Shown here: in pieces, positions 1 through 64,000 of the stretch
Layout of the letters: each line of letters starts with the position of its first letter
How positions within the stretch are numbered: the stretch's first letter is position 1
Assembly (NCBI GenBank): GCA_963828345.1
Contig: CAWHEZ010000043.1
Location: 7,918 to 71,917 of the forward strand
Direction: 5' to 3'
Source: an uncultured delta proteobacterium
Lineage (GTDB): Bacteria > Desulfobacterota > Desulfobacteria > Desulfobacterales > SpSt-501
DNA: 64,000 nt
Position numbers and translations under genes: made by a program
The notes under the pieces: generated by a model
What the model was told of the DNA's origin: nothing
Seen by the model: only the letters and a program-made list of their open reading frames with translations
Databases searched by the model: none

Positions 1-361
1 GACGGCGCAGGCCGAGCAAACCACCCCCGGCGTGGTCTTCACCCCGCTGGTCGACATCTTCGAAACCGAGAAGACCATTACGCTGCTGGCGGACCTCCCG
101 GGCGTGAAGGCCGACAGGCTCAACATCGACCTGCGCGACAACGTCATCACCATCATCGGCGACATCAGCCCCGTGGAGGGCAAGGACGAGGAGGATCTCG
201 TGGTCGAGTACGAGACCGGCCGGTACTATCGCCAGTTCACGCTGTCCGAGGTGATCGACCAGAACAAGATCGACGCCAAGCTGGCGGACGGGGTGCTGAG
301 GCTGACGCTGCCGAAGGTCGAGAAGGCGACTCCGCGCAAGATCGCGATCAAAGCCGCCTGA
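1..361 (+). CDS. Hsp20/alpha-crystallin family small heat-shock protein, 5' end outside window
   Basis: The frame of ORF 32..361 stays open back to base 2 (..TAQAEQTTPGVVFTPLVDIFETEK..). It shows the alpha-crystallin pattern (P-VDI-ET, DLPGV, GVLRLTLPK). The N-terminus probably lies left of the window. Confidence 0.8.
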   Translation, partial: TAQAEQTTPGVVFTPLVDIFETEKTITLLADLPGVKADRLNIDLRDNVITIIGDISPVEGKDEEDLVVEYETGRYYRQFTLSEVIDQNKIDAKLADGVLRLTLPKVEKATPRKIAIKAA

Positions 362-394
362 AGCGGGCGTCCCAACCGAGGGTCATTCCAAATT

Positions 395-433
395 CCCCGC
401 ACGGGCCGCAGCCGAGCTGCGTCCCGTGCGGGG
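395..433. terminator. GC-rich hairpin between convergent gene ends (candidate bidirectional terminator)
   Basis: Perfect 11-bp stem CCCCGCACGGG / CCCGTGCGGGG with a 17-nt loop, between the hsp20 stop (361) and the regulator stop (439). There is no U-tract, so the function is inferred. Confidence 0.35.
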
Positions 434-438
434 GGCGC

Positions 439-1596
439 TCAGTGCATCTTCGAGATCTCGCCGGCCGTGCGGATTTCGGCCGGAAGGTCGCCGATCTCGA
501 TCACCAGCTCCACCCCCAGGGCGAAGGCGCGCTCGATCACGTTCTCCAGCTGGATCACGTTGCCCGGCCAGCCGTACCCGAAAAGGTAGTCCATGGCGTC
601 GGGGGCGACCGAGTAGACCTTCCTGACGCTGCGGGCGTTGAACTGCTGCAGGAAGTGGTTGATCAGCAGGCAGAGGTCTTCCTTGCGCTCGCGCAGGGGC
701 GGCATGTGGATGACCGCCTCGCCGAGCAGCGCGTGCAGCTCCCTGGCCAGCAGCCCTTTGGCGAGCGCCTCCTTCACGACCCGGTTCGTCGCGGCGATGA
801 TCCGCGGCGCCCGGCGCGTGCCGGTGCGCGCGGCCTCGCGCAATTCCCCGCCGATGGCGGCCAGGTGCGCCTGGGCCTCGGCGGGCAGCTCGCAGATGTC
901 GTCCAGGAAGAGCGTGCCCTCGCCGGCGCTCTGAACCAGCTCGCGCAGCCGGTCCGGCTGCCCGGCCGGCGCGATCCCTTTCACCAGGCCCTGGCACGCG
1001 GCCGGCACGAAGGGGCTCTGCGCGCGGGAGCCGGTGCGGTGGATGACGTGGGCCGCCAGCTCCTTGCCCGTGCCGCTCTCGCCCTCGATCAGCACGTGAG
1101 GGGCGCTCGCCTGCATGCGGTCGATCACGTCGTAGATCTCCTGCATCCTCGGGCTGATCCCCACCAGCCCGCCGTACCGGTGGCGGTCCTTCACCCGCGA
1201 TTTCAGGACGATCCGTTCCTGCTTGAGGTTCTTCTCCTCGACGATGCGGTCGATGATGATCTTGAGGACGTTGAGCTTGAAGGGTTTCTGCAGGTAGTCG
1301 TAGCTGCCGAACTTCATCGCCTGGATCGCAGACTCCATCGAGCCGTGCCCCGTGACGATGATCACCTCGGTCTCCGGCCGGTACTCCTTGATGGCGGACA
1401 ACAGCTCCAGGCCGTCGATGTCCGGCATCTTGATGTCCGTGAAGACGATCTCGAAGGGGTGGTCCTTGATCATCTGCAGGGCCTTGACGCCGTTGTCCAC
1501 CACCTCGACCCGGTAGCCCACCTCGGACAGGTACTCGTGCACCATGTCGAGGATCATCCGGTCGTCGTCCACGAAGAGAATTCCTGAACCGTTCAT
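439..1596 (-). CDS. Response-regulator receiver fused to a degenerate sigma-54-type AAA+ domain (no GAFTGA loop, no DNA-binding HTH)
   Basis: REC motifs are present (VDDD, TDIKMPDIDG, VTGHG, QKPF). So are Walker A GESGTGKE, Walker B TLFLDD and PPLRERKED. The ESELFGH..GAFTGA segment is missing, and the protein ends right after the AAA+ lid. RBS GGAGGTGA lies upstream of the ATG at 1596. Confidence 0.85.
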   Translation of the reverse strand: MNGSGILFVDDDRMILDMVHEYLSEVGYRVEVVDNGVKALQMIKDHPFEIVFTDIKMPDIDGLELLSAIKEYRPETEVIIVTGHGSMESAIQAMKFGSYDYLQKPFKLNVLKIIIDRIVEEKNLKQERIVLKSRVKDRHRYGGLVGISPRMQEIYDVIDRMQASAPHVLIEGESGTGKELAAHVIHRTGSRAQSPFVPAACQGLVKGIAPAGQPDRLRELVQSAGEGTLFLDDICELPAEAQAHLAAIGGELREAARTGTRRAPRIIAATNRVVKEALAKGLLARELHALLGEAVIHMPPLRERKEDLCLLINHFLQQFNARSVRKVYSVAPDAMDYLFGYGWPGNVIQLENVIERAFALGVELVIEIGDLPAEIRTAGEISKMH

Positions 1597-1634
1597 CCGT
1601 CACCTCCGGGAGAGCAGGCGGCCCCCATGCAGGG

Positions 1635-2675
1635 TCAGCGCTTGGCCTCGGGCCGCTCGTCCAGGTTGTACCGCTTGATCTTCTCGACCAGGGTGGTGCG
1701 CTTCATCTGCAGCAGGTCGGCCGCGCGGTTCTTGACCCACCCGGCGCGTTCGAGGGCGCTCCGGATAAGGGCCTTCTCGAACTCCGCGACCGCGGTCTGG
1801 AAGGAGATGCCCTCCTCCGGCCCGGTCTTGCCCCGCGGCCGCTCGCGGGGTTCGTGATCCCGCCGGACGCTCTCGGGCAGGTCCTCCGCGGAGAGCAGCT
1901 CGCCCTCCTTCAGGACCACGACACGCTCGATCAGGTTTTTCAGCTCGCGAACGTTGCCGTGCCAGGGGTAGGCCACCAGCCGCTGCAGGGCGTCTTCCGC
2001 AACCCGCATCACCGGCCGCCCGTTCTTGCGTGCGAACTCCTCGAGGAAGTGAGCGACCAGGAAGGGGATGTCGCCCTTGCGTTCGCGCAGCGCGGGCAGC
2101 AGGATCGGGATCACGTGCAGCCGGTAGAAGAGGTCCTCCCGGAAGCTCCCCTTCTGCACCTCCTCCTCCAGGTCGCGGTGGGTGGCCGCGATGATGCGCG
2201 CGTCCACCTTGATGGTCTCCCGGCCGCCGACCCGCTCGAACTCGCCCTCCTCCAGCACCCGCAGGACCTTCACCTGCAGGTCGGGGTTCATGTCGCCGAT
2301 CTCGTCCAGGAAGATGGTCCCGCCGTGGGCCATCTCGAACTTGCCCGGCGTGTCGGCCACTGCGCCGGTGAAGGCCCCGCGGCGGTAGCCGAAGAACTCG
2401 CTCTCCAGGAGCCCCTCGGGCGTCGCCCCGCAGTTGATCTGGATCAACGGCTTGGCCCGGCGCGGCGAGCACTCGTGGATGGCCCGCGCGATCAGGCCCT
2501 TGCCCGTGCCGGTCTCGCCGTTGAGCATGATGGTCGTGTCGCTGGCGGCCACCTTCTCCACGATGCCGAAGATCTTCCGCATGGATGGGCTCTGGCCGAT
2601 GATGCCGTCGAACGCGCTCTGGCAGGGGGATCCGATCGGGATGATGTTGCCTTTGGGCAGGGGGGACCCGGTCAT
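1635..2675 (-). CDS. Sigma-54-dependent transcriptional activator, sensor-less (AAA+ plus Fis-type HTH only)
   Basis: Walker A GETGTGKG, intact [24 protein letters not shown], and a C-terminal HTH ([21 protein letters not shown]). Only about 25 aa precede the AAA+ core. I prefer the ATG at 2675 (MTGSPLP..) over the ORF start at 2753. Confidence 0.85.
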
Positions 2676-2767
2676 GGGCGTCCTTCTGCGGGCGCAGACC
2701 CGCTGTGGCTTTTCACGGTTTTTTCTGATACCAGCTTTCGGTGCAAATCGCAAATGGATGCCGCTGA

Positions 2768-5119
2768 ATGAAGCCTGAACTGCACATCGGGGTGCGCGAC
2801 CTGGTCGAGTTCGTCCTGCGTCGCGGCGACCTGAAGCACGAATTCGCCGGGTCCTCCCGGGCCGTGGACGCCGTGCGTCTGCACCAGCGCATCCAGTACT
2901 CCCGCCCCGAGAGCTATCTCCCGGAGGTCGCGGTCAGCCGCGAGATCGACACCCCCGATGTGAGGCTCACGATCGGGGGGCGGATCGACGGGGTGATCGC
3001 GGGGGTGATCCCCGTCGTCGAGGAGATCAAGACGACCCGGCGCGACCCGGCCGAGGCGATCGCGGAGGAGAACGCCCTGCACTGGGGCCAGGCCAAGGCG
3101 TACGCGTTCCTCTATGCGACCGCGCACGGCCTCGACCCGATCGGCGTCCAGCTGACCTATGCCCGCCTCGACACGGGGCGGATGCGCGAGGTCCGGCGCA
3201 CCTTTGCGCTCGCCGAGATCCGGGTCTTCTTCGACGACCTGGTCGGCCGCTACCTCGAGTGGGCCCGGCGGCTCATCGGCTGGCGCCTGCAGCGCGACGA
3301 CTCCATCCGCCGGCTCGAGTTCCCCTACCCCGCCTACCGGCCGGGGCAGCGGGAGATGATCGATGCCGTGGAACGCACCCTCCACTCCGCCGGGCGCAGC
3401 TTCATCCAGGCCGCGACCGGGATCGGCAAGACCATGGCGGTCCTGCTCCCGGCCGTGAGGTCGATCGCCGCGCAGGTGTCCGAAAAAGTCTTCTACCTCA
3501 CCGCCCGCAACACCGGCCGCCTCGCGGCGGAGACGGCCGTCGACGAGCTGAGGGCGCGGGGGCTCAGGCTCAAGAGCCTGTCGCTCACGGCCAAGGAGAA
3601 GGTCTGCGCCCACCCGGGCCGCGCCTGCACCCCGGAGGAGTGCGACGTCGCGCGCGGGCACTACGACCGGCTGCCGGACGCCCGCCGAGCGGCGTTCGAG
3701 CTGGACGCATGGACCCGCGAAACCGTGGCGGACGTCGCCCGCCGCTTCGCGGTCTGCCCGTTCGAATTCGCGCTCGAGCTCTCGACCTGGGCCGACCTGA
3801 TCGTCTGCGACTACAACTACGCGTTCGACCCGAGCGCCTACCTGCGCCGCTTCTTCGGCGACGAGCCGGGGGACTACGCCTTCCTCGTGGACGAGGCCCA
3901 CAACCTGGTCGACCGCGCGCGGGAGATGTTCTCCGCCGAGCTGCGCCGGCAGCCCGTCCTGGAGCTGCGGCGCACGGTGAAGACCGCGCTGCCCGCCGTC
4001 TACCGGGCCCTCGGCCGGGTCAACCGCTGGATGCTCGCCGCGCACACGCGCTGCGCGGACGCCGGCGCGCCCGTGGCCGACCGCGAAGCGCCCGAAGACC
4101 TGTACCCGCTGCTGCAGGAGTTTCTCGCCGCGGCCGAGGCGTGGCTCGAGCGCAACGCGCCGGCCCCGTTCCGGGAGGCGCTGCTCGAGCGCTACTTCGA
4201 GGCGGGGGCCTTCCTGCGCGTGTCCGAACGCTTCGACCGGGCCTATGCGGCCTGCTACGAAGCCGCGGGCAAGGACGTGCGCGTGCGGCTCTTCTGCATC
4301 GACCCGTCGCGGCAGCTGGCCGACGCCCTGGCTCGCGGCCGCGCGGCGGTGTTCTTCTCGGCGACGCTCGCGCCGTTCGATTACTTCAAAACCCTCCTGG
4401 CCGGGGACTCGGCCGAGACCCTGGTCCTGCCCTCGCCGTTCCCGCCCGAGAACCTGGGCATTTTCATCGCCGACCGGGTCTCCACCTACTACCGTCACCG
4501 CGACCGCACGCGGGCCGAGATCGCCCGCCTCGCGCTGGACTTCGTGCGGCCGCAGGGGGGCAACTACCTGCTCTTCTTCCCGTCCTACGCCTACCTGCGC
4601 ATGGTGCTCGAGGAATTCCGCACGCACGCGCCGCAGGTCGAGGTCGTCGTCCAGGAGTCCGGCATGAGCGAGCGGGAGCGCGAGGCCTTCCTGGCCCGCT
4701 TCGACGCCGACAACCCGCGCACGCTTGTGGGGTTCGCGGTCATGGGCGGGATCTTCGGCGAGGGCATCGACCTGGTCGGCGACCGGCTGAGCGGCGCGGG
4801 CATCGTCGGGGTCGGGCTCCCGGGCGTCTGCCTGGAACGGGAGCTGATCCGCACCTACTTCGACGAACACATCGAGCAGGGGTTCGAATACGCCTACATG
4901 TACCCCGGCATCAACCGCGTGCTGCAGGCGGCCGGCCGCGTCATCCGCTCCGATGACGACCGCGGGGTCGTGCTCCTGATCGATCAGCGCTACCGGGGCG
5001 ACGCCTACCGCCGCCTGCTGCCCGAGGGCTGGCGCCCGGCGACCGTCCGCGACGGCGCGACCTTGTCCGCGGGCCTGGAGTCGTTCTGGCGCCCCGGGCG
5101 ACCCTCCGCCCCGGTCTGA
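2768..5119 (+). CDS. DinG/XPD (Rad3)-family ATP-dependent DNA helicase with an N-terminal PD-(D/E)XK (RecB/Cas4-like) nuclease domain
   Basis: The N-terminal ~140 aa carry GRIDGV...VEEIKT...QAKAYAFLY (D / ExK / QxxxY). The helicase part has Walker A ATGIGKT, DEAH box VDEAHNL, and four Cys (VCAHPGRACTPEEC...AVCPFE) typical of the XPD Fe-S domain. Helicase C motifs are present (GIFGEGID, QAAGRVIRS). Confidence 0.85.
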   Translation: MKPELHIGVRDLVEFVLRRGDLKHEFAGSSRAVDAVRLHQRIQYSRPESYLPEVAVSREIDTPDVRLTIGGRIDGVIAGVIPVVEEIKTTRRDPAEAIAEENALHWGQAKAYAFLYATAHGLDPIGVQLTYARLDTGRMREVRRTFALAEIRVFFDDLVGRYLEWARRLIGWRLQRDDSIRRLEFPYPAYRPGQREMIDAVERTLHSAGRSFIQAATGIGKTMAVLLPAVRSIAAQVSEKVFYLTARNTGRLAAETAVDELRARGLRLKSLSLTAKEKVCAHPGRACTPEECDVARGHYDRLPDARRAAFELDAWTRETVADVARRFAVCPFEFALELSTWADLIVCDYNYAFDPSAYLRRFFGDEPGDYAFLVDEAHNLVDRAREMFSAELRRQPVLELRRTVKTALPAVYRALGRVNRWMLAAHTRCADAGAPVADREAPEDLYPLLQEFLAAAEAWLERNAPAPFREALLERYFEAGAFLRVSERFDRAYAACYEAAGKDVRVRLFCIDPSRQLADALARGRAAVFFSATLAPFDYFKTLLAGDSAETLVLPSPFPPENLGIFIADRVSTYYRHRDRTRAEIARLALDFVRPQGGNYLLFFPSYAYLRMVLEEFRTHAPQVEVVVQESGMSEREREAFLARFDADNPRTLVGFAVMGGIFGEGIDLVGDRLSGAGIVGVGLPGVCLERELIRTYFDEHIEQGFEYAYMYPGINRVLQAAGRVIRSDDDRGVVLLIDQRYRGDAYRRLLPEGWRPATVRDGATLSAGLESFWRPGRPSAPV

Positions 5120-5249
5120 CCGAGGCACGGGCGGGAACGCCCGCGCGGGGGAATCGAGAGCGCCCACAAATTGACTTCCTGAAGCAACCCGTATAGGTAT
5201 GCAGCCGTTCCACCGCCACAGAAACCGCAACACGAGTGGAGGCCGACCG

Positions 5250-5760
5250 ATGTGGACGATCGTTCCGGCAATGGTGGCCGTGCTGATGGTTTTCCCGGTT
5301 TCGGGGGTCTACGCCCAGGGCAAGGTCTACACCTGGACCGACGCGCGGGGAAACGTGCACATCACGGACACGGAACCCCCGGCCCAGGCCCGGGTGACGG
5401 ATGTGGTCGAGGACCCCGTCTCCGTCGATGCCGGGCAGCAGCGGCCGGAGCCTAAAGATCCCGTATGGCGAGCGGACTCGACGCGAGCAAGCCGAGGCGG
5501 CGGGGCAGCGGGCCATGGAAGCCGAACGCGAGGCGCAGGAGGCCGTGCGGCGCGCGGACGAACAGAGCCGCTACGCCATCGAGTACCGCAAGCGCTACAG
5601 CAACACCTCCGAGCGCCGGGAAAACTTCAAGTACAAGATCCGCGCGGAAGAGGAGAAGGCGGAAGCGCTGCGCCTGGAGGCGTTGAAAGCCATCGACCGG
5701 GCCCGCTCGGCTTCGGAGGAGGCCCGGCCCGGCCTCGCACCGCAGCCGCCCAAACCGTAG
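5250..5760 (+). pseudogene. DUF4124-like secreted protein with coiled-coil C-terminus, reading frame broken near 5440-5470
   Basis: After RBS GGAGG, an ATG at 5250 gives a signal peptide plus KVYTWTDARGNVHITD in one frame. A plausible Glu/Arg/Ala-rich coiled coil (..RREQAEAAGQRAMEAEREAQE..KYKIRAEEEKAEALRLEAL..) is in the +1 frame and ends at 5760. Each frame reads as low-complexity junk where the other looks real. Confidence 0.55.
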
Positions 5761-5771
5761 GGCTGGCGGTA

Positions 5772-5863
5772 GGGGTGTGTTGGGTGCCGGGTGTTTGGTT
5801 TTCGTGATGAGCGGGGGCTTGCCTCTTTTCCCTTTGAACCCTTGACCCCTCGATCCCTTCAAC
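5772..5863. repeat. Composite word array: GGTGTTTGG-type words (5772-5802) plus CCCTTGA/CCCCTCGA-type words (5830-5863)
   Basis: Read directly: ggggtgtgttgggtgccgggtgtttggtttt ... ccctttgaacccttgacccctcgatcccttcaac. The two blocks are not complementary to each other. It fills the spacer between stop 5760 and the ATG at 5871. Confidence 0.7.
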
Positions 5864-5870
5864 ACGACCT

Positions 5871-6761
5871 ATGATCAGCGTATACCGAGACTGGTTTCTG
5901 GCCGCGCGGCCCTGGTCCTTCACCATGACCGCCATCTCCGTCAGCGTCGGCGGCGCCCTCGCCGCCCTGGACGGCGCGTTCTCCTGGCCGCTCTATCTCC
6001 TGACGCTCGTCGGCACGGTGCTGATGCACGCGGCCAGCAACCTCATCAACGACTACGACGACGTGCGGCACGGGGTGGACGACCCCAGGGTGCCGACCGC
6101 CCGCTACCGGCCGCACCCGCTGATGGAAGGCCGGCTCACCCCCCGGCAGGTCCGGTTCACGGCCTACGCGCTCTACCTCTTCGCTGCCGCCATCGGCCTC
6201 TTTCTCGCGGCCACGCGGGGGACGGCCGTGCTGTGGCTGGGGATCGTCGGCACGGCTGCGGGAATCAGCTACACGGCCCCCCCGCTGAACTACAAGTACA
6301 AGGCCCTCGGGGAGTTTTCGGTGTTCCTGATGTGGGGCCCCCTCATGGTCTGCGGGGCGTACTACGTGCAGGCGCAGGCCGCCAGCAGCGACGCCCTGCT
6401 CGTCAGCATCCCCTTCGGGGTGCTGGTCGCCCTGGTGCTGCTCGCCAACAACATCCGCGACATCGCCTACGACGACGCCAAGGGGATCCTGACGCTGCCG
6501 ATTCTGCTCGGCCGCCGCCGCGGCGTCGGCCTCTACCTCGCGCTCATCGTCACGGCCTACGCGGCCGTGGCCGCCATGTCCGTCTTCGGCCCGCTCGAGC
6601 CCTGGTCGCTGATCGTGCTGCTGTCCGCGCCGCTCGCCGTCAAGCTCCTGCGGCAGATGGCGACCGATGTCCCGCTCGACGCGGACGCGCAGACCGCGAA
6701 GCTCGACACCGTCTTCGGCCTGCTCCTGGTCGCCTCGCTCGTGGCGGGAGTGTGGATGTGA
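5871..6761 (+). CDS. UbiA-family prenyltransferase, MenA-like (1,4-dihydroxy-2-naphthoate prenyltransferase-like)
   Basis: Polytopic membrane protein with the Asp-rich motif NLINDYDDVRHGVDD and a second DIxxD region (NNIRDIAYDD). Confidence 0.8.
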   Translation: MISVYRDWFLAARPWSFTMTAISVSVGGALAALDGAFSWPLYLLTLVGTVLMHAASNLINDYDDVRHGVDDPRVPTARYRPHPLMEGRLTPRQVRFTAYALYLFAAAIGLFLAATRGTAVLWLGIVGTAAGISYTAPPLNYKYKALGEFSVFLMWGPLMVCGAYYVQAQAASSDALLVSIPFGVLVALVLLANNIRDIAYDDAKGILTLPILLGRRRGVGLYLALIVTAYAAVAAMSVFGPLEPWSLIVLLSAPLAVKLLRQMATDVPLDADAQTAKLDTVFGLLLVASLVAGVWM

Positions 6762-7891
6762 GCGCGGCCCGCCCGCGGCCGGCGGCCATCGTCGGCACGG
6801 TCCTGCTCGCCTCCGGACTCTGGTGGATGACCTTCGCGCAGGAGCTGGCCTCGTTCTGGGTCAAGATTTCGATATCCGCATCGCTGCTGGCCGCGATCTC
6901 CCTGCTCCTGCGGCCGCCTCCGCGCGGCAGCTTCCGATGGGACGCACCGGCCCTCGCCTGGGGCCTGGCGTCCGCCGTCGTTCTTTACGGAATTTTCTGG
7001 GCGGGCAAGGCGGTCTCGACTGCGGCCTTCCCCTTCGCGGGCGGGCAGATCGGCAGCATCTACCACAAGGGGGACGGAACACCGCTCTGGACGATCGCCG
7101 TCCTGCTCTTCTGCGTCACCGGCCCGAGCGAGGAAATCTACTGGCGCGGGTTCCTGCAGCAGGCGCTGATGGACCGACTCGGGCGCTGGGGGGGCTGGGC
7201 CGCCGCGACCGCCCTCTACGCCGGCGTCCACATCTGGTCCTTCAACTTCATGCTCGTGGGCGCCGCCGCGGTGGCCGGCGCGTTCTGGGGCGCACTGTAC
7301 GCGCGCTGCGGCCGCCTGGCGCCCGTGATCGTCTCGCACTCCATCTGGAGCACCGTCATCTTCGCCGTTTTCCCGATGCGATAAGCTGCAGATAACAGCT
7401 GGATAGCTGATCGCGGTGGGCGAACGGCGGATCGCCCCCTCCCGCCGGCCCCTCCCGCTACGGGGAGGGGAGATGAGCTGCACCGCGGCCTTGATCGCCT
7501 CCAAGATCGGGCCCTGCAGGGTGCGCCACTTCGGCCGGATCGCCCCGCCTTCGGTCCACTCGAATTCCACCGCATCGTATTTTTCCGGGACGACCCGCTC
7601 CCCCTGCTGGCCGTAGATGCTCTGCGGGTAATGCTCGACGTACATCATGCGGCCGGGCGGGATGGCGAACTCCCGGCTGACGCAGGTGGCGACGTGCCCG
7701 GCGCAGCTGCGCACCGACATGCGGCTGCCGGGCACGTCCGAGACGAGGACGATCGTCGGCCGCAGGTGCGCGGCCTTCGCGCCGGGGGGTTCCGTGGAAA
7801 GGTCGTAGATCCGCAGGCGGCAGCGGCCGCTCGCAAGCTTCAGCCGCCCCCCGAACCCCGGCCAATCGTAGATGCCGTCGTGAATCAGCAT
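6557..7891 (-). CDS. Hypothetical protein; only the first ~145 codons (7891 down to ~7460) look coding, and the annotated stop is probably not the real one
   Basis: The N-terminal part (MLIHDGIYDWPGFGGRLKL...EFEWTEGGAIRPKWRTLQGPILEAIKAAVQ) has normal composition. The rest is Arg/Gly/Asp-rich antisense read-through of the CPBP and menA-like genes. A strong hairpin CCCCTCCC/GGGAGGGG sits at ~7446-7467, with an out-of-frame TAG at 7458-7460. Confidence 0.4.
   Translation of the reverse strand: MLIHDGIYDWPGFGGRLKLASGRCRLRIYDLSTEPPGAKAAHLRPTIVLVSDVPGSRMSVRSCAGHVATCVSREFAIPPGRMMYVEHYPQSIYGQQGERVVPEKYDAVEFEWTEGGAIRPKWRTLQGPILEAIKAAVQLISPPRSGRGRREGAIRRSPTAISYPAVICSLSHRENGEDDGAPDGVRDDHGRQAAAARVQCAPERAGHRGGAHEHEVEGPDVDAGVEGGRGGPAPPAPESVHQRLLQEPAPVDFLARAGDAEEQDGDRPERCSVPLVVDAADLPAREGEGRSRDRLARPENSVKNDGGRQAPGEGRCVPSEAAARRRPQEQGDRGQQRCGYRNLDPERGQLLREGHPPESGGEQDRADDGRRPRAGRAHIHTPATSEATRSRPKTVSSFAVCASASSGTSVAICRRSLTASGADSSTISDQGSSGPKTDMAATAA
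6758..7384 (+). CDS. CPBP-family intramembrane glutamic endopeptidase (CAAX protease-like)
   Basis: Motifs SEEIYWRGF, GVHIWSF and SHSIWS in a multi-TM protein. A GTG at 6758 overlaps the menA-like stop by 4 nt. The longer ORF start at 6233 lies inside the upstream gene. Confidence 0.8.
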   Translation: MSAARPRPAAIVGTVLLASGLWWMTFAQELASFWVKISISASLLAAISLLLRPPPRGSFRWDAPALAWGLASAVVLYGIFWAGKAVSTAAFPFAGGQIGSIYHKGDGTPLWTIAVLLFCVTGPSEEIYWRGFLQQALMDRLGRWGGWAAATALYAGVHIWSFNFMLVGAAAVAGAFWGALYARCGRLAPVIVSHSIWSTVIFAVFPMR

Positions 7892-7993
7892 GACGCCCTT
7901 TTCAGAACATGGAGAGGAACTGTCTTTTCCCCCAATCCCCCTCTCACAAGAGAGGAGAAACTCGGGTTGAATCGGCTGAGCCCAAAGCCCGAG

Positions 7994-8078
7994 TTCAAGG
8001 CGCGCAAGCCGTGCGGCCCGAGGCGTACTCCGGTACGCCGCAGGGCCCGCGCGGCGCCGCGCAACGCCGAAATCGGGC
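7994..8078. repeat. Copy A of an ~85-nt structured repeat (long interrupted hairpin 8008-8055)
   Basis: About 80% identical by my hand alignment (68/85) to the reverse complement of 43619-43704. The hairpin is GCCGTGC-GGCCC-ga-GGCGTAC-tccg-GTACGCC-gca-GGGCC-c-GCGCGGC. It lies just downstream, in minus-strand sense, of the cbbO-like stop. Confidence 0.7.
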
Positions 8079-8093
8079 TTTCGGCCCAGCCGA

Positions 8094-10772
8094 TCATCGC
8101 GTCAGCGCGCTGTAGACGGTTAGCAGCCGCCCCGGCAGCTCCTGCACGTCCGCGATCACGTGGTGGCGCGCCTTGCCGTAGAGCGCATCCAACTGGGCGT
8201 CCGCCGGCAGGTTGACCGTCAGGGCGTGAAACCGGATGTGCCGCCCCTGCAGCTCCAGCAGGGCGCGGCGCGTGTCCGCAACGGCGTGGGCCCCCTTGTA
8301 GCCGGTGTCGTTGGGAAACCCGTCGCTCAGGATGACGAGCAGCCGCACCCGCGCGGGCACGGCGTCCAGCTCCCGGCCGGCATGGCGGATGGCGGCCCCC
8401 AGGCGGGTGTTGCGCTGCGGCCGCAGCGCCCCGAAGCGGCGCTTGACCTCCGGCGAGAGGGACTCGCCGAAGCCCTTGATCCCGAAGTAATCCACCCCCA
8501 GGCGCCCCGTCCCGGAGAAGGCTGCCACGGCGAACGAATCCCCCAGCACCGTCAACGCCTCGCACAGGACGACGATCGACTCCTTCTCGACCTCCAGAAC
8601 CGATGCGTCCGATCCCGGCACCGGGTGGGCGGTCGAACGGGAAACGTCCACGAGCAGGAGCACCGCGACGTCGCGCCGGTGCTTCACGCGCTTGATGAAC
8701 ACGCGGTCGGAGGGCGCATCGCCCAGGCGGCGGTCCACGGCCGATTCGATCAGCTCCCGGTAGTCGAACTCATCCCCGTCCACCCAGCGCCGCAACCGTT
8801 CCACCCCCTCCGGCCGCATCCGCTCGAAGGCCTGCCGCGTGTGCCCGACCAGCACGCGGCGGCGGCGCAGCACGTCCGTGTAAAACTCCTCGTGCCCCGC
8901 GGACGGCGACGGGTGCACGCGCAGCCGCACGTGCTCGGGGAGGTAATCCCCGAGACGGTCGTCCCATTCCGGGTAGCGGTAGACGAGACCCGCATCGTCA
9001 CGGGCCGCATCCGGCCCGGACCCATCGGCGTCGAGCCCGCCTCCCGCCCGTGCCAGCTCGGGGATCAGCGCAGCGTCCGAACGGCAGAGCTCCTGGAGGT
9101 CGCGGGCGGTGAGACGGCCGCCGCCGTCCCTCAGCCGTCGGCGGAGCTCGGAGCGGCGAGCCCGGATGCCATGACGCGACAGCGCTTCCGCGAGACGGCC
9201 CACGGCGCGCTCCCGGGCGGCGTCGCCGGCCGCGGCCGGGTTGGGCCAGGGGCGCCAGCCGAACGGCGGGGTGAGGCCGCCCGCGCGCGGAGTGGCGCAG
9301 GACGCGCAGTACCGGGCGGCGAGACCCCCGGCCGCCTCGACCGGACTGGCCGCCGTGACCTCGCGCTCAAATGCCGCCGCGATCTCGGCCTCCGGCTCCC
9401 CGCCCGGAGCGGCGCCGAGCCCCAAGGCCACGCGGGCGAAGAGCTCCGCGAGCGGGTCCGCGGCGGCCCCCTCCCGTTCCTCCCGGAACACGGCCTGCAG
9501 GAGCGGGTACCACCGCCGCACGAGGCCGGGATACCCGTCCGCAAGGCAGAGGCGAATGCGGCCGAGCTCGAAGATGGTGAAGGCGTCCGCGGCAAACACC
9601 GGGTCCGGGAAACCGGACAGGAACCGGTCGATGTCCGGCCGCGCGGGGCCGGGCGGCACGGCCGCGCGACCGCCCCATCCGGCCGGGCAGAAGTCCAGCG
9701 CCCGCTCCAGCTCGAAATCGAAGGTGCCGAATTCGTGCAAGCTCGCCTCCAACCGCACCAGCAGGCGGTAGAGCCGCTCGTTCTCGTCCCGGCGGTCGAA
9801 GCGGTCGATCTCGTCCGGGAGGTAGATGGCGTCGCCGTCGGAGCAGACCATCCGACCGCGGCCGAGGGACGCCGCCTGGGCCGCCGGCAGCTCCGACAGC
9901 GGCCGGACGACGAGACCGAGCCCGGTGCGGGCGTGCAGGTAGCGGCGCAGGCGGTCCTGCACCTGCCCGCAGCCGACGCTCACCTGCAGGAGCCTCAGCT
10001 GGTCCCGGGCGGTTTCCGATTCGAGTGCGAGCGCCCGGGCGGCGGCGTCCGGGTGGCGGCGGTGCACCGCGAGCGCGTGCTGCACGAACTGCCGCAGCGC
10101 GTCCTCCCGCAGCAGCCGCAGGCCCTTTGCCATCCCGGCCAGGAACGGCTCGATCAGATTGCGGTCGACGCGGGCGAGATCCAGGAGTTCGCCCAGTTGG
10201 AAGTGCCGCCGCCGAGGGTCGAGCCCCAGCAGCGCCTTCGGCAGGAGCGCGGCAAAATTGCGGCATTCGGGGTAGCCGGCGTCCGACGCGAAGACCACCC
10301 GCAGCAGGTCGAGGTAGACCGCCGCCGCGGCCCGGCCGCCCTCTGCCAGCACGGGCCCCAGCGCCAGCAGCGGCTCACGCAGGGCGTAGCTGCCCTTGCG
10401 GCCCATGGCGTCCCAGGCGCAGGTGAAGCGCTCCAGGCACTCGGCATCCCCGTGCGCCAGCACCGGCGGCAGACACTCGGCCATGATGCGACCCAGGGTG
10501 GGGCCCGTCCGCAGCGCCGCCCGCACCCGCTCCGTGTAACTTCGCCGGGACTCGGGGCCTGCCGACCCCACCAGCTCGGCGCAGCCTTGGCCGACCGCGC
10601 GGCCGAATGCCATCTCCTCCCCGAGCGCCCAGAGGGCCTGCTCGACCAGCCAGGACATCTCCTCGGCGGTCGGCGGTGCCGGCAACCGCGCCAGACGCGC
10701 GGCGACCGCCGCGGCCAGCTCGGGGTCGGCGGTTTTCAGGGTCTCGATGGCGTCGGCGAGGAGGGCGTTCAT
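8094..10772 (-). CDS. CbbO/NorD-like protein with a C-terminal von Willebrand factor A domain
   Basis: The C-terminal VWA has a MIDAS-like motif (LLLVDVSRST ... ILSDGFPND). It has a long helical N-terminal region and sits immediately downstream of a CbbQ/NorQ AAA+ gene. Confidence 0.85.
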   Translation of the reverse strand: MNALLADAIETLKTADPELAAAVAARLARLPAPPTAEEMSWLVEQALWALGEEMAFGRAVGQGCAELVGSAGPESRRSYTERVRAALRTGPTLGRIMAECLPPVLAHGDAECLERFTCAWDAMGRKGSYALREPLLALGPVLAEGGRAAAAVYLDLLRVVFASDAGYPECRNFAALLPKALLGLDPRRRHFQLGELLDLARVDRNLIEPFLAGMAKGLRLLREDALRQFVQHALAVHRRHPDAAARALALESETARDQLRLLQVSVGCGQVQDRLRRYLHARTGLGLVVRPLSELPAAQAASLGRGRMVCSDGDAIYLPDEIDRFDRRDENERLYRLLVRLEASLHEFGTFDFELERALDFCPAGWGGRAAVPPGPARPDIDRFLSGFPDPVFAADAFTIFELGRIRLCLADGYPGLVRRWYPLLQAVFREEREGAAADPLAELFARVALGLGAAPGGEPEAEIAAAFEREVTAASPVEAAGGLAARYCASCATPRAGGLTPPFGWRPWPNPAAAGDAARERAVGRLAEALSRHGIRARRSELRRRLRDGGGRLTARDLQELCRSDAALIPELARAGGGLDADGSGPDAARDDAGLVYRYPEWDDRLGDYLPEHVRLRVHPSPSAGHEEFYTDVLRRRRVLVGHTRQAFERMRPEGVERLRRWVDGDEFDYRELIESAVDRRLGDAPSDRVFIKRVKHRRDVAVLLLVDVSRSTAHPVPGSDASVLEVEKESIVVLCEALTVLGDSFAVAAFSGTGRLGVDYFGIKGFGESLSPEVKRRFGALRPQRNTRLGAAIRHAGRELDAVPARVRLLVILSDGFPNDTGYKGAHAVADTRRALLELQGRHIRFHALTVNLPADAQLDALYGKARHHVIADVQELPGRLLTVYSALTR

Positions 10773-10799
10773 CGTGTGAACGGAGCCGGGTGCACCGGA

Positions 10800-10909
10800 C
10801 AGGGTTCAGGGTCCAGGGTGAAGGTTACAGGGTTCCGGGGGCAGGGTTCAGGAGGAAGTGAATGCATCGGGGCGTCTCTCTTTCCTGAACTCTGAACCTG
10901 CTGAACCCT
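10800..10909. repeat. Word-hairpin, GGGTTCA family
   Basis: The left arm is cagggttcagggtccagggtgaaggttacagggttccgggggcagggttcagg. The right arm is cctgaactctgaacctgctgaaccct (reverse-complement words). The right arm ends 6 nt from the cbbQ stop. Confidence 0.75.
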
Positions 10910-10915
10910 ATCCGT

Positions 10916-11722
10916 TTAAAACACGTCATCGATGAGCTCGCCGAGCGTCTCGATCAGCCGCTCGTCATCCGTGAGCGGCAGGCAGACGGCCGTGCGCAGG
11001 GCGTCCTTCTCCGGCACCCCCCGGCCGATCAGGCGCGCGGCGTGCACGAGCAGCCGCGTGCTCGCCCCCTCGGCCAGCCCCTGCTCGCGCAGGAGGCGGA
11101 TCTTGCCCGCGAGCGTCACGAGCTTGAGAGCGTGAGCGCGGTCGATGCCCCCCTCGTGCGCCACGATCTCGGCTTCGGCTTCCTTGGGCGGGTAGTCGAA
11201 CTCGAGCGCCACGAAGCGCTGGCGGGTGCTCTGCTTGAGGTCCTTGAGCACGGACTGGTACCCCGGGTTGTAGGAGACCACCATCATGAAGTCGGGGTGG
11301 GCGGCGAGGTGCTCGCCGGTCTTGTCGATCACCATGCGCCGGCGGCTGTCGGTGAGCGGGTGGATGACGACGGTCGTGTCCTTGCGGGCCTCGACCACTT
11401 CGTCCAGGTAGCAGATGGCGCCGGACCGAACCGCCAGGGTGAGCGGCCCGTCCATCCACACGGTCTCCTCCTGCCGCAGGAGGTAGCGCCCGACGAGGTC
11501 CGAGGCGAACAGGTCCTCGTGGCAGGCCACGGTGATCAGCGGCCGCCGCAGCCGATAGGCCATGTGCTCGACGAAACGCGTCTTGCCGCAACCGGTCGGC
11601 CCTTTCAGCAGCACCGGCAGCCGCGCCGCGCTGGCGGCTTCGAACACGGCCACCTCGCTGCCGTGCCGGATGTAATACGGTTCCTCCCGAATCTGGTAGC
11701 TTTCGAGGCCGTTCGGTCCCAT
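10916..11722 (-). CDS. CbbQ/NorQ/NirQ-family MoxR-type AAA+ ATPase
   Basis: Walker A GPTGCGKT and Walker B ICYLDEV, with the family-typical length (~268 aa) when started at the ATG at 11722. That ATG is preceded by GGGGAGG; the ORF start at 11803 is less likely. Confidence 0.9.
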
Positions 11723-11820
11723 TGCGCCTCCCCTCGCGTAATTTGCCATACCCCCCCGGATGTAATAAACTGGTGCATTGCCGCGGGGATCCACCCGGTT
11801 CACTTATATTACGGAGCCTT

Positions 11821-12999
11821 ATGACAGACAACTCCAATAACGTTCACCGCCTGACGGTCGAGGACCGGGAGATCATCCTGGTCGGCACGGCGCATGTCTC
11901 CCGCGAGAGCACCCGCCTGGTCGAAGAGGTGATCACCGCCGAAACGCCCGACACCGTCTGCGTGGAACTCTGCAGTTCGCGCTTTCACGCGCTCCGACAG
12001 GGTGACCGCTGGCGCGACACGGACATCGTCAAGGTCATCCGGGAGAAAAAGGCCTTCCTGCTCCTGTCCAACCTGCTGCTCGCCTCCTTCCAGAAGCGCA
12101 TCGCCAAAAAGATGGATGTGACGCCCGGCGCCGAAATGCTCAAGGCGATCGAGACCGCCGACGCGATGGGGGCGGGCATCTGGCTGGCCGACCGCGACAT
12201 CCGCACCACCCTGTCCCGCGCCTGGCACTCCATGGGCTGGTGGACGCGGATCAAGCTCCTGTCGCAGCTGCTCGTGTCCATGGGCGAGGCCGACGACATC
12301 ACGGAGGAGGAGATCGAACGCATGAAACAGCAGGACGTGCTCGAGGCCCTGCTGTCCGAGGTGGGGCGCTCCATGCCCGCGCTGAAAACCATCCTGATCG
12401 ACGAGCGCGACCGCTACCTCGCGGCCAAGATCCGGCAGGCCCCGGGCCGGAAGATCGTGGCCGTCGTGGGCGCCGGCCACGTGCCCGGGATCCGCGCGAA
12501 CTGGGAGGCCGAGGTCGACCTCGCGGCCCTGGAGGCGCTGCCGCCTCCCGGGAGGCTCGGTGCGATCATGAAGTGGGGCATCCCGGCCAGCATCGTGGCC
12601 ATCTTCATCGCAGGTTTCTTCTTCGGCGGCATGGACGCCGGCACGGACATGATCGTGCTCTGGAGCGCCTGCACGGGCATCCTCGCCGGGATCGGGGCCG
12701 CCGTGGCGCTGGCGCACCCGGCCACCGTGGTGTCCTCCGTGCTGGTGGCGCCGTTCACGACCCTGCACCCCATGATCGCCGCCGGCTGGATATCGGGCCT
12801 GGTCGAGGCGTTTTCGCGCAAACCGAAGGTGAGAGACCTGGAAAGCCTGCCGACCGACATCCTGACCCTGCGCGGCTTCTGGCACAACAAGGTGACCCGC
12901 ATCCTGCTGGTGGTGGCGTTCACCAACATCGGGGCGTCCGTCGGGACCCTCGTGGCGTTCCCGATCATCGTCAAGGTCCTGATCGGGGGCTCCGGGTGA
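11821..12999 (+). CDS. TraB/GumN-family protein with C-terminal membrane domain
   Basis: N-terminal EIILVGTAHVSRES...VCVELC pattern typical of the TraB family, with C-terminal TM helices. I prefer the ATG at 11821. Confidence 0.85.
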   Translation: MTDNSNNVHRLTVEDREIILVGTAHVSRESTRLVEEVITAETPDTVCVELCSSRFHALRQGDRWRDTDIVKVIREKKAFLLLSNLLLASFQKRIAKKMDVTPGAEMLKAIETADAMGAGIWLADRDIRTTLSRAWHSMGWWTRIKLLSQLLVSMGEADDITEEEIERMKQQDVLEALLSEVGRSMPALKTILIDERDRYLAAKIRQAPGRKIVAVVGAGHVPGIRANWEAEVDLAALEALPPPGRLGAIMKWGIPASIVAIFIAGFFFGGMDAGTDMIVLWSACTGILAGIGAAVALAHPATVVSSVLVAPFTTLHPMIAAGWISGLVEAFSRKPKVRDLESLPTDILTLRGFWHNKVTRILLVVAFTNIGASVGTLVAFPIIVKVLIGGSG

Positions 13000-13005
13000 C
13001 CCGGG

Positions 13006-13812
13006 ATGCGAAGCGCTCCGGTGACGCCTGATGTCACATTCGACGGCCGTGCGCTCTCCCGCTGCGGGGCGGCGGTCGTGTGCCTGGTTCTCATCCTGAT
13101 CGCCGGCTGCGGCAAACCCGAACGCGTCCGCCGCGAATCCGAACCGCGACGGCCGGCCCCTGTCCTGCCCACGATGCGGTATGCCGTCCAGGCGGGTGCC
13201 TTCCGCAACATCGACAACGCCGTCCGCCTCACGGGCCGGCTCCTGGCCCGCAACCTCGTCGCCTACCACTTCATCGACGACTCCGGTTTCTACAAGGTGC
13301 GCATCGGCAATTTCGCCACGCGGGAGGAGGCGGTCGAGACCGCCGAGCGGCTGAAAAGCGAGCGCATCATCGACGAGTATTTCATCCTGGCGCCGGGCGA
13401 TTATGCGGTGGCCCGGGCGGAGGGCGGGACCGATGCGCTGTTCCGGCGCGAGCTCGTGCGCACGGCCGAACGGTTCGTCGGCGTGCCGTACAAGTGGGGC
13501 GGGGGCTCCACGGTGGCGGGGTTCGACTGCAGCGGGCTCACGATGGTGGTCTACCAGCTCAACGGCCTGAACCTGCCGCGGACCTCGAGCGACCAGTGGG
13601 CCGCCGGTCGCCCGGTCGACCAGCGCGAACTCGCCGAAGGGGATCTCGTCTTCTTCGCCACGCGCGGCGGCGGCAAGGTCTCCCATGTCGGGATCTACAT
13701 CGGGGGGGACAGCTTCCTGCACGCATCCGGGCAGGGGAGCCAGATTCAGGTCGCCTCCCTGTCCAGCGACTATTTCCGCACGCGGTATCTCGGCGCCCGG
13801 TCCTACCTGTGA
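13006..13812 (+). CDS. Lipoprotein with SPOR domain and C-terminal NlpC/P60 peptidoglycan endopeptidase domain
   Basis: Lipobox LILIAGC, a SPOR-like segment (YAVQAGAFRNIDNAVRL...YKVRIGNFATREEA), and an NlpC/P60 core (YKWGG...GFDCSGL...HVGIYIG..FLHAS). Confidence 0.85.
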   Translation: MRSAPVTPDVTFDGRALSRCGAAVVCLVLILIAGCGKPERVRRESEPRRPAPVLPTMRYAVQAGAFRNIDNAVRLTGRLLARNLVAYHFIDDSGFYKVRIGNFATREEAVETAERLKSERIIDEYFILAPGDYAVARAEGGTDALFRRELVRTAERFVGVPYKWGGGSTVAGFDCSGLTMVVYQLNGLNLPRTSSDQWAAGRPVDQRELAEGDLVFFATRGGGKVSHVGIYIGGDSFLHASGQGSQIQVASLSSDYFRTRYLGARSYL

Positions 13813-13818
13813 TCCAGC

Positions 13819-13910
13819 GGATCCTCGATGCTGGATTCTCGATGCTCGATTGCCGATGGAGGATCTGCCTGCCGCCCTTGTCGAGTATCCAGTATCAAGG
13901 ATCGAGCATC
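13819..13910. repeat. Word-hairpin, CTCGATG family, between convergent gene ends
   Basis: The left arm is ggatcctcgatgctggattctcgatgctcgattgccgatgg. The right arm is tcgagtatccagtatcaaggatcgagcatc; GATGCTCGAT and ATCGAGCATC are exact complements. The right arm touches the purN stop. Confidence 0.75.
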
Positions 13911-14713
13911 AGCCTTTCCCTGGCAGCACCCGCACCACCGTTCGCTCGACCGTCCTGCCTCCGGGGAGCTCATGCACAGAGCGTTCGGGCTTGAGACGCC
14001 CCTCGGCGAAAAGCCGGATGCACTCCGGGTAGAGTTCCCACTCCTGTTCCAACCCCCGGCGGCGGACGGTCTCGAGCGTGTCCTCTTCCCGGATCGGGAA
14101 GGCGCGCTGGCCGATGATCGGCCCCGAGTCCTCGCCGTAATCCACGAAGTGAACGGTGCAGCCCGCGACCTTGCAGCCGTAGCGGAAGGTGTCCCCGTAT
14201 CCGTCGGTGCCGGGGAAGGCCGGCAGCAGGGCGGGATGAATGTTCATGATGCGCGGGTGGTCCCGGTCCGGGCTCACCCGGTCGATGAAGTAGGGGGTCA
14301 GGTTGCGCATGAACCCGGCCAGCACGAGCAGGTCGCAGGCGAAGGGCTGCATGGCCGTCAGCAGATGGGATTCCGCAAGCGCCCGCCCCAGCAGGTAGGC
14401 GTTCACCCGCTCGGGGTCCGCGCTGCGCGGGAAGAGGGTCTGCTTCGCCCGGACCTCCTCCAGGGAAAAATCATCCGGGAGGGGATGGGCGCCCGGGTCG
14501 TGCCGCCACGATCCTGAGCAGCGCCCGGTAATCGACCACAAAGGTGGGTATCCCGACGGACCGGGCCCGCTCGAGCCCACGGGCCTGCGGGTTGTCCGAC
14601 CCGACGAAGACGACGTCGGCCGGAATCGCAGCGGCGGCGCTTGCGTCCAGGATGGCCTGGAGGTTCGTCCCCCCGCCGGAAATCAGGGCCCCCACTCGAA
14701 TCTTGGCCGCCAT
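13909..14713 (-). pseudogene. purN: Phosphoribosylglycinamide formyltransferase, reading frame broken by a 1-nt shift near 14500-14512
   Basis: The N-terminus MAAKIRVGALISGGGTNLQAILDA..VVFVGSDN..FVVDYR is in the frame of ORF 14471..14779. The rest (..WRHDPGAHPLPDDF..LLVLAGFMRNL..MNIHPALLPAFPG..GCTVHFV) is in the frame of ORF 13909..14580. The junction reads ..LLRIV / WRHDP.. Confidence 0.8.
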
Positions 14714-14740
14714 GCGCCCCCTCCCTATCCGGTTCCCGAG

Positions 14741-14769
14741 TTGACATCGATACGCTTTATCTCTATTAT
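14741..14769 (+). promoter_or_regulatory. Sigma-70-type promoter candidate for trxA
   Basis: TTGACA (14741-14746), a 17-nt spacer, then TATTAT (14764-14769), 34 nt upstream of the trxA ATG. Confidence 0.5.
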
Positions 14770-14802
14770 CACCAAACATTTTTGCGAGAAAGGAATTTGC
14801 CC

Positions 14803-15129
14803 ATGGCCGAGGGGATCATTGAAGTGGACGACGGGAATTTCGAGGCCGAAGTGCTCAAATCGGAGCAGCCGGTCCTGGTCGATTTCTGGGCTCCGTGGTG
14901 CGGACCCTGCAAGGCGATCGCGCCGGTCGTGGACGACCTGGCGAAAAGTTTCGGCGAGCGGGTGAAGTTTGCGAAGTGCAACGTCGACAACAGCCCCGTC
15001 ACACCCGGCAAATACGGAATCAAAGCCATCCCGACGCTGATCTTCTTCAAGGGCGGCAACGTCGTGAACCAGATCACGGGCATGGTGGCCAAGGCCAAGC
15101 TGGAGGAGGCTCTCAACAAGCTCGTCTGA
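14803..15129 (+). CDS. trxA: Thioredoxin
   Basis: 108 aa with the WCGPC active site (DFWAPWCGPCKAIAP) and a typical thioredoxin fold sequence. Confidence 0.95.
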   Translation: MAEGIIEVDDGNFEAEVLKSEQPVLVDFWAPWCGPCKAIAPVVDDLAKSFGERVKFAKCNVDNSPVTPGKYGIKAIPTLIFFKGGNVVNQITGMVAKAKLEEALNKLV

Positions 15130-15140
15130 TTCCATGTCTC

Positions 15141-15171
15141 CCGGCCGAGACCATGCGGGGTCATCGGCCGG
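15141..15171 (+). terminator. Hairpin downstream of trxA (weak terminator candidate)
   Basis: 8-bp stem CCGGCCGA / TCGGCCGG with a 15-nt loop, 12 nt after the stop. No U-tract. Confidence 0.3.
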
Positions 15172-15279
15172 AACTACACGCTACGCCGCAGCCCGCTGCT
15201 GCGGCCTCCGGCCGAATTTCCAGTGCACGTGCGGTGCAGCTCGAAGTTCGGCTTCTTTTATGGGCGGAGCGGACCACAG

Positions 15280-16053
15280 GTGAAGACGCCACGCACGAGT
15301 GCACGAATCCTCGCCATCGGGCTGGTCTTGATCGTCATGGTTTCCGGGTGCAGCGAAACCTTCGGCGACCTCAAGAAGTCGATCAGCGCCTTCATATGGG
15401 GGGCCGACGACAACATGCCGGCCGAGGAGCTGGCCATGCGCGGCATGGAGGAGTACGAGGACGGCAATTACAAGAAATCGATCGACTACTTCCAGAAGCT
15501 GAAGGACATCTACCCCTTTTCCAAGTACGCCGTGCTGGCCGAGCTGAAACTGGGGGATGCCCACTACCGGATCGAGCAATACGAGGATGCGGTTTTCGCC
15601 TACGAGGAGTTCGAGAAGCTCCACCCGCGCAACGAGGCGATCCCCTACGTCATCTACCAGATCGGCCGGTGCCACTTCGACCGCATGACGACCCCGGACC
15701 GGGACCAGACCTCCGCGCGCAAGGCCCTCGAGTCCTTTCAGCGGCTGCAGAAGCAGTACCCGAACGATCCCTACGCCCGCAGCGCCGCCGACCACATCGT
15801 TGCCTGTTACAAGAGCCTCGCCGGCCACGAGTTCGGGATCGGGCACTTCTATTTCAAGAGCCACCACTACAAGGCGGCCCTCGTGCGATTCCGGGCGGTC
15901 GTTCAGGATTATCCCGACATCGGCTTCCATCAGCCGGCGCTGGACTTCATCGCCCGTTGCGAACGCAAGATCGCCGAAGGCGAAACCGAGGCGAAGGATG
16001 CTGCGGACGCCCCCCCGGCCGTCTCGAACGAGCTGTCTCCGGACAACGGGTAG
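15280..16053 (+). CDS. bamD: Outer membrane protein assembly factor BamD (TPR lipoprotein)
   Basis: Lipobox LIVMVSGC and TPR-like repeats, with BamD-typical segments (YPFSKYAVLAELKLGDAHY, HPRNEAIPYVIYQIGRCHF, QYPNDPYARSA). A GTG at 15280 is the likely start; the ORF begins at 15223. Confidence 0.85.
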   Translation: MKTPRTSARILAIGLVLIVMVSGCSETFGDLKKSISAFIWGADDNMPAEELAMRGMEEYEDGNYKKSIDYFQKLKDIYPFSKYAVLAELKLGDAHYRIEQYEDAVFAYEEFEKLHPRNEAIPYVIYQIGRCHFDRMTTPDRDQTSARKALESFQRLQKQYPNDPYARSAADHIVACYKSLAGHEFGIGHFYFKSHHYKAALVRFRAVVQDYPDIGFHQPALDFIARCERKIAEGETEAKDAADAPPAVSNELSPDNG

Positions 16054-16076
16054 CCGCCGGATTCCTGCAAAAATTA

Positions 16077-16105
16077 TTGATCGACCCGGGCAGATAGGGT
16101 ATAAG
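16077..16105 (+). promoter_or_regulatory. Sigma-70-type promoter candidate for rpmB
   Basis: TTGATC (16077-16082), a 17-nt spacer, then TATAAG (16100-16105), followed by an A/T-rich stretch and RBS AAGGAG. Confidence 0.4.
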
Positions 16106-16146
16106 AATTTTTTTTAATTCAGCGTCAATCCAAGGAGTGTGCCGTC

Positions 16147-16338
16147 GTGTCCAAAATGTGTGAGATCTGCGGAAAACGTCCGATCGTGGGAGCCACCATC
16201 AGCCACGCCCACAACGTCAGCAAGCGCCGGTTCAATCCCAACCTGCAGCGGGTGCGGGCCGTCACCGACGGGCAGACCAGGAAAATGGTCGTGTGCACCG
16301 CCTGTCTGAAATCCGGCCGCGTGAAAAAGGCGCCCTGA
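16147..16338 (+). CDS. rpmB: 50S ribosomal protein L28
   Basis: 63 aa, (M)SKMCEICGKRPIVGATISHAHNVSKRRFNPNLQ, the canonical L28 sequence. Confidence 0.95.
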   Translation: MSKMCEICGKRPIVGATISHAHNVSKRRFNPNLQRVRAVTDGQTRKMVVCTACLKSGRVKKAP

Positions 16339-16346
16339 CCTGCGAG

Positions 16347-18494
16347 CTACCCCAGCCGTCGGGCATCCTGGACCTGCCGGACCTTCCTCACCGCCGAGAG
16401 AATCCGCTCCAGGTGCCCGGTGTTCTCCACGTTGATGGTGAAGTGACTCTCGACCATCTTGTTTTCCGTGGTCTCGGAGCTGGCGGTCAGGATGTTGGCC
16501 CCGAGCTTGCTGATGTTGCCCACCAGGTCGGCCAGCAGCCCCATGCGGTCCTGTGAAATCACCTCGATCTTGACCGGGAAGGTTTCGGCCGACTCCGTGT
16601 TCCATTCCACCTCGATCTGACGGTCCGGGTTGCTGCGCAACGCGTTCACGCAGCCGGCCCGGTGGATCGTCACCCCGTAGCCCTGCGTGATGTAGCCGAT
16701 GATGGGGTCCCCCGGCACCGGCTGGCAGCACCTGCCGAATTTGATCAGGATGTCATCCACCCCCCTGACGAGCACGCCCGCCTTGGTCTTCTTCTTGCGC
16801 ACGCGGCTCATCAGCTTTTCCAGGATGGATGCGCCCGATTCCACCTCCGGCTTCGCAATGAACGGCCGCAGCACCTGCACGGGGGTGGCCTTCCCGTAGC
16901 CGACGTTGGCGACGAGATCCTCCAGGGTCTTCAGGCCCAGCGCCGCGACCACCTCGGTCATTTTTTCGCTCTTGCTGAGGGTGGTGAAGCTCAGCTTCTC
17001 CTTGCGGAAGGCCTTGTCGAGCATTTCGCGGCCGAGGGTGATGCTGCGCTCCCGCTCCTGGGTCTTGATCCACTGCCGGATCTTGGAGCGGGCCTTGATG
17101 GTTTTGACGAACTTCAGCCAGTCCTTGCTCGGGCTGTGGTTCTTGGAGGTGACGATCTCGACGATGTCCCCGGTCTGCAGCTGGTACGGCAGGCTGACCA
17201 TGTGCCCGTTGATCTTGGCCCCCACGCACTTCTGACCGATCTCGGTGTGGATCAGGTAGGCGAAGTCCACCGGCGTCGCCCCCTTGGGCAGCGCCCGGAT
17301 GTCCCCCTTGGGGGTGAACACGTAGACCTCGTCCGGGAAGAGATCCAGCCGCACGTTTTCCAGGAATTCGCCCGCGTCCCTGAAGTTGTCCTGGTTCTCC
17401 ACCAGATCCTGGATCCAGGCGAACTTCTTGCTGATGTTCTCATCGATGCTCCGGCCTTCCTTGTAGCTCCAGTGGGCGGCGATCCCGGACTTGGCCACGC
17501 GGTCCATCTCCCAGGTGCGGATCTGGATTTCGATGCGCTCGCCCACCGGGCCGATGACGGTGGTGTGCAGGGACTGGTACATGTTCGGCTTGGGGCGGCC
17601 GATGTAGTCCTTGAACTTGTAGTCGATCGGCTTCCACATGGAGTGGATCAGACCGAGGGCTTCGTAGCACTGGGGCACGGTGTCCAGGATGATGCGGAAG
17701 GCGATGAGGTCGTAGATCTGCTCGAAGGTCAGGTTCTGGGCCTTCATCTTCGAGTGGATGCTGAAGTAGTTCTTGCTGCGGCCGAGCACCTCGCCCTTGA
17801 GGTTCATCTCCTCCAGGCGCCGGCGGATGGTGGCGCGCACGTTCTCGATATACTGCTCGCGCTCGGTCCTGGACTTGGCGACCAGCAGCTCGATCTGGGC
17901 GTACTCGTCCGGGTTCAGGTATTTGAAGGAGTTCTCCTCCAGCTCGTTCTTGATCCAGTAGATCCCGAGCCGGGCGGCGATGGGCGCGTAGATGTCCATC
18001 GTCTCCCGTGCGATGGCTTTGCGTTTTTCGGGGGAGTGGAAGCGCAGGGTGCGCATGTTGTGCAGCCGGTCGGCCAGCTTGATGAGGATCACGCGGATGT
18101 CGTCGGCCATGGCGAGGAACATCTTGCGGATGTTCTCGGCCTGGCGCTCCTGCGAGCTCGACGTGGGCAGCAGGCTCAGCTTGGTGACCCCCGAGACAAT
18201 GCGCTCCACGTCGGGGCCGAAGAGGTCCCGCAGCTCGGTCGGCCGGGTCGGCGTGTCCTCGAGCACGTCGTGCAGGAGCCCGGCCGCGACACTGACGGCA
18301 TCCAGCTTCATGTCGGCCAGGATGTTGGCGACTTCCAGGGGGTGCATGAGGTAGGGCTCGCCGGACAGGCGCACCTGTCCGGCATGGACCCGCGCCGAGT
18401 AGATGTAGGCGCGCTCAACCACATCCACGTCGGGGTTGGGGTAGTACTCGGAGATCTTGTCGAGGATGTTGTTGATTCGGATCATCGCGTGCAC
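16347..18494 (-). CDS. rel: Bifunctional (p)ppGpp synthetase/hydrolase, RelA/SpoT family
   Basis: HD hydrolase domain (HPLEVA..LLHDVLEDT), the RelA_SpoT synthetase domain, and TGS and ACT C-terminal domains. 715 aa. Confidence 0.95.
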   Translation of the reverse strand: MHAMIRINNILDKISEYYPNPDVDVVERAYIYSARVHAGQVRLSGEPYLMHPLEVANILADMKLDAVSVAAGLLHDVLEDTPTRPTELRDLFGPDVERIVSGVTKLSLLPTSSSQERQAENIRKMFLAMADDIRVILIKLADRLHNMRTLRFHSPEKRKAIARETMDIYAPIAARLGIYWIKNELEENSFKYLNPDEYAQIELLVAKSRTEREQYIENVRATIRRRLEEMNLKGEVLGRSKNYFSIHSKMKAQNLTFEQIYDLIAFRIILDTVPQCYEALGLIHSMWKPIDYKFKDYIGRPKPNMYQSLHTTVIGPVGERIEIQIRTWEMDRVAKSGIAAHWSYKEGRSIDENISKKFAWIQDLVENQDNFRDAGEFLENVRLDLFPDEVYVFTPKGDIRALPKGATPVDFAYLIHTEIGQKCVGAKINGHMVSLPYQLQTGDIVEIVTSKNHSPSKDWLKFVKTIKARSKIRQWIKTQERERSITLGREMLDKAFRKEKLSFTTLSKSEKMTEVVAALGLKTLEDLVANVGYGKATPVQVLRPFIAKPEVESGASILEKLMSRVRKKKTKAGVLVRGVDDILIKFGRCCQPVPGDPIIGYITQGYGVTIHRAGCVNALRSNPDRQIEVEWNTESAETFPVKIEVISQDRMGLLADLVGNISKLGANILTASSETTENKMVESHFTINVENTGHLERILSAVRKVRQVQDARRLG

Positions 18495-18596
18495 GACCGG
18501 GGCCGCTGCCCCCGCACCGGGGCAGGACCGGCAGGACCGGAATGCGGGGCGGGGGGCGGGCGGCGGCCGCCGCCCGTCCCCGCAGCCCGCATCCGA

Positions 18597-20114
18597 TCAA
18601 TAGGCTTTCGCGAACACCACCCGGTGCTGACCGGGACGGCCGCAGTAGAGGCAGCGGCCCGGGTCGCCCTCCTGCTCGAAGGGGATGCAGCGGATGGTGA
18701 CGGTCAGGTCTTCCTTGATCTTGGCCTCGCAGGCCGGGTCCCCGCACCAGCTGGATGCGGCAAAGCCGCCGTGGATCTCGGGCTTGTCCAGGTTGCGCGG
18801 CGTGAAGAAGTCGTAGAACTCGCCCTTGTCGTCGATCTGAACGGTGTTCTCGATGCGGAAGGCCTGCGCCCGGGCGAACATCCCGTTCTGGATGTCGTCC
18901 AGGATGCCGGTGACCTCGACCGTGAAGGCGTCGCGCTTCAGCGACACCCGCTCGTTGTGCGGCTTGTCGCGGCGCCCCAGGAACACCGCGTTGTCCTTGA
19001 TCTCGCGCGAGCCGATCTCGACCCGCAGCGGGATGCCTTTCTTGATCCACTCCCAGCCGCGGGCGCCGCCGATGTCGCGCGGGTCGACCTCGACCGTGAG
19101 CGGCCGGTCGTAGTACATCTTGTCCCGGAGCTCCCGGGCGAGGCTCTCGGTGTAGGCCATGACCGCCTGCCGCTCGTCGGGGTTGCGGGTGATGGGCAGC
19201 AGCACGATGTGCGCCGACGCCCCGCGGGGCGGCATGACGATCCCGTCGTCGTCCCCGTGGGTCATGATGACCCCGCCGATCAGGCGCGTGGACGCCCCCC
19301 AGGAGGTGGTCCAGGCGTACTCCTCCTTTTCCTCGGCCGACTGGAACTTGATCTGCGACGCCTTGGCGAAGTTCTGCCCGAGGAAATGGGAGGTCCCGGC
19401 CTGCAGCGCCTTGCGGTCCTGCATCATGGACTCGATGCACAGCGTGTCCACGGCCCCCGGGAAGCGCTCGGCCGCCGTCTTGCGGCCCCGGATGACCGGC
19501 ATGGCCAGGACCTCTTCGGACAGGCGCGCGTAGATGTCCAGCATCATCATCGTCCGCTCCCAGGCCTCCTCGCGCGTGGCATGAGCCGTGTGGCCCTCCT
19601 GCCAGAGGAACTCGCTCGTGCGCAGGAAAATCCGCGTGCGCATCTCCCAGCGCACGACGTTCCCCCACTGATTCAGCACGATCGGCAGGTCGCGGTAGCT
19701 GCTGATCCACTTCGAAAAAGAATCCGCGATAATGGTTTCGGAGGTGGGACGCACCACCAGGGGCTCGGCCAGCACACCGGCCGGCACGAGCTCGCCCCCC
19801 CGCTTCTCCAGCCGGTGGTGGGTCACCACGGCGCACTCCTTGGCGAAGCCTTCGACGTGCTCGGCCTCCTTCTGCATGAAGCTCAGCGGGATGAACAGCG
19901 GGAAATAGGCGTTCTTGACCCCGGTCGCCTTGAACATGCGATCCATGGAGTGCATGATGTTTTCCCAGAGGGCGTAGCCCCAGGGCTTGATGATCATGCA
20001 TCCCCGCACCGGGGACCGTTCGGCCATGTCGGACGCCTTGATGACCTGCTGGTACCACTCGGGGTAATCCTCGGCGCGGGTCGGGGAAATCGCGGATTTC
20101 GGTTTCTTGCTCAT
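18597..20114 (-). CDS. proS: Proline--tRNA ligase (archaeal/eukaryote-like short type)
   Basis: Class II aaRS motifs with the typical N-terminus ..EDYPEWYQQVIKASDMAE.SPVRGCMIIKPWGYALWE. The C-terminal Zn-binding-like domain ends in ..FAKAY. Confidence 0.95.
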   Translation of the reverse strand: MSKKPKSAISPTRAEDYPEWYQQVIKASDMAERSPVRGCMIIKPWGYALWENIMHSMDRMFKATGVKNAYFPLFIPLSFMQKEAEHVEGFAKECAVVTHHRLEKRGGELVPAGVLAEPLVVRPTSETIIADSFSKWISSYRDLPIVLNQWGNVVRWEMRTRIFLRTSEFLWQEGHTAHATREEAWERTMMMLDIYARLSEEVLAMPVIRGRKTAAERFPGAVDTLCIESMMQDRKALQAGTSHFLGQNFAKASQIKFQSAEEKEEYAWTTSWGASTRLIGGVIMTHGDDDGIVMPPRGASAHIVLLPITRNPDERQAVMAYTESLARELRDKMYYDRPLTVEVDPRDIGGARGWEWIKKGIPLRVEIGSREIKDNAVFLGRRDKPHNERVSLKRDAFTVEVTGILDDIQNGMFARAQAFRIENTVQIDDKGEFYDFFTPRNLDKPEIHGGFAASSWCGDPACEAKIKEDLTVTIRCIPFEQEGDPGRCLYCGRPGQHRVVFAKAY

Positions 20115-21277
20115 CGTCGGTGCATGTCCTCTGGAGTCTCAGTGTTTGGTTTTTGGTGTTTGGTGTTTGGGTCCTTCGGTCCCTTTAGTCCCTTTGGTCC
20201 CTTTGGTCCAAGTTGCTCTTCCATCGCCCGCACTTCCGCGAGGAGCACGTCCAGGAGCTGCCCCTCGGGGAACTTCTTCACCACCCGTCCCTTCCGGAAC
20301 AGGACGCCCACTCCGTCGCCGCCGGCGACCCCGATGTCGGCCTCGCGCGCCTCCCCCGGGCCGTTGACGACGCAGCCCATGATGGCGATGCGGATCGGGG
20401 CGACCGACCCCGCCAGGGCCTGCTCGACCTGCTCGACGATCCGGAACAGGTCGATGCGGGTGCGCCCGCAGGTCGGGCAGGCGATGATCTCCGGGCCGCG
20501 CTGCCGGATACCGAGCGCGCGCAGGATCTCGAACCCGGCCCGGACTTCCTCGACCGGGTCGCGGGTCAGCGACACGCGCAGGGTGTCGCCGATCCCCTCG
20601 GCCAGCAGCATGCCGATGCCGAGCGCCGACTTGACCAGCCCTGAAAACAGGGTGCCGGCCTCGGTCACCCCGAGGTGCAGCGGCAGGTCCGTCCGGGCGG
20701 ACAGCAGCCGGTAGGCCGCCACGGTGCGCGGGACATCGGATGCCTTGAGAGACACCTTGAGATCGTGGAAATCGAACGAGCGCAGCAGGTCGATGTGGCG
20801 CAGGGCGCTCTCGACCATGCCCTCGGGCGTGGCGCCATTATATTTTTTAAGGATGTCCTTTTCAAGCGACCCCGCGTTCACCCCGATGCGGATGGGGATG
20901 CCGCGCTCCCGGGCGCAGTCGGCGACCGCGCGCACCTTCCGGGCCCCGCCGATATTCCCCGGGTTGATCCGCAGACCGTCGGCGCCGGCTCGCGCGGCCG
21001 CGATGGCCAGGCGGTGGTCGAAGTGGATGTCGGCGAGGACCGGGATGCGCACCTGCGCCTTGATGCGGGCGAGGGCGCCGGCCGCATCGGCGTCCGGGAC
21101 CGCCACCCGGACGATGTCGCAACCGGCCGCCTCCAGGCGCCGGATCTGGGCGACCGTCGCGGCGACATCCGGGGTCGGCGTGTTGGTCATGGACTGGACC
21201 GTCACCGGGGCGCCCCCGCCGACGGCCACCCCGCCCACCGTGATCGCCCGCGTGGCCTTGCGCCGGATCGGGTTCAT
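20111..21277 (-). CDS. ispG: 4-hydroxy-3-methylbut-2-en-1-yl diphosphate synthase (flavodoxin), with a repeat-encoded C-terminal tail
   Basis: The N-terminus is MNPIRRKATRAITVGGVAVGGGAPVTVQSMTNT. The Cys ligands are present (ACPTCGR, GCVVNGPGE). I prefer the ATG at 21277. The last ~32 codons read through the word array 20142-20209, and the stop overlaps the proS ATG (ATGA). Confidence 0.9.
   Translation of the reverse strand: MNPIRRKATRAITVGGVAVGGGAPVTVQSMTNTPTPDVAATVAQIRRLEAAGCDIVRVAVPDADAAGALARIKAQVRIPVLADIHFDHRLAIAAARAGADGLRINPGNIGGARKVRAVADCARERGIPIRIGVNAGSLEKDILKKYNGATPEGMVESALRHIDLLRSFDFHDLKVSLKASDVPRTVAAYRLLSARTDLPLHLGVTEAGTLFSGLVKSALGIGMLLAEGIGDTLRVSLTRDPVEEVRAGFEILRALGIRQRGPEIIACPTCGRTRIDLFRIVEQVEQALAGSVAPIRIAIMGCVVNGPGEAREADIGVAGGDGVGVLFRKGRVVKKFPEGQLLDVLLAEVRAMEEQLGPKGPKGLKGPKDPNTKHQKPNTETPEDMHRR
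20142..20209. repeat. Composite word array (GTGTTTGG words plus GGTCCCTTT words) lying inside the ispG 3' end
   Basis: Read directly: gtgtttggtttttggtgtttggtgtttgg followed by gtccttcggtccctttagtccctttggtccctttggtcc. No complementary arm is nearby. Confidence 0.7.
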
Positions 21278-21616
21278 GCGATTAGTCGCCTCCCGGTTCA
21301 CGCGTCCGGACCGCCTCCCGGGGCTCCCAGCACCCGGACGGCCGGTGGTTTTTGCCCCAGGGGTTGCCAAGCGCACCCCGCCTGTGGTAGGGTCCGTGCA
21401 CCAACATTCAATCGGTTGTCCCAACGAAGGTCCTGTTCGTTTCACGCGCACCCGGCACCCCACCCGGATCGCGCACCGCATACCCGAGTCCCAGGCAGAA
21501 CGCCGACCCGATCGCTGCCGGATTGTTGCGCACCGCCCATCCTTTCACGAGAGCGAAGGGCGGATCTTCGGGTTTCATAACAGACACGTGGGGGCACATC
21601 AAGCAGGGAGTTTGAC

Positions 21617-22036
21617 ATGAAGGTGAAGGGGGATCAACCACTTGCAGGCGCTCCGACCGCGGCCGTCGACCCGGCGCTGCGCGCGGCGCTGGCCGGCATG
21701 ACCGCCCTCCCCTGCTCCGTGGCGTTCGAGATCTCCGCCCGGACAGGGAAACAACCGGCCGAGGTCGGGGCGACGGCCGACCGCCTGGGCATCCGGCTGA
21801 CGACCTGCCAGCTCGGACTTTTCGGGTACAGCCCCGACAAAAAGATCGTCGCACCAGCCGCCGTGGTCGAACCGGAGCTCGAGCAGGCCATCCGGGCGAA
21901 ACTCACGGGGGGACGGCTGGCATGTCGGGACGCCTGGGCGCTGGCTCAGGCCTTTCGCCGGACGAAACTGGCCCTGAGCGCGGCCTGCGAGACGCTCGAG
22001 GTCAAGATCAAACCCTGCCAGCTGGGAGCATTTTGA
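21617..22036 (+). CDS. Hypothetical protein with an internal duplication, each half ending in C-Q-L-G-x-F
   Basis: 139 aa, with RBS GGGAG upstream. Two ~45-aa halves align (..LPCSVAFEISARTG..RLGIRLTTCQLGLF / ..LACRDAWALAQAFR..TLEVKIKPCQLGAF). I recognise no family. Confidence 0.5.
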   Translation: MKVKGDQPLAGAPTAAVDPALRAALAGMTALPCSVAFEISARTGKQPAEVGATADRLGIRLTTCQLGLFGYSPDKKIVAPAAVVEPELEQAIRAKLTGGRLACRDAWALAQAFRRTKLALSAACETLEVKIKPCQLGAF

Positions 22037-22083
22037 GCAGGAGGTGACGCGTCACCCAGGTCGTGGTTTCGAAAGGAGGTCCT

Positions 22084-23520
22084 ATGTACACATGCTTGCG
22101 CAAACGGCGGCTGCTGCGGGTCGGCGTGCGGACGGCGCTGATCGCCGCCGGCGCCGCGGCGGCTCTGGTCCCGGCGGGAGCCGTCACGGACGGGCAGCCC
22201 GATTCGAGTCTTCATCACATTCTCGCCCAGGGGGAATTGAGGGTCATCACCGGCAACTCGCCGCTCAGCTTCCACACGTATCGCAACGAAGCGATGGGCT
22301 TCGACTACGAGCTGGCCCGGGAGTTCGCCGCTCACCTGAACGTCAGGCTGAAGGTCATCCCCAGGGAGACGTGGCGGGACATGGTCTCCGCCCTCGAGGC
22401 CGGGGAAGGCGATCTCATCGCCGGAGCCGAGATCACGCCCACGCGCTCGGTGCAGGTGGCGTTCTCGAACTCGTACATGGAGGTCCAGCAGCACATCATC
22501 TCCAACCGCGACCGGGCGCCGCTCACGAGTCCCAACGACCTCTCCGGCCGGACGGTCGACCTCGGCCGGGGCTCGGCGCACGTGGACTTTCTGGACGAGC
22601 TGCGGCGCCGCGGGGTCAACGTCTCGGTCCGCACCCACGACCACCTGTCGGACGGCAGCCTGGTCCCGCTCGTGGCCAGGGGCGAAATCGACAGCACGAT
22701 CGTCACCAGCAATGTGGCCTTCCTCAGCCGCCGCTATTACCCCTCCACCGCCGTCCGCAGCCTGGGCGAGGAGGCTTTCGTCTCGCTCGGGTGGGCCGTG
22801 CCGCCGCCCGCCCAGGCGCTGCTCGGGAGGGTCAACGAGTTCCTGCAGTCCATCACCGCGAGCGGTCGGTTCGACGATATCTACTCGAAATACCACCCGA
22901 ACATCGAGGCCTTCGACTACGTCGACCTGAAGGCGTTTCACGAAAGCATGCGCAGCCGCCTGCCGCGTTACCGCCCGTTCATCAAGGACGCAGCCCGCAA
23001 GAGCGGCTTCGACTGGTGCCTGATCGCGGCCCAGATCTACCAGGAATCGCGCCTGGACCCCCTGGCGCTCGGGCCGAACGGCTCCCAGGGGCTGATGCAG
23101 ATCCTGCCGCTCACGGCGCGCAGCCTGAAAGTCTCGAACCCGTTCGACCCGGTGGCGAGCATCAAGGGCGGGGTGGCCTACCTGAAATCGCTCTACGACA
23201 TGTACGAAGGGGCGGATGAAACGGACCGCTTGATGACGGCCCTGGCCGCCTACAACGCCGGCCCGGGCCACGTGAACGATGCCAGGCGCCTGGCCGCCCG
23301 GATGGGGCTCGACCCCACCCGCTGGGAGTCGCTGTCCAAGGTGCTTCCCCTGCTGCGCCTGCGCCGCTACTACCAGCAGGCCGAGCAGGGGTTCTGCAGG
23401 GGCGACATCACCGTCGCTTACGTCAGGCAGATCATGACGTACTACGACATTCTGAAACGGCGGGAGTTGGACACGGCCATAGCCGCGGCGGGCACAACCG
23501 GAAAAACCGCGGTGGACTGA
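22084..23520 (+). CDS. mltF: Membrane-bound lytic murein transglycosylase F-like (solute-binding-protein domain plus SLT domain)
   Basis: N-terminal signal, an SBP_bac_3-like domain (LRVITGNSPLSFHTY..GFDYELAREFA), and an SLT catalytic region (IAAQIYQESRLDP..GSQGLMQILP..AYNAGPGHV). ATG at 22084 after GGAGG. Confidence 0.85.
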   Translation: MYTCLRKRRLLRVGVRTALIAAGAAAALVPAGAVTDGQPDSSLHHILAQGELRVITGNSPLSFHTYRNEAMGFDYELAREFAAHLNVRLKVIPRETWRDMVSALEAGEGDLIAGAEITPTRSVQVAFSNSYMEVQQHIISNRDRAPLTSPNDLSGRTVDLGRGSAHVDFLDELRRRGVNVSVRTHDHLSDGSLVPLVARGEIDSTIVTSNVAFLSRRYYPSTAVRSLGEEAFVSLGWAVPPPAQALLGRVNEFLQSITASGRFDDIYSKYHPNIEAFDYVDLKAFHESMRSRLPRYRPFIKDAARKSGFDWCLIAAQIYQESRLDPLALGPNGSQGLMQILPLTARSLKVSNPFDPVASIKGGVAYLKSLYDMYEGADETDRLMTALAAYNAGPGHVNDARRLAARMGLDPTRWESLSKVLPLLRLRRYYQQAEQGFCRGDITVAYVRQIMTYYDILKRRELDTAIAAAGTTGKTAVD

Positions 23521-23531
23521 GCGCGGGAAGT

Positions 23532-23551
23532 ATCGGTCCGATCGGACCGAT
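23532..23551. repeat. Perfect 20-nt palindrome, GATCGGACC family, between convergent gene ends
   Basis: ATCGGTCCGATCGGACCGAT equals its own reverse complement. It lies in the 40-nt gap between the mltF and MBL-hydrolase stops. Confidence 0.8.
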
Positions 23552-23560
23552 CAAAGCCCT

Positions 23561-24190
23561 TCAGGCTCCCAGCCCCACAAAGGGGTTGCCGCGCCGCTCC
23601 TCCCCGATGGTGGTCTCCGGCCCGTGGCCGGTGTAGACCGTCACGTCGTCCGGCAGGGCAAAGAGCTTTGCGCGAATGCTGGTTTTCAGCGCGTCGAAGC
23701 TGCCGCCGGGGAAGTCCGTGCGACCGACCGAACCGGCGAAAAGCGTATCGCCCACGAACAGCGAGTCCCCCGCCAGCAGCGACACGCCCCCCGGGGTGTG
23801 GCCGGGGGTGTGGATCACCCGGAAGGTGAGCGTGCCGACCGAGATGAGGTCGCCCTCGTCGATCGTCCGGTCGGGCGGGGGCGAGTTCTCGGCGCTCATG
23901 CCCCAGGCGGCCGCGCTGCGGGACAGCAGGCTCAGCATGGGGGCGTCGAGGGCGTGGATCAGCAGGGGAGCGCCGGTGGTCTGCTTCATGCGCCGATTGG
24001 CCCCCACGTGGTCGAAGTGCCCGTGGGTGTTGATGATCTGCACGACCGTCAACTTCGCCTCGGCGAGCGCGAGCAGAATCCGGTCCGCCTCGTCCCCCGG
24101 GTCGATGACGGCCGCCTGGTGCGTCTCCTTGCAACCGACGATGAAGCAGTTGGCCTGGATCGGCCCTACCGCGAGCTTCTGGATGAGCAT
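23561..24190 (-). CDS. MBL-fold metallo-hydrolase (glyoxalase II-like)
   Basis: HxHxDH motif (THGHFDHVGAN) with downstream His/Asp ligands (HTPGHTPG, GDTLF, TGHG). 209 aa. Confidence 0.85.
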   Translation of the reverse strand: MLIQKLAVGPIQANCFIVGCKETHQAAVIDPGDEADRILLALAEAKLTVVQIINTHGHFDHVGANRRMKQTTGAPLLIHALDAPMLSLLSRSAAAWGMSAENSPPPDRTIDEGDLISVGTLTFRVIHTPGHTPGGVSLLAGDSLFVGDTLFAGSVGRTDFPGGSFDALKTSIRAKLFALPDDVTVYTGHGPETTIGEERRGNPFVGLGA

Positions 24191-24247
24191 GCGTAATCCT
24201 CCGACGCCGGCGCGGGGCGGGTGCGGACGCGGCCCCGCGTGCCGCCG

Positions 24248-24742
24248 TCAATCGTCTGTGTCCTGATCCTCTTCGTCCCCGTCCTCTTCCGCCGTGTCCT
24301 CACCCGTCGACTCCGGGCAAGGGAGCCCGGCCTCGCCGCTCTCCACCGCTGCGCGGATGCTGTCCACGATGCCGTTGATGAAGGCCCCGGAATCGTCCGT
24401 CCCGAACTTCTTGCCGATGTCCACCGCCTCGTTGATGCTGACCTTCGCGGGGATGTCGCGGCAGCAGACGAGCTCGAAGACGGCAATGCGCATGACGTTG
24501 CGGTCGACGCACGACATCCGACCCAGGCTCCAGTTCTCGGAGAAACGCTCGACCAGGTGATCGAGCTCGTCCTTGCACGCCAGGACGCCGTTGACCAGCC
24601 GCAGGAAGAACGGGCGCACCTCGGGCTTGGGGGCGAAGTTCGCGCAGAAGCGCCCGAACGTCTCTTCCGAGAACTCCTTCTGCATGTCCATGAAAAACAG
24701 CGCCTGCATGGCCAGTTCGCGCGCTTTGCGGCGGGTTCCCAT
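24248..24742 (-). CDS. nusB: Transcription antitermination factor NusB
   Basis: The N-terminus RRKARELAMQALF and RMSCVDRNVMRIAVFEL..INEAVDIGKKFG are typical of NusB. It has an acidic C-terminal tail and sits downstream of ribH. Confidence 0.95.
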   Translation of the reverse strand: MGTRRKARELAMQALFFMDMQKEFSEETFGRFCANFAPKPEVRPFFLRLVNGVLACKDELDHLVERFSENWSLGRMSCVDRNVMRIAVFELVCCRDIPAKVSINEAVDIGKKFGTDDSGAFINGIVDSIRAAVESGEAGLPCPESTGEDTAEEDGDEEDQDTDD

Positions 24743-24746
24743 GGAG

Positions 24747-25211
24747 TCAGACGGCGGCGATCAGGTTGGCCATCTCCACCGCGGACATGGCGGCGCCGAA
24801 GCCCTTGTTGTCCAGCTTGGCGCCGGCGCGCTCGATCGCCTGCTCGATGGTGTCCACCGTGATCACGCCGAAAATGACCGGCAGCCCGGTTTCCATCATG
24901 ACGGCGGCGATGCCCTTGGAGCTCTCGGCCGCGACGAAGTCGAAGTGGGGGGTGGCGCCGCGGATCACCGCCCCCAGGCACACGATGGCATCGAAGCGCT
25001 TGCTTGCGGCCACGCGCTTGGCGACCAGCGGGATCTCGAAGGCGCCCGGCACCTTGAAGATCTCGATGTCCTGGTCCTTGGCCCCGCAGCGGTTCAGCGC
25101 GTCGAGCGCGCCGCCCACCAGCTTCTCGGTGATGAAGTCGTTGTAGCGGCTCGCCACAATGGCGAACTTCTTCCCTTCCGCGTTCAGCTTCCCCTCAATG
25201 ATTTTCGGCAT
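24747..25211 (-). CDS. ribH: 6,7-dimethyl-8-ribityllumazine synthase
   Basis: 154 aa, [56 protein letters not shown]. Confidence 0.95.
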
Positions 25212-25273
25212 CCTCAGCTCCTTCCCTAAATAATGGAACCCGGCAACACCTGTTCCGGTTGGTCGAGATCAGG

Positions 25274-25395
25274 CAAATCCGAAATCCGAATACCGAAATT
25301 CGAAACAAATCCCAATATCGAACCCGGAAACCAATGCCGGGCGCACGACCTGAGGCTCCGCCTGTTTCGGATTTCGAATTTCGTATTTCGAATTT
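25274..25395. repeat. Word-hairpin, CGAAAT family (copy 1), inside the rib operon
   Basis: The left arm is caaatccgaaatccgaataccgaaattcgaaacaaa (25274-25309). The right arm is ctgtttcggatttcgaatttcgtatttcgaatttt (25362-25395) and abuts the ribBA stop codon. It is homologous to 63813-63941. Confidence 0.8.
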
Positions 25396-26607
25396 TCATC
25401 CTTTCCCTAGCGTCAGCAAATGCCCCATCTTCAGTTTCTTGCACTCGAGGTAGCACTGGTTGAACTCGTTGGGCTCGACCTCAATCGGGACCTGGTCGAC
25501 GACCCGCAGCCCGTAGCCCTGGAGGCCCACCATTTTCTTGGGGTTGTTGGTCATCAGGCGCATCTTGCGCACCCCCAGGTCGGCCAGGATCTGGGCCCCG
25601 ATCCCGTAATTGCGCATGTCGGGCTGGAACCCCAGCTCGACGTTGGCCTCGACCGTGTCGAATCCCTTTTCCTGCAGCGCGTAGGCCCTGATCTTGTTGA
25701 CGAGGCCGATCCCGCGGCCCTCCTGGCGGATGTAGAGCAGCACGCCGGCCCCCTCGGCTTCCATCATGGCCATGGCCCGGTGCAACTGGGGGCCGCAGTC
25801 GCAGCGCATCGAGCCGAAGATGTCCCCGGTCAGGCACTCCGAGTGCACCCGCACCAGCACAGGGATCTCGGGGTCGATCGCCCCCTTCACCATGGCGAAG
25901 TGCAGCAGGTCGTCGACGTCGTTCTCGTACACGACGGCCCGAAACTCGCCCGCGATGACGGTGGGAATCACGGCCTCGGCCGAGCGGTGCACGAAGGACT
26001 CGGTCCGCATGCGGTACTCGATCAGGTCGGGAATCGTACAGATGCCGATCCCGAGCTGCGTGCTGATCTTCTCGAGGGCCGGCATGCTGGCCATGGAGCC
26101 GTCCTCGTCCATGATGCCGCAGATGACCCCGGAGGGCTTCAGCCCCGCCAGCCGCGCGAGGTCGACCGATCCCTCGGTCTGCCCGGTCCGGACGATCACG
26201 CCGCCGCCCCGGGCGCGCAGCGGGAATACGTGGCCGGGCCGCACGAGGTCGGCCGGACGTGTGCCGTCCGCCACCGCGGTCAGGATGGTCATGGCCCGGT
26301 CGGCGGCCGAGACCCCGCCGGTCACCCCCTGGCGGGCGTCGATCGAAACCGTGAAGCCGGTCCCGTAGCGCGAGGTGTTCGTGTCCACCATGGGCGGCAG
26401 CTCGAGCTGGTCGGCCTTTTCCCCGGTCAGCGACAGACAGATGAGCCCGCGGCCGTTCTTGGCCATGAAGTTCACGGCCTCGGGCGTGACCTTCTCGGCC
26501 GCCATGCAGAAGTCCGCCTCGCTCTCCGGCTCGTTGTCGTCGGCGAGGATGACCATGCGCCCGGCGCGCACATCCTCGATGGCCTGTGCGATGCTGATAC
26601 GACCCAT
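25396..26607 (-). CDS. ribBA: Bifunctional 3,4-dihydroxy-2-butanone-4-phosphate synthase / GTP cyclohydrolase II
   Basis: A DHBP synthase N-half ([18 protein letters not shown]..) and a GTP cyclohydrolase II C-half ([26 protein letters not shown]). Confidence 0.95.
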
Positions 26608-26655
26608 TGCGTAAGCTCCTGAAAAGCGCGCATCCGCGCCTGCGGTTCGTTCGTC

Positions 26656-27306
26656 CTATTTCAGATAGCCGGACTTGGCCAGCAGCTCCAGGGTGACCCC
26701 GGCCGGCTTGGCGTCGGTGCGGGTCGAGAGGAACTTCTCGACGTACTTGCCGATCATGTCGGTTTCGATGTTGACGCGCTCCCCCGTCTGCTTGAACCCG
26801 ATCGTCGTGAGCACCGAGGTGTGCGGGATGACGGCGACCGCGAAACTCCGGGCGTCCAGCGTGTTGATCGTGAGGCTGACCCCGTCGACTGCCACCGAGC
26901 CTTTGATGATCATCTGCCGCGCAAGCTCCTCGGGCACGACGACGGTGACCACCACCGCGTTGCCGGCCGGCTGGCGCGACGCGATCACCCCCGTGCCGTC
27001 CACGTGCCCGGCCACGAGGTGCCCGTCGATGCGGTCCGAAAGCCTGAGCGCGCGCTCCAGATTCACGCGCTCGCCGGTGTGCGCCTCCGCCAGAGTCGTC
27101 CGGGCAACGCTCTCGGGCGAGACGTCCGCCTCGAAGCGCCGGTCCGCCAGATGGACCGCCGTGAGGCAGGCGCCGTTCACGGCAATGCTGTCGCCGACCC
27201 GGGTCCCCTGCAGGCTGAAGTCGGACTGGATCGTCAGGCGCTTGCCCTGCCCCGACGGCCGGACCCCCGCAATCGTCCCCAACCCCTCGATGATGCCGGT
27301 GAACAT
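26656..27306 (-). CDS. ribE: Riboflavin synthase (alpha chain)
   Basis: Starts MFTGIIEGLGTI at the ATG at 27306. Two lumazine-binding repeats are present (GDSIAVNGACLT / GSVAVDGVSLT). Confidence 0.9.
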   Translation of the reverse strand: MFTGIIEGLGTIAGVRPSGQGKRLTIQSDFSLQGTRVGDSIAVNGACLTAVHLADRRFEADVSPESVARTTLAEAHTGERVNLERALRLSDRIDGHLVAGHVDGTGVIASRQPAGNAVVVTVVVPEELARQMIIKGSVAVDGVSLTINTLDARSFAVAVIPHTSVLTTIGFKQTGERVNIETDMIGKYVEKFLSTRTDAKPAGVTLELLAKSGYLK

Positions 27307-27394
27307 GGATGCGTCCCACCCCCCGTGGATGTCGACCGCGGGTCCGCTCGGACCGCACCCCGACCGCGTTAACTTAAGGATCGTGGCGCGATCT

Positions 27395-28507
27395 TCAACC
27401 GCCCGGACCGGCGGCCTTCGCAACGTAGCCCTCGATCAGCACGTCGTCGTCGAAGCGGCGGGTGCGGATCCGCTCCAGCCGGAGGCAGTCCCGCATGCGG
27501 GCCGCCCCCGGGCCGCTGCAGATCGGGATCCCGTCGTCCCCGCCTAAAATGAGCGGGGCGTAGAAGAAACAGACCTTGTCGACGATGCCCGCGCGGAAGG
27601 CCGACGACAGGACCCGGCCCCCGCCCTCGACGAGCAGGCTCTGGATCCCCATCCCGCCCAGCTGCGCCACCAGCGGCACCAGATCGATCCAACCGTCCCG
27701 GGTCTCGGCCTCGAGCACCCGGACCCCCCGGCGCTCGATGCGCGCCCTGGCTTCGGCCGGCACCCCGCGGCCCGCGACGACCCAGGTCTCGGCGGCGGAG
27801 CCGTGGTTCAGCACCCGGGCCGCGGGATCGATGCGCAGGGTCGCGTCCAGCACGATGCGCACCGGGTCCCTGGGATCGCGGTCGCCCACGCGTGCGGTCA
27901 GCAGCGGGTCGTCCGCGGCCACCGTCCCGATCCCCACCAGAATGGCGTCCATCGCGTAGCGCAGCTCGTGCACGTAGGCCCGCGCGCGTTCGCCGGTCAC
28001 CCACTTGGAATCCATTGTCCGGGTCGCGATGCGCCCGTCCAGCGTGGCGGCGCACTTGGCGGTCACGAACGGCCGGCCGGTGCGGATGTGGGTGATGAAG
28101 GCCTCGTTCAGCTCCTCGGCCTCTGCCGCGCACACCCCGAGCGTGACCTCGACCCCCTCCCGGCGCAGCACCTCGGCCCCTCCGGCCGCGCGGGGGTTCG
28201 GGTCGCGCATACCGACGACCACCCGCCGGATTCCGGCCTCCAGGATCTTGCGGGTGCAGGGCGGGGTGCGTCCGGTATGGGTGCAGGGTTCGAGCGAGAC
28301 GTAGAGGGTGCCCGCGCGCGCCCGCGCGCCCGCGGCGTCGATCGCGTAGACCTCTGCGTGCGGCCCGCCGGCGAACCGGTGGTAGCCGCTGCCCACTATC
28401 GCGCCGTCGGCGACGACCACCGCGCCGACCATCGGATTGGGGGAGGTGGTCCCCCGCCCGCGCGCGGCCAGCTCGAGCGCCACTCGCATGTAATCTTCGT
28501 CAGTCAT
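27395..28507 (-). CDS. ribD: Bifunctional diaminohydroxyphosphoribosylaminopyrimidine deaminase / 5-amino-6-(5-phosphoribosylamino)uracil reductase
   Basis: A CMP/dCMP-type deaminase motif (HAEV..PCTHTGRTPPC) followed by the RibD C-terminal reductase domain. Confidence 0.95.
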   Translation of the reverse strand: MTDEDYMRVALELAARGRGTTSPNPMVGAVVVADGAIVGSGYHRFAGGPHAEVYAIDAAGARARAGTLYVSLEPCTHTGRTPPCTRKILEAGIRRVVVGMRDPNPRAAGGAEVLRREGVEVTLGVCAAEAEELNEAFITHIRTGRPFVTAKCAATLDGRIATRTMDSKWVTGERARAYVHELRYAMDAILVGIGTVAADDPLLTARVGDRDPRDPVRIVLDATLRIDPAARVLNHGSAAETWVVAGRGVPAEARARIERRGVRVLEAETRDGWIDLVPLVAQLGGMGIQSLLVEGGGRVLSSAFRAGIVDKVCFFYAPLILGGDDGIPICSGPGAARMRDCLRLERIRTRRFDDDVLIEGYVAKAAGPGG

Positions 28508-28517
28508 GCAAACGAAC

Positions 28518-28601
28518 GTGTTAAGTTTTAAGTGTTACGTGTTAAGTGAAAATAGGCCGCCCATTGTTTCTACTTAAAACCTAAAACTTAACACTTAAAA
28601 C
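28518..28601. repeat. Word-hairpin, GTTAAGT family: AT-rich element between nrdR and ribD
   Basis: The left arm is gtgttaagttttaagtgttacgtgttaagtg. The right arm is cttaaaacctaaaacttaacacttaaaac. By my count 27 of 84 nt are G+C. The right arm ends 2 nt from the nrdR stop. Confidence 0.8.
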
Positions 28602-28603
28602 TT

Positions 28604-29071
28604 TCATTCCTGCGCCTTCTCCGCGCTCAGCAGCTTTTTCAGCTCGAGCACGAAATCGTTGACGTCCTTGAACTCGCGGTAGACCGAGGCGAAGCGGACA
28701 TAGGCCACGTCGTCCAGCTCGTGCAGCTTGGCCATGATCTTCTCGCCGACCACGGCGGCGGGGATTTCCTTGTCTTCGGCCTCGCGGAGGTCGCGCTCCA
28801 TGTCCTCGATGAACTCCTCGATCGTGTTCATGCTGATGTTGCGCTTTTCGCAGGCCTTGAGCATGCCCGAGCGCACCTTGTCCCGGCTGAAGAGCTCCCG
28901 CCGGCCGTCCTTCTTCATGATCATGATCGGGATCTCTTCGATGTGCTCATAGGTCGTGAAGCGCCGTTTGCAGGTCAGGCATTCCCGACGACGGCGGATC
29001 ACGCTGGCGTCCTTGCTCAACCTGGAGTCGATCACCTTGTTCTCAATCTCGCTGCAGTACGGACACTTCAT
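28604..29071 (-). CDS. nrdR: Transcriptional repressor NrdR
   Basis: MKCPYC..zinc ribbon (CPYC...CLTC) plus an ATP-cone. 155 aa. Confidence 0.95.
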   Translation of the reverse strand: MKCPYCSEIENKVIDSRLSKDASVIRRRRECLTCKRRFTTYEHIEEIPIMIMKKDGRRELFSRDKVRSGMLKACEKRNISMNTIEEFIEDMERDLREAEDKEIPAAVVGEKIMAKLHELDDVAYVRFASVYREFKDVNDFVLELKKLLSAEKAQE

Positions 29072-29190
29072 CCCTCATGCCCTCCCCGTTCGTGGTAAGC
29101 GCTGGTTGCCAGACGAACACCGCCGCACCGAACCCATGACATCGCTTCACGGTTGAACGAATTCAAGGGGGCGGCCGCACCCGCCGGATC

Positions 29191-29682
29191 TCAGGCCGGG
29201 ATTCCCTCGGCCCGCCCCGTCCCGGCTCCCCCGCTGCCGGCAACCCGGATCATGGCGACCCCGGCCTCGGCCAGCATCTCGCGCGCGAGCTCGTCCGCGT
29301 ACCCCGCCTCGTAGTAGATGGTCGTGATCCCGGCGTTGATGAGCATCTTGGCGCAGATCGAGCAGGGCTGGGTCGTGCAGAAGAGCACCGCCCCTTTGAC
29401 CGACACACCGTGGTACGCGGCCTGGATGATCGCGTTCTGCTCCGCGTGGATGCCGCGGCAGAGCTCGTGGCGCATGCCCGACTGCACCTTCAGCTGCTCC
29501 CGCAGGCACCCGACTTCGGCGCAGTGCCGCACGCCCGAAGGCGCACCGTTGTAACCCGTCGAAAGGATGCGCTTGTCCTTCACGATCACGGCCCCGACCG
29601 CACGCCGCGTGCAGGTCGTCCGTTTGGCGACCAGGATCGTGATGTCCATGAAATACGTTTCCCAGGAGGGCCGCTCGTTCAT
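29191..29682 (-). CDS. dCMP (deoxycytidylate) deaminase, ComEB-like
   Basis: Zinc motifs HAEQNAI and [13 protein letters not shown]. Starts [14 protein letters not shown] at the ATG at 29682. Confidence 0.9.
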
Positions 29683-29732
29683 CGCAGCGCCTTTCTCATC
29701 GAAATCGGCGGAAAACGACCCGCAGGAGAGCA

Positions 29733-29770
29733 ACTATACCAAAATATTGTATTTAGCAACAGAGGCGATC
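29733..29770 (-). promoter_or_regulatory. Promoter candidate (extended -10) for the dCMP deaminase-nrdR-rib operon
   Basis: The minus strand reads TTGCTAaatacaatatttTGgTATAGT, with -10 TATAGT at 29738-29733 preceded by TG. The -35 is weak or mis-spaced. It lies just downstream of the fabF terminator. Confidence 0.35.
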
Positions 29771-29818
29771 ACAACTTGCCTGGGCCGGACCGGGTGACGG
29801 GGTCTTGCGAACCCGGTC

Positions 29819-29867
29819 AAAAAAAGAGCACAGACCCGGGGCGGTCAACCGCCCCGGGTCTGTGCTC
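29819..29867 (-). terminator. Rho-independent terminator after fabF
   Basis: Minus strand: a perfect 19-bp stem GAGCACAGACCCGGGGCGG / CCGCCCCGGGTCTGTGCTC, loop TTGA, followed by TTTTTTT. Confidence 0.85.
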
Positions 29868-29896
29868 GCAAGCTCCGCGCCGTCCCGATGGCCCGG

Positions 29897-31138
29897 TTAA
29901 GGGAGGTGCTTTTTGAACAGCAGGGTGGCGTTGGTGCCGCCGAACCCGAAGGAGTTCGACATGGCGTAATTGACCGTAGCCTTGCGCGCCGTGTTGGGCA
30001 CGTAGTCCAGGTCCAGCTCCTCGGCCGGATTCTCGTAGTTGATCGTCGGCGGCATCATGTCCGTGTGGATCGCCATGGCGGAAATCACGGCCTCCACGCC
30101 GCCCGCGCCGCCCAGCAGGTGCCCGGTCATCGACTTGGTCGAGCTTACGGCAACCGTGTGGGCGTGCTCCTTGAACACGCTCTTGATCGCGCGCGTCTCG
30201 TACAGGTCGTTCAGCTCGGTCGAGGTGCCGTGCGCGTTGATGTAGTCGACCTGGTCGGGCCGGATGCCCGCGTCGTCGATCGCCATCTGCATGCACCGCG
30301 CAGCCCCGCTGCCGTCCGGAGGGGGTGAGGTCATGTGGTAGCCGTCGCCGGTGAGGCCGTACCCGACCACCTCGGCATAGATCCGGGCGCCGCGCCGGCG
30401 GGCGTGCTCGAGCTCCTCCAGGATCAGGATGCCCGCGCCCTCCCCCGGGACGAACCCGTCGCGGTCCCGCTCGAACGGCCGGGAGGCCCGCTCGGGCTCG
30501 GCATTGCGCGTCGAGAGCGCCTTCATGGCGTTGAACCCGGCGATGCAGGTCGGAGAGATGACCGCCTCGGTGCCGCCGGTGATCATGGCGTCGGCGCGCC
30601 CCTCCTGAATGATTTTGAAGGAGTCGCCCACGGCATGGGACCCCGCGGCGCAGGCGGTCGCCAGCGACACGTTGGGCCCCTTGGCCCCGAAGAGGATCGA
30701 GATCATGCCCGGGGCCATGTTGCCGATCAACAAGGGGATGAAGAAGGGGCTGACGCGCTTGGGCCCGTTCAGGTGGATGTTGAGGATCGTGTCCTCCATG
30801 AAACGCAGGCCGCCCAGGCCGCACCCCGTGATCACGCCGATGCGGTCGCCGTTGTCTTCGGTGATGGCAAGCCGCGCGTCATCCACGGCCATGCGGGTTG
30901 CCGCAATGGCATACGAAATGAACAGCTCGAACCGTTTGGCCTCTTTCTTGCTGACCCAGTCCTCGGCCTTGAATCCCTTGACCTCCCCGGCGATCTGGGT
31001 CTCGAAGCGCGCGGCATCGAACCGGGTGATCCGGCCGATCCCGGACGTGCCGGCGCACAGGCCCTTCCACGTCTCGGCGACGCCGATCCCCACGGGGCAC
31101 ACAACCCCAAGGCCGGTGACCACAACCCGCTTAGCCAA
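29897..31138 (-). CDS. fabF: Beta-ketoacyl-ACP synthase II
   Basis: KRVVVTGLG N-terminus, active-site ACAAGSH, and HGTST / SFGFGG motifs. The likely start is the TTG at 31138, preceded by AAAGGAGG; the ORF start at 31162 is upstream of the RBS. Confidence 0.95.
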   Translation of the reverse strand: MAKRVVVTGLGVVCPVGIGVAETWKGLCAGTSGIGRITRFDAARFETQIAGEVKGFKAEDWVSKKEAKRFELFISYAIAATRMAVDDARLAITEDNGDRIGVITGCGLGGLRFMEDTILNIHLNGPKRVSPFFIPLLIGNMAPGMISILFGAKGPNVSLATACAAGSHAVGDSFKIIQEGRADAMITGGTEAVISPTCIAGFNAMKALSTRNAEPERASRPFERDRDGFVPGEGAGILILEELEHARRRGARIYAEVVGYGLTGDGYHMTSPPPDGSGAARCMQMAIDDAGIRPDQVDYINAHGTSTELNDLYETRAIKSVFKEHAHTVAVSSTKSMTGHLLGGAGGVEAVISAMAIHTDMMPPTINYENPAEELDLDYVPNTARKATVNYAMSNSFGFGGTNATLLFKKHLP

Positions 31139-31169
31139 TGGGCCTCCTTTGTCGGCGTCCAACGCCGCC

Positions 31170-31400
31170 TTACTTCCGCTTCGCGACGTAGTCCATCGCG
31201 TCCTTGACGGTGACGATCTTCTCCGCGTCTTCGTCGGAAATGTCGACCCCGAACTCTTCTTCCATGGACATGATGAGTTCGACCAGGTCGAGCGAGTCGG
31301 CCCCGAGGTCGTCCACGAACGACGCTTCCGGCTTGACCTCCGCGAGGTCCACGCTCAGCTTCTCGGCAATGATTTTCTTCACTTTTTCTTCGACGGACAT
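31170..31400 (-). CDS. acpP: Acyl carrier protein
   Basis: 76 aa with the phosphopantetheine site [21 protein letters not shown]. Confidence 0.95.
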
Positions 31401-31433
31401 GGTGTTTCCTCCTGGTTGATGGTGGATATCAAA

Positions 31434-31519
31434 GGTTCAAGGTTCAGGGTTCAAGGTTCAGGGTTCAAAGGCTCGCGGTCGTGTCAACCGTGAACCCTTG
31501 AACCGTGAACCTGGAACCC
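31434..31519. repeat. Word-hairpin, GGTTCA family, between fabG and acpP
   Basis: The left arm is (GGTTCAA/GGTTCAG) x5 with an exact 7-nt period. The right arm is caaccgtgaacccttgaaccgtgaacctggaaccc and ends 7 nt from the fabG stop. Confidence 0.8.
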
Positions 31520-31526
31520 GTCCGGT

Positions 31527-32258
31527 CTACATGTACATGCCGCCGCTGACGTGCAGCACCTGGCCGGTCAGGTAGGCCGCCTGGTCGGAGGCGAGGAAGG
31601 TCACGGCCGCGGCCACGTCCTCCGGACTGCCCGCGCGCCCGAGCGGGATCTGGGTCAGGAAGGCCTCCTTGACCTTATCGCTCAGCACGGCCGTCATCTG
31701 CGTTTCGATGTAGCCCGGGGCCACCGCGTTGACCGTGATGCCGCGGGCGGCGAACTCGCGCGCCACCGTCTTGGTCAGGCCGATCAGCCCGGCCTTGGAG
31801 GCCACGTAGTTGGCCTGACCGACATTGCCGACCACCCCCACGACCGAGGCCACGTTGACGACCCGCCCCGCGCGCTGCTGGGCCATGTGCCGCACCACGG
31901 CGCGCGTGCACAGGAAGGCGCCCTTGAGGTTGATGCTCATCACCAGGTCCCAGTCGGACTCCTTCATGCGCAGCAGCAGGGCGTCCCGCGTGATGCCGGC
32001 GTTGTTCACCAGGACGTCGATGCGGCCGTAGCGCTTGACGGTCGCGTCGGCCCAGGCCGCGACGTCCGCCTCGCTGGCGACATCCACTTTCTGAAACGAG
32101 GCCTCCGGGCCGAGGGCCTGCGCGGCCGCCTCTCCCGCCTGCGGGTTGACGTCGCAGATGGCGAGCTTGGCGCCTTCGCGCGCGAAGGCTTCGGCCGTCA
32201 CCCGGCCGATGCCGGCCGCGCCGCCGGTCACCATGACGATCTTGTCTTTGAACCGCAT
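31527..32258 (-). CDS. fabG: 3-oxoacyl-ACP reductase
   Basis: SDR family with TGGAAGIG, NNAG and YVASKAG motifs. 243 aa, in fab gene context. Confidence 0.95.
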   Translation of the reverse strand: MRFKDKIVMVTGGAAGIGRVTAEAFAREGAKLAICDVNPQAGEAAAQALGPEASFQKVDVASEADVAAWADATVKRYGRIDVLVNNAGITRDALLLRMKESDWDLVMSINLKGAFLCTRAVVRHMAQQRAGRVVNVASVVGVVGNVGQANYVASKAGLIGLTKTVAREFAARGITVNAVAPGYIETQMTAVLSDKVKEAFLTQIPLGRAGSPEDVAAAVTFLASDQAAYLTGQVLHVSGGMYM

Positions 32259-32304
32259 GCTTCCGTCTCCTCGATAGGTGGTGTTCCCTGCGCCGGGTTC
32301 CCGG

Positions 32305-33954
32305 TCAGCGGCCGAACACGATGTCGGCCAGCCGGTCCATGTCCCGGATCACGTTCGGGCTGCCGCCCGCGAACTCGTTGAAGCGGATCTCGGCGAGCGA
32401 GCGCGCGAGCGCCTCCGGCTCGATGTCACCGGTTCCCGTCAGCACCCGCATGGCATTGCGCGCGAACAGCTGGCCGGCTTCCCAGGCGAAGACGCGCGCC
32501 GTCAGTGCCGCGCGCTCGGCCTGCGGGTCACCCCCGGCGGCGAGCGCGGCCGCCTTGCGGGCCACCGCCGCACCGACCTCGACGTGGGCCATGAGGTCCG
32601 CGAGGTCGAACATGACGATCTGCTGGCGGGTGAGACGCCGGGCGTCGGCCACCCCGATGAGGTGGTTCAGGGCGCGCGCCGCCCGCGCGAAGAAGCCGCC
32701 GCCGCAGCCGGGGGCGGACGCCTCCAGGCGCTCCATCTCGGCGGCGATGGCGCCGTAGAACTCGCCCTTGGTCTTGCGGCTTTTTTTCCAGCGGAACGTG
32801 CTGATGATGTTCTGTTGGATCTCGCTCGTGCCCTCGTAGATCGTGGTGATGCGCACGTCGCGCTTGATTTTCTCCACCCCGTACTCGTTGATGTAGCCGT
32901 AGCCGCCCAGCGCCTGGATGCTGTCCTCGGCCGCGCGGTTGCCGGCCTCGGTCGCGTACCACTTCGCGATCGAGCCCTCCACCTCGAGGTCCTTTTCGCC
33001 GGCATCCAGCCGCTCGGCCACCTCGTCGATGTAGGCCGCGGCCGCCGCCAGGCGCACCACGTTGGGCACGATCAGCTTGTGGGTGTAGCCCTGCTTCTCG
33101 GACAGCGGCGTCTTGAACTGGATGCGCTCCTGGGCGTAGGGGATGGCGATTTCGATCGCGGCCTCTCCCGCGCCCAGTCCCATGGCGGCCACCATCAGCC
33201 GGGTGTAGCCGAACACTTCGTTGGCCTGCTTCAGGCCCTGACCGGGCACCCCGCCGACGATGTTCTCCGCCGGCACGAAGGCGTCGGTGAAGGTCAGCGG
33301 CGAGGTGTTGGACGCCCGGATGCCGTGCTTCTCCTCGCCCTTGCCGCGCGTATAGCCCGGGGTGTCCTTCTCCATGATGAAGAAGGTGGGGCCCTCCGGT
33401 GCGTCGGCCAGCACGGTGATGAAGTCCGCGTAACCGCCCGTGGAGATGAACTGCTTGCTGCCGTTGATGCGGTAGCCCGTGACCCGGCCGGAGGCGTCCG
33501 TCACCGGGTCGGCCTTGGTCTTGAGCGCGGCGACGTTGCTGCCCGCGTCGGGCTCGGTCACCGCGTAGGCCACCAGGGCCTCGCCGGCGGCGATCTTGCC
33601 GAGCCACTTCTGCTTCTGCTCCTCGGTGGCACCGACCATGATGGGGTCGGCCCCGAGCTGAATGGCGAAAAAGGCGGTGGTGATGCCCAGGCAGACCTTG
33701 GCCATTTCACGCGTGACCGCGCAGCTGTCGCGCGCCCCGCCGCCCAGGCCGCCGTAGGCCTCCGGGATCATCAGCAGCTGCAGGCCGATCTCCGGCCCCA
33801 GCATCTCGCGGATGACGTCTTCGGGGAAGATCTCCTTGCGGTCGAACTCAAGGATCCGCTCCTTGGTCAGCAGCCGTTTTTTCAACTGGGCGACCGTGTC
33901 CAGCACCATCTGCCTGGACTCGAGGTCCAGGCCCGCCAGCGGTTGTGAAGCCAT
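32305..33954 (-). CDS. Acyl-CoA dehydrogenase family protein (long form, ~550 aa, with C-terminal extension)
   Basis: ACAD N, middle and C domains (..AYAVTEPDAGSNVAAL..GGYGY..IYEGTSEIQ..) plus an extra ~150-aa C-terminal helical domain. Confidence 0.9.
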   Translation of the reverse strand: MASQPLAGLDLESRQMVLDTVAQLKKRLLTKERILEFDRKEIFPEDVIREMLGPEIGLQLLMIPEAYGGLGGGARDSCAVTREMAKVCLGITTAFFAIQLGADPIMVGATEEQKQKWLGKIAAGEALVAYAVTEPDAGSNVAALKTKADPVTDASGRVTGYRINGSKQFISTGGYADFITVLADAPEGPTFFIMEKDTPGYTRGKGEEKHGIRASNTSPLTFTDAFVPAENIVGGVPGQGLKQANEVFGYTRLMVAAMGLGAGEAAIEIAIPYAQERIQFKTPLSEKQGYTHKLIVPNVVRLAAAAAYIDEVAERLDAGEKDLEVEGSIAKWYATEAGNRAAEDSIQALGGYGYINEYGVEKIKRDVRITTIYEGTSEIQQNIISTFRWKKSRKTKGEFYGAIAAEMERLEASAPGCGGGFFARAARALNHLIGVADARRLTRQQIVMFDLADLMAHVEVGAAVARKAAALAAGGDPQAERAALTARVFAWEAGQLFARNAMRVLTGTGDIEPEALARSLAEIRFNEFAGGSPNVIRDMDRLADIVFGR

Positions 33955-34074
33955 CTATTCCATCCTCGGATCGGGTCGAAGTGACTGCCGCGCGCTCGGG
34001 GTCGACCGCGGGCACTCGGGCCAGGCAGGAGAGCGCCGTGACGCGCGTCCCCCCTTCGGCCCATCGGAAAAGCT

Positions 34075-34257
34075 CTATTCCTCGTCGGTCTTGATCACCT
34101 TGCGGCCGCGGTAGGAGCCGCAGCTGGGACAGGCGCGGTGGGCCATGGCCGGTTCGCCGCAATCGGCGCAGGTGGACAGGGACGGGGCGGTCAGGCGCTT
34201 GCCGGTGCGGCGCTTATCCCGCCGGGATTTGGACACTCTTCGCTTTGGGAGGCCCAT
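34075..34257 (-). CDS. rpmF: 50S ribosomal protein L32
   Basis: MGLPKRRVSKSRRDKRRT... with a CxxC...CxxC zinc ribbon (CADCG..CPSCG). I prefer the ATG at 34257; the ORF starts at 34263. Confidence 0.9.
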   Translation of the reverse strand: MGLPKRRVSKSRRDKRRTGKRLTAPSLSTCADCGEPAMAHRACPSCGSYRGRKVIKTDEE

Positions 34258-34708
34258 GAGCAAATCTCCTAATTATTTGAGTTAACGTAATAAAACAATA
34301 AAACTCTTCCTAACTTCGAAATTTGCGGATAAGTAATTTAATTCGTGCAGCCTGTCAAGAACTTTCCGCAGACGGTCGGTGGCCCCCTTGAGAAAGGGAG
34401 GGTTCTGTGGTATTGCAGGGCCCCGAACGGGAGAATCACTTGCAACCTGTCGTAATTGAATGGTATTTCACCCGTAGCGCGCTTGGAACGAAGCCGCCGC
34501 TTTCAACGGCGCATCGGGCGGCAGGCTGGGGTCAGGCTGACGGCGCGCCCCCAATCCGGCTGAATTTACTATGGCTTTTTTTTGCAGATGAGAGAAGCGA
34601 CCATCTTTTTTGCCATGAATGCACGGAGATCCATTGAACTGTTTTTTCTAGCGACCGGCAGGCGACCGACCGGCGCACCGGCGCTTTCCATGCGATGAGG
34701 TGAACAGC

Positions 34709-36154
34709 ATGTCCGAGGTCATCACCCGCTTCCCACCGAGCCCGACCGGCTACCTGCACCTGGGCGGCGCCCGCACGGCGATCTTCAACTGGCTCTACGC
34801 GCGACGCATGAAAGGCCGCTTCGTGCTGCGCTTCGAGGACACCGACGTCGAACGGTCCCGGCAGGAGTATGTGGACTCCATTCTAGAGTCGCTCGAGTGG
34901 CTCGGCATCGACTGGGATGAGGGCCCCTATTTCCAGACCCGGCGGTTCCCGGTCTACCGCGAATACATTCAGAAGCTCCTCGACTCCGGCCACGCCTATT
35001 ATTGCACCTGCCCGCCTGAGCGCATCGAAGAGATGCGCCAGAAGGCGCTCGCCACGGGCGGCAAGCCGAAGTACGACGGCACGTGCCGCAACCGGGGCCT
35101 CGGCCCCGGCCCAGGCACGGCCGTGCGCTTCAAGGCGCCGCTTGCCGGCGCCACGGTGCTCGACGACGTGGTCAAGGGGCCGATCGCCTTCCAGAACGAA
35201 GAGTTGGACGACTTCATCATCTGCCGCAGCGACGGCAGCCCCACCTACAACTTCGCGGTGGTGGTCGACGACATCACGATGGGCGTCAACACGATCATTC
35301 GGGGCGACGACCACGTGATGAACACGCCCAAGCAGATCCAGCTCTACCATGCCCTGGGCAGCCCGCTGCCGGTCTTCGGCCACGTCCCCATGGTGCTCGG
35401 CAAGGACCGGGCCCGCCTCAGCAAGCGCCACGGCGCCACCAACGTGACGGCCTACCGCGAAATGGGCATCCTGCCCGAAGCCATGATCAACTACCTCGTG
35501 CGGCTGGGGTGGTCCCACGGCGACCAGGAATTTTTCACGCGCCGGGAGTTGGTCGAGGTCTTCAATCTGGAGGCGATCGGCCGGGCGGCCGGGGTGTTCG
35601 ACCCGGAAAAGCTGCTGGCGCTGAACGCCGACCACATCAAGGCGACGCCTCCGGCCGCGCTGGTCCCGTCGCTCGCCCCCTTCATGCGGGCACACGGGGT
35701 CGACATCGCGGGCGACCCGCGCACCGAAAAAGCGATCGCCACCCTCGCGCCGCGCAGCAAGACACTGAAGGAGATGGCCGACCAGGCCCTCTTCTATTAC
35801 CAGGCCGAGGTCGGCTACGAACCGGATGCCGTCAAGAAATTCCTGACGGTCGAGGCGCTCCCGATCCTCCGCCAGGTGCAGGCGAAGCTCGCGGCGCTGG
35901 AGGACTACACCGAATCCGGCCTCGAGGAGGCCTTCAAGACGGTCATGGCCGAGACGGGGTTGAAGCTCGGCAAGATCGCGCAGCCGGTGCGGGTCGCCTT
36001 GAGCGGCCGGTCGGCCAGTCCGGGGCTCTTCGAGATCACCGCCATCATCGGCAAGCCAGGCCACCCTCGCGCGCCTGCAGCGGGCGATCGACACGATCCA
36101 GGGGAAAGCGGCGTGAGCGACCCCGCAGGCGGATGGGCTTTAAGAAGGGCTTGA
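34709..36154 (+). CDS. gltX: Glutamate--tRNA ligase; last ~30 codons appear out of frame (1-nt indel near 36054-36060, likely true stop 36114-36116)
   Basis: Carries the HIGH-type motif (PSPTGYLHLGGA) and KLSKR. After ..FEITAIIGK the printed frame gives PGHPRAPAAGDRHD.. The +1 frame gives the expected ATLARLQRAIDTIQGKAA-stop. Confidence 0.9.
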   Translation: MSEVITRFPPSPTGYLHLGGARTAIFNWLYARRMKGRFVLRFEDTDVERSRQEYVDSILESLEWLGIDWDEGPYFQTRRFPVYREYIQKLLDSGHAYYCTCPPERIEEMRQKALATGGKPKYDGTCRNRGLGPGPGTAVRFKAPLAGATVLDDVVKGPIAFQNEELDDFIICRSDGSPTYNFAVVVDDITMGVNTIIRGDDHVMNTPKQIQLYHALGSPLPVFGHVPMVLGKDRARLSKRHGATNVTAYREMGILPEAMINYLVRLGWSHGDQEFFTRRELVEVFNLEAIGRAAGVFDPEKLLALNADHIKATPPAALVPSLAPFMRAHGVDIAGDPRTEKAIATLAPRSKTLKEMADQALFYYQAEVGYEPDAVKKFLTVEALPILRQVQAKLAALEDYTESGLEEAFKTVMAETGLKLGKIAQPVRVALSGRSASPGLFEITAIIGKPGHPRAPAAGDRHDPGESGVSDPAGGWALRRA

Positions 36155-36190
36155 CTGAGCCGTCACGGTCGGCTATTTTACGCGCGTCGC

Positions 36191-36264
36191 TGAGGGATCG
36201 TCTAGCGGCAGGACGACGGGTTCTGGCCCCGTTAACCTAGGTTCGAATCCTAGTCCCTCAGCCA
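36191..36264 (+). tRNA. tRNA-Gln (anticodon CUG), CCA encoded
   Basis: Folded by hand. Acceptor TGAGGGA/TCCCTCA, D stem GTCT/GGAC, anticodon stem ACGGG/CCCGT with loop TTCTGGC, T stem CTAGG/CCTAG with loop TTCGAAT. Discriminator G, then CCA. Confidence 0.9.
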
Positions 36265-36277
36265 CTCTTCGGACACG

Positions 36278-36308
36278 AGGCTTACGGGAATTCCGTAAGC
36301 CTTTTTTT
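36278..36308 (+). terminator. Rho-independent terminator after tRNA-Gln
   Basis: Stem AGGCTTACGG / CCGTAAGCCT, loop GAATT, followed by a T run. A second 11-bp hairpin CTGTTTTCGGC/GCCGAAAACAG follows at ~36315-36340. Confidence 0.75.
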
Positions 36309-36467
36309 ATGGGGCTGTTTTCGGCCGAGGCCGAAAACAGATAAGGCGAAGCCCGGGGCGGGCGCATGCTGCCAGGCGTTTTGACTCGCTCAGGTCGGTG
36401 CAGTATACATTCGTAGAAATCCAATACGTTCCCGGCACCGCAGCCGGGATTTCGAGAGGTGTGGACC

Positions 36468-38192
<1,725 letters not shown>

Positions 38193-38196
38193 GTGT

Positions 38197-38227
38197 CATC
38201 CGACCGATCGGACCGATCGGTCGGATG
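38197..38227. repeat. 31-nt palindrome, GATCGGACC family, between convergent gene ends
   Basis: CATCCGACCGATCGG-A-CCGATCGGTCGGATG, with two perfect 15-nt arms. It lies in the 56-nt gap between the glnS and DUF218-protein stops. Confidence 0.8.
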
Positions 38228-38248
38228 GGTCGGATCGCAACGCCGCCC

Positions 38249-38866
38249 CTACCGGTAGAACAGGTAGCCTGCAATCAGCTTGACATACTCGTCGGCCACC
38301 CGCAGGGCGTAGCCGCCGTTCAGCCACCAAGGGTCTTCGTCCGCGTCGATCGCATCGACCGGATGAAAGTAGAACGCGAGCTCCGGGTTGCGGTTGGCCC
38401 GTTCGAAGGCCAGCCGCGCGCGCCGCATGTGGTAGCTGGAGCTGACGACCACGGCCGAGCGCAGGCCCTGCTGCTGCATGATTTCGATGGTTTTCTTGGC
38501 TTCCGCGTAGGTGCCGCCGAGGGCCGAGCGCGACGTGCTGCGAGGCCCCTCCTCGCGGCCGATCACGACCCGCTCCTCGGGCAGATAGGCGCGGATGCGG
38601 TACTTGCGGACAAACCAGGGCCACTCCAGCGCCCGGTGGCGCAGCGGGAGCAGCAGCACCCCCGCCTCCCCGGCCTGCACCAGGTCGACGGCCACCAGCA
38701 CCCGCTCCCGGTCTTCCTCCGGGGGCCCGGCCAGCACCACGACGGCGTCCACCCGCTCGGCCGGCAGACCCGGCTCGACGCGCAGGAACTCGTCCCCCCA
38801 GGTGCAAAACGCGACCGCCCCGAGAGCCAAGACCGCCGTTATGCCGACTGCGACCCGGATAATCAT
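38249..38866 (-). CDS. DUF218 (YdcF/ElyC-like) domain protein with N-terminal membrane anchor
   Basis: An N-terminal TM (MIIRVAVGITAVLALGAVAF) and a DUF218-like core (AVVVLAGP...VVVSSSYHMRRA). I prefer the ATG at 38866. Confidence 0.8.
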   Translation of the reverse strand: MIIRVAVGITAVLALGAVAFCTWGDEFLRVEPGLPAERVDAVVVLAGPPEEDRERVLVAVDLVQAGEAGVLLLPLRHRALEWPWFVRKYRIRAYLPEERVVIGREEGPRSTSRSALGGTYAEAKKTIEIMQQQGLRSAVVVSSSYHMRRARLAFERANRNPELAFYFHPVDAIDADEDPWWLNGGYALRVADEYVKLIAGYLFYR

Positions 38867-39093
38867 CTCACGCTGTCCCTGGGGCCCGCTGGCGACGAAT
38901 GAATCGACCCGGCGAAACCTACCACGGAGCGCCGGGTCGGGCAACACCTGCAACGCCGTCCCCACCGCGACGGTCGCCGGGCACGGCCCCTCCCCTCCCT
39001 TGCCTTTTAGGCCGATTTTGACGAAAATGGTTTTTGTCTGACGTCATCGCTGGTTATCGCTGACCCCCCTCAACCGACAAAGGACCGCTCGGC

Positions 39094-40455
39094 ATGAATG
39101 TCTGCATCGTAGGGACCGGGTACGTGGGGCTGGTGACGGCCGCCTGCCTGTCCGAGATGGGCAATCACATCGTCTGCGTGGACAGCAACCCGGCCATCGT
39201 CTCCGGTCTCAAGGCCGGCAGGGTGCACATCTTCGAACCGGGCCTGGAACCCCTGGTCAAGCGCAACCTCGAGGAAGGCCGGCTGCACTTCACCGCCGAC
39301 CTGAAGGAGGGGATGGAGCACGCCCTCTTCATTTTCAACTGCGTCGGCACCCCGCCCATGGACGACGGCGGCTGCGACCTCTCCCAGGTGCGGGAGGCCG
39401 CCCGGCGCATCGGGGAAGCGCTGACCGAGTACAAGATCGTCGTCAACAAGTCCACGGTCCCGGTCGGCACGGCCGACGAGGTGCACCGCATCATTGCCGA
39501 ACGGCTGCGGGCCCGCGGGCTCGGCCTGGAGTTCGACGTCGTCTCCAACCCGGAGTTCCTGAAGGAGGGCGACGCCGTCAACGACTTCATGAAGCCCGAC
39601 CGCATCATCGTGGGCACCGACAACGTGCGCACGGCCAAGCTCCTCGAAACGCTCTACGCCCCGTTCGCCCGCAGCCGCGACAAGATGATCGTCATGGACG
39701 TGCGCAGCGCGGAGATGACCAAGTACGCCGCCAACTGCATGCTCGCGGCCAAGATTTCCTTCATCAACGAGATCGCCAACATCTGCGAGCGGGTGGGGGC
39801 GAACGTCGGCTCGGTGCGGCGCGGGATCGGCGCCGACCACCGCATCGGCTACCACTTCATCTACCCCGGCGCGGGCTACGGGGGGTCGTGCTTCCCCAAG
39901 GACGTCAAGGCGCTGATCACCACCGCCCGCACGAACGGGTACGAACCCGAGCTGATCGCCGCGGTGGATGCCGTCAACGTCCGCCAGAAGAAACTCCTCG
40001 GCCGCAAGATCGCCGACTATTTCTCCGGGCAGGGGTCGCTCGCCGGCCGGCACCTGGCGCTGTGGGGCCTGGCGTTCAAGGCCAACACGGACGACATGCG
40101 CGAAGCCTCCTCTCTCGCGATCATCGACGAGCTGACGGCCGCGGGCATGACCGTCCGCGCCTACGACCCGGCCGCCGGCGCCCGGGCGCGCGAGCTGCTG
40201 CGGGACAACCCGCGCGTCAGCATCTGCGACCAGCAGTACGACATCCTGGAGGGGGCGGACGCGCTGGCCGTCGTGACCGACTGGAACCAGTTCCGCAACC
40301 CGGATTTCGGCCGCATGCGCCGCCTGCTGAAGGTGCCGCTGATTTTCGACGGTCGCAACCTCTACGACCCGGAGGTGCTGGCCGGCATGGGGTTCGCCTG
40401 CCTCAGCATCGGGCGGCCGCCGTGCGGCCCTTCCTCCGGCACGGCGCAGGCCTGA
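39094..40455 (+). CDS. ugd: UDP-glucose 6-dehydrogenase
   Basis: The N-terminus [19 protein letters not shown] (Rossmann), the catalytic-Cys region GGSCFPKD, and the UDPG_MGDP_dh C-terminal domain. Confidence 0.9.
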
Positions 40456-40510
40456 TGGCAACCATGGGATCCGAGCGGAAGCGGGGCAGCCACGCGGCGG
40501 GAGCGGGACG

Positions 40511-41596
40511 ATGAAACGGGCACTGGTGACGGGTATCACGGGCCAGGACGGCGCTTACCTGGCCGAGTTCCTCCTCGAGAAGGGCTACGAGGTGCACGGG
40601 ATCAAGCGCCGGGCCTCCTCGTTCAACTCGGCGCGGATCGATCACCTCTACTGCGACCCGCACGAGTCCGGGGTGCGCTTCCGGCTGCACTACGGGGACC
40701 TCACGGACGCGACCAACCTCATCCGCATCATCCAGGAGGTGCAGCCCGACGAGATCTACAACCTCGGGGCCCAGAGCCACGTCATGGTGTCCTTCGAGAC
40801 CCCGGAGTACACGGCCAACGCGGACGGGTTGGGGACCCTGCGGATCCTGGAGGCCATGCGCATCCTGGGGCTGCAGGCCAAGACGCGATTCTACCAGGCC
40901 TCGACCTCCGAGCTCTACGGCAAGGTCCGGGAGATCCCCCAGACCGAGACCACGCCCTTCTACCCCCGCTCCCCGTACGGAGCGGCCAAGCTCTACGCGT
41001 ACTGGATCACGGTCAACTACCGGGAGTCCTACGGGTTTTACGCCTGCAACGGGATCCTCTTCAACCACGAGTCGCCCGTTCGCGGGGAAACCTTCGTGAC
41101 GCGCAAGGTGACCCGGGGCCTGGCCCGCATAAAGGCCGGGCTGCAGGAGACCCTTTTCGTCGGCAACCTGGATGCCCGGCGCGACTGGGGCCACGCGCGC
41201 GACTACGTGCGCATGATGTGGATGATGCTCCAGCAGACCGAGCCCGAGGACTACGTGATCGCCACCGGTCGCCAGCACTCCGTGCGCGAGCTGATCGAGC
41301 TCACGGCCGCAACCCTGGGGCTGCGCATCGGCTGGCAGGGCAGCGGGGTGGAGGAGCGGGGCGTCGACCCGGACAGCGGGCGGACGATCGTCGCCATCGA
41401 CCCGCGCTATTTCCGGCCGGCGGAGGTGGACACGCTGCTCGGGGACCCGTCCAAGGCGCGCCGCCAGCTCGGCTGGGAGCCCCGGATCAGCTTCGAGGAA
41501 CTGGTCCGGGAGATGGTGGCCGCGGACCTGAAAGAGGCCGAGCGGGACGTGATGGTCCGCCGCAAGGGGTTCCGCATCTACGGCAATACCGACTGA
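40511..41596 (+). CDS. gmd: GDP-mannose 4,6-dehydratase
   Basis: [34 protein letters not shown], and [10 protein letters not shown] (YxxxK). 361 aa. Confidence 0.95.
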
Positions 41597-41605
41597 GGCC
41601 CGCCG

Positions 41606-42679
41606 ATGATCGACCGGGCGCTCCCCCCGAACTCAGCCGTCTACGTCGCCGGGCACACCGGCATGGTCGGGTCGGCCCTCGTCCGCCGCCTGCACCGGCT
41701 GGGGTACACGCGGGTCCTCACCCGCACCCACGCCGAGCTCGACCTGACCGACCAGGCGGCCGTGCACGCCTTTTTCGACCGGGAGACGATCGACGCCGTC
41801 TTCCTCGCGGCCGCCAGGGTCGGCGGCATCCAGGCCAACCGCACCCGCCCGGCCGAGTTCATCCACGTCAACCTGGTCATCCAGTGCAACGTGATCCACG
41901 CGGCCTTCCGAGCCGGGGTCCGGCAGCTTCTCTTCCTGGGCAGCTCGTGCATCTACCCGCGCGACTGCCCCCAGCCCATGCGCGAGGAGCACCTGCTCGG
42001 GGGCCCCCTGGAACCGACGAACGCGCCCTACGCCGTGGCCAAGATCGCGGGCATCGCGCTCTGCGAGGCCTACAACCGGCAACACGGGACGGATTACCGG
42101 TCGGTCATGCCGACCAACCTCTACGGCCCGCACGACACCTTCGACCTCGAGGCCTCGCACGTGCTGCCGGCGATGCTCCGCAAATACCACCTGGCCAAGC
42201 TCGCCCACGCCGACGACCGCGAAGGGATCCGCCGCGACCTCGCCCGCTTCGGCCCGGTCCCGGAGGCGGTGGCCGCCGAGCTCGAGAAGGGCCCCCGCGC
42301 CGCAGTCCGCCTGTGGGGAAGCGGGTCTCCCCGGCGCGAGCTGCTGCACGTGGACGACATGGCCGCGGCCTGCATCTTCGTGATGCAGATGGCCCGCGGG
42401 GACTACGAGCGCGCCTGCGCCCGCCCGGACGCGCCGCCCGTGCCGCACCTGAACGTGGGCTGCGGCCGGGACGGCACCATCCGCGAGCTCGCGGCGATGG
42501 TCGGCGCCACCGTCGGCTTCACCGGGGAAACCGTGTGGGATGCGAGCATGCCCGACGGCATGCCGGTCAAGCGCCTGGACGTCTCCCGCCTGACCCGGGC
42601 CGGGTGGCGGCCGGAGATCGGGCTGCGCGAGGGGATCGATGCCACCTATCGCTGGTATCTCCGGGCAACGGAAGGCTGA
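41606..42679 (+). CDS. fcl: GDP-L-fucose synthase (GDP-4-keto-6-deoxy-D-mannose epimerase/reductase)
   Basis: VYVAGHTGMVGSA, SSCIYP, and YAVAKIAG motifs, downstream of gmd. It contains a ~35-aa insertion relative to what I expect for the family. Confidence 0.9.
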   Translation: MIDRALPPNSAVYVAGHTGMVGSALVRRLHRLGYTRVLTRTHAELDLTDQAAVHAFFDRETIDAVFLAAARVGGIQANRTRPAEFIHVNLVIQCNVIHAAFRAGVRQLLFLGSSCIYPRDCPQPMREEHLLGGPLEPTNAPYAVAKIAGIALCEAYNRQHGTDYRSVMPTNLYGPHDTFDLEASHVLPAMLRKYHLAKLAHADDREGIRRDLARFGPVPEAVAAELEKGPRAAVRLWGSGSPRRELLHVDDMAAACIFVMQMARGDYERACARPDAPPVPHLNVGCGRDGTIRELAAMVGATVGFTGETVWDASMPDGMPVKRLDVSRLTRAGWRPEIGLREGIDATYRWYLRATEG

Positions 42680-42682
42680 GCC

Positions 42683-43135
42683 ATGCGACGCCTCTGGCCG
42701 AGAACACGGAGCGGGGACGGCCTGCTCCTGATGCGCCGGCTGGGCGTTGCGGTGGCCGTGCTGGCGGCAGCGGCGACCGCCGGGCCGTTGCACGCCGTGG
42801 ATTTTCTTTACTCGTGGCCCCCCAGTTCCGTCGTCGGACTGACCGGCTACGGCATCTACCAGAGCACGGACGGCGGGTCGTACCAGCTCATCGCCCAGCT
42901 CCCGTTGGGCGCACTGCCGAACCCGCAGCAGCCCTCTTACCTGGTGACCGGACTCCAAGACGACACGACCTACTATTTCGCGTCCGCCGCGCTCGCGACC
43001 ACCGGCGACGGCCCCCTCTCCTTCCAGACCTGCATCGCCATCGACACCGATGTCGTCGCGTGCGGCACCGACGATGACGGCGGGTCGTATGTGTACATCA
43101 ACTGTTTCATCTCAGCGGCGACCCCGCGACCCTGA
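42683..43135 (+). CDS. Hypothetical secreted protein with a fibronectin type III-like domain
   Basis: A signal-like segment (MRRLGVAVAVLAAAATAGPLHA) and an FN3-like pattern (W..VVGLTGYGIYQSTDGGSYQLIAQL..YLVTGLQDDTTYYFASAA). The tail is Cys-containing and hydrophobic (YINCFISAATPRP). Confidence 0.5.
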   Translation: MRRLWPRTRSGDGLLLMRRLGVAVAVLAAAATAGPLHAVDFLYSWPPSSVVGLTGYGIYQSTDGGSYQLIAQLPLGALPNPQQPSYLVTGLQDDTTYYFASAALATTGDGPLSFQTCIAIDTDVVACGTDDDGGSYVYINCFISAATPRP

Positions 43136-43618
43136 AGGCGCGGACGCGCCGCTGCGCCTCTCCCCCGCAGGCACGGCGCGCCGGCAGGCAACAACCGGTT
43201 GAGAGCACTTTTTTCTTGATTTATTCCGGAAAATTAGAGAGAAAATAGGTGTCGAAATCGGGGCGGCCGGTGTTCGCTGCGGACACCGTGCCGGCTTTGC
43301 CGAAATCACCGGCACCCAGACGGTCCCGGCTACGGCCGGAACGCTCGGTGCACTTCATCGCGGCATACGGCGTGGCGCGGCTTGGCGTGCGTGCTCTCGT
43401 CGCTCTGGAGGAGAACAGATGCCGAGATATCCAAAGGGGTGATTTCGAGTTCCAGCGGAAGTAGGCAAGGGGCTATTCGGGCAACTGCGGATTTAGTCGG
43501 TGGTGGAGGACTCTGGCGGGTTACGATCCACCCATCCTGAAAACGCCTCGACAGCCCTTGAAGCCGCGGAATGAAGCCGGCGCCGCCCCGATTTCGTCTT
43601 ACCGATGACGCCGTATGA

Positions 43619-43704
43619 GGGCCAATCTCTGCGTTGCGCTTCATCGCGCGGGCGCTGCGGCGTACATGAGTACGCCTCGCGCCGCTCGATTCGCGCGCCT
43701 TGAT
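43619..43704. repeat. Copy B (inverted orientation) of the ~85-nt structured repeat (hairpin 43643-43690)
   Basis: The reverse complement aligns without gaps to 7994-8078. The hairpin is ATCGCGC-g-GGCGC-tgc-GGCGTAC-atga-GTACGCC-tc-GCGCC-GCTCGAT. Stem differences from copy A are compensatory. Confidence 0.7.
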
Positions 43705-43845
43705 CTTGGCTCTCCTACGACGTCATCGAATCCTTCGGCACATCCGCGACACCTTTTCCGTACAACAGATCCGGGCCCCAATACCCACTCCCACGATAGC
43801 AGAAAACTAAAACGCCCCGATACTCAACCGCCCAACCCCCTTTCA

Positions 43846-44707
43846 TCACCCGAAGACCACCCCCACATACCCGACGAAGCTTTCTCCCGGGCTGCGGTCG
43901 TAGCTGGTCGCATATCGGAGCGTCTCGGCCTTCGTCGCGCCCAGGGCCCTGCCGGCCTGGATGGCGGCTGCGGCCGCCCCCGGGCAGCAGGCGTTCTGGC
44001 GGCTGCGGGCCTCCGCCATCACCCGTTGCGGGTCGAGCGCCAGCATCGCATCGATGACCCGGCGGTCGTTCTCGTCCCGGACCCAGGTGACGGCCTCGGC
44101 CCCGGTGCCGTGACCGGTGAACCCGTAGTGCTCGCCGTAGTGAGTGAGGTCGGTCGACCCGATCACCCGCAGCCCCAACCCATGCCTCCGGCACAGGTCC
44201 ACGACGAAATCGGCCACCTCCAGCGAGGCCTCGGTGGGGGCAAGGCCAGCGGCAAGAAGGCTTGCCTTCGGGAAAAAATACTTGATGAAAGGCAGCTGCA
44301 GCTCGATCGTGTTGTCCTGGGCGAAGCGCGTCGGGCGTCTCGATGCGGAACGGGAACCGGGAGCTCAGCTCGACGGCCAGCTCCGCGGCGACCGGCAGCG
44401 GCCCGAAGGGGGTTTCCCAGGACCCCGTGGGCATGAGCACGCTGGGCGAGGACGCGTGCAGGTGCGCCCCGAAGACCGCCACCACGTCCGGGGGCGGCCC
44501 GGCCGCGAGCGCCCGCACCACCTCGCAGGCGACGGCTCCGGAGTAGACCCAGCCGGCGTGCGGCACGATCCCGCCGACCGGGTTCTGGATGCCGGGCTCC
44601 CGGGGGGAGGCCTCGGCGAGAAACCGCTCGATTTCGGCCTTGCAGGCGGCTGCCGTTCCAGGGTACCAGCTGCCCGCAAAGACGGCCCGTCTCAGTTGAT
44701 CGCCCAC
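43846..44707 (-). pseudogene. AmmeMemoRadiSam system protein B (Memo-like), reading frame broken near 44324-44330
   Basis: The N-terminal part (..RRAVFAGSWYPG..GGIVPHAGWVYSG..) is in the frame of ORF 43715..44776. From ..TPDA the expected continuation FAQDNTIELQLPFIKYFFP...VADFVVDL..GSTDLTHYG.. is in the frame of ORF 43846..44217. A single extra base lies in gacgcgCttcgcc. Confidence 0.75.
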
Positions 44708-44750
44708 CGTCCGCCTCCCTTCCCGCTTCAGAGCGGATGATAGCAAAACG

Positions 44751-44813
44751 CCCACACACCAAACTTGCAATGCCAACTACCGAATACTAAACACCAAACA
44801 CCAAAAAAACACC
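44751..44813. repeat. One-armed CCAAACACC word array in the Memo-like / nifU divergent region
   Basis: Read directly: ccacacaccaaacttgcaatgccaactaccgaatactaaacaccaaacaccaaaaaaacacc. No complementary GT arm is nearby. Confidence 0.6.
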
Positions 44814-44970
44814 AGCTTCGCTGCGGGTCTGACAACCTCTTTCCGGCCGCCCCATCCCCTGGCCGGTCTCAGCCCGATGGTTTCCCATGCGCCCTTCGCG
44901 CCTCCGCACTATGAAATCCGGAAAGCGTGATTAGTATTCCGCTATCAAAAACACCTCAACGGAGGCAGAC

Positions 44971-45798
44971 ATGTGGGAATACACGGACAAGGTGAAGGAT
45001 CACTTCTTGAACCCGCGCAACGTCGGGGTGATCGCCGATTACGACGGGGTCGGTGAGGTCGGCTCGATCGCCTGCGGGGACGCCCTGACCTTCTATTTCA
45101 AGCTCGACGATACCGGGCGGATCAAGGATGCCAAGTTCCAGACCTTCGGGTGCGCGAGCGCGATCGCTTCGTCCTCCGCGCTGACCGAGATGGTCATCGG
45201 CAAGACTCTGGCGGAGGCCGCCAAGATCACCAACGAGGACATCGCGGGCTACCTGGGCGGGCTGCCGCGCGAGAAGATGCACTGCTCGGTCATGGGGCGC
45301 GAGGCGCTCGAAAAGGCGATCTCCTGCCACTTGGGCCAGGCGGACAAGAAAATCGACGGCGAGATCGTCTGCGAGTGCTTCGGTGTGACCGACCGCGAAA
45401 TCGAGCGCGTGGTGCGGGAAAACCGGCTGAAGACGATCGAGGACGTAACCGATTACGTCAAGGCGGGCGGCGGGTGCGGCAAGTGCCACGAGCGCATCCA
45501 GGCCATCATCGACGGAGTCGGAGGCGCGCCGCGACTGGTCCCGATCACGCCGAAGGTGTTGACCAACATCCAGAAGATCAAGCTGATCGAGGAGAGCATC
45601 GCGCGCGAGATCAACCCGACCCTGAACAAGGACGCCGGACGGCTGGACCTGGTGGACGTGGACGGCAACCGCGTCCTGGTGCGCATGGCCGGGACCTGCG
45701 CCACCTGCGCCAAGTCGCACATCACCCTCAAGCACTACGTCGAGAACAAGCTGCGCGAGCTGGTGAGCCAGGACCTGGTCGTCGAGGAGGTGCAGTGA
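44971..45798 (+). CDS. nifU: NifU-type Fe-S cluster assembly scaffold (IscU-like N domain, central 2Fe-2S domain, C-terminal Nfu domain)
   Basis: N domain (GSIACGDALTFY..FGCASAIASSS..HCSV), a central Cys cluster (CECFGV...GGCGKC), and a C-terminal CATC motif (MAGTCATCAKS). Confidence 0.9.
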   Translation: MWEYTDKVKDHFLNPRNVGVIADYDGVGEVGSIACGDALTFYFKLDDTGRIKDAKFQTFGCASAIASSSALTEMVIGKTLAEAAKITNEDIAGYLGGLPREKMHCSVMGREALEKAISCHLGQADKKIDGEIVCECFGVTDREIERVVRENRLKTIEDVTDYVKAGGGCGKCHERIQAIIDGVGGAPRLVPITPKVLTNIQKIKLIEESIAREINPTLNKDAGRLDLVDVDGNRVLVRMAGTCATCAKSHITLKHYVENKLRELVSQDLVVEEVQ

Positions 45799-46991
45799 TG
45801 GCTGTCGTCTACCTGGACAACAACGCCACGACCAAGGTCGACCCGGAGGTGCTCCAGGCGATGCTGCCGTATTTTTCGGACTACTACGGCAACCCCTCGA
45901 GCATGCACGCCTTCGGCGGCGGGGTGGCCGGCGTGATCCGCGAAGCGCGCGCGCGCCTGGCGCAGCTGCTCGGAGCCCGGCCCGAGGAGGTCGTCTTCAC
46001 CAGCTGCGGCACCGAGAGCGACAGCACGGCCATTCGCGCCGCGATCGAGTCCTACCCGGCCAAGCGGCACCTGCTCACCTCGCGGGTCGAACACCCGGCC
46101 ATCAAGAACCTCTTCGAAACCCTCGCGAAAAAGGGGTACCGGGTGACGTTCGTGCCCGTCGACGGGAAGGGGCGCCTCGATCTGGACTACTTCTACGACC
46201 ACCTCTCGGACGACACCGCGATCGTGAGCCTCATGTGGGCCAACAACGAGACGGGGGTGCTGTTCCCGGTCGAGGAGATCTCGCGCCAGGTCAAGGAGCG
46301 CGGCATCGTCTTTCACACGGACGCCGTGCAGGCCGTCGGAAAAGTGCCCATCAACCTGGCGGACACCGGGATCGACATGCTCTCGCTCTCGGGCCACAAG
46401 CTGCATGGCCCCAAGGGCATCGGGGCGCTCTACATCCGCAAGGGCACCAAGTTCGCGCCCTTCATGATCGGCGGGCACCAGGAGCAGGGCCGCCGCGGCG
46501 GGACCGAGAACACGGCGGCCATCGTCGGCCTCGGCCAGGCGGCGGAGATCGCCCGGCGCCACCTCGAGAACGGCAGTTATCGCTGCGTGAGCGAGCTGCG
46601 CGACCGCCTCGAGCGGGGCCTGCTTGCGGGGATCCCCAACACCATGGTGAACGGCGACCCGGCCAACCGTCTGCCCAACACCACCAGCATCGCCTTCGAG
46701 TACGTCGAGGGGGAGGCGATCCTCCTGATGCTCAACGAGCACGGGGTCTGCGCCTCCTCGGGTTCGGCCTGCACGTCCGGCTCGCTCGAGCCCTCCCACG
46801 TGCTGCGCGCGATGGGGGTCCCGTTCACCGCGGCGCACGGCTCGATCCGCTTCAGCCTGAGCCGCTACACGACCGGCGGGGAAATCGACCTCGTGCTGGA
46901 GAAGCTGCCGCCGATCATCGCGCGGCTGCGCGAGCTCTCGCCCTTCTGGAAGAAGGAAGGAATGCCGGAGGGGGCCCCGGCCAAGGCGTAA
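45798..46991 (+). CDS. nifS: Cysteine desulfurase NifS
   Basis: MAVVYLDNNATT.., the PLP-Lys region SLSGHKLHGPKG, and the active-site loop SSGSACTSG. The ATG overlaps the nifU stop (TGATG). Confidence 0.95.
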   Translation: MAVVYLDNNATTKVDPEVLQAMLPYFSDYYGNPSSMHAFGGGVAGVIREARARLAQLLGARPEEVVFTSCGTESDSTAIRAAIESYPAKRHLLTSRVEHPAIKNLFETLAKKGYRVTFVPVDGKGRLDLDYFYDHLSDDTAIVSLMWANNETGVLFPVEEISRQVKERGIVFHTDAVQAVGKVPINLADTGIDMLSLSGHKLHGPKGIGALYIRKGTKFAPFMIGGHQEQGRRGGTENTAAIVGLGQAAEIARRHLENGSYRCVSELRDRLERGLLAGIPNTMVNGDPANRLPNTTSIAFEYVEGEAILLMLNEHGVCASSGSACTSGSLEPSHVLRAMGVPFTAAHGSIRFSLSRYTTGGEIDLVLEKLPPIIARLRELSPFWKKEGMPEGAPAKA

Positions 46992-47016
46992 GCAGCACGC
47001 CCCTGAAACGCAAAAC

Positions 47017-47043
47017 GGGGGATGCGGTCTGTACCGCACCCCC
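47017..47043 (+). terminator. Hairpin after nifS (terminator candidate, no U-tract)
   Basis: GGGGG-a-TGCGGT / ACCGCA-CCCCC, 11 bp with one bulge, loop CTGT, 26 nt after the stop. Confidence 0.4.
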
Positions 47044-47067
47044 CGCCCACTCCCAAGACGTCCTCGT

Positions 47068-47105
47068 CCAACCGTTGAACCGTGAACCCCTGAACCGTTG
47101 AACCT
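47068..47105. repeat. One-armed GAACC word array (GGTTCA family, C-strand) next to the hypB stop
   Basis: ccaaccgttgaaccgtgaacccctgaaccgttgaacc closely resembles the right arm at 31485-31519. It ends 7 nt from the hypB stop. Confidence 0.65.
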
Positions 47106-47111
47106 GTCCTC

Positions 47112-47786
47112 TCAGGCGTTCAGCTTGGCGGCGACGCGGGTTCGGAGCCAGTCGACCCAGGGGCCGAGGCCCTCGCCCGTCCGGGCGGAGATCTCGAAGA
47201 TCGGCATGTCGGGGTGCACCTGGTGGATGTAGTCGATCGCCTGGCCCTTGTCGTAGTCCAAATAGGGCAGCAGGTCGATCTTGTTCAAGAGCGCGGCGTC
47301 GCACAGGCGGAACATGGTCGGGTACTTGACCGGCTTGTCCTCGCCCTCGGTCACGCTCAGCACCACCACGCGCGCGTCCTCCCCGATGTCGAACTCCGCC
47401 GGGCACACCAGGTTGCCGACGTTCTCGACGATCAGCAGGTCGACCGCGTCGAGGTCGAGGTCGTCCGCGGCCTTCTCGATCACGTGCGCAGCCAGGTGGC
47501 AGTCGCCGCCGAAAGCGTCGGTGTTCACCTGCACCACCGGCGCGCCCGTGACCGCCAGGCGGTCGGCGTCGTGCGTCGTGGCGATGTCCCCCACGATGAC
47601 GGCCGTCCGCGTCCCCGGCATCAGGCGCTCGATCGTCTTTTGAAGGGTGGTCGTCTTGCCCGACCCGGGCGAGCTCATGACGTTGAGCACGAAAACGCGC
47701 CGTTCGGCGAACCGGCGCCGATTCTGCTCGGCCATGCGCTCGTTCACCGCAAGCACGCGGCGGACCACCTTGATTTCCCGAGTCAT
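47112..47786 (-). CDS. hypB: Hydrogenase nickel incorporation GTPase HypB
   Basis: G1 SSPGSGKTT, the CH motif region GDCHLAAH, ENVGNLVCP and NKIDL. The ATG at 47786 overlaps the hypA stop. Confidence 0.9.
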   Translation of the reverse strand: MTREIKVVRRVLAVNERMAEQNRRRFAERRVFVLNVMSSPGSGKTTTLQKTIERLMPGTRTAVIVGDIATTHDADRLAVTGAPVVQVNTDAFGGDCHLAAHVIEKAADDLDLDAVDLLIVENVGNLVCPAEFDIGEDARVVVLSVTEGEDKPVKYPTMFRLCDAALLNKIDLLPYLDYDKGQAIDYIHQVHPDMPIFEISARTGEGLGPWVDWLRTRVAAKLNA

Positions 47787-48139
47787 GTCTCCCCTTCCGC
47801 AACCTCGATGGACACGATGTCCAGTTCCCGACCGGACAGGATTTCCAGCCGGCCACCCCCGCAGGACGTGCAGGTGAACACGGGCTCGTCGATGGTCCAG
47901 CGGGTGTCGCAATCCTTGCACCGCGCCAGGATGGGGGTCTCCTCGATCGCGAGCTCCGCCCCGGCCAGCGGCGTGTCCTGAGCGACGATCTCGAAGCAGA
48001 ACCGCAGGCTCTCGGGCACCACGGCCGAGAGCTTGCCGATCTTCAGGTTGACCCGCTCCACCCGGGCGCCGGGCATCTCGGCCGGGATGGAGGCCGCGGC
48101 GATGTCGATGATCTGCTGGGCGATGCCCATTTCGTGCAT
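47783..48139 (-). CDS. hypA: Hydrogenase nickel insertion protein HypA
   Basis: Starts MHEMGIAQQIIDIA (MHE nickel-binding N-terminus) and has a zinc site CKDC...CTSCG. ATG at 48139; the ORF start at 48244 runs through the repeat. Confidence 0.9.
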   Translation of the reverse strand: MHEMGIAQQIIDIAAASIPAEMPGARVERVNLKIGKLSAVVPESLRFCFEIVAQDTPLAGAELAIEETPILARCKDCDTRWTIDEPVFTCTSCGGGRLEILSGRELDIVSIEVAEGET

Positions 48140-48148
48140 AGCGGAACT

Positions 48149-48260
48149 GGTTGTGTTAGGTGTTTGGTGTTTCGTGTTTGGTATGAGTGTGTGGCGCTGG
48201 ACTGTGTTCGAGAGGTCCTGTTGCAGGTCCCAAACACTAAACACCAGACACTAAACACCA
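48149..48260. repeat. Word-hairpin, GGTGTTTGG/CCAAACACC family, between sucD and hypA
   Basis: The left arm is ggttgtgttaggtgtttggtgtttcgtgtttggta (48149-48183). The right arm is cccaaacactaaacaccagacactaaacacca (48229-48260) and ends 2 nt from the sucD stop. The left arm ends 9 nt from the hypA ATG. Confidence 0.8.
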
Positions 48261-48262
48261 TT

Positions 48263-49135
48263 CTATTTGAACACTTTTTTACAAATCTCCCCGAGCGCCC
48301 CCAGATTCTCGCACACGTGGATGCCGGCGGCCTTCATGGCCGCGATCTTGGCCTCGGCCGTTCCCGACCCGCCGCTGATGATCGCGCCGGCATGTCCCAT
48401 GCGCCGGCCCGGGGGGGCCGTCAACCCGGCGATGAACCCGACCACGGGCTTGGTCATCTTCCCCCGGATGAACTCCGCCGCGGTTTCCTCCGCGTTGCCG
48501 CCGATCTCGCCCACCATGACGACCCCGCGGGTCGCCGGGTCCTTCTCGAAGGCCTCCAGGCAGTCCACGAAGTTGGTGCCGTTCACCGGGTCGCCGCCGA
48601 TCCCGATGCACGTGGTCTGCCCGATGCCCTGGCGCGTCAACTGGTGGACCACCTCGTAGGTCAGGGTCCCCGAGCGCGACACGACGCCGATGGGCCCGCC
48701 CGGCGTGTGGATGGGGGCGGGCATGATGCCGATCTTGGCCTCGCCGGGGGTGATGATGCCCGGGCAGTTGGGGCCGATCAGGCGCACCGGCTTGTTCTCG
48801 ATGTAGTTCTTGACCTTCATCATGTCCAGGACGGGGATGCCCTCGGTGATCGCCACGATCAGGCGCACGCCCGCGTCGGCCGCCTCCATGATCGCGTCCG
48901 CGGCAAAGGGCGGCGGGACGAAGATCAGGCTGCAGTCGGCGCCCCGCTGCCGCACGGCGTCGGCCACCGTGTTGAAGACGGGGATGCCGTCCATGTCCTG
49001 GCCCGCCTTGCCCGGGGTGACCCCGGCGACCACCTGCGTGCCGTAGGCGACGCAGGCCCGGGTGTGAAACTGCCCCTCCTTGCCCGTGATCCCCTGCACC
49101 ACTACCCGCGTGTTCTTGTCGACGAAGATAGCCAC
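48263..49135 (-). CDS. sucD: Succinyl-CoA synthetase (ADP-forming) alpha subunit
   Basis: [13 protein letters not shown], the phospho-His region MGHAGAII, and SRSGTLTYE. 290 aa. Confidence 0.95.
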
Positions 49136-49186
49136 GTTTCTCTCCTCTGGGGGGTCCGCCCGATGTCCGGAGTCAGGAGCCCGCGG

Positions 49187-50347
49187 TCAGCGTGCGATCG
49201 CCGCCACCTTTTGCGCTGCGTCCTTGAGGTCGGCGGCCGTGATCAGATTGAGACCGGACTCGGCCAGGATGCGCCGCCCCTCCTCGACGTTGGTGCCTTC
49301 CATCCGCACCACCACCGGGACCTTGATCCCGGTCTTGGTGGCGGCCTCGACCACCCCCTTGGCCAGGATGTCGCAGCGCAGGATTCCGCCGAAGATGTTG
49401 ATCAGGATTCCCTTGACGTTCGGGTCGCTCAGGATGATGCGGAACCCGTTTTCGACCATCTCGGCGTTCGCGCCGCCGCCGACGTCGAGAAAGTTCGCCG
49501 GCTGCGCCCCCGCCAGCTTGATGATGTCCATGGTGGCCATGGCGAGCCCGGCCCCGTTGACCATGTTGCCGACGTTGCCTTCGAGGTTGATGTAGTTCAG
49601 GTTGAACTTGGAGGCTTCGACTTCCAGCGGGTTCTCTTCGTCCAGGTCGCGGTAGTCGAGGATGTCCTTGTGGCGGAAGAGGGCGTTGTCGTCAAAGTTG
49701 ACCTTGGCGTCCAACGCGATCACCGCATCCTGGCCGGTGATGACCAGGGGGTTGATCTCGAGCAGCGCGCAGTCGCGCTCCACGAACATGCGGTAGAGGT
49801 TCTGGAGCATGGGGGTGAAGCTCTTGGCTGCCGCCGGAGACAGGTTGAGGCCGAAGGCCACCTGCCGGACGTGGTAGCCTTGAAGGCCGAGCAGGGGGTT
49901 GACGAAGACCTTGATGATCTTCTCCGGGGTCTTGGCCGCCACCTCCTCGATGTCCATGCCGCCGGCCTCGCTCGCCATGATCACGACCTTGGCCGAGGCG
50001 CGGTCCGGGACGATGCTCAGGTAGAGCTCCTTGCGGATGTCGAGCCCCTGTTCGACCAGGACCTTGCGCACCACTCGCCCCTCGGGGCCGGTCTGGTGGG
50101 TCACCAGCGTCATGCCGAGAATCTGGCCGGCCACCGTTTTCACCTCCGCGGCGGAACGGGCCAGTTTGACCCCGCCCCCCTTGCCGCGGCCCCCGGCGTG
50201 GATCTGGGCCTTGACCACGACCGGCCATCCGCCCAGCCCGGCCGCGACCTGCTCGGCCTCCGCCACGCTGAAAGCGACCCCGCCGGCCGGGATCGGGATG
50301 CGGTATGCCTTGAACAGCTCCTTCGCCTGGTACTCGTGGATTTTCAT
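49187..50347 (-). CDS. sucC: Succinyl-CoA synthetase beta subunit
   Basis: Starts [12 protein letters not shown] at the ATG at 50347. ATP-grasp and ligase-CoA domains are present ([19 protein letters not shown]). Confidence 0.95.
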
Positions 50348-50378
50348 GAGCCCCCCGGAGTCGCTTTGTCGTTGCATC

Positions 50379-50410
50379 GGTCCTATCGGTCCGATCGGAC
50401 CGATAGGACC
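50379..50410. repeat. Perfect 32-nt palindrome, GATCGGACC family, inside the operon
   Basis: GGTCCTATCGGTCCGATCGGACCGATAGGACC equals its own reverse complement. It lies between the 5S-subunit stop (50424) and the sucC start (50347). Confidence 0.8.
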
Positions 50411-50423
50411 TATCTTCCTTCTC

Positions 50424-52427
50424 TTACCCCACCACGGCCAGCACGTCGCCCTTCTTCACCGAGTCGCCGCTGCTGAAGTTGAGGGCCTTGACCGTGCCGC
50501 CCGCCGGTGCGGGCAGGGCGTTCTCCATCTTCATGGCCTCGAGCACGACGATGGTTTCGCCCTCCTTCACCTTGTCGCCCACGGCCTTGACGTACTTCAC
50601 GATCATGCCGGGCATGGGGGCGGTCATGGGCGTGCCCTTGACGTCGCCGGCCGGGGCCGCCTGGGGGGCCTCGGCCTTCGGGGCTTCGGCTGCCGGGGCG
50701 GGTGCAGCCGGCGCCGGGGCCGCGACGGGTGCCGGGGCCGGAGCGGCCACGGTCGCCGCGGGGGGCGCGTACGTCACGACCGGCGGCCCGCCGAGGCCGT
50801 CGACGCCGACCTCGAAGTATTCCCCGTCCACGAACACGTTGAACTTGCGCAGGTTCCCGCTCGGGGCCGGGGCCTTCTTCTGCGGCTTTTCGACCAGCTG
50901 CCCGGCCTTGGCCTTGCGCACCAGTTCGTCCTCCCTGCGGACCTCGTCCATCGTGCGCGCCTTGACCTCGGGCGGCGGGACGTCCTTGCCGTACTTCCAC
51001 TTGAGGAACTTCAGGCCGGTCACCGGGTAGAGCGCGTAGATCAGGACGTCGTCGATGTCCTTGGCCAGGCCCTTGACGGCCTCCTTGGCCTTCTCCAACT
51101 CGGGCTCGAGCACCGAGGCGGCGCGGGCGGTGATGGCCTTTTCGCCGCGCGCGTAGCCCTTGAGGGCCTTCTTCTGCACGTCCGGGTTGATGGGCACCGC
51201 CGTCTTGCCGTAGAGGCCGTAGCAGAGGTCTTTGACCTGCTCGGTGATCCGCTTGTAGCGCTCGTCCTTGGTGTCGGAGAGCACGTTCATGACGGTCTGC
51301 ACGCCCACGATCTGGCTGGTCGGGGTCACGAGCGGGATCTGGCCGAGGTCCTTGCGCACCCGCGGCAGCTCCGCGAACACGTCGTCGATCCGGTCGACCG
51401 CGTCCATCTCCTTCAGCTGGTTGACCAGGTTGGAGAGCATGCCGCCCGGGGTCTGGTGCAGCAGGACGTTGATGTCGATGATCGACATCTTGGTGTCGTC
51501 CAGCAGGTGCTTGTACTTGGGCATGACCTCCTTCTCGAGCACGTCGTTGATCTTGGCGAGCATCTTGATGTCGAAGCCGGTGTCGCGGTTGGTGCCGAGC
51601 AGCGTCATCACCAGGGGCTCGATCGCCGCGTGGGCCGTGCGGTAGGCGTAGGGCGCCATGACCGTGTCGATGATGTCGACCCCGGCCTCGACCGCCTTGA
51701 GCATCGACAGCGCCGACATGCCCGAGGTGAAGTGGCTGTGCAGGTGAATCGGGGGCTTGACCGCCTTCTTCAGGGCGGAGATCAGCGTGAAGGCGTCGTA
51801 GGGGGCGATGAGGCCGGCCATGTCCTTGATGCAGATCGTGTCCGCACCCATGGCCTCGAGCTCCTTGGCCTTCTTCACGTAGTAGTCGATGTTGTAGACC
51901 TCGCCCCCCAGGCGCGGCTCGGTCAGGGTGTAGCAGATGCAGCCCTGGAAGTGCTTGCCGGCGGCCTTGATGGCCGGGACGACGATTTCGAAGTTGCGGT
52001 AGTCGTTCAGGGCGTCGAAGGTCCGGAAGATGTCCATGCCGTTGGCGGCCGCCCGCTCGACGAACACCTTGGCGACGTCGTCGGCGTAGTTGCGGTAGCC
52101 CACCAGGTTCTGGCCGCGCAGCAGCATCGAGAACGGGGTCTTCTTGATGTACTTCTTGAGGATGCGGATGCGGTCCCAGGGGTCCTCGTTGAGGAAGCGG
52201 TGCATCGTGTCGAAGGTCGCCCCGCCCCAGACTTCCATGGCCCAGAAGCCGACCTGGTCCATCATCTCGGCCACCGGGAGCATGTCTTCGGTCCGGCCGC
52301 GGGTCGCGAACAGGGACTGGTGGCCGTCGCGCAGCGAGAGGTCCTCGATCTTGACCGGGTTCTCCGCCTTGGGCCGCTTGGGGTCGTAGTTCATCTGGGT
52401 CATCTTGACGGCAATCTCATTGGTCAT
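50424..52427 (-). CDS. Carboxyltransferase 5S subunit fused to a biotin carboxyl carrier domain (transcarboxylase 5S / oxaloacetate decarboxylase alpha / PycB-like)
   Basis: An HMGL-like TIM-barrel N-terminus ([17 protein letters not shown]..), the conserved carboxylase domain, an Ala/Pro-rich linker, and a C-terminal biotinyl motif (LEAMKMEN). Confidence 0.9.
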
Positions 52428-52473
52428 CGCAGTGGTCTCCTTTTAAACTGATTTCGCGCTGAAGCGGTTGGTG

Positions 52474-52686
52474 TCATCCCATGCGGCCGAAGGCGCGCAG
52501 TTGCATGAGGTTGCGCAGCTGCATCTGGGTCTGGCGGCCGTTCAGGCCCCACAGGGCCGGCCCGGCCGGCAGCGCCGGCTGCGCGGAGGGCGCGGCCGCG
52601 GCGAGCGCCGCCATCTCTTCCTCCGTTTTCAGGTAGTGCATCACCGCGGCCAGGGCGGCGGCGATCTTCTTCTGAGTGTCGGTCAT
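52474..52686 (-). CDS. Small hypothetical protein in the transcarboxylase operon (possibly an epsilon-like accessory subunit)
   Basis: 70 aa, [33 protein letters not shown]..., with RBS GAGAGGAG upstream. Its size, Ala-rich helix and position after the 12S gene recall small acyl-CoA carboxylase accessory subunits. This is not verified. Confidence 0.5.
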
Positions 52687-52825
52687 ACGTCTCCTCTCAA
52701 TCCGTACGCCTTACATGTCTTGAGTTCGGCAGGAAACGCAGCCCCGTGGCGGCGGTCTGACTTCTGTTCCCGCCATATCTCCCCATATATTCCAATGAGG
52801 GCGGCGGGCGGCTTTCGCCCGCTCT

Positions 52826-54380
52826 CTACATGGGAATGTTGCCGTGCTTCTTGGGCGGCCGCAGCTCGCGCTTGCCGCTCATGGTCTCGAGGGCGTCGAT
52901 CAGCCGCGACCGGGTCTCGCTCGGCAGGATGACGGCGTCGATGTAGCCGCGGCTGGCCGCGACGTAGGGGTTGGAGAAGAGCTCCTCGTACTCCTGGATC
53001 TTCTCTTGCCGCTTGGCGGCGGGGTCGCCGGCCTCGGTGATCTCCTTGCGGTGGATGATGTTGGCCGCGCCCGCCGCGCCCATGACGGCGATCTCCGCCG
53101 TGGGCCAGGCGAATGCCATGTCCGCGCCCAGGTGGCGCGAGCACATGGCGATGTAGGCCCCGCCGTAGCTCCTTGCGGGTCACCAGGAGCAGCTTGGGCA
53201 CGGTCGCCTCGGAGTAGCACCACAGCAGCTTGGCGCCGTGCCGGATGATGCCGCCCCACTCCTGGTCGCTGCCCGGCAGGTAGCCCGGGACGTCGGCAAT
53301 GGTGAGCATCGGGATGTTGAAGGCGTCGCAGAAGCGGATGAAGCGCGTCGCCTTGTCGGAGGCGTTGATGTCCAGGCAGCCGGCCATGAACTTGGGCTGG
53401 TTGGCGATGATGCCGATCGCCCGGCCGTTCAGGCGCGCGAAGCACACGATCATGTTCGGGGCGAAGAACTGGTGGGGCTCGAAGAACTCGCCGCGGTCGA
53501 CGATCGCCCGGATCACGTCCCTCATGTCGTAGGCTTTGTTGGGGTTGTCCGGGATGATCGTGTCCAGCTCCGGCGCCGTGCGCCGCGGGTCGTCCCCGGC
53601 GGGGACGATCGGCGGGTCCTCCATGTTGTTGGCGGGCAGGTAGGCGAGCAGGCGCTTGATCTGCTCGATGCAGTCGGCATCGTTCTCGCAGGCGAAGTGC
53701 GCGACCCCGCTCTTCTCGCTGTGCGCCCGGGCGCCGCCCAGGTCCTCGAAGCTGATCTCCTCGCCGGTCACGGCCTTGATGACCTCCGGCCCGGTGATGA
53801 ACATGTAGCTCGTGTTCTTCACCATGAAGATGTAGTCGGTCATGGCCGGGGAGTACACCGCGCCGCCGGCGGTCGGCCCCATGATGGCCGAGATCTGCGG
53901 GATGACGCCCGAGGCCGCCGAGTTGCGGAAGAAGATCTGGCCGTAGCCCGAGAGCGCGTCCACCCCTTCCTGGATGCGGGCCCCGCCCGAGTCGTTCATG
54001 CCGACGAACGGCACCCCGGCCTTCATCGCGAGGTCCATGGCCTTGCAGATTTTATTGGCGTGCATCTCGCCCAGGCTGCCGGCGCGCGAGGTGAAGTCCT
54101 GGGAGAACGCGAACACCGGGCGGCCGTTGACCAGGCCGTGGCCGGTGATGACGCCGTCGGAGGGGATCTCCACCTTCTCCATGCCGAAGTTGCTGCAGCG
54201 GTGGCCGACGAACATGTCCAGCTCCCGGAAGGTGCCCGGGTCGAAGAGCAGGTTCAGGCGCTCGCGCGCCGTGAGCTTGCCCTTCTCCTTGTGCTGGGCC
54301 ACGGCCTTGTCCCCGCCCAGTTTCAGCAGCTTGGCCTCGCGGGCCTTCAGGTCCTTGATCTTGTCATCGGTGATGCCCAT
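52826..54380 (-). pseudogene. Methylmalonyl-CoA carboxyltransferase 12S / propionyl-CoA carboxylase beta-type subunit, reading frame broken near 53170-53174
   Basis: About 400 aa of a canonical carboxyl_trans sequence run up to ..LLLVTRK in the frame of ORF 52683..54380. The expected [31 protein letters not shown].. continues in the frame of ORF 52826..53146. A single extra base lies in cgcaagGagctac. Confidence 0.85.
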
Positions 54381-54541
54381 GGGTTACCGTTCCTTTCCTG
54401 GTATACGTGCACATTCCGTGTGGTCTCGCGTGGGAGCGGCGCGGGGTGCGCTGCGACGATGGCGGCGGCGTTCCGTGCCGCCCGGCGACCGCCGGCCGCA
54501 CCTTGCGCCGCCGCATATAAAGGTTTGGAATATCCCCGGTG

Positions 54542-55528
54542 TTACGTGCCGCTGTCAAGAGAAAAAAGAAGCCGGTCGGCCGCTGCGGTGGGAGCCAGGG
54601 ATCCCCGCTCCACCTCGTGCAGGATGCGGGGCAGCTGACGCCGGACGTCCGGCTGGCGGGCGAACCGGTCCTTGAGGCCCTCTTCGACCAGCGACCACAT
54701 CCAGGCGACGGCCTGCTGCCGCCGACGCTCCTCCAGCTCGCCGGAGGGGCCGAACACCGCACGGTGCCGCAGCACCGTGTCCCAGATCGCCTCGACGCCG
54801 TTCATCTCCAGCGCGCTGCAGGTCAAGACCGGCGGGGACCACTGCGGCGAGCTCGGCTGCAGCAGGTGCAAGGCGAGCTCGTAGACCTTGGCCGCGCGCT
54901 CGGCGCGCACGCGGTTGTCGCCGTCGGCCTTGTTGACGGCCAGCGCGTCGGCCAGCTCCAGGATCCCCTTCTTCAGCCCCTGCAGCTCGTCGCCGGCCCC
55001 GGCCAGGAGCAGCACCAGGAAGAAATCGACCATCGAGGCGACCGCGGTCTCGGACTGCCCCACCCCGACGGTCTCCACGATGACGACGTCGAACCCGGCG
55101 GCCTCGCACACCAGCATGGTTTCGCGGGTCTTGCGCGCGACCCCGCCCAGGGTGCCCCCGGAGGGAGAGGGGCGGATGAAGGCCTCGGGACGCTGCGACA
55201 GACGCTCCATGCGGGTCTTGTCGGCCATGACGCTGCCGCCGCTGCGGGCGCTGCTCGGGTCGACCGCGAGCACCGCCACCCGGTGCCCCTTGCCGACCAG
55301 CATCACGCCGAAGCTCTCGATGAAGGCGCTCTTGCCCACCCCGGGGACCCCGGTGATGCCGAGGCGCACGGCGTTGCCGGTCTTCGGCAGGAGCCGGCCC
55401 AGAATCTGGCGGGCGATCGCCTGGTGGGCCGGCAGCGCGCTCTCGATCAGCGTGATGGTCTTGGAGAGCATGCGCCGGTCGCCGGCGAGGACACCGGCGA
55501 CGTAGCTGTCGGGGGGTAGGAGTTTCAT
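54542..55528 (-). CDS. meaB: Methylmalonyl-CoA mutase-associated GTPase MeaB (ArgK-like)
   Basis: P-loop GVPGVGKS, VETVGVGQSE and NKAD. ATG at 55528 (MKLLPPDSY..). Confidence 0.9.
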   Translation of the reverse strand: MKLLPPDSYVAGVLAGDRRMLSKTITLIESALPAHQAIARQILGRLLPKTGNAVRLGITGVPGVGKSAFIESFGVMLVGKGHRVAVLAVDPSSARSGGSVMADKTRMERLSQRPEAFIRPSPSGGTLGGVARKTRETMLVCEAAGFDVVIVETVGVGQSETAVASMVDFFLVLLLAGAGDELQGLKKGILELADALAVNKADGDNRVRAERAAKVYELALHLLQPSSPQWSPPVLTCSALEMNGVEAIWDTVLRHRAVFGPSGELEERRRQQAVAWMWSLVEEGLKDRFARQPDVRRQLPRILHEVERGSLAPTAAADRLLFSLDSGT

Positions 55529-55540
55529 GAGGTGACGAAG

Positions 55541-55637
55541 CCAGGGGTCAAGGGGCCGAGGGGTCGAGGGGTCGGGTGAGCGGCGTGGCACGCGGTCACC
55601 TCCCCTTGAACCCTTGGCCCCTGGAATCCTTGACCCC
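55541..55637. repeat. Word-hairpin, GGGGTCRA / TYGACCCC family, between mcm and meaB
   Basis: The left arm is ccaggggtcaaggggccgaggggtcgaggggtcggg. The right arm is cctccccttgaacccttggcccctggaatccttgacccc and reaches the mcm stop codon. The left arm is four GGGG runs spaced by 4 nt. Confidence 0.8.
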
Positions 55638-57763
55638 TATCTCTTCTCGATCGCATTCAGCACCTGGTTGGCCGACTCGGTCACGGGGGTGCCCGGGCCG
55701 AAGACGCACGCCGCGCCGGCGCCGTGGAGGAACTCGTAATCTTTTGGCGGGATGATGCCGCCCACGACCACCAGGATGTCCCCCCCGCCCGCTTGCTTCA
55801 GGGCCTTGACCAGCTCCGGGACCAGGGTCTTGTGCCCGGCCGCCAGGGTGGAGACCCCGATGACGTGGACGTCGTTTTCGACGGCCATGCGGGCGGCCTC
55901 CTCGGGGGTCTGGAACATCGGCCCGATGTCCACGTCGAACCCCAGATCGGCAAAGCCGGACGCGATGACCTTCATGCCGCGGTCGTGGCCGTCCTGGCCC
56001 ATCTTGGCCACCAGGATCCGCGGCCGCCGGCCCTCGCGCTCCTTGAACTGATCGGTGCGCTTGCGCAGGGTCTTGATGATCTCGCTGTCGCCGTACTCGG
56101 CCGAGTACACCCCGGACACGGCCCGGGTGGTGGCGACGAAGCGCCCGAAGACCTTCTCCAGCGCGTCGGACACCTCGCCCACGGTGGCGCGCGCCCGCAC
56201 GGCGGCAATCGTGAGCTCGAGCAGGTTGCCGCCGCCCTCGGCGCCTTTCGTGAGCGCGGCGAGCGCCTGCGCCACGTCCTGCGGGTTGCGCCGCGCGCGG
56301 ATCTCTTTCAGCCGCGCGACCTGCTCGTCGCGCACGCCGGCCGAGACCTCCAGGATGTCGAGCTTCGCGTCGTCCTGGGTCTGGTATTTGTTGACCCCGA
56401 CGATGACGTCCAGCCCCTGGTCGATGCGGGCCTGGCGGCGGGCGGCCGCCTCCTCGATGCGCAGCTTGGGCATCCCGGTCTCGATGGCCTTGGCCATCCC
56501 GCCGAGTTCCTCCACCTCCTGGATGATCCGGGCGGACTCGCGGATGATGCCGTCGGTCAGCGCCTCGACGTAGTAGGAGCCCGCGAGCGGATCGATCACG
56601 CGGCAGACCTGGCTTTCCTCCTGCACGATCAGCTGCGTGTTGCGCGCGATGCGGGCGGAGAAGTCGGTGGGCAGGCCGATCGCCTCGTCGAAGGAGTTGG
56701 TGTGCAGCGACTGGGTCCCGCCGAGCACGGCCGAGAGGCACTCGAGGGTCGTGCGGATGATGTTGTTGTAGGGGTCCTGCGCCGCGAGGCTCCAGCCGGA
56801 GGTCTGGCAGTGGGTGCGCAGCATCGAGGACTGCGGGTCCTTGGGCTCGAAGCGGCTCATGAGCCGGTGCCACAGGAAGCGCGCCGCGCGCAGCATCGCG
56901 ATCTCCATGAAGAAGTTCATGCCGATGCCGAAGAAGAACGACAGCCGCGGCGCGAACTGGTCGATCGTCAGCCCGCTCCGGCGCGCGGCCTGCACGTACT
57001 CCAGCCCGTCGGCGAGCGTGAACGCGCACTGCAATACCGAGCTCGCCCCCGCCTCCATCATGTGGTAGCCGCTGATGCTGATGGTGTTGAACTTGGGCAT
57101 GTGGCGCGAGCAGTAGGCGATGATGTCCGAGACGACCCGCATGGAGGGCTCGGGCGGGTAGATGTAGGTGTTGCGGGTGAGGTACTCCTTCAGGATGTCG
57201 TTCTGGATGGTCCCGGTGAGCTGGTTCTGGCTGACCCCCTGCTCCTCGGCCGCGACGATGTACCCGGCCAGGATCGGGAGGACGGCGCCGTTCATGGTCA
57301 TCGAGACCGACATCTCCTGCAGCGGGATCTGGTCGAACAGGATCTTCATGTCCTCGACGCTGTCGACCGCGACCCCGGCCTTGCCGACGTCGCCCGCCAC
57401 CCGCGGGTGGTCCGAGTCGTAGCCGCGGTGGGTCGCCAGGTCGAAGGCGACCGAAAGGCCCTTCTGGCCGGCCGCGAGGTTGCGCCGGTAGAAGGCGTTG
57501 GAGTCCTTGGCCGTCGAGAACCCGGCGTACTGGCGGATCGTCCAGGGCCGATGGGCGTACATGGTTGCGCGCGGCCCGCGCACATACGGCGGCAGGCCCG
57601 GCAGGCTGCCCAGGTGGTCGAAGGCTTCGAGGTCCTCGGCCGTGTAGAGCGGCCTGACGGTGATGCCCTCCGGGGTTTTCCAGTTCAGCGACTCCGCCGG
57701 CTTGCCCCGCAGCTCCTTGCTCGCGAGGTCCCGCCACGTGTCGTATTCAGGGTGCTGGGCCAT
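55637..57763 (-). CDS. mcm: Methylmalonyl-CoA mutase (catalytic domain fused to the B12-binding domain)
   Basis: 708 aa with the MM_CoA_mutase barrel (..[11 protein letters not shown]..) and a C-terminal cobalamin-binding domain with DxHxxG (GQDGHDRG). Confidence 0.95.
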
Positions 57764-57880
57764 GGGTTCAGTCTCCTTGATTTGGCGGTTCGATCTTCAC
57801 GCGTATCGAAAACCCGAGATTCGCCATCAGGTGGTTTGAAAACCAAGTATCGGGCCGTCAGCCAAGGCGCTTCGACCGCT

Positions 57881-57958
57881 GGCCCGTATGCCCGTCGACC
57901 CGTGCGCCCGCAGGAACTGGACGGGCCAACGGGCCGACGGGATCGGGATCACGGCCCG
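57881..57958. repeat. Word-hairpin, CCCGTNG / CNACGGG family, between epimerase and mcm
   Basis: The left arm is ggcccgtatgcccgtcgacccgtgcgcccg. The right arm is cgggccaacgggccgacgggatcgggatcacggcccg and ends 12 nt from the epimerase stop. Confidence 0.7.
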
Positions 57959-57970
57959 AGACGCCGGTTG

Positions 57971-58375
57971 TCAGCTCCGTTCGCACAGCTCCACCAGGAT
58001 GCCATTGGTCGCCTTGGGGTGGATGAAGGCGATCCGCGCGCCGCCCGCGCCCTTGCGCGGGGTCTGGTCGATCAGCTGGATGCCCTTGGCCTTGAGCTCC
58101 GCCAGCGCCTCGTCGAGGTCGGCGACCCGGAAGGCCACGTGCTGGATCCCTTCGCCTTTTTTTTCCAGGTACTTCGCGATGGGCCCGTCCGGGGCGGTGG
58201 ACTCGAGCAGCTCGACCTCGCTCTCGCCGACCGGCAGAAAGGCGGTCGTGACCTTCTGCTCCGCCACCGTTTCGGTCCCCTGCAACGACAACCCCAGCCC
58301 GTCCGTCCAGAAATTCTTGCCCGCGTCGATGCTGTTCACGGCAATTCCCAGGTGGTCGATCTTCAGGATTTTCAT
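57971..58375 (-). CDS. mce: Methylmalonyl-CoA epimerase (VOC/glyoxalase family)
   Basis: Starts MKILKIDHLGIAV at the ATG at 58375. ..GIQHVAFRV.D...A....G and FIHPK..NGILVEL are typical of the epimerase. 134 aa. Confidence 0.9.
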   Translation of the reverse strand: MKILKIDHLGIAVNSIDAGKNFWTDGLGLSLQGTETVAEQKVTTAFLPVGESEVELLESTAPDGPIAKYLEKKGEGIQHVAFRVADLDEALAELKAKGIQLIDQTPRKGAGGARIAFIHPKATNGILVELCERS

Positions 58376-58474
58376 GGGTCCCCCTTTGTGCATCCGCATG
58401 CATGGTATGGGTTGACCGCTCGCCCGCGGCCTTCGGTTCGTCCGGACGTGCTCATGCAAGTGGGGAAGCTTATA

Positions 58475-59756
<1,282 letters not shown>

Positions 59757-59757
59757 T

Positions 59758-60805
59758 TTACTCAATCAGCATCGCGTCCCCGTAACTGAAGAACCGGTAC
59801 CCGGCGCCGACCGCCTCACGGTAGGCCGCGAGCACCGGCTCGCGGCCGGCAAAGGCGGCCACCAGCATGATCAGGGTCGACCGGGGCAGGTGGAAGTTGG
59901 TGACCATGGCGTCCACGACCTTGAAGCGGTATCCGGGGTGGATGAAGAGCGCGCAGCTGCCGGCGCCCGCCGGGACGCGCCCGTCGGCGCCCGCGGCGTG
60001 TTCCAGGGTGCGCACGACCGTCGTGCCGACCGCCACGACCCGGCCGCCGGCGGCGCGCGCGGCCGCGATGCCCTCGGCCGTGGCCGCCGGGATCGCGAAG
60101 CGCTCGGCGTGCATGCGGTGCGCGCGGATGTCCGCCACCCGCACCGGGGCGAACGTGCCGTAGCCGACGTGCAAGGTGATCGGGAGCACCCGCACCCCGC
60201 GGCCCCGCAGGCGCGCGATCAGCTCGGGGGTGAAGTGCAGGCCGGCGGTCGGCGCGGCCACGGCCCCGCGCACGGCCGCGTAAACCGTCTGGTAGGTCGA
60301 GCGGTCGGCCGCCCGGTCCGGGCGCCGGATGTAGGGCGGCAGCGGCACGTGCCCGACGCGGTCGAGCACGGCATCGAAATCGCCGTCCGCCGCGAACTCG
60401 ACCCGGAAGCTCCCGCCCTCCGCCCGGACCACGGTCCCGGTCAGCCCGCCCTCGAAGCGGATGCGGCACCCCCACCCGCGTCGGCTTGGAGGATTTGATC
60501 AGGCACTCGCAGGCGAAGCCGCCCCCGGCCGAACGCGTCCCGCCGGCGTAGTCGATCAGGAAGACCTCGACGCGGCCGCCGGAGTCCTTGCGCCCGAGCA
60601 GCCGGGCCGGCACGACGGCCGTGTCGTTGACCACGAGCGCGTCCCCGGGCTCGAGCCGCTCCGCAAGCGCGTCGAACCGGTGGTGGGCCAGCGCGCCGGT
60701 GCGGCGGTCGAGCCGCATGAGCCGGGACCCGTCGCGGCGATCCGCCGGGGTCTGTGCGATCCGCTCGGGGGGAAGCTCGTAGTCGTAGTCGTCCAGGGAG
60801 AACAT
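59758..60805 (-). pseudogene. queA: S-adenosylmethionine:tRNA ribosyltransferase-isomerase, reading frame broken in a 5-nt homopolymer at 60469-60473
   Basis: The N-terminus MFSLDDYDYELPPERIAQTPA...CLIKSSKPTRVG is in one frame. The expected ..RIRFEGGLTGTVVRAEGGSFRVEF..VGHVPLPPYI..TAGLHFT..FFSYGDAMLIE is in the next frame. The junction is GTGGGGGTGCC in gene sense. Confidence 0.85.
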
Positions 60806-60821
60806 GGATGTCCCGCCGCGC

Positions 60822-61007
60822 TCAGCTGCGGCCCAGGGCGACGAACAGCAGCCCCAGCGCCATGACCGCGATGCCCACCTTGCGCAGCTGCTCGTCGGGC
60901 ATCTCCGCCATGCGGGCGACCCAGCGCTTCATGCGCTCCGGGAAGGCGAAGTACGGCAGGCCCTCCACGATCAGGACCATGCCGAGCACGCACAAAAAAT
61001 ATTTCAT
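60822..61007 (-). CDS. DUF2065-like small membrane protein
   Basis: 61 aa with two TM segments flanking EGLPYFAFPERMKRWV...LRKVG, the pattern I associate with DUF2065 (YjeT-like). Confidence 0.7.
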   Translation of the reverse strand: MKYFLCVLGMVLIVEGLPYFAFPERMKRWVARMAEMPDEQLRKVGIAVMALGLLFVALGRS

Positions 61008-61051
61008 GGCTGGTGTTGGGGTATTGGTGTTTGGTGTTCAGTTTCTGGTGT
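61008..61051. repeat. One-armed GGTGTTGG word array directly abutting the DUF2065 start codon
   Basis: Read directly: ggctggtgttggggtattggtgtttggtgttcagtttctggtgtc. In gene sense this is a CA-rich leader ending ..aacaccagcc-ATG, with no Shine-Dalgarno-like purine run. Confidence 0.7.
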
Positions 61052-61071
61052 CAAGTCAGTTGCATTCTCCC

Positions 61072-61122
61072 TGTGGGAGCGGCTTTCCAGCCGCGACGAT
61101 CAAGGCTGAAAGCCTCTCCCAC
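61072..61122. repeat. REP-like element: outer inverted repeat TGTGGGAG/CTCCCACA enclosing two small hairpins
   Basis: tgtgggag-CGGCTttccAGCCG-cgacgatca-AGGCTgaaAGCCT-ctcccaca. A second, partial copy with the same flanks (GTGGGAGCGGC...GCGACGAT) is at ~54430-54460. Confidence 0.65.
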
Positions 61123-61446
61123 AACGAACAGAGTTGCTTGCGGATAAATCCCCGCGCGCGGAGTGTGGCGCCATGCGCTTCAACCTCCGGCCAACGCCAT
61201 GTTCCGGCGATCGGACCTTCACCGCCGAAGACCACGAGGGACCCGTTTATACCGTCGGGGCCGGCCGGTTGTCAAAACGGGGTGCGCGGGCATAGATTGA
61301 CGCTGCACCGGACGGGCCTATATTGTACCGTCGGTCAACCCCCACTCTCCTCGCTGAAAGGTGACCCCATGCGCATGCGCGTCGTCGTTCACTACCTGGT
61401 GGCCACGGTCATCCTGACGGTCTACGGCGGTCAGGTCTGACCGTTC

Positions 61447-62907
61447 ATGGAAAGCCTGCCCCCCGTGAAGCTGGGGGCTCACATCCTGGCGGCCTTCGCG
61501 GCCGCGCTGCTCCTGCGGTACCCGCTTGAAAAACGATTTGTCGCCGACGCCGAGGAAATCGCTCAGCCGGCCCGCCAGTTCGCGCTCGACCAGGGCCTCG
61601 GGGCGGTTGCCGCCCTGGTCGCCGCCGGGCTGAACCACGTTCGCTTCGGGTTCCCCGCCGGCAGCGTCCTCAGCCTGATCCTCGGCGTCATGTTCTACAG
61701 CTTCTTCGTTGCCCTGGACACCGCGCTCGCCCGGGAGCACGCGATCATTCTGAAGGTGGCGCGCGAGGGCCGGGCGCTGCCCGTCCCGCACCGCCTCTTC
61801 CCGATGACGCGACGCTTCACGCTGGTGGCGGTCGCGACCGCGGTCTGCGTGTCGGCGGTCAACGTGCTGGTGATCGCGCGCGACATGAGCTGGCTCACCG
61901 GGATCGGCGACGACCCGGCCGCGCGCACGGAGGCCATCCTCTCGGTCACCGGCGAGGTGATCTTCGTCATGGTCGTCACGCTCGGCCTGGCCGCGAATCT
62001 CATCGTCTCCTACTCCCGCAACCTGAAGCTGCTCTTCCGCAACGAGACCAGCGTGCTCGAGCAGGTCACCCGCGGGGACCTCAGCCGCATGGTGCCGGTG
62101 GCCACGCGCGACGAGTTCGGGCTGATCGCCGGCCACACCAACACCATGATCGAGGGGCTGCGGCACCGCACCGAGCTCATCTCCGCGCTGAAGCTGGCCG
62201 AGGAGGTGCAGCGCACGCTGCTGCCCGCCGGGCCGCCGCAGGTCCCGGGGATCGACGTGGCCGGCGCGAGCATCTACTGCAACGAGACGGGCGGGGACTA
62301 CTACGACTACTTCGTGCTGCCCGGTGGGCGGCTGGGCATCGCGGTCGCGGACGTGGCCGGCCACGGCATCGACGCGGCGCTGTTCATGGCCTCGGCGCGC
62401 GCCTTCATCCACGCGGAAGCCCAGGGGTTCAGCAGCCCCTCCACGCTCGCCCGCGACGTGAACCGCTACGTGGCCCGGGACTGCGGCCCGACCGGCCGCT
62501 TCATGAGCATGTTCTTCCTCGAAATCGATCCGGCGCTGAAAACCATGCGCTGGGTGCGGGCCGGGCACGAACCGGCGCTGATGGTCGACCCGGGCGCAGG
62601 CGATTTTCGTGAGCTCGGCGGGGAGGGCATGGCGCTCGGGGTGGAAGACGAGGTGGCGTACCGCGACTACGCGCTGACGGGGTGGGGACCCGGGACCGTG
62701 GTCGTCATCGGCACGGACGGGATCACCGAGAGCCGCAGCCCGGCCGGGGAGTTCTTCGGGGCGGCGCGCGTGCGCGAGCTCGTCCGCGCGCACGCCCACC
62801 GGCCGGCCGAGCACATCCAGGCCGCCGTCATCCGCGCCGTCGAGGCGTTCCGGGGGGACGGCCCGCAGGAGGACGACATCACGCTGGTCGTCGTCAAGCT
62901 GGCCTGA
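61447..62907 (+). CDS. Membrane-bound HAMP domain / PP2C-type (SpoIIE/RsbU-like) serine phosphatase
   Basis: N-terminal TM segments, a HAMP-like linker (..VTRGDLSRMVPVATRDEFGLIAGHTNTMIEGL..), and a SpoIIE/PP2C core (GGDYYDYF..IAVADVAGHGIDAAL..GTDGITE). Confidence 0.85.
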   Translation: MESLPPVKLGAHILAAFAAALLLRYPLEKRFVADAEEIAQPARQFALDQGLGAVAALVAAGLNHVRFGFPAGSVLSLILGVMFYSFFVALDTALAREHAIILKVAREGRALPVPHRLFPMTRRFTLVAVATAVCVSAVNVLVIARDMSWLTGIGDDPAARTEAILSVTGEVIFVMVVTLGLAANLIVSYSRNLKLLFRNETSVLEQVTRGDLSRMVPVATRDEFGLIAGHTNTMIEGLRHRTELISALKLAEEVQRTLLPAGPPQVPGIDVAGASIYCNETGGDYYDYFVLPGGRLGIAVADVAGHGIDAALFMASARAFIHAEAQGFSSPSTLARDVNRYVARDCGPTGRFMSMFFLEIDPALKTMRWVRAGHEPALMVDPGAGDFRELGGEGMALGVEDEVAYRDYALTGWGPGTVVVIGTDGITESRSPAGEFFGAARVRELVRAHAHRPAEHIQAAVIRAVEAFRGDGPQEDDITLVVVKLA

Positions 62908-63055
62908 CCGGCTGTTGAAAAACGGCGTCTCGGTCCGTGATCCGGCGTTGCGCGGCCTTTGGCCATGCTCACATACTGCCGGGTATGCTGCGCCGGCCAA
63001 AGAGCCGCGCGCCTTGGCTGACGGCCCGATACGGGTCTTTCAACACCCGGCCACG

Positions 63056-63773
63056 TCATTCGGTTGTCTTGGGCGTCACGCCGGCGCGCGGCGACCGCCG
63101 CCCGCGCCAGGATCGACAGGGTGTCGAACACGGGCAGCGCCAGCTCCCCGGGCCGCAGCACGAGCGGCAGCTCGGTGCAGCCCGTGATGATCCCCTCGGC
63201 GCCGCGGGCGAGCGAGGCGCTCGCGCCACCGCCCGCACGTCGGCCGCGATCTCGGCCCGCGGCCGGGAGGCCCCCTTGATCGCGTAGATCGCCGCCATGA
63301 TCCGCTCCTGGTCGGCGGCCTCGGGCTCGAGCACCCGGATGCCGGCCCGGCCGCAGCTCGGCCGCGAAGCGGCCGGCGCGCAGGGTGCCGGTCGTCGCCA
63401 GCAGGCCGACCGTGCGGATCGCGGGGTGCCGCTCCCGGATGTAGTCCACGGTGGCCGCGAACATGGACAGGATCGGCAGGCCGGCCGCCTGCAGCTCGTC
63501 GATGAATGCGTGGGCCGAGACGCAGGGGATGACCACGAAGTCCGCCCCGGCAGCCTGCAGCGCGCGGAGGCCCGCCGTCATGGCGGGGACCGGCGACTCG
63601 CCGCCGGCCAGGATGGCCGCGGTGCGGTCGGGCACCTTGGGGTTGGAGTCGATGACCACCCGCAGGTGGTCCTGGTCGCGGGCGGCCGGGGTGGCCGCGA
63701 TGATCTTGCCGAAGAGATCCAGCGTGGCCTCGGGGCCCATGCCGCCTAAGATGCCGATGACCTTGTCTGCCAT
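63056..63773 (-). pseudogene. Aspartate/glutamate racemase family protein with two, probably three, frame shifts
   Basis: MADKVIGILGGMGPEAT..VIPCVSAH.. runs in one frame to ~63355. GRAGIRVLEPEAADQERIMAAIYAIKG..AEIAADVRAV is in a second frame. ASLARGAEGIITGCTELPLV..FDTLSILARAAV is back in the first frame. A plausible end ..GVTPKTTE-stop (63056) is again in the second frame. Confidence 0.7.
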
Positions 63774-63812
63774 TCAAGTCCCCTCAGTACAAGCTATCGC
63801 CTGGGAATATGG

Positions 63813-63941
63813 CAATCGAAATCCGAAATTCGAATATCGAAATTCGAAACAAATTCGAACACCAAATGACTCAAACCCGGTTTTTAAAATTATAGAATTT
63901 CAATTGGGAGCTTGTTTCGGATTTCGAATTCGTGCTTCGAA
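63813..63941. repeat. Word-hairpin, CGAAAT family (copy 2)
   Basis: The left arm is caatcgaaatccgaaattcgaatatcgaaattcgaaacaaa. The right arm is cttgtttcggatttcgaattcgtgcttcgaa and ends 2 nt from the stop of the partial ABC ATPase gene. It is homologous to 25274-25395. Confidence 0.8.
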
Positions 63942-63943
63942 CT

Positions 63944-64000
63944 TTATTTCAGGATCTGCCCCAGGAAGTCCTTGGTCCGCTGGCTCTTCGGGTTCTTGAA
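63944..64000 (-). CDS. C-terminal fragment of an amino-acid ABC transporter ATP-binding protein (rest outside window)
   Basis: The minus strand reads ..FKNPKSQRTKDFLGQILK-stop. This resembles the conserved C-terminal tail of polar amino-acid ABC ATPases (..P...RT..FL..IL). Only 18 codons are visible. Confidence 0.5.
   Translation of the reverse strand, partial: FKNPKSQRTKDFLGQILK

Follow-up and report, generated by a model that had tools for sequence, protein, structure and literature searches.

A sensor-less sigma-54 activator gene paired with a gene for a receiver-AAA+ protein that looks like a conserved pseudo-ATPase

Sigma-54 activators, or enhancer-binding proteins (EBPs), are a model for the switching-on of AAA+ rings. 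In the PspF-PspA, HrpS-HrpV, FleQ-FleN and NifA-NifL systems, a separate protein gates the EBP via its AAA+ domain. To our knowledge, the switches described for EBPs comprise sensor domains in cis, unrelated anti-activators (PspA, HrpV, FleN and NifL) and pairs of active paralogues (HrpRS and RedR1/2), and none of these four anti-activators that we know of is an AAA+ paralogue or has a receiver domain. The receiver of NtrC1 (Aquifex aeolicus) acts negatively: before it is phosphorylated, it keeps the ATPase locked as an off-state dimer. FlgR (Helicobacter) and CtcC (Chlamydia) are REC-AAA+ proteins with GAFTGA and no DNA-binding domain that activate sigma-54 directly from solution. Activation from solution is also possible for sensor-less EBPs. 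NtrX, VpsR, TyrR and the NtrC of Rhodobacter, which are homologous to EBPs but lack GAFTGA, act at promoters of the sigma-70 type.

HrpR and HrpS of Pseudomonas syringae are adjacent, co-transcribed and co-evolving EBP paralogues, at least one of which is sensor-less, and they are regulated via AAA+ hetero-hexamers in which GAFTGA is needed in both subunits (PMC3105312). In Cereibacter/Rhodobacter sphaeroides, the DNA-binding EBP FleQ is paired with FleT, an EBP-family protein that does not bind DNA, and hetero-oligomers have been proposed (PMC10084136, PMC7175178). In the RedR pair, an inactive partner inhibits the active one through hetero-oligomers of the central domains (PMC10084136). An incomplete literature search returned only cases of the HrpRS, FleQ/FleT, RedR1/2 and VnfA/AnfA types, and no description of a partner that is a receiver-AAA+ protein lacking both GAFTGA and an HTH.

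The locus described here lies in a 64-kb window, which is the whole stretch of DNA that was analysed. It comprises two open reading frames on the same strand, 38 nt apart, that the initial annotation had reported and that are both confirmed. The upstream gene, A, and its parts are as follows.

1635-2675, minus strand: gene A, encoding a 346-aa enhancer-binding protein for sigma-54 that has no sensor (AAA+ with GAFTGA, followed by a lid and a Fis-type HTH)
2499-2519, minus strand: Walker A of A (motif coordinates)
2361-2378, minus strand: GAFTGA sigma-54 contact motif of A (residues 100-105, exact)
2301-2315, minus strand: Walker B of A (motif coordinates)
2118-2144, minus strand: FREDLFYRL arginine fingers of A (motif coordinates; aligned with B)
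1941-1958, minus strand: GNVREL sensor II motif of A (motif coordinates; aligned with B)
1668-1790, minus strand: HTH_8, the Fis-type HTH of A (residues 296-336; PF02954, 51.2 bits)

Gene calling on the source contig likewise gives this gene with 346 aa. Pfam assigns residues 25-191 of A to Sigma54_activat (PF00158, 236.5 bits) and residues 197-278 to AAA_lid_14 (PF25601), and it finds no domain before residue 25. With the motif scan, these assignments bear out an earlier description of A as a protein that has GAFTGA and a Fis-type HTH and lacks a regulatory input domain. All the parts by which an enhancer-binding protein is recognized (a Sigma54_activat AAA+ domain, GAFTGA, Walker A and B, arginine fingers, sensor II and a DNA-binding domain) are present, and by this domain content A is architecturally complete by itself, in the manner of constitutive activators such as PspF. 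It is not a PspF orthologue, however, as it scores 271.7 bits against a cut-off of 443.55 for TIGR02974, and 223 against 529 for PRK11608. Orthologues of A are 324-346 aa long, and all have exact GAFTGA. The best 120 homologues are all at least 70% identical to A and belong to the same clade; they are 336-350 aa long, or longer by start-codon choice, except for two shorter entries (297 and 313 aa), which span 86-90% of its length.

The downstream gene, B, encodes a receiver followed by a degenerate AAA+ module.

439-1596, minus strand: gene B, 385 aa (REC, degenerate AAA+ and lid, without a DNA-binding domain)
1255-1581, minus strand: receiver domain of B (residues 6-114; PF00072, Response_reg, 104.9 bits)
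1423-1443, minus strand: FTDIKMP, containing the phospho-acceptor Asp54, within the receiver
916-1014, minus strand: loop L1 remnant of B (residues 195-227; poorly conserved, 0.45 versus 0.79 for REC)
805-864, minus strand: loop L2 (pre-sensor I) remnant of B (residues 245-264; shortened and hypervariable, conservation 0.36)
721-753, minus strand: arginine-finger region of B, LLARELHALLG (Ala284 and Leu290 stand where NtrC1 has R293 and the finger R299, numbered from the 1ny5 alignment)
547-564, minus strand: sensor II motif of B, GNVIQL versus GNVREL (sensor II Arg replaced by Ile348)
442-489, minus strand: C-terminal tail of B (DLPAEIRTAGEISKMH), conserved (0.71), where canonical activators continue to the HTH

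The receiver of B has the acidic pocket, the phospho-acceptor Asp and the conserved Thr and Lys of its class: D11, D12, D54, T82 and K104 are kept in 67-68 of 68 relatives, and Asp54 in all of them. Pfam recognizes Sigma54_activat in residues 145-292 with only 80 bits (cut-off 20.2) and AAA_lid_14 in residues 302-380 with 81 bits, and detects neither HTH_8 nor any other DNA-binding family in B. The protein ends 13 residues past the DLP motif of the lid. Thus, Pfam and the alignment agree with the initial annotation, in which B had a full receiver and stopped directly after the AAA+ lid. More than 100 clusters of B proteins at 72% identity or higher have lengths of 382-389 aa, and none has HTH_8. 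B has no HTH and falls below the NtrX equivalog model (NF051870, 245.3 bits versus a cut-off of 600).

The closest solved structure to B is that of NtrC1 (1ny5/4l4u, E ~1e-74, 36% identity), which covers receiver, linker and AAA+. Unlike B, NtrC1 is a complete activator with GAFTGA, R299, R357 and an HTH. When B is aligned with NtrC1 and with A, a deletion of 11 residues falls exactly at ESELFG..GAFTGA, and three further residues are deleted in loop L2. Loss of the ESELFGH-GAFTGA segment from B had been noticed before; it is common to 68 of 68 family members, none of which has a GAFTG-like motif. A frameshift or sequencing artefact was considered as the cause and is rejected, because the same in-frame deletion is found in all 68. 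Across the family, the lid is conserved to the same degree as the receiver (0.79).

The sensor II arginine is R227 in PspF and R357 in NtrC1. The residues at and after this position in B, Ile348 and Gln349, are each found in 68 of 68 relatives, and A has R-E there. The trans-acting arginine finger corresponds to R168 in PspF and R299 in NtrC1 (PMC7175178), and only 9 of 68 relatives of B have Arg at the finger position. Walker A of B is intact, and each of the 68 relatives keeps its Lys; Walker B reads DD here instead of DE, as in 13 family members, the other 55 having DE. The statement that B keeps Walker A, Walker B and the arginine-finger region therefore stands for Walker A, and fails for Walker B and for both arginines of the finger region. 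The catalytic degeneracy at Leu290, Ala284 and Ile348 had been missed.

An AF2 model of B has medium overall quality (mean pLDDT 70.6, with the lid under 50). Its AAA+ alpha/beta core is predicted confidently (pLDDT 82-94), and residues 210-223 form one helix in place of the L1 insert. Structurally, it matches NtrC1 and NtrC4 in their inactive state best. NtrX and VpsR also rank among the top matches by sequence and fold, and they, like TyrR, Rhodobacter NtrC and B, are NtrC-family proteins without the sigma-54 contact loop. However, aligned NtrX keeps FREDLFHRL, and B has no DNA-binding domain. FlgR and CtcC share with B the REC-AAA+-lid order and the absence of an HTH, but differ from B in that their GAFTGA loop is kept.

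Because the Walker A Lys, Asp54 and the lid are invariant despite the lost catalytic residues, B looks like a conserved pseudo-ATPase and not like a decaying gene. Since L1, L2, the finger, the sensor II Arg and the DNA-binding domain are lost, B, whose AAA+ module retains the fold, the P-loop and the lid, is predicted to bind nucleotide but to be unable to hydrolyze ATP efficiently, to contact sigma-54 or to bind an enhancer.

Proteins of the B family, identified with a genome scan for the family-specific pattern WPGNVIQL, are found in 67 species-level genomes, nearly all of which are labelled Desulfobacterales. The initial annotation had named lack of conservation as neighbours as a result that would speak against a joint function; in 59 of the 67 genomes the gene directly upstream of B is an A orthologue, and the two genes overlap by 1 nt in six loci. 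The pair is kept in at least three genomic contexts: its flanks contain helicase and hsp20 genes in some loci, and genes for a CLC channel or OmpA-like or MarR-like proteins elsewhere. The identity matrix of A correlates with that of B (r = 0.87, 1378 pairs), so the two proteins co-diverge. In being adjacent, co-transcribed EBP paralogues that are conserved as a pair, A and B resemble HrpR and HrpS.

Five to seven B-family genes have no adjacent A. Five of these have enough upstream DNA to be informative (L040, L062, L064, L065 and L071), and four of the five share another conserved layout that includes a radical SAM gene. These genes imply that B-type proteins are not strictly tied to A, and that they can function where no A is encoded alongside, perhaps on other activators. 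LT984854 (Desulfobacterium sp. TRIP AH-1) has only an orphan B in the 17 kb examined, whereas the Desulfobacterales MAGs L028 and L047 are among those with the pair. In L064, a REC-HisKA-HATPase kinase and a full REC-AAA(GAFTGA)-HTH regulator are encoded near the orphan B. P0123 and P0128 are more distant GAFTGA-less relatives that also have no adjacent activator. P0133 is 40% identical to B, and is a REC-AAA+-lid protein without an HTH that keeps GAFTGA, as FlgR and CtcC do, and follows a histidine kinase. The conserved C-terminal tail of B and the lid signature GNVIQL are common even to P0133.

The sequences around and between the two genes include the following elements.

2725-2753, minus strand: candidate promoter of sigma-70 type for the A-B operon, TTGCGA-N17-TATCAG plus an extended -10 TG (by consensus only)
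1597-1634, minus strand: A-B spacer of 38 nt, with a GGAGG ribosome-binding site 6 nt before the ATG of B
362-438, no strand assigned: B-hsp20 spacer between convergent genes, with a G+C-rich inverted repeat CCCCGCACGGG...CCCGTGCGGGG

No terminator is apparent in the 38-nt spacer, and A and B therefore form an operon. In relatives the spacer ranges from -1 to about 175 nt and is typically 22-70 nt. The putative promoter is in the 92-nt gap common to A and a divergent helicase gene. An element upstream of A (TTGCGATTTGCA..CTGGTATCAGAAAA) is kept in the high-GC clade. Autoregulation via a -24/-12 promoter upstream of A was considered and set aside, because the conserved element fits a sigma-70 -35 and extended -10. 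The inverted repeat downstream of B is probably, from its sequence, a bidirectional terminator.

The adjoining hsp20 gene (32-361) runs off the edge of the window; its complete sequence and another hsp20 are found past the edge. The initial annotation had proposed a search for a -24/-12 promoter at hsp20. Its upstream region instead has a conserved TTGACA-N17-TAAATT sequence with an AT-rich upstream tract, which resembles a sigma-70 promoter, and no GG-N10-GC element. Moreover, the hsp20 pair is linked to A-B in only about 20 of 67 loci, all in one subclade. Both observations make hsp20 a poor candidate for a sigma-54 target, and it is rejected as one.

Scans for TGGCACG-N4-TTGCW, with GG and GC required, tolerated at most two mismatches for the window and the 67 related loci; for the source contig of the window (L005) the limit was three. 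No conserved intergenic site of the TGGCAC-N5-TTGC type occurs near A-B, whether in the window or at any of the 67 loci, and neither an enhancer nor a sigma-54 promoter was found in the 64-kb window or its flanking DNA. Several matches were discarded. The recurrent match TGGCAGGAGTCGTGCA is inside a conserved coding region, TGGGACGTTCGTTGCC is inside a convergent gene whose reverse-strand translation is OmpA-like by eye, and the window matches at 992 and 16496 are inside B and relA/spoT. Perhaps the target of A is unlinked to the pair. Pfam detects no HisKA/HATPase_c protein among 34 window ORFs, which are about two-thirds of the approximately 51 predicted and include the largest, and no histidine kinase is found in the 10 kb beyond the left window edge. 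B is thus an orphan regulator with respect to the scanned window ORFs and the 10-kb left flank. The suggestion that a cognate kinase and -24/-12 promoters might be found nearby therefore has no counterpart in the scanned DNA. A PspA-like gene is absent from the annotated A-B loci.

Compared with described systems, A-B is a variant on the known control of EBPs by paralogues or in trans. In HrpR and HrpS alike, the GAFTGA-type loop, the HTH and the ATPase motifs are retained and an N-terminal domain is missing, whereas B is without L1, an HTH, the sensor II Arg and the arginine finger; their input is HrpV/HrpG, whereas B has a receiver domain. Regulation via AAA+ hetero-oligomers, established for HrpR/HrpS (PMC3105312), is proposed for A-B from sequence. 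The pairing of a DNA-binding EBP with a non-DNA-binding partner of the EBP family is shared with FleQ/FleT. FleT, compared here by its published description, lacks regulatory and DNA-binding domains and is treated as an active bEBP; in contrast, B combines a receiver with an AAA+ module that is catalytically degenerate and has no L1. Systems such as PspF-PspA resemble our view of A-B in having an EBP without a working input domain of its own, and A has the PspF-type architecture.

The absence from B of the sigma-54 loop, the DNA-binding domain and the catalytic arginines leaves little but protein binding, which favors control of A in trans. We therefore propose, at what we consider an even chance, that A and B might form a two-protein module in which phosphorylation gates co-assembly of B with A, probably with an inhibitory effect; the hetero-oligomers of HrpR/HrpS and of the RedR pair are precedents. 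An unlinked histidine kinase would phosphorylate Asp54 of B, and the AAA+ module would thereby be freed from a receiver-imposed dimer, as in NtrC1. The freed module would then dock on A via the normal AAA+ protomer interface, where the B protomer would silence the adjacent active site of A and interrupt the run of L1 loops. An inhibitory ("poison" or capping) role is expected because B would offer no arginine finger to its neighbor and no GAFTGA loop to sigma-54. The nine relatives that have the finger Arg make a purely "poisoning" role less convincing in their subclade. Whether regulation is negative or positive is drawn by analogy, and the opposite wiring, in which unphosphorylated B inhibits A and phosphorylation relieves the inhibition, is equally compatible with the sequence data. 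More tentatively, and with somewhat less confidence, the B family might represent natural "decoy protomers," that is, receiver-controlled, nucleotide-binding pseudo-AAA+ proteins that enter or cap a sensor-less activator's ring and switch it off (or on) according to phosphorylation.

Alternately, B might be an obligate positive partner, such that an A-B hetero-hexamer is the sole active species and ATP-bound, non-hydrolyzing phospho-B nucleates or stabilizes the A ring. We consider this unlikely. HrpRS, the only pair that has been dissected, strictly requires both GAFTGAs (PMC3105312), and B lacks L1. Also, the sensor II Arg is absent from all B proteins and the finger from most, so half of the ATP sites in an alternating ring would be dead, and every motif of a self-sufficient activator is already in A. 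In favor of a positive role are the shared operon and co-divergence, the invariant Walker A, which suggests nucleotide-dependent assembly, the finger Arg of the nine relatives, and the precedent of FleT, which works with FleQ (PMC7175178; PMC10084136). In the mixed ring of HrpR/HrpS type that had been proposed for this locus, B, having no arginine finger, would not be a catalytically competent subunit like HrpR or HrpS. It is also possible, though again improbable, that B is independent of A and regulates by protein-protein output, for example as an RssB-like adaptor, a sequesterer of sigma-54 or of other activators, or a phosphate sink, and that adjacency reflects shared regulation. The orphan B genes beside radical SAM genes, the kinase and full regulator of L064, the lack of an adjacent activator at P0123 and P0128, and the tail and GNVIQL signature common to the kinase-following P0133 are consistent with such a role. 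However, adjacency in 59 of 67 genomes, the six 1-nt overlaps and the correlation of 0.87 exceed the expectation for mere co-regulation, canonical sigma-54 binding is gone with L1, and the AAA+ oligomerization fold is the only extensive surface that B still has in common with activators.

Across A and B together, a REC, a working AAA+ domain and an HTH are present, as they would be if a gene had undergone fission and its two polypeptides reassembled as one NtrC-like protomer, with the receiver from B and the ATPase and HTH from A. This is very improbable: both proteins have a full-length AAA+ domain with a lid, the two modules are only 33% identical and thus no closer than B is to NtrC1 (36%), the gene order A then B is the reverse of REC-AAA-HTH, and the AAA+ domain and lid of B are under strong constraint, unlike a leftover linker. 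For the same reason, the term "split NtrC," with every module present once, is a misnomer, as AAA+ is present in both proteins and A alone is activator-complete. Loss of several catalytic motifs and hypervariable loop remnants might suggest a decaying, non-functional paralogue, or pseudogene in progress, yet conservation effectively refutes this idea. B has an intact frame and constant length in more than 100 clusters and at least 60 species, no variation is seen at Asp54, at the Walker A Lys or at the substituted residues Ile348-Gln349, and the GC3 of B (0.95) is typical of expressed genes in the window.

If the proposed gating of A by B is correct, two-component input would be added to an activator that has no input domain. 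It would also provide another wiring principle, in which a pseudo-enzyme paralogue exerts dominant-negative or scaffold control, and a natural system for counting the functional L1 loops and ATP sites that a ring needs. Should the B proteins be decoy protomers, they would be the first EBP regulator that is a degenerate copy of the motor domain of the activator itself. The practical impact of A-B will be modest until its target genes and kinase are known, as the hosts are uncultured or little-studied Desulfobacterales.

A recent cross-phylum survey retains only GAFTGA-containing proteins (PMC12316311). EBP surveys defined by GAFTGA would miss the B family, which is a blind spot in regulon surveys. 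In existing source annotations, members of the B family are named "DNA-binding NtrC family response regulator" by JGI (IMG), despite having no domain for binding DNA, and sigma-54-dependent transcriptional regulators by NCBI.

Gene A encodes a predicted sigma-54 activator without a sensor, and the adjacent gene B encodes a receiver domain followed by a degenerate AAA+ domain. The same two genes are called in the annotation of the source contig, and their GC3 (0.92-0.95) is similar to that of surrounding real genes. The spacer between them is 38 nucleotides, with a GGAGG sequence located 6 nucleotides ahead of the ATG of B.

Window 1635-2675, minus strand: gene A, an ORF of 346 aa counted from ATG, head to tail with B
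Window 439-1596, minus strand: gene B, an ORF of 385 aa
A, residues 25-191: Sigma54_activat (Pfam, 236.5 bits)
A, residues 197-278: AAA_lid_14 (Pfam)
A, residues 296-336: HTH_8 (Pfam)
B, residues 6-114: Response_reg (Pfam, 104.9 bits)
B, residues 145-292: Sigma54_activat (Pfam, only 80 bits)
B, residues 302-380: AAA_lid_14 (Pfam)

Pfam reveals no N-terminal domain ahead of Sigma54_activat in A and no DNA-binding family in B. Neither protein reaches a curated NCBIfam equivalog cut-off: the PspF model gives A 271.7, where 443.55 is required, and the NtrX model gives B 245, where 600 is required. Proteins of the B family are named 'DNA-binding NtrC family response regulator' by JGI (IMG), yet have no domain for binding DNA, and sigma-54-dependent (Fis family) transcriptional regulators by NCBI, yet have no sigma-54 contact motif.

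The full-length alignment partner of B is Aquifex NtrC1 (1ny5/4l4u; E ~1e-74). In alignments of B to NtrC1 and to A, an 11-residue gap removes ESELFG..GAFTGA, the deletion described in the initial annotation, and loop L2 (the pre-sensor I loop) has a 3-residue gap with unrelated sequence in its place. Where the GNVRELxN motif carries its sensor II arginine (NtrC1 R357, PspF R227), B has Ile348 and reads GNVIQL. In HrpS, R226 is the sensor II arginine of this motif (PMC3105312). The arginine-finger region had been thought to be retained, but counting along the 1ny5 alignment places Leu290 of B at NtrC1 R299, which is the finger that acts in trans and corresponds to PspF R168 (PMC7175178), and Ala284 at R293. 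Of the Walker motifs, also annotated as kept, Walker A is intact (GESGTGK), but Walker B of this B protein is DD in place of DE. Ala200 stands in place of the switch asparagine (PspF N64). A has the canonical residue at each position altered in B (finger, sensor II, Walker B and switch asparagine). AF2 yields a medium-quality model of B (mean pLDDT 70.6), with a poorly predicted lid and a confident AAA+ alpha/beta core (blocks at 82-94), and the model places a single helix (210-223) at the site of the L1 insertion, the sigma-54-contacting GAFTGA loop of enhancer-binding proteins. Its top structural matches are inactive-state NtrC1 and NtrC4 dimers, and then NtrX, LuxO and VpsR.

A search of 5.8 billion proteins found more than 100 clusters that match B at 72-100% identity, all of 377-389 aa and none with HTH_8. 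The family is small when clustered at 50%: beyond the group of the query, four representatives (43-60% identity) have the deletion, and the next matches are ordinary 450-470-aa NtrC-type regulators with GAFTGA. Among 68 full-length sequences of the family, a GAFTG-like motif occurs in none, whereas Asp54, the Walker A lysine, isoleucine at the sensor II position and glutamine after it are present in all 68. Arginine at the finger position is found in 9 of 68 (one subclade plus L014), and Walker B is DE in 55 and DD in 13. With conservation taken as the average frequency of the commonest residue, the receiver and the lid each score 0.79, the L1 remnant 0.45 and the L2 remnant 0.36. This pattern is the signature expected of a protein retained for a role beyond catalysis or sigma-54 contact. 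B was also considered as a pseudogene; this candidate was rejected, as the conservation lacks a pseudogene signature. Truncated frames of B in L073 (258 aa) and L074 (214 aa), and of A in L025 (303 aa) and L033 (231 aa), all from metagenome-assembled genomes, might be frameshifts, assembly errors or real pseudogenes.

A survey with each GTDB species represented by one genome identified 67 loci that encode B relatives with at least 51% identity. Nearly all are labeled Desulfobacterales, Desulfobacteraceae, Desulfosarcina, Desulfatibacillum or 'delta proteobacterium' MAGs, and three carry other bin labels. The initial annotation had proposed conservation as neighbors as a test, and the pair passes it: tblastn of A against these loci showed that in 59 of them the gene immediately upstream of B, and on its strand, is an A orthologue. 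These orthologues are 61-99% identical, have an exact GAFTGA wherever the contig covers that part of the gene and, when full length, comprise 324-346 aa without a sensor domain. Spacers range from a 1-nucleotide overlap (six loci) to ~175 nucleotides. Across 53 complete pairs, the pairwise identities of A correlate with those of B (r = 0.87), and A evolves more slowly (mean identity 70% versus 59%). The pair is kept while flanking genes vary. In ~38 of 67 loci a helicase gene is divergent from A; in the window the gap between them is only 92 nucleotides.

Window 2768-5119, plus strand: DinG/XPD-like helicase with DEAD_2, HBB and Helicase_C_2, and a ~190-aa N-terminal extension without domain assignment

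The two hsp20 genes converge on B in just ~20 loci, all from a high-GC subclade. Elsewhere there is a CLC channel, a convergent gene that looks OmpA-like (reverse-strand translation, by eye) or possibly a MarR-like gene downstream.

By gene order, B-family genes without A make up a second conserved arrangement. The most divergent B proteins (51-53%), in L062, L064, L065 and L071, are not accompanied by A and are followed by a radical SAM gene, of the B12-binding type in L065 and L071. The B-like gene and a small Arg-rich ORF ahead of it come after a good sigma-54-type element in L062 and L064. In L064, the radical SAM gene is followed by a REC-HisKA-HATPase kinase (REC, receiver domain) and then by a complete REC-AAA(GAFTGA)-HTH regulator. 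The metagenomic relatives P0123 and P0128 are likewise unpaired.

L064 7607-9167 and L062 7600-9182 (also in L065 and L071): sigma-54-type promoter TGGCATGGGCCTTGCT, ~48-aa Arg-rich ORF (MNTTERDMTIRSNEDRRSGYDRRRFSYTGHIPERR...), B-like gene and radical SAM gene
L040 2554-3957: DDE transposase gene at the position that A has in the close relative L044, leaving B without a partner
L008 428-1633: P0133, a 401-aa relative 40% identical to B

P0133 retains GAFTGA (ESELFGHEKGAFTGA) and the family C-terminal tail, reads GNVIQL without the sensor II arginine, and has no finger arginine and no HTH; a histidine kinase gene lies directly ahead of it. It may be an evolutionary intermediate stage, or a protein that binds sigma-54 but is ATPase-dead.

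No histidine kinase was found among 34 window ORFs searched with Pfam or within 10 kb past the left edge, so B is an orphan response regulator. No credible -24/-12 promoter was found near the pair; matches at up to two mismatches in the window and related loci are coding or not conserved. The hsp20 gene cut by the left edge of the window had been put forward as a possible target; the source contig shows it to be the second in a tandem pair that is convergent with B.

L005 (source contig) 12108-12321, left of the window, and ~20 equivalent loci: tandem hsp20 promoter region, with a CATTACT box, ~45 AT-rich nucleotides and TCTTGACAT-N17-TAAATT

Because of its conserved TTGACA-N17-TAAATT, AT-rich tract and CATTACT box, the hsp20 operon looks to be under sigma-70-type control with a putative upstream operator, rather than matching a sigma-54 or classical sigma-32 consensus. 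For the A-B operon, the apparent promoter is likewise sigma-70-like, TTGCGA-N17-TATCAG, and is conserved within the high-GC clade. A conserved element, TTTGCGATTTGCA (window 2725-2753), overlaps the putative -35, and the equivalent site upstream of A in L075 forms a perfect palindrome, TTTGCGAT-CC-ATCGCAAA, a hint of an operator, possibly for autoregulation by A. Given sigma-70-like promoters at both hsp20 and A-B, and no convincing -24/-12 site found nearby, A probably controls a regulon unlinked to this locus.

B retains a receiver that can be phosphorylated, a linker like that of NtrC1, an AAA+ fold for nucleotide binding, and a lid and tail that are strongly conserved. Judged from its sequence, it lacks all the parts through which an enhancer-binding protein exerts its own output, so protein binding is the only plausible output. 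Genomics best supports A as the partner. Since A lacks an input domain, it would need control in trans; PspF and HrpS are controlled in this way. Since the finger works in trans and sensor II in cis, placing a B protomer beside A would deprive the neighboring A site of a finger; that B protomer would not hydrolyze its own ATP and would present no L1 loop. The anatomy of the two proteins, its conservation and the linkage of the genes are established by these comparisons. We infer that B binds nucleotide, and there is perhaps an even chance that it acts on A by direct AAA+ contact, in which case inhibition is appreciably likelier than activation.

An obligate positive A-B hetero-hexamer is a rival proposal. 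In HrpRS, activity is abolished when either subunit loses the key residue of GAFTGA (PMC3105312), and in RedR1/RedR2 the active partner is inhibited by an inactive one via central-domain hetero-oligomers (PMC10084136). Together with the motif losses of B, these cases favor B as a phosphorylation-gated inhibitory or capping subunit of A. Alternately, B might be an adaptor or sequestration factor independent of A, as the orphan loci would suggest. Literal fission of one NtrC-like gene into A and B is another rival; the AAA+ domains of B and A align at 33% identity. Decay of B is contradicted by its conservation across the family.

The pair resembles known cases in which enhancer-binding proteins are controlled by paralogues or in trans (HrpR/HrpS, FleQ/FleT, RedR1/RedR2, PspA-PspF and FleN-FleQ), but lacks the defining features of each. 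HrpR and HrpS are both complete activators, whereas B is not; FleT, regarded as an active enhancer-binding protein, has neither receiver nor DNA-binding domain, whereas B has a receiver; and PspA, HrpV, FleN and NifL are not AAA+ paralogues, whereas B is. NtrX, VpsR, TyrR and Rhodobacter NtrC lack GAFTGA but keep the DNA-binding domain that B lacks, and FlgR and CtcC, activators without that domain, keep the GAFTGA that B lacks. No description of a receiver-linked partner without L1, the finger and sensor II arginines or an HTH was found in the searchable literature; one recent survey filters explicitly on GAFTGA (PMC12316311). The A-B architecture is clean, testable and conserved, is restricted to one order, and has a mechanism that we infer.

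Several other genes in the window were observed.

Window 8094-10772, minus strand: 892-aa ORF with no Pfam match at E <= 1e-5
Window 10916-11803, minus strand: CbbQ/NorQ-type AAA_5 ATPase, adjoining the 892-aa ORF
Window 16347-18494, minus strand: RelA/SpoT homologue
Window 61447-62907, plus strand: MASE10-SpoIIE (PP2C-type) membrane phosphatase

Because CbbQ/NorQ ATPases usually pair with a large VWA partner, the 892-aa ORF may be a divergent example of such a partner. The remaining genes are mostly housekeeping, including those for riboflavin synthesis, tRNA synthetases and the methylmalonyl-CoA pathway.

Follow-up and report, generated by a model that had tools for sequence, protein, structure and literature searches.

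The DNA analyzed here is a stretch of 64 kb from an uncultured bacterium, hereafter the window. The genes flanking its repeats encode a CbbQ-like protein, RibBA, NrdR, FabG, SucD, a 5S subunit, Mcm, an epimerase, QueA and an ABC ATPase. These assignments, based on Pfam or on the annotation of a conspecific contig, uphold the gene names in a preliminary description of this DNA, which had listed 18 loci with repeated short words. Tandem Repeats Finder (TRF) detected arrays with a period of 7–9 at all 18 loci, and the reported words are visible on reading the sequence. The window has 16 merged arrays with a period of 7–8 and a score of at least 40, whereas 20 dinucleotide shuffles of it averaged 0.05 and never exceeded 1; for periods 7–9 the counts were 20 and 0.15. 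Non-coding DNA makes up 14% of the window, yet it holds 17 of these 20 arrays (binomial p = 3e-12). There are at least eight word families in the 64 kb. The proposal that about half of the spacers contain such words was right about the arrays themselves but too high in its estimate: based on the 52 intergenic gaps of at least 35 nt from a crude gene call, about 35% of the gaps hold arrays and about 23% hold true hairpins.

The density of inverted arrays in the window is 23 per 100 kb. Among 80 control loci taken from other bacteria, most had none; the exceptions were a Desulfobacterales MAG, which shares the words of the window, a Spirosoma, a Desulfuromonas and one deltaproteobacterial MAG. 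Going by these control loci, inverted word arrays are restricted to certain lineages. CRISPR was ruled out, as it had been before, by the absence of unique spacers. Canonical terminators were ruled out as well, since no U-tract was found 3' of the 3' arms.

Most of the loci had been described as long hairpins that could be checked by folding against dinucleotide shuffles. With RNAfold, 12 of the 18 folded significantly better than the shuffles (z from −2.8 to −9.5), while the other six did not (z from +0.5 to −2.2). The features are given below with a strand where one was assigned. Two significant loci are built of GGTTCAR words: the hairpin at 10800..10909 (TRF periods 7 and 14; z = −3.1 sense and −3.0 antisense), 6 nt downstream of the cbbQ-like stop codon, and the one at 31434..31519 (TRF score 70; z = −9.5), flanked by Pfam-confirmed fabG and acpP. 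The GTTAAGT/GTTTTAAGT hairpin at 28518..28601 (TRF; z = −4.4) has the nrdR stop 2 nt upstream and ribD 10 nt downstream. Between convergent genes lie the CTCGATG/GGATNCTCGAT hairpin at 13819..13910 (TRF; z = −3.0), a loop-less palindrome of ATCGGWCCG words at 23532..23551 (TRF period 9; z = −2.8) and a palindrome of GATCGGWCC words at 38197..38237 (TRF; z = −5.2). The word family of the first of these is multi-copy in the relative L086.

At 48149..48260, the GGTGTTTGG / CCAAACACC hairpin (z = −4.0) begins 2 nt after the sucD stop and leaves 9 nt between its 3' arm and the hypA ATG. The orthologous site has the same word in L084 and a different family in L086, and this word family is also present in MAG L001 (GC 50%). 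A perfect 32-nt palindrome of GGTCCNATC words at 50379..50410 (z = −8.5) separates the 5S subunit gene from sucC. It differs from its counterpart in the conspecific contig L083 by four clustered changes, two of them compensatory, and the palindrome is perfect in both. The GGGGTCRA hairpin at 55541..55637 (z = −4.4) overlaps the mcm stop codon, and meaB starts 12 nt beyond the end of its arm. This hairpin is conserved in L081–L083 and kept in L087, where the arms are about 80–85% identical and MeaB 90% identical; at the orthologous site L086 has a different family and L084 none. Two further loci are foldbacks on the minus strand: one of CGAATTY/CGAAATY words at 25274..25395 (z = −3.4), ORF-less and immediately 3' of the ribBA stop, and one of CGAAATY words at 63813..63941 (z = −3.7), 2 nt past the stop of the ABC ATPase gene. 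The L086 orthologue of the latter matches it at 60 of 72 positions, loop included. On measurement, the ten stop-to-arm gaps reported earlier are indeed 0–13 nt.

The remaining significant locus, 57881–57958, is of a different nature. Its CCCGT/ACGGG word-hairpin is, in this strain, the interior of a foldback with conserved non-word ends, which we call E2 (57835..57970, minus strand; MFE −78 kcal/mol). A second E2 copy lies at 62908–63050. The end motif is found twice in the window and in none of 100 shuffles. In L081, L082 and L083 a different interior takes its place, although these contigs are elsewhere 98–99% identical.

The six loci that failed the folding comparison either have a single arm or are chimeric, combining different words. 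The array at 5772..5863 (plus strand; z = +0.5) joins a GGTGTTTGG-type 5' part to a CCCTTGA-type 3' part without a significant hairpin. Two adjoining arrays at 20142..20209 (minus strand; z = −1.4), four GGACCAAAG and four CCAAACA words, lie within the ispG reading frame, at its 3' end. They are translated as the C-terminal tail of IspG (GPKGPKGLKGPKDPNTKHQKPNT), whose GcpE domain stops at residue 418 of 456. A one-armed AAACACC array at 44751..44813 (z = +0.5), conserved in L083, occupies the divergent spacer of Memo and NifU, and a one-armed GGTTCA array at 47068..47105 (minus strand; TRF; z = −2.2) follows the hypB stop by 7 nt and adjoins an ordinary GC hairpin. Three consecutive arrays at 59592..59756 (minus strand; z = +0.3), 3' of the queA stop, form no hairpin and consist of four GGGGTCRAG, three GGGCAAAC and CAAAC/AAACACC words; they evolve fast, showing many substitutions and indels relative to L083 despite 98% identical flanks. 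Lastly, a one-armed CCAAACACC-type array at 61008..61051 (minus strand; z = −0.6) abuts the ATG of a DUF2065 gene.

The pairing of the arms was examined across elements. Sense and antisense strands folded about equally well. There was no co-variation between the two arms of one element, and an arm paired with its cognate no better than with the arms of other copies. Taken together, these results give no sign of selection on the RNA stem. The two arms are distinct in composition: the purine-rich arm was the 5' arm in 33 pairs and the 3' arm in 8.

Comparisons between loci and genomes point to word families being dispersed repeat lineages rather than structures that evolved locally. The 3' arms of the elements at 25274 and 63813 agree at 34 of 36 positions in register, but at only 21 of 26 when offset by one word. 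The element at 25274 also matches a non-orthologous locus in L086 at 44 of 48 and 32 of 37 positions, and L086 itself carries three copies of one element of about 80 nt, loop included, with 84–91% identity. Orthologous spacers were compared, as had been suggested earlier, with those of L084 and L086, relatives that have the same gene order as the window and 88–91% DNA identity in the genes. Almost every spacer was unalignable, and at these sites the relatives held another word family or none. It is the in-register matches across loci and genomes, the recurrence of whole copies and the different families in orthologous spacers that argue for a non-local origin. For the same reasons, the earlier secondary option, a dispersed DNA element that is REP/BIME-like but tandemly built inside, now fits the evidence best. 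Neither a transposase nor target-site duplications were seen in the window, in agreement with the preliminary description, and no empty-versus-filled site was found; movement is thus deduced from the distribution of copies.

The interesting aspect of the word-hairpins is their link to a gene. The CGAAATY arm was found on at least 120 metagenome contigs with GC contents of 35–62%. In about 10 of these the loop is filled exactly by an ORF of 121 aa, which matches PF05635 (E = 1e-12) and TIGR02436 (E = 1e-18) and encodes a four-helix-bundle protein (S23p, Avd-like). All 10 annotated four-helix-bundle genes examined, from plasmids of four phyla, have inverted word arrays on both sides, and in 50 kb of a Nostoc plasmid this gene is the only one of 37 CDS to be bracketed in this way. 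Among viral contigs in IMG/VR, 16 of 23 homologues are bracketed, as opposed to 3 of 104 control ORFs (Fisher p = 2e-12). No PF05635 gene was found in the window or in about 100 kb of close relatives; hence the connection of families other than CGAAATY to the gene rests on shared architecture. The foldback at 25274..25395 is an ORF-less member of the family that carries the gene elsewhere, and that at 63813..63941 a second one. It could also be that the gene is a passenger that inserted into pre-existing hairpin loops instead of the ancestor of the ORF-less copies. Following stop codons, CGAATTY/CGAAATY elements are in the sense orientation in 34 cases versus 8, and they occupy nine convergent spacers versus one divergent.

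We propose, with slightly better than even confidence, that the word-hairpins are non-coding members of a widespread, selfish and poorly understood kind of tandem-heptamer foldback repeat whose full form contains a four-helix-bundle gene. Each word family would be a dispersed lineage of copies not arisen on the spot, its arms a family-specific series of 7–9-nt word variants, with a purine- or G-rich 5' arm, a complementary 3' arm and a loop free to vary. Copies would reach new spacers and be replaced quickly, while whole-word slippage and occasional templated correction between arms may reshape them locally. They would accumulate just 3' of stop codons as sites tolerant of insertions. The full form would hold a single loop gene for the PF05635/TIGR02436 protein, and the window copies would be ORF-less, MITE-like derivatives. 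Transcribed in operon mRNAs, they are expected to form long imperfect stems, which by analogy with the 23S rRNA intervening sequences are likely RNase III substrates, or protective 3' stem-loops after processing, and might influence expression. What the analysis itself shows are the arrays, their capacity to fold, dispersal, turnover, the purine bias of the 5' arms and the tie to the gene, whereas RNA processing, effects on expression and the way in which copies move are inferred.

The preliminary description had preferred a host RNA device acting at 3' ends or between cistrons. On such a reading, the hairpins would have grown in place by slippage of short words and been selected for mRNA stabilization, processing or translational coupling without any mobility. 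The sense bias of the CGAAATY family (34 versus 8) speaks for it, as do the strong folding z-scores, arms that begin 0–13 nt past stops and end 1–62 nt before the next start in 9 of 10 operon cases, arms that vary by whole-word insertions and deletions, and hairpins retained at orthologous sites (mcm-meaB in L087 and sucD-hypA in L084). Such an origin nonetheless seems unlikely to us. It does not account for in-register identical arms at unrelated loci and in genomes of 35–62% GC, for loop-included copies that recur or for orthologous spacers with different families; moreover, the sense strand folds no better than the antisense, cognate arms do not co-vary, and some one-armed arrays lie in promoter regions or within an ORF. 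The missing co-variation would instead suit arrays of binding sites for a sequence-specific DNA protein, be it a nucleoid protein, a global regulator or the four-helix-bundle protein itself, with the hairpin arising incidentally where sites on the two strands are paired. Non-complementary arm positions conserved across more than 100 copies, the periodicity of one word per 7–9 bp and the IHF/HU binding proposed for the same architecture in Geobacter metallireducens (PMC2700814) point the same way. We regard this as rather improbable, since the more than 120 different words in one genome set are far too many for a few regulators, and the elements prefer to sit at the 3' ends of genes, away from divergent promoter regions.

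That these are REP/REPIN sequences moved in trans by a RAYT (an IS200/IS605-like Y1 transposase) encoded elsewhere in the genome is very doubtful. The copies are extragenic, 3' of stops, hairpin-forming and multi-copy, and in G. metallireducens such sites serve as IS targets (PMC2700814). However, the arms are tandem words and not a 20–40-nt imperfect palindrome with a conserved head, the ORF and Pfam survey detected no RAYT in the window, and the gene inside such elements is PF05635 rather than a Y1 transposase. There is hardly any likelihood that they are G-quadruplex or i-motif elements, a reading put forward for GGGAATC repeats in Xanthomonas. GGGGTCRA arrays do contain four or more G-tracts and related repeats form G4 in vitro (PMC4692102), but most families (CGAAATY, GTTAAGT, CTCGATG, GGTTCAR, GGTGTTTGG) lack runs of three G's.

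The reading we favor, of selfish foldback repeats, can be set against known elements. REP, BIME and REPIN sequences are likewise abundant extragenic hairpins after stops or between cistrons, occur in families with fast turnover and have known effects on mRNA stability. REPs differ in being single imperfect palindromes without internal tandem words, and the gene that goes with them encodes a Y1 transposase rather than a four-helix-bundle protein. MITEs resemble the window elements in being short, non-coding derivatives whose inverted ends are conserved while the interior varies, and ORF-less copies of the CGAAATY family outnumber the gene-bearing form about 10 to 1; here, however, target-site duplications were not seen, and no transposase is recognizable in the gene-bearing form. 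Eukaryotic Foldback (FB) transposons have long inverted arms of tandem short subrepeats, whose number varies between copies and arms, around a variable and sometimes coding central region. They are kilobase-sized and eukaryotic, and the likeness is an analogy of architecture only.

The earlier remark that the repeats were not recognizable as a described element class went too far. The same architecture is already known from Xanthomonas, G. metallireducens and cyanobacteria, as well as from Coxiella, in the stem of its 23S rRNA intervening sequence (IVS), and with these sightings the window elements join a known yet uncharacterized kind. In G. metallireducens, classes 1–3 of 'global regulator binding sites', read as IHF/HU sites, are three to five tandem 7–9-nt words, and each such array has a partner of the same kind on the other strand at variable distance (Aklujkar et al. 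2009, PMC2700814). Like the window elements they are intergenic (e.g. proB/proA), with several word classes per genome, and a sister species lacks them. Their words are different (GTTGCTYN, TCTCCGTS, MTYCTGA), and no link to PF05635 or RNA was drawn. The GGGAATC heptamers of Xanthomonas, about 185 per genome with 70–75 pairs convergent on plus and minus strands, were interpreted as G-quadruplexes (Rehm et al. 2015, PMC4692102). These and the STRR heptamers of heterocystous cyanobacteria (PMC4692102) are intergenic tandem heptamers like those of the window, and the Nostoc plasmid has many inverted heptamer pairs. Xanthomonas has one dominant word per genome, in contrast to at least eight families in the 64 kb studied here.

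The Coxiella 23S rRNA IVS has an inverted-repeat stem, tandem GACAGAT heptamers in variable copy number and an S23p ORF in its loop, and it is excised by RNase III (PMC4990558). The window copies differ from it in that they lie in mRNA spacers instead of helix 25 or 45 of 23S rRNA, are ORF-less and belong to many families per genome, and their cleavage by RNase III is a prediction. Full-length CGAAATY elements, on the other hand, match ORF-containing 23S rRNA IVSs (Coxiella, Leptospira, Brucella, Haemophilus; PMC4990558) in four respects: terminal inverted repeats that form a long stem, tandem heptamers in the 5' arm whose copy number varies between strains in the IVS, a PF05635/S23p loop ORF whose start codon lies at the inner 5' arm, and a sense orientation within the host transcript.

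The preliminary description reported arrays of tandem 7-9-nt words at 18 loci, and Tandem Repeats Finder detected an array at all 18, with a period of 7-9 in each case; the words were confirmed in the raw sequence, for example GGTTCAAGGTTCAGGGTTCAAGG...CCGTGAACCCTTGAACCGTGAACC at 31434-31519. The window is densely packed with genes and has a G+C content of 67%, and its repeats were compared with those of dinucleotide-shuffled sequence. Merged arrays of period 7-8 with a score of at least 40 numbered 16 in the window against a mean of 0.05 in 20 shuffles, and arrays of period 7-9 numbered 20 against 0.15. Seventeen of these 20 were non-coding, although sequence outside called genes makes up 14% of the window. 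At least eight unrelated consensus words occur within the 64 kb. Folding against dinucleotide shuffles bore out the proposed hairpins at 12 of the 18 loci (z from -2.8 to -9.5); the six that did not fold better than shuffles (those starting at 5772, 20142, 44751, 47068, 59592 and 61008) consist of an array with a single arm or of several different words in a row. An inverted partner was present for 15 of 30 arrays. The gene names given previously were borne out, the gaps of 0-13 nt between stop codon and first arm were correct as measured, and the distance from the end of the 3' arm to the next start was 1-117 nt. The estimate that about half of the spacers are built in this way was too high, with arrays in about one third and hairpins in about one quarter.

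The 5' arm was purine-rich in 33 of 41 informative pairs, and G exceeded C in this arm in 31 of 39. Since an inverted repeat is the same on both strands, the 5'-purine bias is a property of the element rather than of its orientation relative to transcription. A G-rich arm coming first in transcript sense was discarded as an orientation signal because it is trivially true for either strand. The bias was instead treated as intrinsic to the element: whichever strand is read, the purine-rich arm is the 5' one.

We compared the window with conspecific and related contigs. An exact Mcm match was found on two JGI metagenome contigs (L081 and L082), and an 848-kb ENA contig (L083) encodes a 99%-identical MeaB; DNA identity to the window is 98-99% for each of the three. 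Strains about 99% identical are present in wetland samples (JGI 3300033488 and 3300033557; ENA ERZ25039596, the assembly with the 848-kb contig_3674). The closest named relatives among the matches listed were Desulfobacterales MAGs (MeaB about 82% and Mcm 81% identical). The syntenic relatives compared were L087 (MeaB 90% identical) and L084, L085 and L086 (81% identical, GC 62%). Two CGAAATY loci in the window occupy non-orthologous positions, one after ribBA and the other after an ABC ATPase gene. Their loops are unrelated; their 3' arms match at 34 of 36 positions in register and at 21 of 26 with a one-word shift. The ribBA locus also matches the ABC locus of L086 (44 of 48 and 32 of 37 positions). 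L086 itself has an element of about 80 nt in three copies, one of them inverted, that are 84-91% identical including the loop; in another of the three, the stop codon of the preceding gene comes from the 5' arm. The words GGTGTTTGG, GGTTCAGG and GTTTGCCC are common to the window and a Desulfobacterales MAG with 50% G+C (L001). Most of 80 control loci from other bacteria lacked inverted array pairs, the exceptions being a Spirosoma, a Desulfuromonas and one deltaproteobacterial MAG with pairs of other words. As judged from sequence comparison, the elements are dispersed families, not local growths.

Genes of L084 and L086 are 88-91% identical in DNA, and the alignment is lost at nearly all spacers. 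Comparison of orthologous spacers, as had been proposed, revealed different word families at the same site. The spacer after the ABC gene carries CGAAATY in the window and L086 and GGGGTCAAG in L084. The mcm-meaB spacer carries GGGGTCRA in the window and L087, GCTTGARG in L086 and none in L084, while the sucD-hypA spacer has GGTGTTTGG in the window and L084 and a GGTCCTATAGGACC palindrome in L086. Between the window and a conspecific, loci 59592 and 63813 have diverged well beyond their flanks. Comparison of more than 100 CGAATTY/CGAAATY copies indicated that 5' arms vary by gain, loss and swap of entire words. At the palindrome of locus 50379 (window 50375-50414, L083 14852-14891), four differences cluster in about 36 nt in strains that elsewhere differ by about 1.2%; two of the four are compensatory, and both alleles are perfect 32-nt palindromes. 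Independent point mutations seem a less likely source of this change than a templated event such as correction or conversion between arms. Word-hairpins colonise the short gaps that follow stop codons, show rapid turnover and change shape through slippage of words. No transposase, target duplication or empty site was found for word-hairpin copies, and the copy boundaries inspected had neither target-site duplications nor flanking direct repeats.

Several further features of these spacers were recorded. A separate foldback, E2, is not word-built and has conserved ends (AACGGCGTCTCGGnCCGTGATCC ... GCGCCTTGGCTGACGGCCCGATAC). It lies directly after stop codons at 57835-57970 (minus strand) and 62908-63050 (plus strand) of the window, and in the conspecifics at L081 225-470, L082 1-215 and L083 7229-7446. 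Its length is about 135-245 nt with a minimum free energy of -78 to -128 kcal/mol, and its interior is wholly different among strains otherwise 98-99% identical. E2 had no Rfam match; a gathering search of the whole window gave tRNA only, and an E-value search of 62850-63100 gave nothing. At 20111-20224 (minus strand), the ispG (GcpE) frame crosses two word arrays and has a 4-nt overlap with the proS start. The Pfam domain stops at residue 418 of 456, and the tail past it reads ...GPKGPKGLKGPKDPNTKHQKPNTETPEDMHRR. Repeat insertion appears, from this arrangement, to have extended a conserved enzyme. At 2290-2375 of L086, a GATACTCGAT-family 5' arm provides the final codons of the PALP-domain gene upstream, its TAA stop included (…GCC GAT ACT CGA TAA). 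C/A-rich (CCAAACA)n arrays stand directly upstream of ATG at 61008-61051 and 48149-48182 (both minus strand), and the DUF2065 and hypA starts beside such arrays have no visible Shine-Dalgarno sequence. The same arrangement occurs on several viral contigs (L224, L227, L234 and L235), and the array may be an unstructured leader that promotes translation. Finally, queA at 59758-60805 (minus strand) is split into two overlapping frames (59816-60805 and 59758-60432) over a span of 1048 nt, which is not a multiple of 3. Conspecific L083 has a single 348-aa ORF. Either the window carries a frameshift here or one assembly contains an indel error.

The CGAAATY family was followed into metagenomes using 25 nt of the CGAATTY/CGAAATY 3' arm as the query. 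This arm was found on at least 120 contigs with 35-62% G+C, nearly all of which share a foldback of the form 5' AAATTCGAAGCACGAAATCCGAAATMCGAAACAAATYCAAAATCCAAATGWYCAAAAC - loop - GTTTTGRWCATTTGAATTTTGG..TTTGTTTCGAATTTCGATATTCGRATTTCGGATTT 3'. In about 10 of these contigs a 121-aa ORF occupies the loop exactly, with its ATG within the inner 5' arm and its stop adjoining the inner 3' arm. The ORF matches PF05635 ('23S rRNA-intervening sequence protein', E = 1e-12), TIGR02436 ('four helix bundle protein', E = 1e-18) and PDB entry 2RLD. The four-helix-bundle family is considered a homologue of Avd, a factor of diversity-generating retroelements (PMC10053308). No PF05635 ORF was present in the window or the close relatives examined. 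Oriented by their asymmetric arms, CGAATTY/CGAAATY elements follow a co-directional upstream gene in 34 cases versus 8, with 9 in convergent spacers and 1 in a divergent spacer. So far as sequence can tell, this one word family of the window is an ORF-less form of a PF05635 gene cassette.

Four-helix-bundle genes elsewhere are bracketed by word arrays as well. Tandem 7-9-nt words (including TTCAAAA, AAGTAAA, ATGAATT, GTCGGAG, CAGTGAC and GAAAGNG) lie on both sides of all 10 annotated genes retrieved from plasmids of Cyanobacteriota, Bacteroidota, Chloroflexota and Spirochaetota, with the upstream array being the reverse complement of the downstream array in every case. Within 50 kb of sequence from a Nostoc plasmid the four-helix-bundle gene alone is bracketed among 37 CDS (score 31 versus 10.5 for the next), and on a Bernardetia plasmid its bracketing score is exceeded by those of IS transposases only. 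In an independent sample of IMG/VR contigs, 16 of 23 homologues were bracketed versus 3 of 104 control ORFs from the same loci (Fisher p = 2e-12). Word arrays also adjoin a distant homologue in L174 and a homologue in an unrelated control locus (L061). We conclude that the word-hairpins of the window belong, as forms lacking the ORF, to a widespread type of foldback that in its full form bears a PF05635 gene. Scans of viral contigs with GGTGTTTGG and GGGGTCRAG returned arrays, some of them hairpins, with no adjacent PF05635 ORF. The gene link is therefore not shown for these families, and for families other than CGAAATY it rests on shared architecture only.

The plasmids show some additional arrangements. 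In L209, L211, L212, L213 and L215, four-helix-bundle cassettes sit within operon spacers of other systems, namely a cas2/cas1 spacer, upstream of cas1, an RND adaptor/permease spacer and the helicase/methylase spacer of restriction-like loci. In a Treponema saccharophilum plasmid (L216), about 40 GAAAGNG heptamers lie upstream of the gene at 164-491, and a complementary CCGCTCT array stands directly before the gene and again after it. The 50-kb region of the Nostoc flagelliforme plasmid (L218) has 25 heptamer arrays. Its ORF-less inverted pairs include CAGAATT/ATTCTGA, GGGTGTAA/ACCCCTAC and GGGGAAA/CTTTCCC, suggesting that classic cyanobacterial STRR arrays are often of word-hairpin architecture.

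The tandem heptamer repeats of bacterial spacers were already known by about 1990, and we know of no accepted account of their origin and function; PF05635/TIGR02436 proteins (S23p, Avd homologues) are widespread and, to our knowledge, of unknown function. A broad reading, which we hold to be possible but rather unlikely, is that all tandem-heptamer foldbacks (among them window word-hairpins, STRR, Xanthomonas GGGAATC pairs and Geobacter class 1-3 sites) are the cis-acting arms and ORF-less derivatives of one ancient, widespread selfish cassette with a PF05635 (S23p/Avd-like) gene as its sole gene. An oligomeric PF05635 protein would recognise the array of its own cassette, each word being contacted by a single subunit, and each word family would be matched to its own PF05635 paralogue. 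Spread would be driven jointly by the protein and by RNase III cutting of the stem once transcribed, possibly with a reverse transcriptase as in diversity-generating retroelements, and the 23S rRNA intervening sequences (IVS) would simply be the copies inserted in rRNA. What most merits further work is the association of gene and arrays (10/10 on plasmids and 16/23 on viral contigs versus 3/104 controls). If it holds, protein binding to the words and RNase III cutting of the stems become testable questions, and it would account for the much faster turnover of operon spacers than of genes in some lineages.

We examined whether the hairpins bear signs of selection as RNA. Sense and antisense folding, compared as a test for G.U-supported RNA selection, differed with either sign, and both strands fold equally well. 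Among 51 CGAATTY/CGAAATY elements the duplex energy of cognate arms was not better than that of non-cognate arms (p = 0.85), in a test that is weak because periodic arms pair in any register. Covariation, as far as these arms can tell, gives a selected stem no support. By analogy with rRNA IVS and REP elements, word-hairpins may act as RNA through RNase III processing or 3'-end protection. For annotation, the elements fill about one third of the window spacers, lengthen one reading frame or more (ispG) and directly adjoin start codons, and so they probably affect gene expression.

The repeats were compared with several familiar classes. CRISPR was rejected, in agreement with the preliminary description, since the words are contiguous without unique spacers and the arms are inverted. 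Rho-independent terminators were rejected because no T-run follows the 3' arms of the window hairpins; in L026 a canonical terminator stands as a separate structure after a word-hairpin. A G-quadruplex reading was also rejected for the window arrays, most word families having no run of three Gs. Compared with REP/BIME/REPIN elements, the arms consist of tandem words rather than a 20-40-nt imperfect palindrome with a conserved head motif, and no RAYT (Y1 transposase) gene is present within the 64-kb window. The elements share terminal inverted repeats, a variable interior and multiple copies with MITEs, but no target-site duplication was seen at the copies inspected, and the sole gene found inside is PF05635, with no transposase-encoding parent IS.

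Closer parallels are found in tandem-word systems. Cyanobacteria carry STRR heptamers. Xanthomonas has paired GGGAATC arrays, 70-75 pairs per genome, interpreted as G-quadruplexes (PMC4692102), and G. metallireducens has three classes of paired tandem octa- or heptanucleotides interpreted as IHF/HU sites (PMC2700814). TAACTGA direct repeats occur in Beggiatoaceae and cyanobacteria (PMC4679880). The window shares with tandem-heptamer inverted arrays at least three tandem 7-9-nt words in non-coding DNA, and 12 of its 18 loci have the opposite-strand array at a short variable distance, the other 6 failing in this respect. In the Coxiella 23S rRNA IVS, inverted-repeat stems contain 3-4 tandem GACAGAT heptamers, variable in number, before the S23p start, and RNase III cuts at the first heptamer repeat (PMC4990558). 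Within the library searched, this Coxiella IVS study (PMC4990558) was the only paper to connect heptamer arrays with four-helix-bundle genes. Window elements share with the IVS the terminal inverted repeats, the long stem and the heptamers in the arm. They differ in having no S23p ORF in the loop, which is found in about 10 of 120 CGAAATY members elsewhere, and in not lying in helix 25 or 45 of 23S rRNA; all copies are between protein-coding genes, and the window contains no rRNA. The kind is thus uncharacterised as such, its architecture is already known piecemeal from these systems, and the window adds new words in a new lineage.

Follow-up and report, generated by a model that had tools for sequence, protein, structure and literature searches.

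Short palindromic repeats scattered through bacterial chromosomes have been described several times, and the closest in behaviour to the element reported here are ERIC and other bacterial MITEs. ERIC elements, or IRUs, of the Enterobacteriaceae and Vibrionaceae are 127-bp MITE-like imperfect palindromes that, like the present element, are short, non-coding and multi-copy. Their target duplication is TA, whereas it is 5–6 bp in the present family. The two have no sequence similarity, and ERIC is confined to some Gammaproteobacteria whereas the present element reaches about eight phylum-level groups. In both systems, the sequence is far better conserved than a selfish repeat requires. ERIC copies occupy intergenic regions that are transcribed, as well as the 3' ends of genes, and orientation-dependent effects on mRNA fate have been reported for them (PMC10969869). 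Correia/NEMIS of Neisseria and the MITEs RUP, BOX and QMITE2 likewise form stable stem-loops in transcripts and lie at gene 3' ends (PMC10969869). These share terminal inverted repeats, target duplications and the lack of coding capacity with the present element, but differ in sequence, in their ends and in the length of the target duplication. We know of none among them that shares a core across phyla.

Other described systems are related by form or by sequence. REP/REPIN–RAYT systems and integron attC sites are imperfect palindromes too, with unpaired bases that are conserved and with one strand that matters; however, they depend on HUH or tyrosine-recombinase chemistry, have defining end motifs and leave no variable target duplications. 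We considered REP/REPIN as an identity for the present element and rejected it, since the element is about 130 nt long as against a palindrome of 20–40 nt, has no GTAG head, is flanked by target duplications in related genomes and has no recurrent neighbour. An attC identity was rejected as well: the boxes are internal and not mutually complementary, the element is dispersed, and the sole array found is a tandem duplication. The DUF772 plus DDE_Tnp_1 architecture of IS1182-family insertion sequences, which are of the IS5/IS1182 DDE type, recurs in a transposase described below, while the elements of the locus itself encode nothing. Finally, the 2009 Geobacter genome paper listed Gmet_R1001–R1024 as “predicted short RNA elements” (PMC2700814, Additional file 4). 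These were intergenic, multi-copy and unexplained in function, and were described only in Geobacteraceae and Desulfotalea (PMC2700814). They had not been recognised as mobile, as MITEs or as a cross-phylum family, and they are not in Rfam.

The locus compared with these systems lies in a 64-kb stretch of DNA, the whole of which we call the window. An earlier note had pointed to two 85-base copies of an inverted element within it. Both are the centres of imperfect palindromes of about 130 nt, so the element is larger than had been reported. The parts of the two copies are as follows.

7969–8098, plus strand: copy A, the full imperfect palindrome, a MITE-like hairpin (R1 model, 115 bits, E = 2.4e-26)
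7969–7994, plus strand: left outer arm of A, terminal-inverted-repeat-like, GAATCGGCTGAGCCCAAAGCCCGAGT, pairing with 8073–8096 in the fold
7995–8005, plus strand: box 1 of A, TCAAGGCGCGC, a bulged CAA followed by the helix strand GGCGCGC, near-invariant in the alignments
8020–8043, plus strand: apical core of A, GAGGCGTAC-TCCG-GTACGCCGCAG (pattern match)
8059–8073, plus strand: box 2 of A, GCGCAACGCCGAAAT, with a bulged AAC (family alignments and fold)
8073–8096, plus strand: right outer arm of A, ending in TCA at 8094–8096 (ORF list and sequence)
43598–43729, minus strand: copy B, the full imperfect palindrome (R1 model, 113.9 bits, E = 4.3e-26)
43655–43678, minus strand: apical core of B, GAGGCGTAC-TCAT-GTACGCCGCAG (pattern match)
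43693–43703, minus strand: box 1 of B, TCAAGGCGCGC (sequence and A/B alignment)
43625–43639, minus strand: box 2 of B, GCGCAACGCAGAGAT (sequence and A/B alignment)

The gapless match of roughly 80% that had been noticed by hand between 7994–8078 (plus strand) and 43619–43704 (minus strand) was recovered at about 81%. A repeat search placed the same pair as the longest inverted repeat of the window (7989–8076 with 43622–43709; 88 nt, 81% complementary). The core GAGGCGTAC-N4-GTACGCCGCAG has exactly two matches in the window, those at 8020–8043 and 43655–43678, where 100 shuffles gave an expectation of 0.00; pattern matching also reproduced the difference between the two loops. Folding of both copies returned the interrupted hairpin that the note had drawn (−90.8 kcal/mol, z = −9.2 for A over 7969–8098; −79.2 kcal/mol, z = −8.7 for B over 43598–43729). 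The three compensated changes on which its structural reading had been based were all present, a C-G to G-C swap in the middle stem and, in the outer stem, the replacement of one G-C pair by A-T and of one C-G pair by T-A. One further stem difference was seen, with an A.G mismatch in B at a T.G pair of A. The outer arms of A and B have no sequence kinship with each other, yet each is self-complementary within its own copy. The left arm of A can be aligned to a family arm consensus, GACGGCTTCGTAAAAAGTCCAAG.

A covariance model, R1, was built from the family data described below and searched against the window, a check of the kind that the note had proposed; it gave 115 bits for A and 114 for B and brought out a third copy, C. 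A tentative fourth member, D, is listed with it.

62905–63043, minus strand: copy C, a diverged member (R1 model on 62909–63043, 37 bits, E = 6e-7)
57836–57980, plus strand: element D, a tentative member (fold z = −2.9; R1 model, 9.4 bits)

Copy C folds at −74.3 kcal/mol (z = −5.2) and keeps the boxes CCAAGGCGCGC and GCGCAACGCCGG, while its apex is changed to GCAGCATAC-CCGGCA-GTATGTGAGC. It has a relative with 80% identity in a deltaproteobacterial MAG (L043:1156-1268). In coding sequence, the highest similarity obtained was 74%, to a locus of NC10/Methylomirabilota. The outer arms and box 1 of D are like those of C, and an inverted-repeat search matched 57836–57870 with 63009–63043 at 89%, but the interiors are different. 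The membership of D is tentative because the R1 model gives it only 9.4 bits. In total, the 64-kb window holds two close and two diverged copies.

The suggestion of a two-copy transcript element specific to this locus did not survive a wider search, which revealed instead a dispersed, multi-copy mobile repeat. When representative genomes were scanned for the 20 specified bases of the core, at least 120 genome stretches matched. The record titles of the core-bearing matches listed cover about eight phylum-level groups: Desulfobacterota (Desulfobacterales, Desulfobulbaceae, Desulfoarculaceae and Geobacteraceae), Myxococcota, Gemmatimonadota and Rokubacteria, together with NC10/Methylomirabilota, Acidobacteriota, Rhodothermales and Bacteriovoracaceae. 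Genomes often hold several copies, with at least 12 in one Myxococcales MAG, 3–5 in several other MAGs and three core sites in a complete Sorangium chromosome. All copies have one architecture in common: two variable outer arms, complementary to each other, enclose box 1 (CAAGGCGCGC) on the left and box 2 (GCGCAACGCNGANAT, also written GCGCAACGC) on the right, and between the boxes the core is flanked by the two complementary strands of a variable stem. At some loci, such as L023 and L038, copies are clustered in the same orientation; the cluster in L023 is a tandem duplication of a composite unit of about 240 nt. A K-turn, a sigma-54 promoter, an IHF site and a LexA-type operator were considered as readings of the boxes, and none was judged by eye to fit. 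The viral contigs and plasmids that were searched yielded no copy. No recurrent neighbour gene family specific to the element was found, as only ABC ATPases, histidine kinases, sigma-54 activators and similar genes recur. Rfam, applied to the whole window at the gathering threshold, returned only a tRNA. The Rfam comparison that had been recommended was also carried down to E <= 10 over 7800–8300 and in eight related loci, with nothing relevant.

The Geobacter elements belong with this family. Read on the opposite strand, they have the same order of parts, namely an arm, CAAGRTCAAGGC, a stem, GAGGCGTA(G/C)C..., ACGCMGAKATTG and an arm. Aligned with copy B they reach 77–92 score units against 51 +/- 5 for shuffles (5–8 SD above), and aligned with a copy from Geobacter sp. 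OR-1, which the covariance model had found at 70 bits, they reach 115–125 score units (more than 13 SD above shuffles). The apex differs, being mostly GRCGTAGC-GC-TGCTACGCC in Geobacter and GGCGTAC-N4-GTACGCC in the present family. The central palindrome GRCGTAGC..GCTACGCC has the GGCGTA/TACGCC core and the flanking boxes in common with the present family, and Gmet_R1022 and R1023 carry GCGTACC..GGTACGCC. Since the Geobacter elements share boxes and core and align well above shuffles, the family has been seen before. What is new is its classification as a mobile element and MITE, the link to a transposase, and its occurrence beyond a few Desulfobacterota.

Evidence for mobility comes from genomes with many near-identical copies. 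There, similarity stops sharply at the ends of the element, which is flanked by short direct repeats, each copy having its own. In a Myxococcales MAG these repeats are 5 bp long (TAGAC, GTAGC, AGAGC, CTGGC and TCCTC), and in Desulfobacterota 6 bp (AAATAT, ATATTT, ACCATT, AATATT, AAATAA, ATCCTT, ACCTCT, AAAATT and TAACTT). An automated duplication test of 30 copies found five matching at 6/6 positions and three at 5/6, where 0.1 and 0.2 were expected. In these Desulfobacterota and Myxococcales MAG lineages, the unit consists of a left terminal repeat (e.g., GATGAACTCGTAAAAAGTC), a spacer of about 7 nt and the hairpin, in whose arms the left terminal repeat recurs twice, once directly and once inverted. 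Terminal inverted repeats are also seen in the window, where the outer arms of A, B and C pair, and the termini of related copies read GAYGR...YCRTC. Around the four copies of the window, we recognised neither a target-site duplication nor a further terminal repeat. Consequently, the mobile origin of these copies rests on family membership, and A–D look old.

For one lineage, an autonomous partner was identified when metagenomes were scanned with the left terminal repeat of the Desulfobacteraceae-type elements. This returned 48 complete short elements of 48–256 bp with several unrelated interiors, most of them with perfect 6-bp duplications; those of L135, L169, L183, L224, L229 and L240 carry the hairpin core. 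It also returned a 1.9-kb insertion sequence (L234:808-2705) bounded by perfect 20-bp inverted repeats, GATGAACTCGTAAAAAGTCG, which match the left terminal repeat of the Desulfobacteraceae-type hairpin MITE at 19 of 20 positions. Its 582-aa ORF has DUF772 and DDE_Tnp_1_6/DDE_Tnp_1 domains (Pfam), and its best NCBIfam model is NF033551, IS1182 family transposase, matched over profile positions 40–485 of 488 at 181.9 bits, which is below the curated cut-off of 270. The same repeat has a homologue of this transposase beside it in L121 (60% identity) and in L199 (52%). The partnership is seen solely for the Desulfobacteraceae-type terminal repeat and not for the GC-rich subfamilies of the window, and no transposase homologue was found in the window, the part of its genome that could be searched, or in loci L001–L120. 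One candidate composite element, in L035, was discarded when the ORF between its ends proved to be ResB, a host gene, and not a transposase. The hairpin module is absent from the L234 insertion sequence. Hence the module rides as a passenger between the ends and is one of several carried by this transposase family, and transposition alone fails to explain why the core is better conserved than the terminal repeats.

The note’s reading that pairing is under selection was upheld by covariation statistics on 38 diverse copies. RNAalifold, applied to a plain MAFFT alignment of 90 copies, found no more than the apical hairpin, the variable arms being misaligned; that alignment was replaced by the 38-copy set, onto which a structure taken from per-sequence folds was projected. 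In this set, 36 of 49 pairs are changed on both sides. Compensated cells number 280 against 93 +/- 8 in shuffles, and the covariation score is 0.397 against 0.147 in shuffles and 0.06–0.12 when partners are slid by 1–3 columns. Identity of arms between copies is only 0.33–0.37, and an arm pairs far better with its own partner than with a foreign one (duplex energies of −27.5 and −12.0 kcal/mol for the outer stem, −9.4 and −5.0 kcal/mol for the inner stem). The inner stem, 25–45 nt from the ends, has nine of ten pairs doubly changed, and even the core stem covaries in variants (GAAGCGTAC..GTACGCTGCAG in L038; CATAC..GTATG in copy C). Certain differences between the two halves are fixed in all lineages, with CAAGG in box 1 as against AACGC in box 2 and GA opposite GCA(G). 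As these are found everywhere, pairing is not a by-product of a recent inverted duplication. Since pairing is kept along the whole hairpin by compensated changes while asymmetric internal loops stay fixed, pairing itself is selected and not merely inherited from an inverted duplication.

The position of the copies relative to genes is also patterned. Copy A is bordered on one side by the stop of a cbbO-like VWA gene (8094..10772, minus strand) and on the other by the start codon (ATG at 7891) of the minus-strand ORF that follows. The right arm of A ends in TCA (8094–8096), which on the opposite strand reads as the TGA with which the cbbO-like gene stops. The terminal TCA of C (62905–62907, minus strand) is the TGA stop of the plus-strand gene 61441..62907, and the TCA of D at 57971–57973 is the stop of the minus-strand gene 57971..58474. 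Across the family, about 38 long opposite-strand ORFs end in the right terminus among 85 evaluable copies, at 0 to +2 or +11 to +14 nt into the right arm, and the stops used are T|GA at the tip and a TAA within CGTAAAAAG. Sense ORFs end near the left terminus far less often, about 15 in 83 evaluable copies. The element tends to be placed with its right end on a convergent gene's stop codon, of which A, C and D are examples, and this stop-capping recurs family-wide. Copy B occupies a non-coding gap of 710 nt, bordered by an FN3-like gene (42683..43135, plus strand) and by a minus-strand Memo-like gene whose two parts lie in different frames (one from 44776 to about 44340, the other from 44364 to 43846). 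The earlier note had proposed that A and B are transcribed in the same sense from the cbbO-like and FN3-like genes. Its geometry is right, in that read-through from both would copy one and the same strand of the element. However, the strand copied is the weaker-folding one across the family, and B is nearer to the Memo-like gene, on the opposite strand (about 117 nt downstream of its stop, compared with about 460 nt from the FN3-like stop). Because most copies at gene 3' ends are antisense to the gene, they would be transcribed as the weaker-folding strand. Scans for promoters and terminators found no sigma-70-type promoter and no intrinsic terminator at or in the element.

Which strand is favoured is ambiguous. 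As RNA, the sense strand (plus for A, minus for B) has the more stable fold in 88 of 94 copies, with a mean advantage of 8.2 kcal/mol; its mismatches are purine-purine where those of the other strand are pyrimidine-pyrimidine, and in a widespread subfamily GUACGUU pairs as G.U on the sense strand only. In contrast, G.U and A.C combinations at consensus pairs are nearly equal in number (79 and 71, with one conserved U.G pair set aside). A count of 233 G.U against 15 A.C, which would have indicated strong strand bias, was rejected as overstated, as the antisense folds hold 212 G.U.

Taken together, the element is very probably a non-coding MITE of about 130–170 nt, in which terminal inverted repeats enclose a conserved hairpin module as passenger. 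In this module, box 1 CAAGGCGCGC and box 2 GCGCAACGC lie outside the two complementary strands of a variable stem, which have the core GAGGCGTAC-N4-GTACGCCGCAG between them. Copies would be moved in trans by IS1182-like transposases, which may cut or copy them before a staggered insertion, and the arms of each lineage would co-evolve with its own transposase. The GC-rich copies of the window would then be old, immobile relics of two or three subfamilies. With less certainty, we infer that the molecule under selection is a folded single strand, either transcript or DNA. As RNA, the element transcript might act inside host mRNAs, in their processing or stability or by insulating neighbouring genes; as DNA, one strand may fold during mobilisation.

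Several other explanations can be weighed against this one. The element might be a structured non-coding RNA family, of small RNA genes or cis-acting mRNA elements, in which the hairpin is the functional unit and the terminal repeats spread it. Strong covariation, the fixed asymmetric internal loops (bulged CAA and AAC, GA opposite GCA), a core kept more strongly than the arms across the eight or so phylum-level groups of the matches listed, and the stability, purine-purine mismatches and subfamily G.U pairs of the sense strand all point this way, and the Geobacter authors likewise read their elements as short RNAs. Yet the element has neither promoter nor terminator of the types scanned for, no conserved gene association and no Rfam family; co-transcription from the genes whose 3' ends it mostly opposes yields the weaker-folding strand; G.U and A.C are nearly balanced; and other MITEs with the same terminal repeats hold quite different hairpin interiors. 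We regard an RNA family as unlikely to be the better description. It overlaps with the MITE explanation and is not exclusive of it. Palindromy could also arise without structural selection, by inverted duplication or by arm-to-arm gene conversion, if both arms bind the same transposase. In its favour, the outer arms, as terminal repeats of the transposase type, have to co-evolve, and MITEs that fold back over their whole length are common (PMC10969869). This is improbable here, though, as the halves are not mirror images: box 1 and box 2 differ in all lineages, with no recent symmetrising, the inner stem covaries, and own-arm pairing is stronger than foreign-arm pairing.

A site for single-stranded-DNA recombination or transposition, read as a folded hairpin in the manner of REP/REPIN–RAYT, IS200/IS605 ends or integron attC, would account for the imperfect palindromy, the conserved extrahelical bases and the favoured strand, and for the same-orientation clusters at L023 and L038. 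It is largely refuted by the target duplications, as variable 5–6-bp duplications are not products of HUH or tyrosine-recombinase mechanisms. Moreover, the boxes lack the complementarity of RYYYAAC/GTTRRRY pairs and a GTAG head is missing. The neighbouring genes included neither a RAYT nor an integrase, the array at L023 is explained by tandem duplication, and the demonstrated partner is a DDE transposase; the chance that such a site is involved is very slight. Slighter still, and close to negligible, is that of a tiny protein-coding element, a caveat of the earlier note that we have dropped. Mechanical ORFs do overlap the region, but third-position GC, which marks the real genes of the window at 0.85–0.95, gives no signal in them, and members differ by 1- and 2-nt indels and by a freely varying 4-nt loop. 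Judged as a MITE, the element is likewise non-coding, with units of about 130–170 nt and indels that are not multiples of three.

A mobile, non-coding MITE leaves two puzzles for the biology of the family. One is a 24-nt core that, in a selfish repeat, is better conserved across phyla than the ends that bind the transposase; the other is the orientation-preferring capping of the stop codons of neighbouring genes. Tentatively, box 1, the core hairpin and box 2 may form a functional structured RNA or folded DNA strand that binds a widely conserved cellular or transposition factor and has spread to at least eight phylum-level groups on MITEs with differing terminal repeats. Selection for some effect on the 3' ends of host transcripts might then underlie the orientation bias at stop codons. 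For annotation, recognition of the family avoids calling such hairpins riboswitches, small RNAs or terminators locus by locus. A Geobacter repeat that has stood unexplained in annotations since 2009 is now explained and linked to a transposase family, and its hairpin module is common to many environmental phyla.

The right tip of the element frequently closes the gene that converges on it: the stop codon of that gene is provided either by the tip itself (T|GA) or by a TAA 11-14 nt further in. Three copies in the window supply such a stop codon at the right tip, as follows.

8094-8096, stop codon at the right tip of copy A
57971-57973, stop codon at the right tip of copy D, a tentative member
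62905-62907, stop codon at the right tip of copy C

Among the first hundred genome stretches that match the core (L001-L100), about 38 ORFs end at one of these two right-hand positions in 85 evaluable copies; for the left tip the figure is about 15 in 83 copies. The placement of stop codons has an orientation bias.

The element itself is variable. Four loci (L011, L020, L108, and L117) carry an additional small hairpin (CCCCCGCC..GGCGGG) in the left arm, ahead of box 1, and five others (L012, L065, L013, L032, and L036) have insertions of 25-50 nt in the right inner arm, 3' of the core. At L023:2600-3470, a composite of ~240 nt is found in a tandem array of four units.

The reading frame changes in two regions beside the copies. 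The Memo-like gene near copy B (43846-44776, minus strand) falls into two parts that lie in different frames.

44776 to about 44340, minus strand, first part, Pfam Memo positions 3-108
44364 to 43846, minus strand, second part, Pfam Memo positions 121-268

This gene is either a frameshifted pseudogene or the product of an assembly indel. Near copy A, within 6557-7891, the frame favoured by codon-position GC changes around 7400. Of the 444-aa ORF on the minus strand, only the part between 7891 and about 7400 looks coding by this measure, and 6760-7384 fits a frame on the plus strand, inside the ORF 6233..7384. Either two genes converge here or there is a further frameshift. Immediately upstream of the ATG at 7891, the molybdenum cofactor (Moco) riboswitch model RF01055 matched 7880-8012 on the minus strand (23.8 bits, E = 0.0007, in a 171-nt search), below its gathering score of 36, with an outer helix that uses part of the left arm of element A. 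This match is probably spurious, because a Pfam search of the downstream 170-aa ORF gave no match.

The window also contains other repeats. An AT-rich repeat (AAATCCGAAATTCGAATAYCGAAATTCGAAACAAAT...) has two intergenic copies (25275-25322 and 63819-63866, 85% identity), against a genome GC of 67%. Three intergenic sites (5829-5870, 55543-55642, and 59720-59777) contain runs of 8-nt units of the CCCCTYGA type, which read GGGGTCRA on the opposite strand; both orientations are present. A palindromic intergenic repeat (…CATCCGACCGATCGGACCGATCGGTCGGATG…) is found at 38169-38227 and 50375-50433, mutually inverted and 71% identical over 59 nt. The sole Rfam match at gathering threshold within the window is a tRNA gene (36191-36261, plus strand, 58 bits).

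Among the metagenome loci that match the left terminal repeat (L121-L240), the terminal repeat GATGAAYTCGTAAAAAGTC is common to at least five further families of short elements (e.g., L123, L127, L132, L140, and L164). Their interiors are differing palindromes, such as GTCATTCCGGCGAAAGCCGGAATCCAG... and GTCATTGCGAGGAGCGTAGCGACGAAGCAATC..., and their target duplications are 6-bp and ANNNNT-like. Judging from the shared terminal repeat and 6-bp duplications, the whole set of hairpin MITEs appears to be moved by one IS1182-like transposase family.

Follow-up and report, generated by a model that had tools for sequence, protein, structure and literature searches.

The ribBA-ribH spacer of an uncultured delta proteobacterium holds an AT-rich hairpin that has a counterpart in a second, unrelated operon of the same contig, which raises the question of whether such an element serves the riboflavin operon or has merely settled in it. 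The 64-kb stretch analysed here (the window) carries both. Two hairpins with imperfect CGAAATN / NATTTCG heptamer arms were confirmed, at 25274-25395 and 63813-63943; the original prediction had placed the start of the second correctly and its end, given as 63941, about 2 nt short. The two elements and their neighbours are the following.

24747..25211, minus strand: ribH (lumazine synthase; PF00885), start 62 nt downstream of element 1
25274..25395, minus strand (transcript strand of the rib operon): element 1, ORF-less CGAAAT-word hairpin in the ribBA-ribH spacer
25396..26607, minus strand: ribBA (DHBP synthase / GTP cyclohydrolase II; PF00926, PF00925), whose stop codon TGA (TCA on the plus strand, 25396-25398) adjoins base 25395 of element 1
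62667..63773, minus strand: Asp/Glu-racemase-like gene, N-terminus MADKVIGILGGMGPEAT..., family assigned by eye from the sequence
63813..63943, minus strand: element 2, ORF-less CGAAAT-word hairpin in the spacer between the ABC-ATPase-like gene and the racemase gene
63944..64000, minus strand: upstream ABC-ATPase-like ORF, 3' end ...FKNPKSQRTKDFLGQILK, whose stop codon TAA (63944-63946) adjoins base 63943 of element 2

Element 1 presents two arms of 33 nt (25275-25307 and 25363-25395) enclosing a 55-nt loop. In element 2 one array extends over 63813-63859 (core arm 63831-63852) and the other over 63908-63943 (core arm 63912-63932); its arms measure 22-40 nt and its loop about 50-60 nt; the racemase-like gene, downstream of the element, starts about 39 nt from it. 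TRF resolved each arm of both elements into a period-7 array, AAATCCG / TTTCGAA. The computed RNA fold energy is −45.9 kcal/mol for element 1 (minus strand) and −41 kcal/mol for element 2, and the GC content is 47% and 35%, respectively, compared with 67% for the window. The two elements exhibit 78% column identity, and 70% across their full length. The 16-mer arm word TTTCGGATTTCGAATT, with up to 3 mismatches, occurred 10 times in the window, always within elements 1 and 2, against an expectation of 0.11 from the shuffled window. Both elements begin 0 nt after the upstream stop codon (TGA of ribBA and TAA of the ABC-ATPase-like ORF); the original prediction had put this distance at 0-2 nt.

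The two hairpins have company in the window, where TRF together with an inverted-repeat search revealed about a dozen intergenic structures with arms of tandem 7-9-nt units, each with its own word. Five of them are given below with their positions relative to neighbouring genes.

28518..28603, minus strand: GTGTTAA / TTAACAC hairpin in the nrdR-ribD spacer, 0 nt past the stop of nrdR at 28604, with ribD starting at 28507
31432..31518, minus strand: GGTTCAR / YTGAACC hairpin, 8 nt past the stop of the upstream gene (31527)
48153..48258, minus strand: GTGTTTG / CAAACAC hairpin, 4 nt past the stop at 48263
55543..55638, minus strand: AGGGGTCR / YGACCCCT hairpin with an 8-nt word, overlapping the stop codon at 55637
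59674..59757, minus strand: repeat-built spacer of AGGGGTCR x4 followed by GGGCAAAC x3, two arrays complementary only in part, directly after the stop at 59758

Several solo arms are also present in the window. On a simple GC3-based gene map, all seven window hairpins that lie between co-directional genes (7/7) begin 0-8 nt after the upstream stop, and the CGAAAT pair is thus one word family in a broader class of this genome.

Such a variety of words could be taken to mean that each hairpin arose on its own, by local slippage converging on similar AT-rich words without common descent. The arms are indeed tandem heptamers, other spacers of the window carry many different words, and the heptanucleotide is the commonest long simple repeat in bacteria according to Mrazek et al. 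2007, as that work is cited in PMC4679880. Against this, elements 1 and 2 have non-periodic parts in common (GAAACAAAT..., CAAATGAC.. and TTGTTTCGG), and 5'- and 3'-arm profile HMMs built from foreign, gene-bearing metagenomic copies and run with nhmmer matched the window at elements 1 and 2 only, with E-values of 1e-12 to 1e-13, so that the window arms are homologous to those of gene-bearing elements elsewhere. Moreover, most of at least 119 loci share the hairpin architecture, and the arms are linked to one protein subfamily. We consider independent slippage highly improbable; it is contradicted as the origin of the CGAAAT family and possible as a way in which a stem grows after insertion.

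The extent of the family was determined with the 17-mer TGTTTCGGATTTCGAAT, scanned in one genome per species, a probe that favours canonical copies. It matched at least 119 genome loci, spread over at least 12 phyla. Counted from record titles, the matches listed comprise about 39 Desulfobacterota or 'delta' MAGs, 25 Planctomycetota and 19 Patescibacteria, together with Verrucomicrobiota, Acidobacteriota, Omnitrophota, Bacteroidota, Armatimonadota and others. Most of the matches listed are full hairpins of the form AAATCCGAAATTCGAAGCACGAAATTCGAAACAAAT..CAAATGACCAAAAC-loop-GTTTTGGTCATTTG..ATTTGTTTCGGATTTCGAATTTCGTGCTTCGAATTT, and a few are chance coding matches, e.g. to a conserved coaD motif. 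The arm profiles gave significant matches in at least 101 loci, amounting to at least 116 elements, with two or more elements in at least 13 loci. Element 2 shares 78% identity with a copy from Desulfatiglandales, 74% with one from Saccharibacteria and 70% with element 1, and elements 1 and 2 are not each other's closest relatives. The proposal of a dispersed family rather than local slippage is therefore borne out, by these loci and by more than 592 metagenome loci of a gene-bearing form described below, and the CGAAAT family is spread far wider than had been supposed. A literature search with the sequence strings returned chance primer matches only.

This gene-bearing, full-length form has a stem of about 65 bp built of 7-nt units, with a 5' arm YCGAAAT... 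and a 3' arm ...ATTTCGR, and encloses a gene of about 120 codons. Among the listed loci it was present in four, from four phyla: Gemmataceae (L009), Chthoniobacter (L099), Saccharibacteria (L105) and Omnitrophota (L118). Their arms stand 350-415 nt apart around the ORF, and the loop proteins of the latter three are 59-61% identical to that of L009, the first sequence, taken as reference. The loop proteins match PF05635 ('23S rRNA intervening sequence protein'), TIGR02436 ('four helix bundle protein') and PDB 2RLD; the loop protein is a four-helix-bundle protein (S23p), homologous to Avd, the accessory protein of diversity-generating retroelements (DGRs). A metagenome scan with the loop-protein alignment yielded the more than 592 loci mentioned above, of which 80 form the set studied in detail. 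In this set nearly all genes are flanked by arms, with ...AAATCCGAAGCACGAAATCCGAAACAAATTCAA-ATG before and TGTTTTGAACATTTGAATTTTGATATTGTTTCGGATTTCGATATTCGGATTT after, the ATG lying within the stem. The start codon and the first six or so codons of the loop gene (ATGACCAAAATTCAAAAC) are complementary to the sequence just past its own stop codon.

The same start-codon segment is kept in ORF-less hairpins, as CAAATGACC.. / ..GGTCATTTG, and element 2 keeps CAAATGACTCAAAC, a match to the sequence around the start codon in the full-length form. Such a kept segment is what would be left by deletion of the ORF interior. We think it likely, with good confidence, that the window hairpins, which are MITE-like, derive from gene-bearing copies by loss of the ORF. 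The loops of both window elements, 55-59 nt long, contain no ORF and no PF05635 gene. Such a gene was also found neither elsewhere in the 64-kb window nor in about 70 kb of related contigs, so that a trans-acting protein, if one is needed, is out of sight there. PADLOC gave no defence-system match, and a phage collection gave one weak, partial match.

A member of the family was also found inside a ribosomal RNA gene. In a Patescibacteria locus (L073), a CGAAAT hairpin (3116-3291) lies within the LSU rRNA gene. Aligned to the Rfam model, this gene has 157 nt in place of 8 in the loop of the helix at model positions of about 150-178, i.e. helix 9, and the insertion coincides with the hairpin. 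The same rRNA bears a second insertion, of 120 nt, again a heptamer hairpin, built of ATGAGNN words. In CPR bacteria, 23S_rRNA_IVP ORFs have been described in inserts of both 16S and 23S rRNA by a survey of rRNA insertions. To our knowledge, rRNA intervening sequences (IVSs) and S23p ORFs have been on record since the early 1990s, and we know of no established function or mode of spread for them.

The closest known system is the ORF-bearing 23S rRNA IVS. In Coxiella burnetii the IVS forms a stem-loop that RNase III cleaves; its loop carries an S23p ORF, and its 5' stem contains tandem GACAGAT heptamers in variable number; RNase III excision or cleavage is known for the IVSs of Coxiella, Salmonella and Leptospira (PMC4990558). 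With the IVSs of Coxiella and Leptospira, the elements described here share the long terminal inverted repeat that forms the stem, present in both window elements, and, in the full-length form, the PF05635 four-helix-bundle ORF of the loop, which starts close to the stem or within it; with that of Coxiella they share stem heptamers in tandem and in variable unit number (PMC4990558). They differ in that the window copies sit in intercistronic mRNA spacers, and not in helix 9, 25 or 45 of 23S rRNA, and have lost the ORF. The window elements are very probably members of this widespread family of IVS-type hairpins.

The gene-bearing copies also reveal how the family sits with respect to host genes. 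Flanking-gene calls at the loci were crude, ORF-based and noisy in GC-rich loci, and the counts are restricted to clear cases. In the 80-locus set, the genes on either side were oriented (+,+) with respect to the loop ORF in 42 cases, (+,-) in 7, (-,+) in 5 and (-,-) in 1. Measured from the upstream stop, the position of the ATG shows a sharp mode at 38-46 nt, which means that the left arm directly follows the upstream stop, and a co-oriented ORF ends within 25 nt of the arm in at least 41 of about 60 well-formed elements. Given this co-orientation and stop distance, the family resides in operons, where read-through from the promoter of the host transcribes it, and its position is phased to the stop codon upstream. 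Among the matches listed, 17 of the 27 ORF-less copies in tandem gene contexts also lie within 15 nt of an upstream stop. Direct post-stop placement, when further copies are looked at, is therefore a property of the whole family.

The orientation constraint that the original prediction had read from the two window copies holds for the gene-bearing copies, 42 of which are co-oriented and 1 opposed. For the ORF-less window copies it cannot be read, since a near-perfect inverted repeat runs CGAAAT-arm-first on either strand: the left physical arm of each element scored 41-42 bits with the 5'-arm profile and 43-46 bits with the 3'-arm profile, and the sole hint of a shared orientation is the 70% identity of the two elements aligned the same way versus 62% when one is reversed. 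The claim that both have the same orientation is thus largely a consequence of inverted-repeat symmetry.

We then considered whether element 1 is an evolved cis-regulatory hairpin that sets the ribBA:ribH ratio, as had been suggested. It might do so by making the upstream mRNA segment more stable, by stalling termination or by hiding the ribosome-binding site that lies downstream. Its intercistronic position next to a stop codon would suit such a role, and E. coli REP elements near stop codons have reported effects on expression. The spacer of relatives tells another story. The exact RibBA protein was present on three metagenome contigs, each with the same spacer as the window, and the relative with 91% RibBA identity (L123) has the same hairpin; at 87% identity (L124) the spacer holds a GGGTTCR-word hairpin instead, at 85% (L125 and L126) a lone CGAAAT arm, and at 82% (L127) it is 38 nt long with no hairpin. 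Related hairpins occupy other spacers of the same operon as well: L124 and L126 carry GTTTAAA / GTGTTAA-word hairpins between ribE and ribBA, a spacer that is empty in the window, where the GTGTTAA word sits in the nrdR-ribD spacer. This turnover of spacer content among relatives at 82-91% RibBA identity is what one expects of an insert gained and lost over time, and not of a conserved regulator of the operon.

One comparison favours the regulatory explanation. The window and L123 elements are 90% identical and free of indels, whereas ribBA and ribH reach 77-82% at their four-fold degenerate sites and the remaining spacer, which has indels, about 68%. This higher conservation hints that the element is under some constraint or subject to gene conversion, and it could reflect a function for the host. 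It has to be set against the relatives at 82-87% RibBA identity that lack the element or have a hairpin of unrelated word, the second window copy in an unrelated operon, and the occurrence of the same family in unrelated operons of more than 10 phyla and in 23S rRNA. Additionally, Rfam 15, FMN riboswitch included, detected only a tRNA in the window at gathering score, and at relaxed E-value thresholds only sub-threshold chance matches at the element; a riboswitch was rejected for lack of a gathering-score match. We consider the cis-regulatory explanation distinctly unlikely. A dedicated role of the element in rib regulation is not supported, and neither is the idea that it is there to tune ribBA against ribH; an incidental effect on the processing of the operon mRNA is plausible.

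A long hairpin downstream of a stop codon might also serve ribBA and ribH as an intrinsic terminator or attenuator, for which a GC-rich stem followed by a U-tract is expected. The stem of element 1 is AU-rich and no U-tract follows it, a terminator and promoter scan of 24700-29200 returned nothing at the element, and a short way downstream come ribH, nusB and further genes in the same direction, which together make this explanation extremely improbable. CRISPR-like arrays were considered and rejected.

As a short, palindromic, intergenic and multi-copy sequence with ORF-less copies, the element could instead be a REP/BIME-like sequence or a classical MITE, moved in trans by a RAYT or IS transposase encoded elsewhere. 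It resembles REP/BIME and the Correia/ERIC-type MITEs in being a small palindromic insert, present in many copies in operon spacers and co-transcribed with them. Correia and ERIC hairpins are reported to be cleaved by RNase III or to alter mRNA stability. The differences lie in what defines those classes. A conserved GTAG-type head is lacking in both elements and in the family consensus, and REP/BIME of the RAYT-associated kind was rejected for want of the 20-40-nt palindrome with such a head, the arms here being 33-65 nt of tandem heptamers. A target-site duplication was not evident when filled and empty rib spacers were compared, their flanks being strongly diverged, and the full-length relative encodes an Avd-like PF05635 four-helix-bundle protein only, with no RAYT or transposase, so that the element does not qualify as a classical MITE either. 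The distribution is, moreover, cross-phylum. The lifestyle of REP/BIME and Correia/ERIC elements is therefore similar, their defining features are absent from the window elements, and movement by a RAYT or IS transposase appears very unlikely. For the element itself, no transposase or transposition mechanism was found.

Taking these data together, our reading as a whole, which we regard as on balance probable, is that both hairpins are ORF-less, MITE-like derivatives of an IVS-type element and are selfish rather than regulators of the rib operon. We hold the selfish or mobile nature of the element with moderate confidence. The window elements would be co-transcribed with ribBA-ribH and with the ABC-ATPase-racemase pair and would fold in the mRNA into long AU-rich duplexes. 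Such duplexes may be substrates of RNase III, as are the rRNA IVSs of Coxiella, Leptospira and Salmonella, and a cut would part the ribBA from the ribH segment of the polycistronic RNA. By this analogy we infer RNase III cleavage of the operon mRNA to be the best-supported mechanism, and we give RNase III processing at the element itself slightly less than an even chance. For the rib operon the element would be selfish or close to neutral, and the ribBA:ribH ratio would be affected, if at all, as a by-product.

The position behind the stop codon may have its own explanation in the gene-bearing copies. Because the stem base adjoins the stop codon, a terminating ribosome would melt it, and the opened stem would expose the buried ATG about 40 nt downstream, coupling translation of the loop gene to that of the upstream gene. 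Such coupling would explain the stop-codon phasing, and the ORF-less copies would simply inherit the post-stop position. The loop protein may bind the stem of its own repeat, as its homology to Avd would allow. The 7-nt units would best be accounted for by stem growth through slippage together with concerted correction of the arms, which would give each element lineage its own word.

Is the structure, however, one of RNA at all? An element acting at the DNA level, as a cruciform or single-strand DNA hairpin without any RNA role (for example a site linked to recombination or replication, or an array to which the four-helix-bundle protein binds), would show no strand preference in its mismatches, and none was seen: in 31 hairpins with known transcript sense, G·U-type mismatches numbered 46 in the sense and 55 in the antisense direction (p = 0.43). 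With no wobble asymmetry between strands, nothing shows selection on RNA structure as opposed to a DNA palindrome. The arms also change words in concert, from CGAAAT/ATTTCG to CTAAAT/ATTTAG, as DNA-level conversion predicts; left and right arm words agreed in 42 of the 43 typed loci of the CGAAAT subfamily, with CGAAA/TTTCG in 34 loci, CTAAA/TTTAG in 7, ACAAA/TTTGT in 1 and a mixed pair in 1. A purely DNA-level element is at odds with the strong co-orientation of gene-bearing copies with host transcription, their phasing to the upstream stop and the tolerance of a family member within 23S rRNA, and we consider it unlikely. The symmetric mismatches and the concerted word change point to homogenisation at the DNA level, and gene-bearing co-orientation, stop-codon phasing and rRNA residence point to a life in the transcript.

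The association of PF05635 genes with repeat-built hairpins extends beyond the CGAAAT word. Eleven further PF05635 genes lie between inverted short-period arrays, mostly heptamers, each with different words. The seven that occurred incidentally in fetched loci all have such flanking arrays; they were located through the arrays and then assigned with Pfam, the iterated subfamily HMM having missed other PF05635 subfamilies. Pfam on three of the seven gave E-values of 1e-28 to 1e-43, and two of those three also match PF22296 (bAvd-like). In the PLSDB plasmids, four 'four helix bundle protein' genes of cultured Nostoc, Anabaena and Chondrinema show the same array arrangement. The genes and their flanking words are as follows.

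L200: one PF05635 gene, word GGGGTCA
L118: three further PF05635 genes, words AGTCGTA, GATACGA and GGTGACT
L105: one incidental PF05635 gene, word TTAAGAT
L026: one PF05635 gene, word GGGTGAAT, 12 units
L144: one PF05635 gene, word AGGGCAC
Nostoc punctiforme PCC 73102 plasmid: AATTCGC x4 / GCGAATT x4
Nostoc flagelliforme plasmid: AATTCAA x4 / TTTTGAA x4
Anabaena cylindrica plasmid: GTAAAAA-type words, gene between cas2 and cas1
Chondrinema litorale plasmid: CAGT/AACTG-type words, gene between RND adaptor and RND permease genes

In L118, four PF05635 elements occupy successive spacers within 6.7 kb. The word in L200 is similar to the AGGGGTCR word of the window.

Heptanucleotide repeats such as STRR and TAACTGA are a long-standing oddity of bacterial genomes. 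TAACTGA heptamer repeats occur in Beggiatoaceae, Cyanobacteria and Bacteroidetes, and like the elements described here, STRR and TAACTGA repeats are intergenic tandem heptamers that lie near start or stop codons; their patchy occurrence across phyla suggests horizontal transfer (PMC4679880). They differ in their words and in that the published accounts describe direct repeats, not paired inverted arrays around a PF05635 gene. The window elements have the heptamer period of the cyanobacterial STRR and none of the STRR1-3 words, and their host appears to belong to a Desulfobacterota-like lineage rather than to the heterocystous cyanobacteria; they are thus not members, although they may work in a like manner. 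In our literature search, with most subscription journals outside its reach, no paper was found that links PF05635 genes, non-rRNA repeat hairpins and heptanucleotide repeats.

The other relationship is with Avd. This protein of the DGRs forms a pentameric barrel of positive charge that resembles S23p, and a DGR study has sought RNA stem-loops bound by Avd (bioRxiv 10.1101/2023.10.23.563531). The loop proteins share the fold family of Avd, and PF22296 is also matched by core members. Unlike DGR Avd systems, no reverse transcriptase or TR/VR pair was seen next to the examined elements.

These likenesses lead us to a tentative joint reading, which in its entirety we hold to be doubtful. PF05635 genes and repeat-built hairpins might form one widespread, unrecognised class of selfish, RNA-borne elements, which would colonise rRNA helices and post-stop operon positions in most phyla, leaving ORF-less hairpins behind. 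It might explain much of the excess of heptanucleotide repeats, cyanobacterial STRR-type arrays included. An Avd-like pentamer might recognise its own heptamer stem and mediate propagation, possibly through the excised RNA and a host reverse transcriptase.

The evidence ties together three sets of observations, namely the rRNA IVSs with their S23p ORFs, the 'four helix bundle protein' genes, annotated in multiple plasmid records with no explanation, and heptanucleotide repeats. One hairpin family occurs in three forms: as an insertion in 23S rRNA, as a gene-bearing, stop-phased operon insert and as an ORF-less hairpin. For annotation, hairpins such as those of the ribBA-ribH spacer should not be taken as operon-specific regulators. 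Whether RNase III cuts at the inserts, whether the Avd-like pentamer binds its own stem and how the elements spread across phyla with no transposase of their own are questions that can now be tested.

In and around the nrdR-ribD-ribE-ribBA-ribH-nusB cluster (24700-29200), neither an FMN riboswitch nor another Rfam family was detected, the sole Rfam match across the whole window being a tRNA at 36191-36261. The window contains further repeat arrays, as follows.

20142-20209: adjacent array pair, GTGTTTG in four copies followed by CCTTTGGTC in four copies
23532-23552, 38198-38237 and 50376-50414: GC-rich palindromic array of 9-nt units (ATCGGACCG / CGGTCCGAT), present three times
5830-5859, 10800-10900, 13819-13900, 44789-44805, 47070-47104 and 61011-61038: single arms or weakly pairing arrays of 7-8-nt units

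The GC-rich 9-mer arrays are a small repeat family of their own, possibly terminator-like; two of the three copies lie between convergent genes and the third in an operon spacer. The solo or weakly paired arrays, with the units CCCTTGAA, AACCGTTG, TGGTGTT, AAACACC, CAGGGTT and GATGCTC, are probably decayed halves of the heptamer-type hairpin class, and they adjoin gene starts or stops.

The 3' end of the ORF at 20111-21481 (minus strand) reads through both arrays at 20142-20209. The product would end in a C-terminal tail of GPK repeats encoded by these arrays, and on the basis of this tail the repeat array appears to intrude into the coding sequence. In the racemase-like ORF at 62667-63773 (minus strand), about 140 residues are in the correct frame, which is found again close to the C-terminus (..GAEGIITGCTELPLVL..), while similarity of the central ~50 residues to the family is confined to a different frame (ORF 63056-63334). 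The pattern implies a pair of compensating frameshifts, originating either from a pseudogene or from an assembly error.

Elements with PF05635 or four-helix-bundle genes were found at the following loci outside this genome.

L118 (Omnitrophota contig), 1194-5467: PF05635 hairpin elements, four in all, occupying consecutive intergenic spacers inside a 6.7-kb stretch
L209 (Anabaena cylindrica PCC 7122 plasmid pANACY.01), 1192-1539: four-helix-bundle gene flanked by GTAAAAA-type arrays
L211 (Chondrinema litorale plasmid), 1000-1670: four-helix-bundle element between RND adaptor and RND permease genes

The four Omnitrophota hairpins differ in their word (GATACGA, AGTCGTA, GGTGACT and CGAAAT). The Anabaena gene lies between cas2 and cas1, in the opposite orientation to both. 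The arms of the Chondrinema element contain AACTG/CAGTT words, among them the heptamer TAACTGA, whose repeats in Beggiatoaceae, Cyanobacteria and Bacteroidetes have been described as unexplained (PMC4679880).

Hairpins and arrays were also observed at rRNA, ribosomal protein, tmRNA and tRNA genes.

L073 (Patescibacteria), 2877-2997: second insertion in the 23S rRNA, a 120-nt heptamer hairpin of ATGAGNN / NNCTCAT words without an ORF
L022, 1496-2004, and L052, 3953-4579 (Saccharibacteria): rplO-like and rpsG-like genes between arrays (AATTAGATC; TTAGTCT)
L081, 1560-2072: CGAAAT element directly against a tmRNA gene
L139, 1867-2016: CGAAAT element directly against a tRNA gene

Each of the two Saccharibacteria ribosomal protein genes has one and the same array word on both sides, so that the matching arrays enclose host genes and not PF05635 genes. 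Given its tmRNA and tRNA neighbours, the CGAAAT family is also found beside stable-RNA genes, whose RNAs are processed by RNases.
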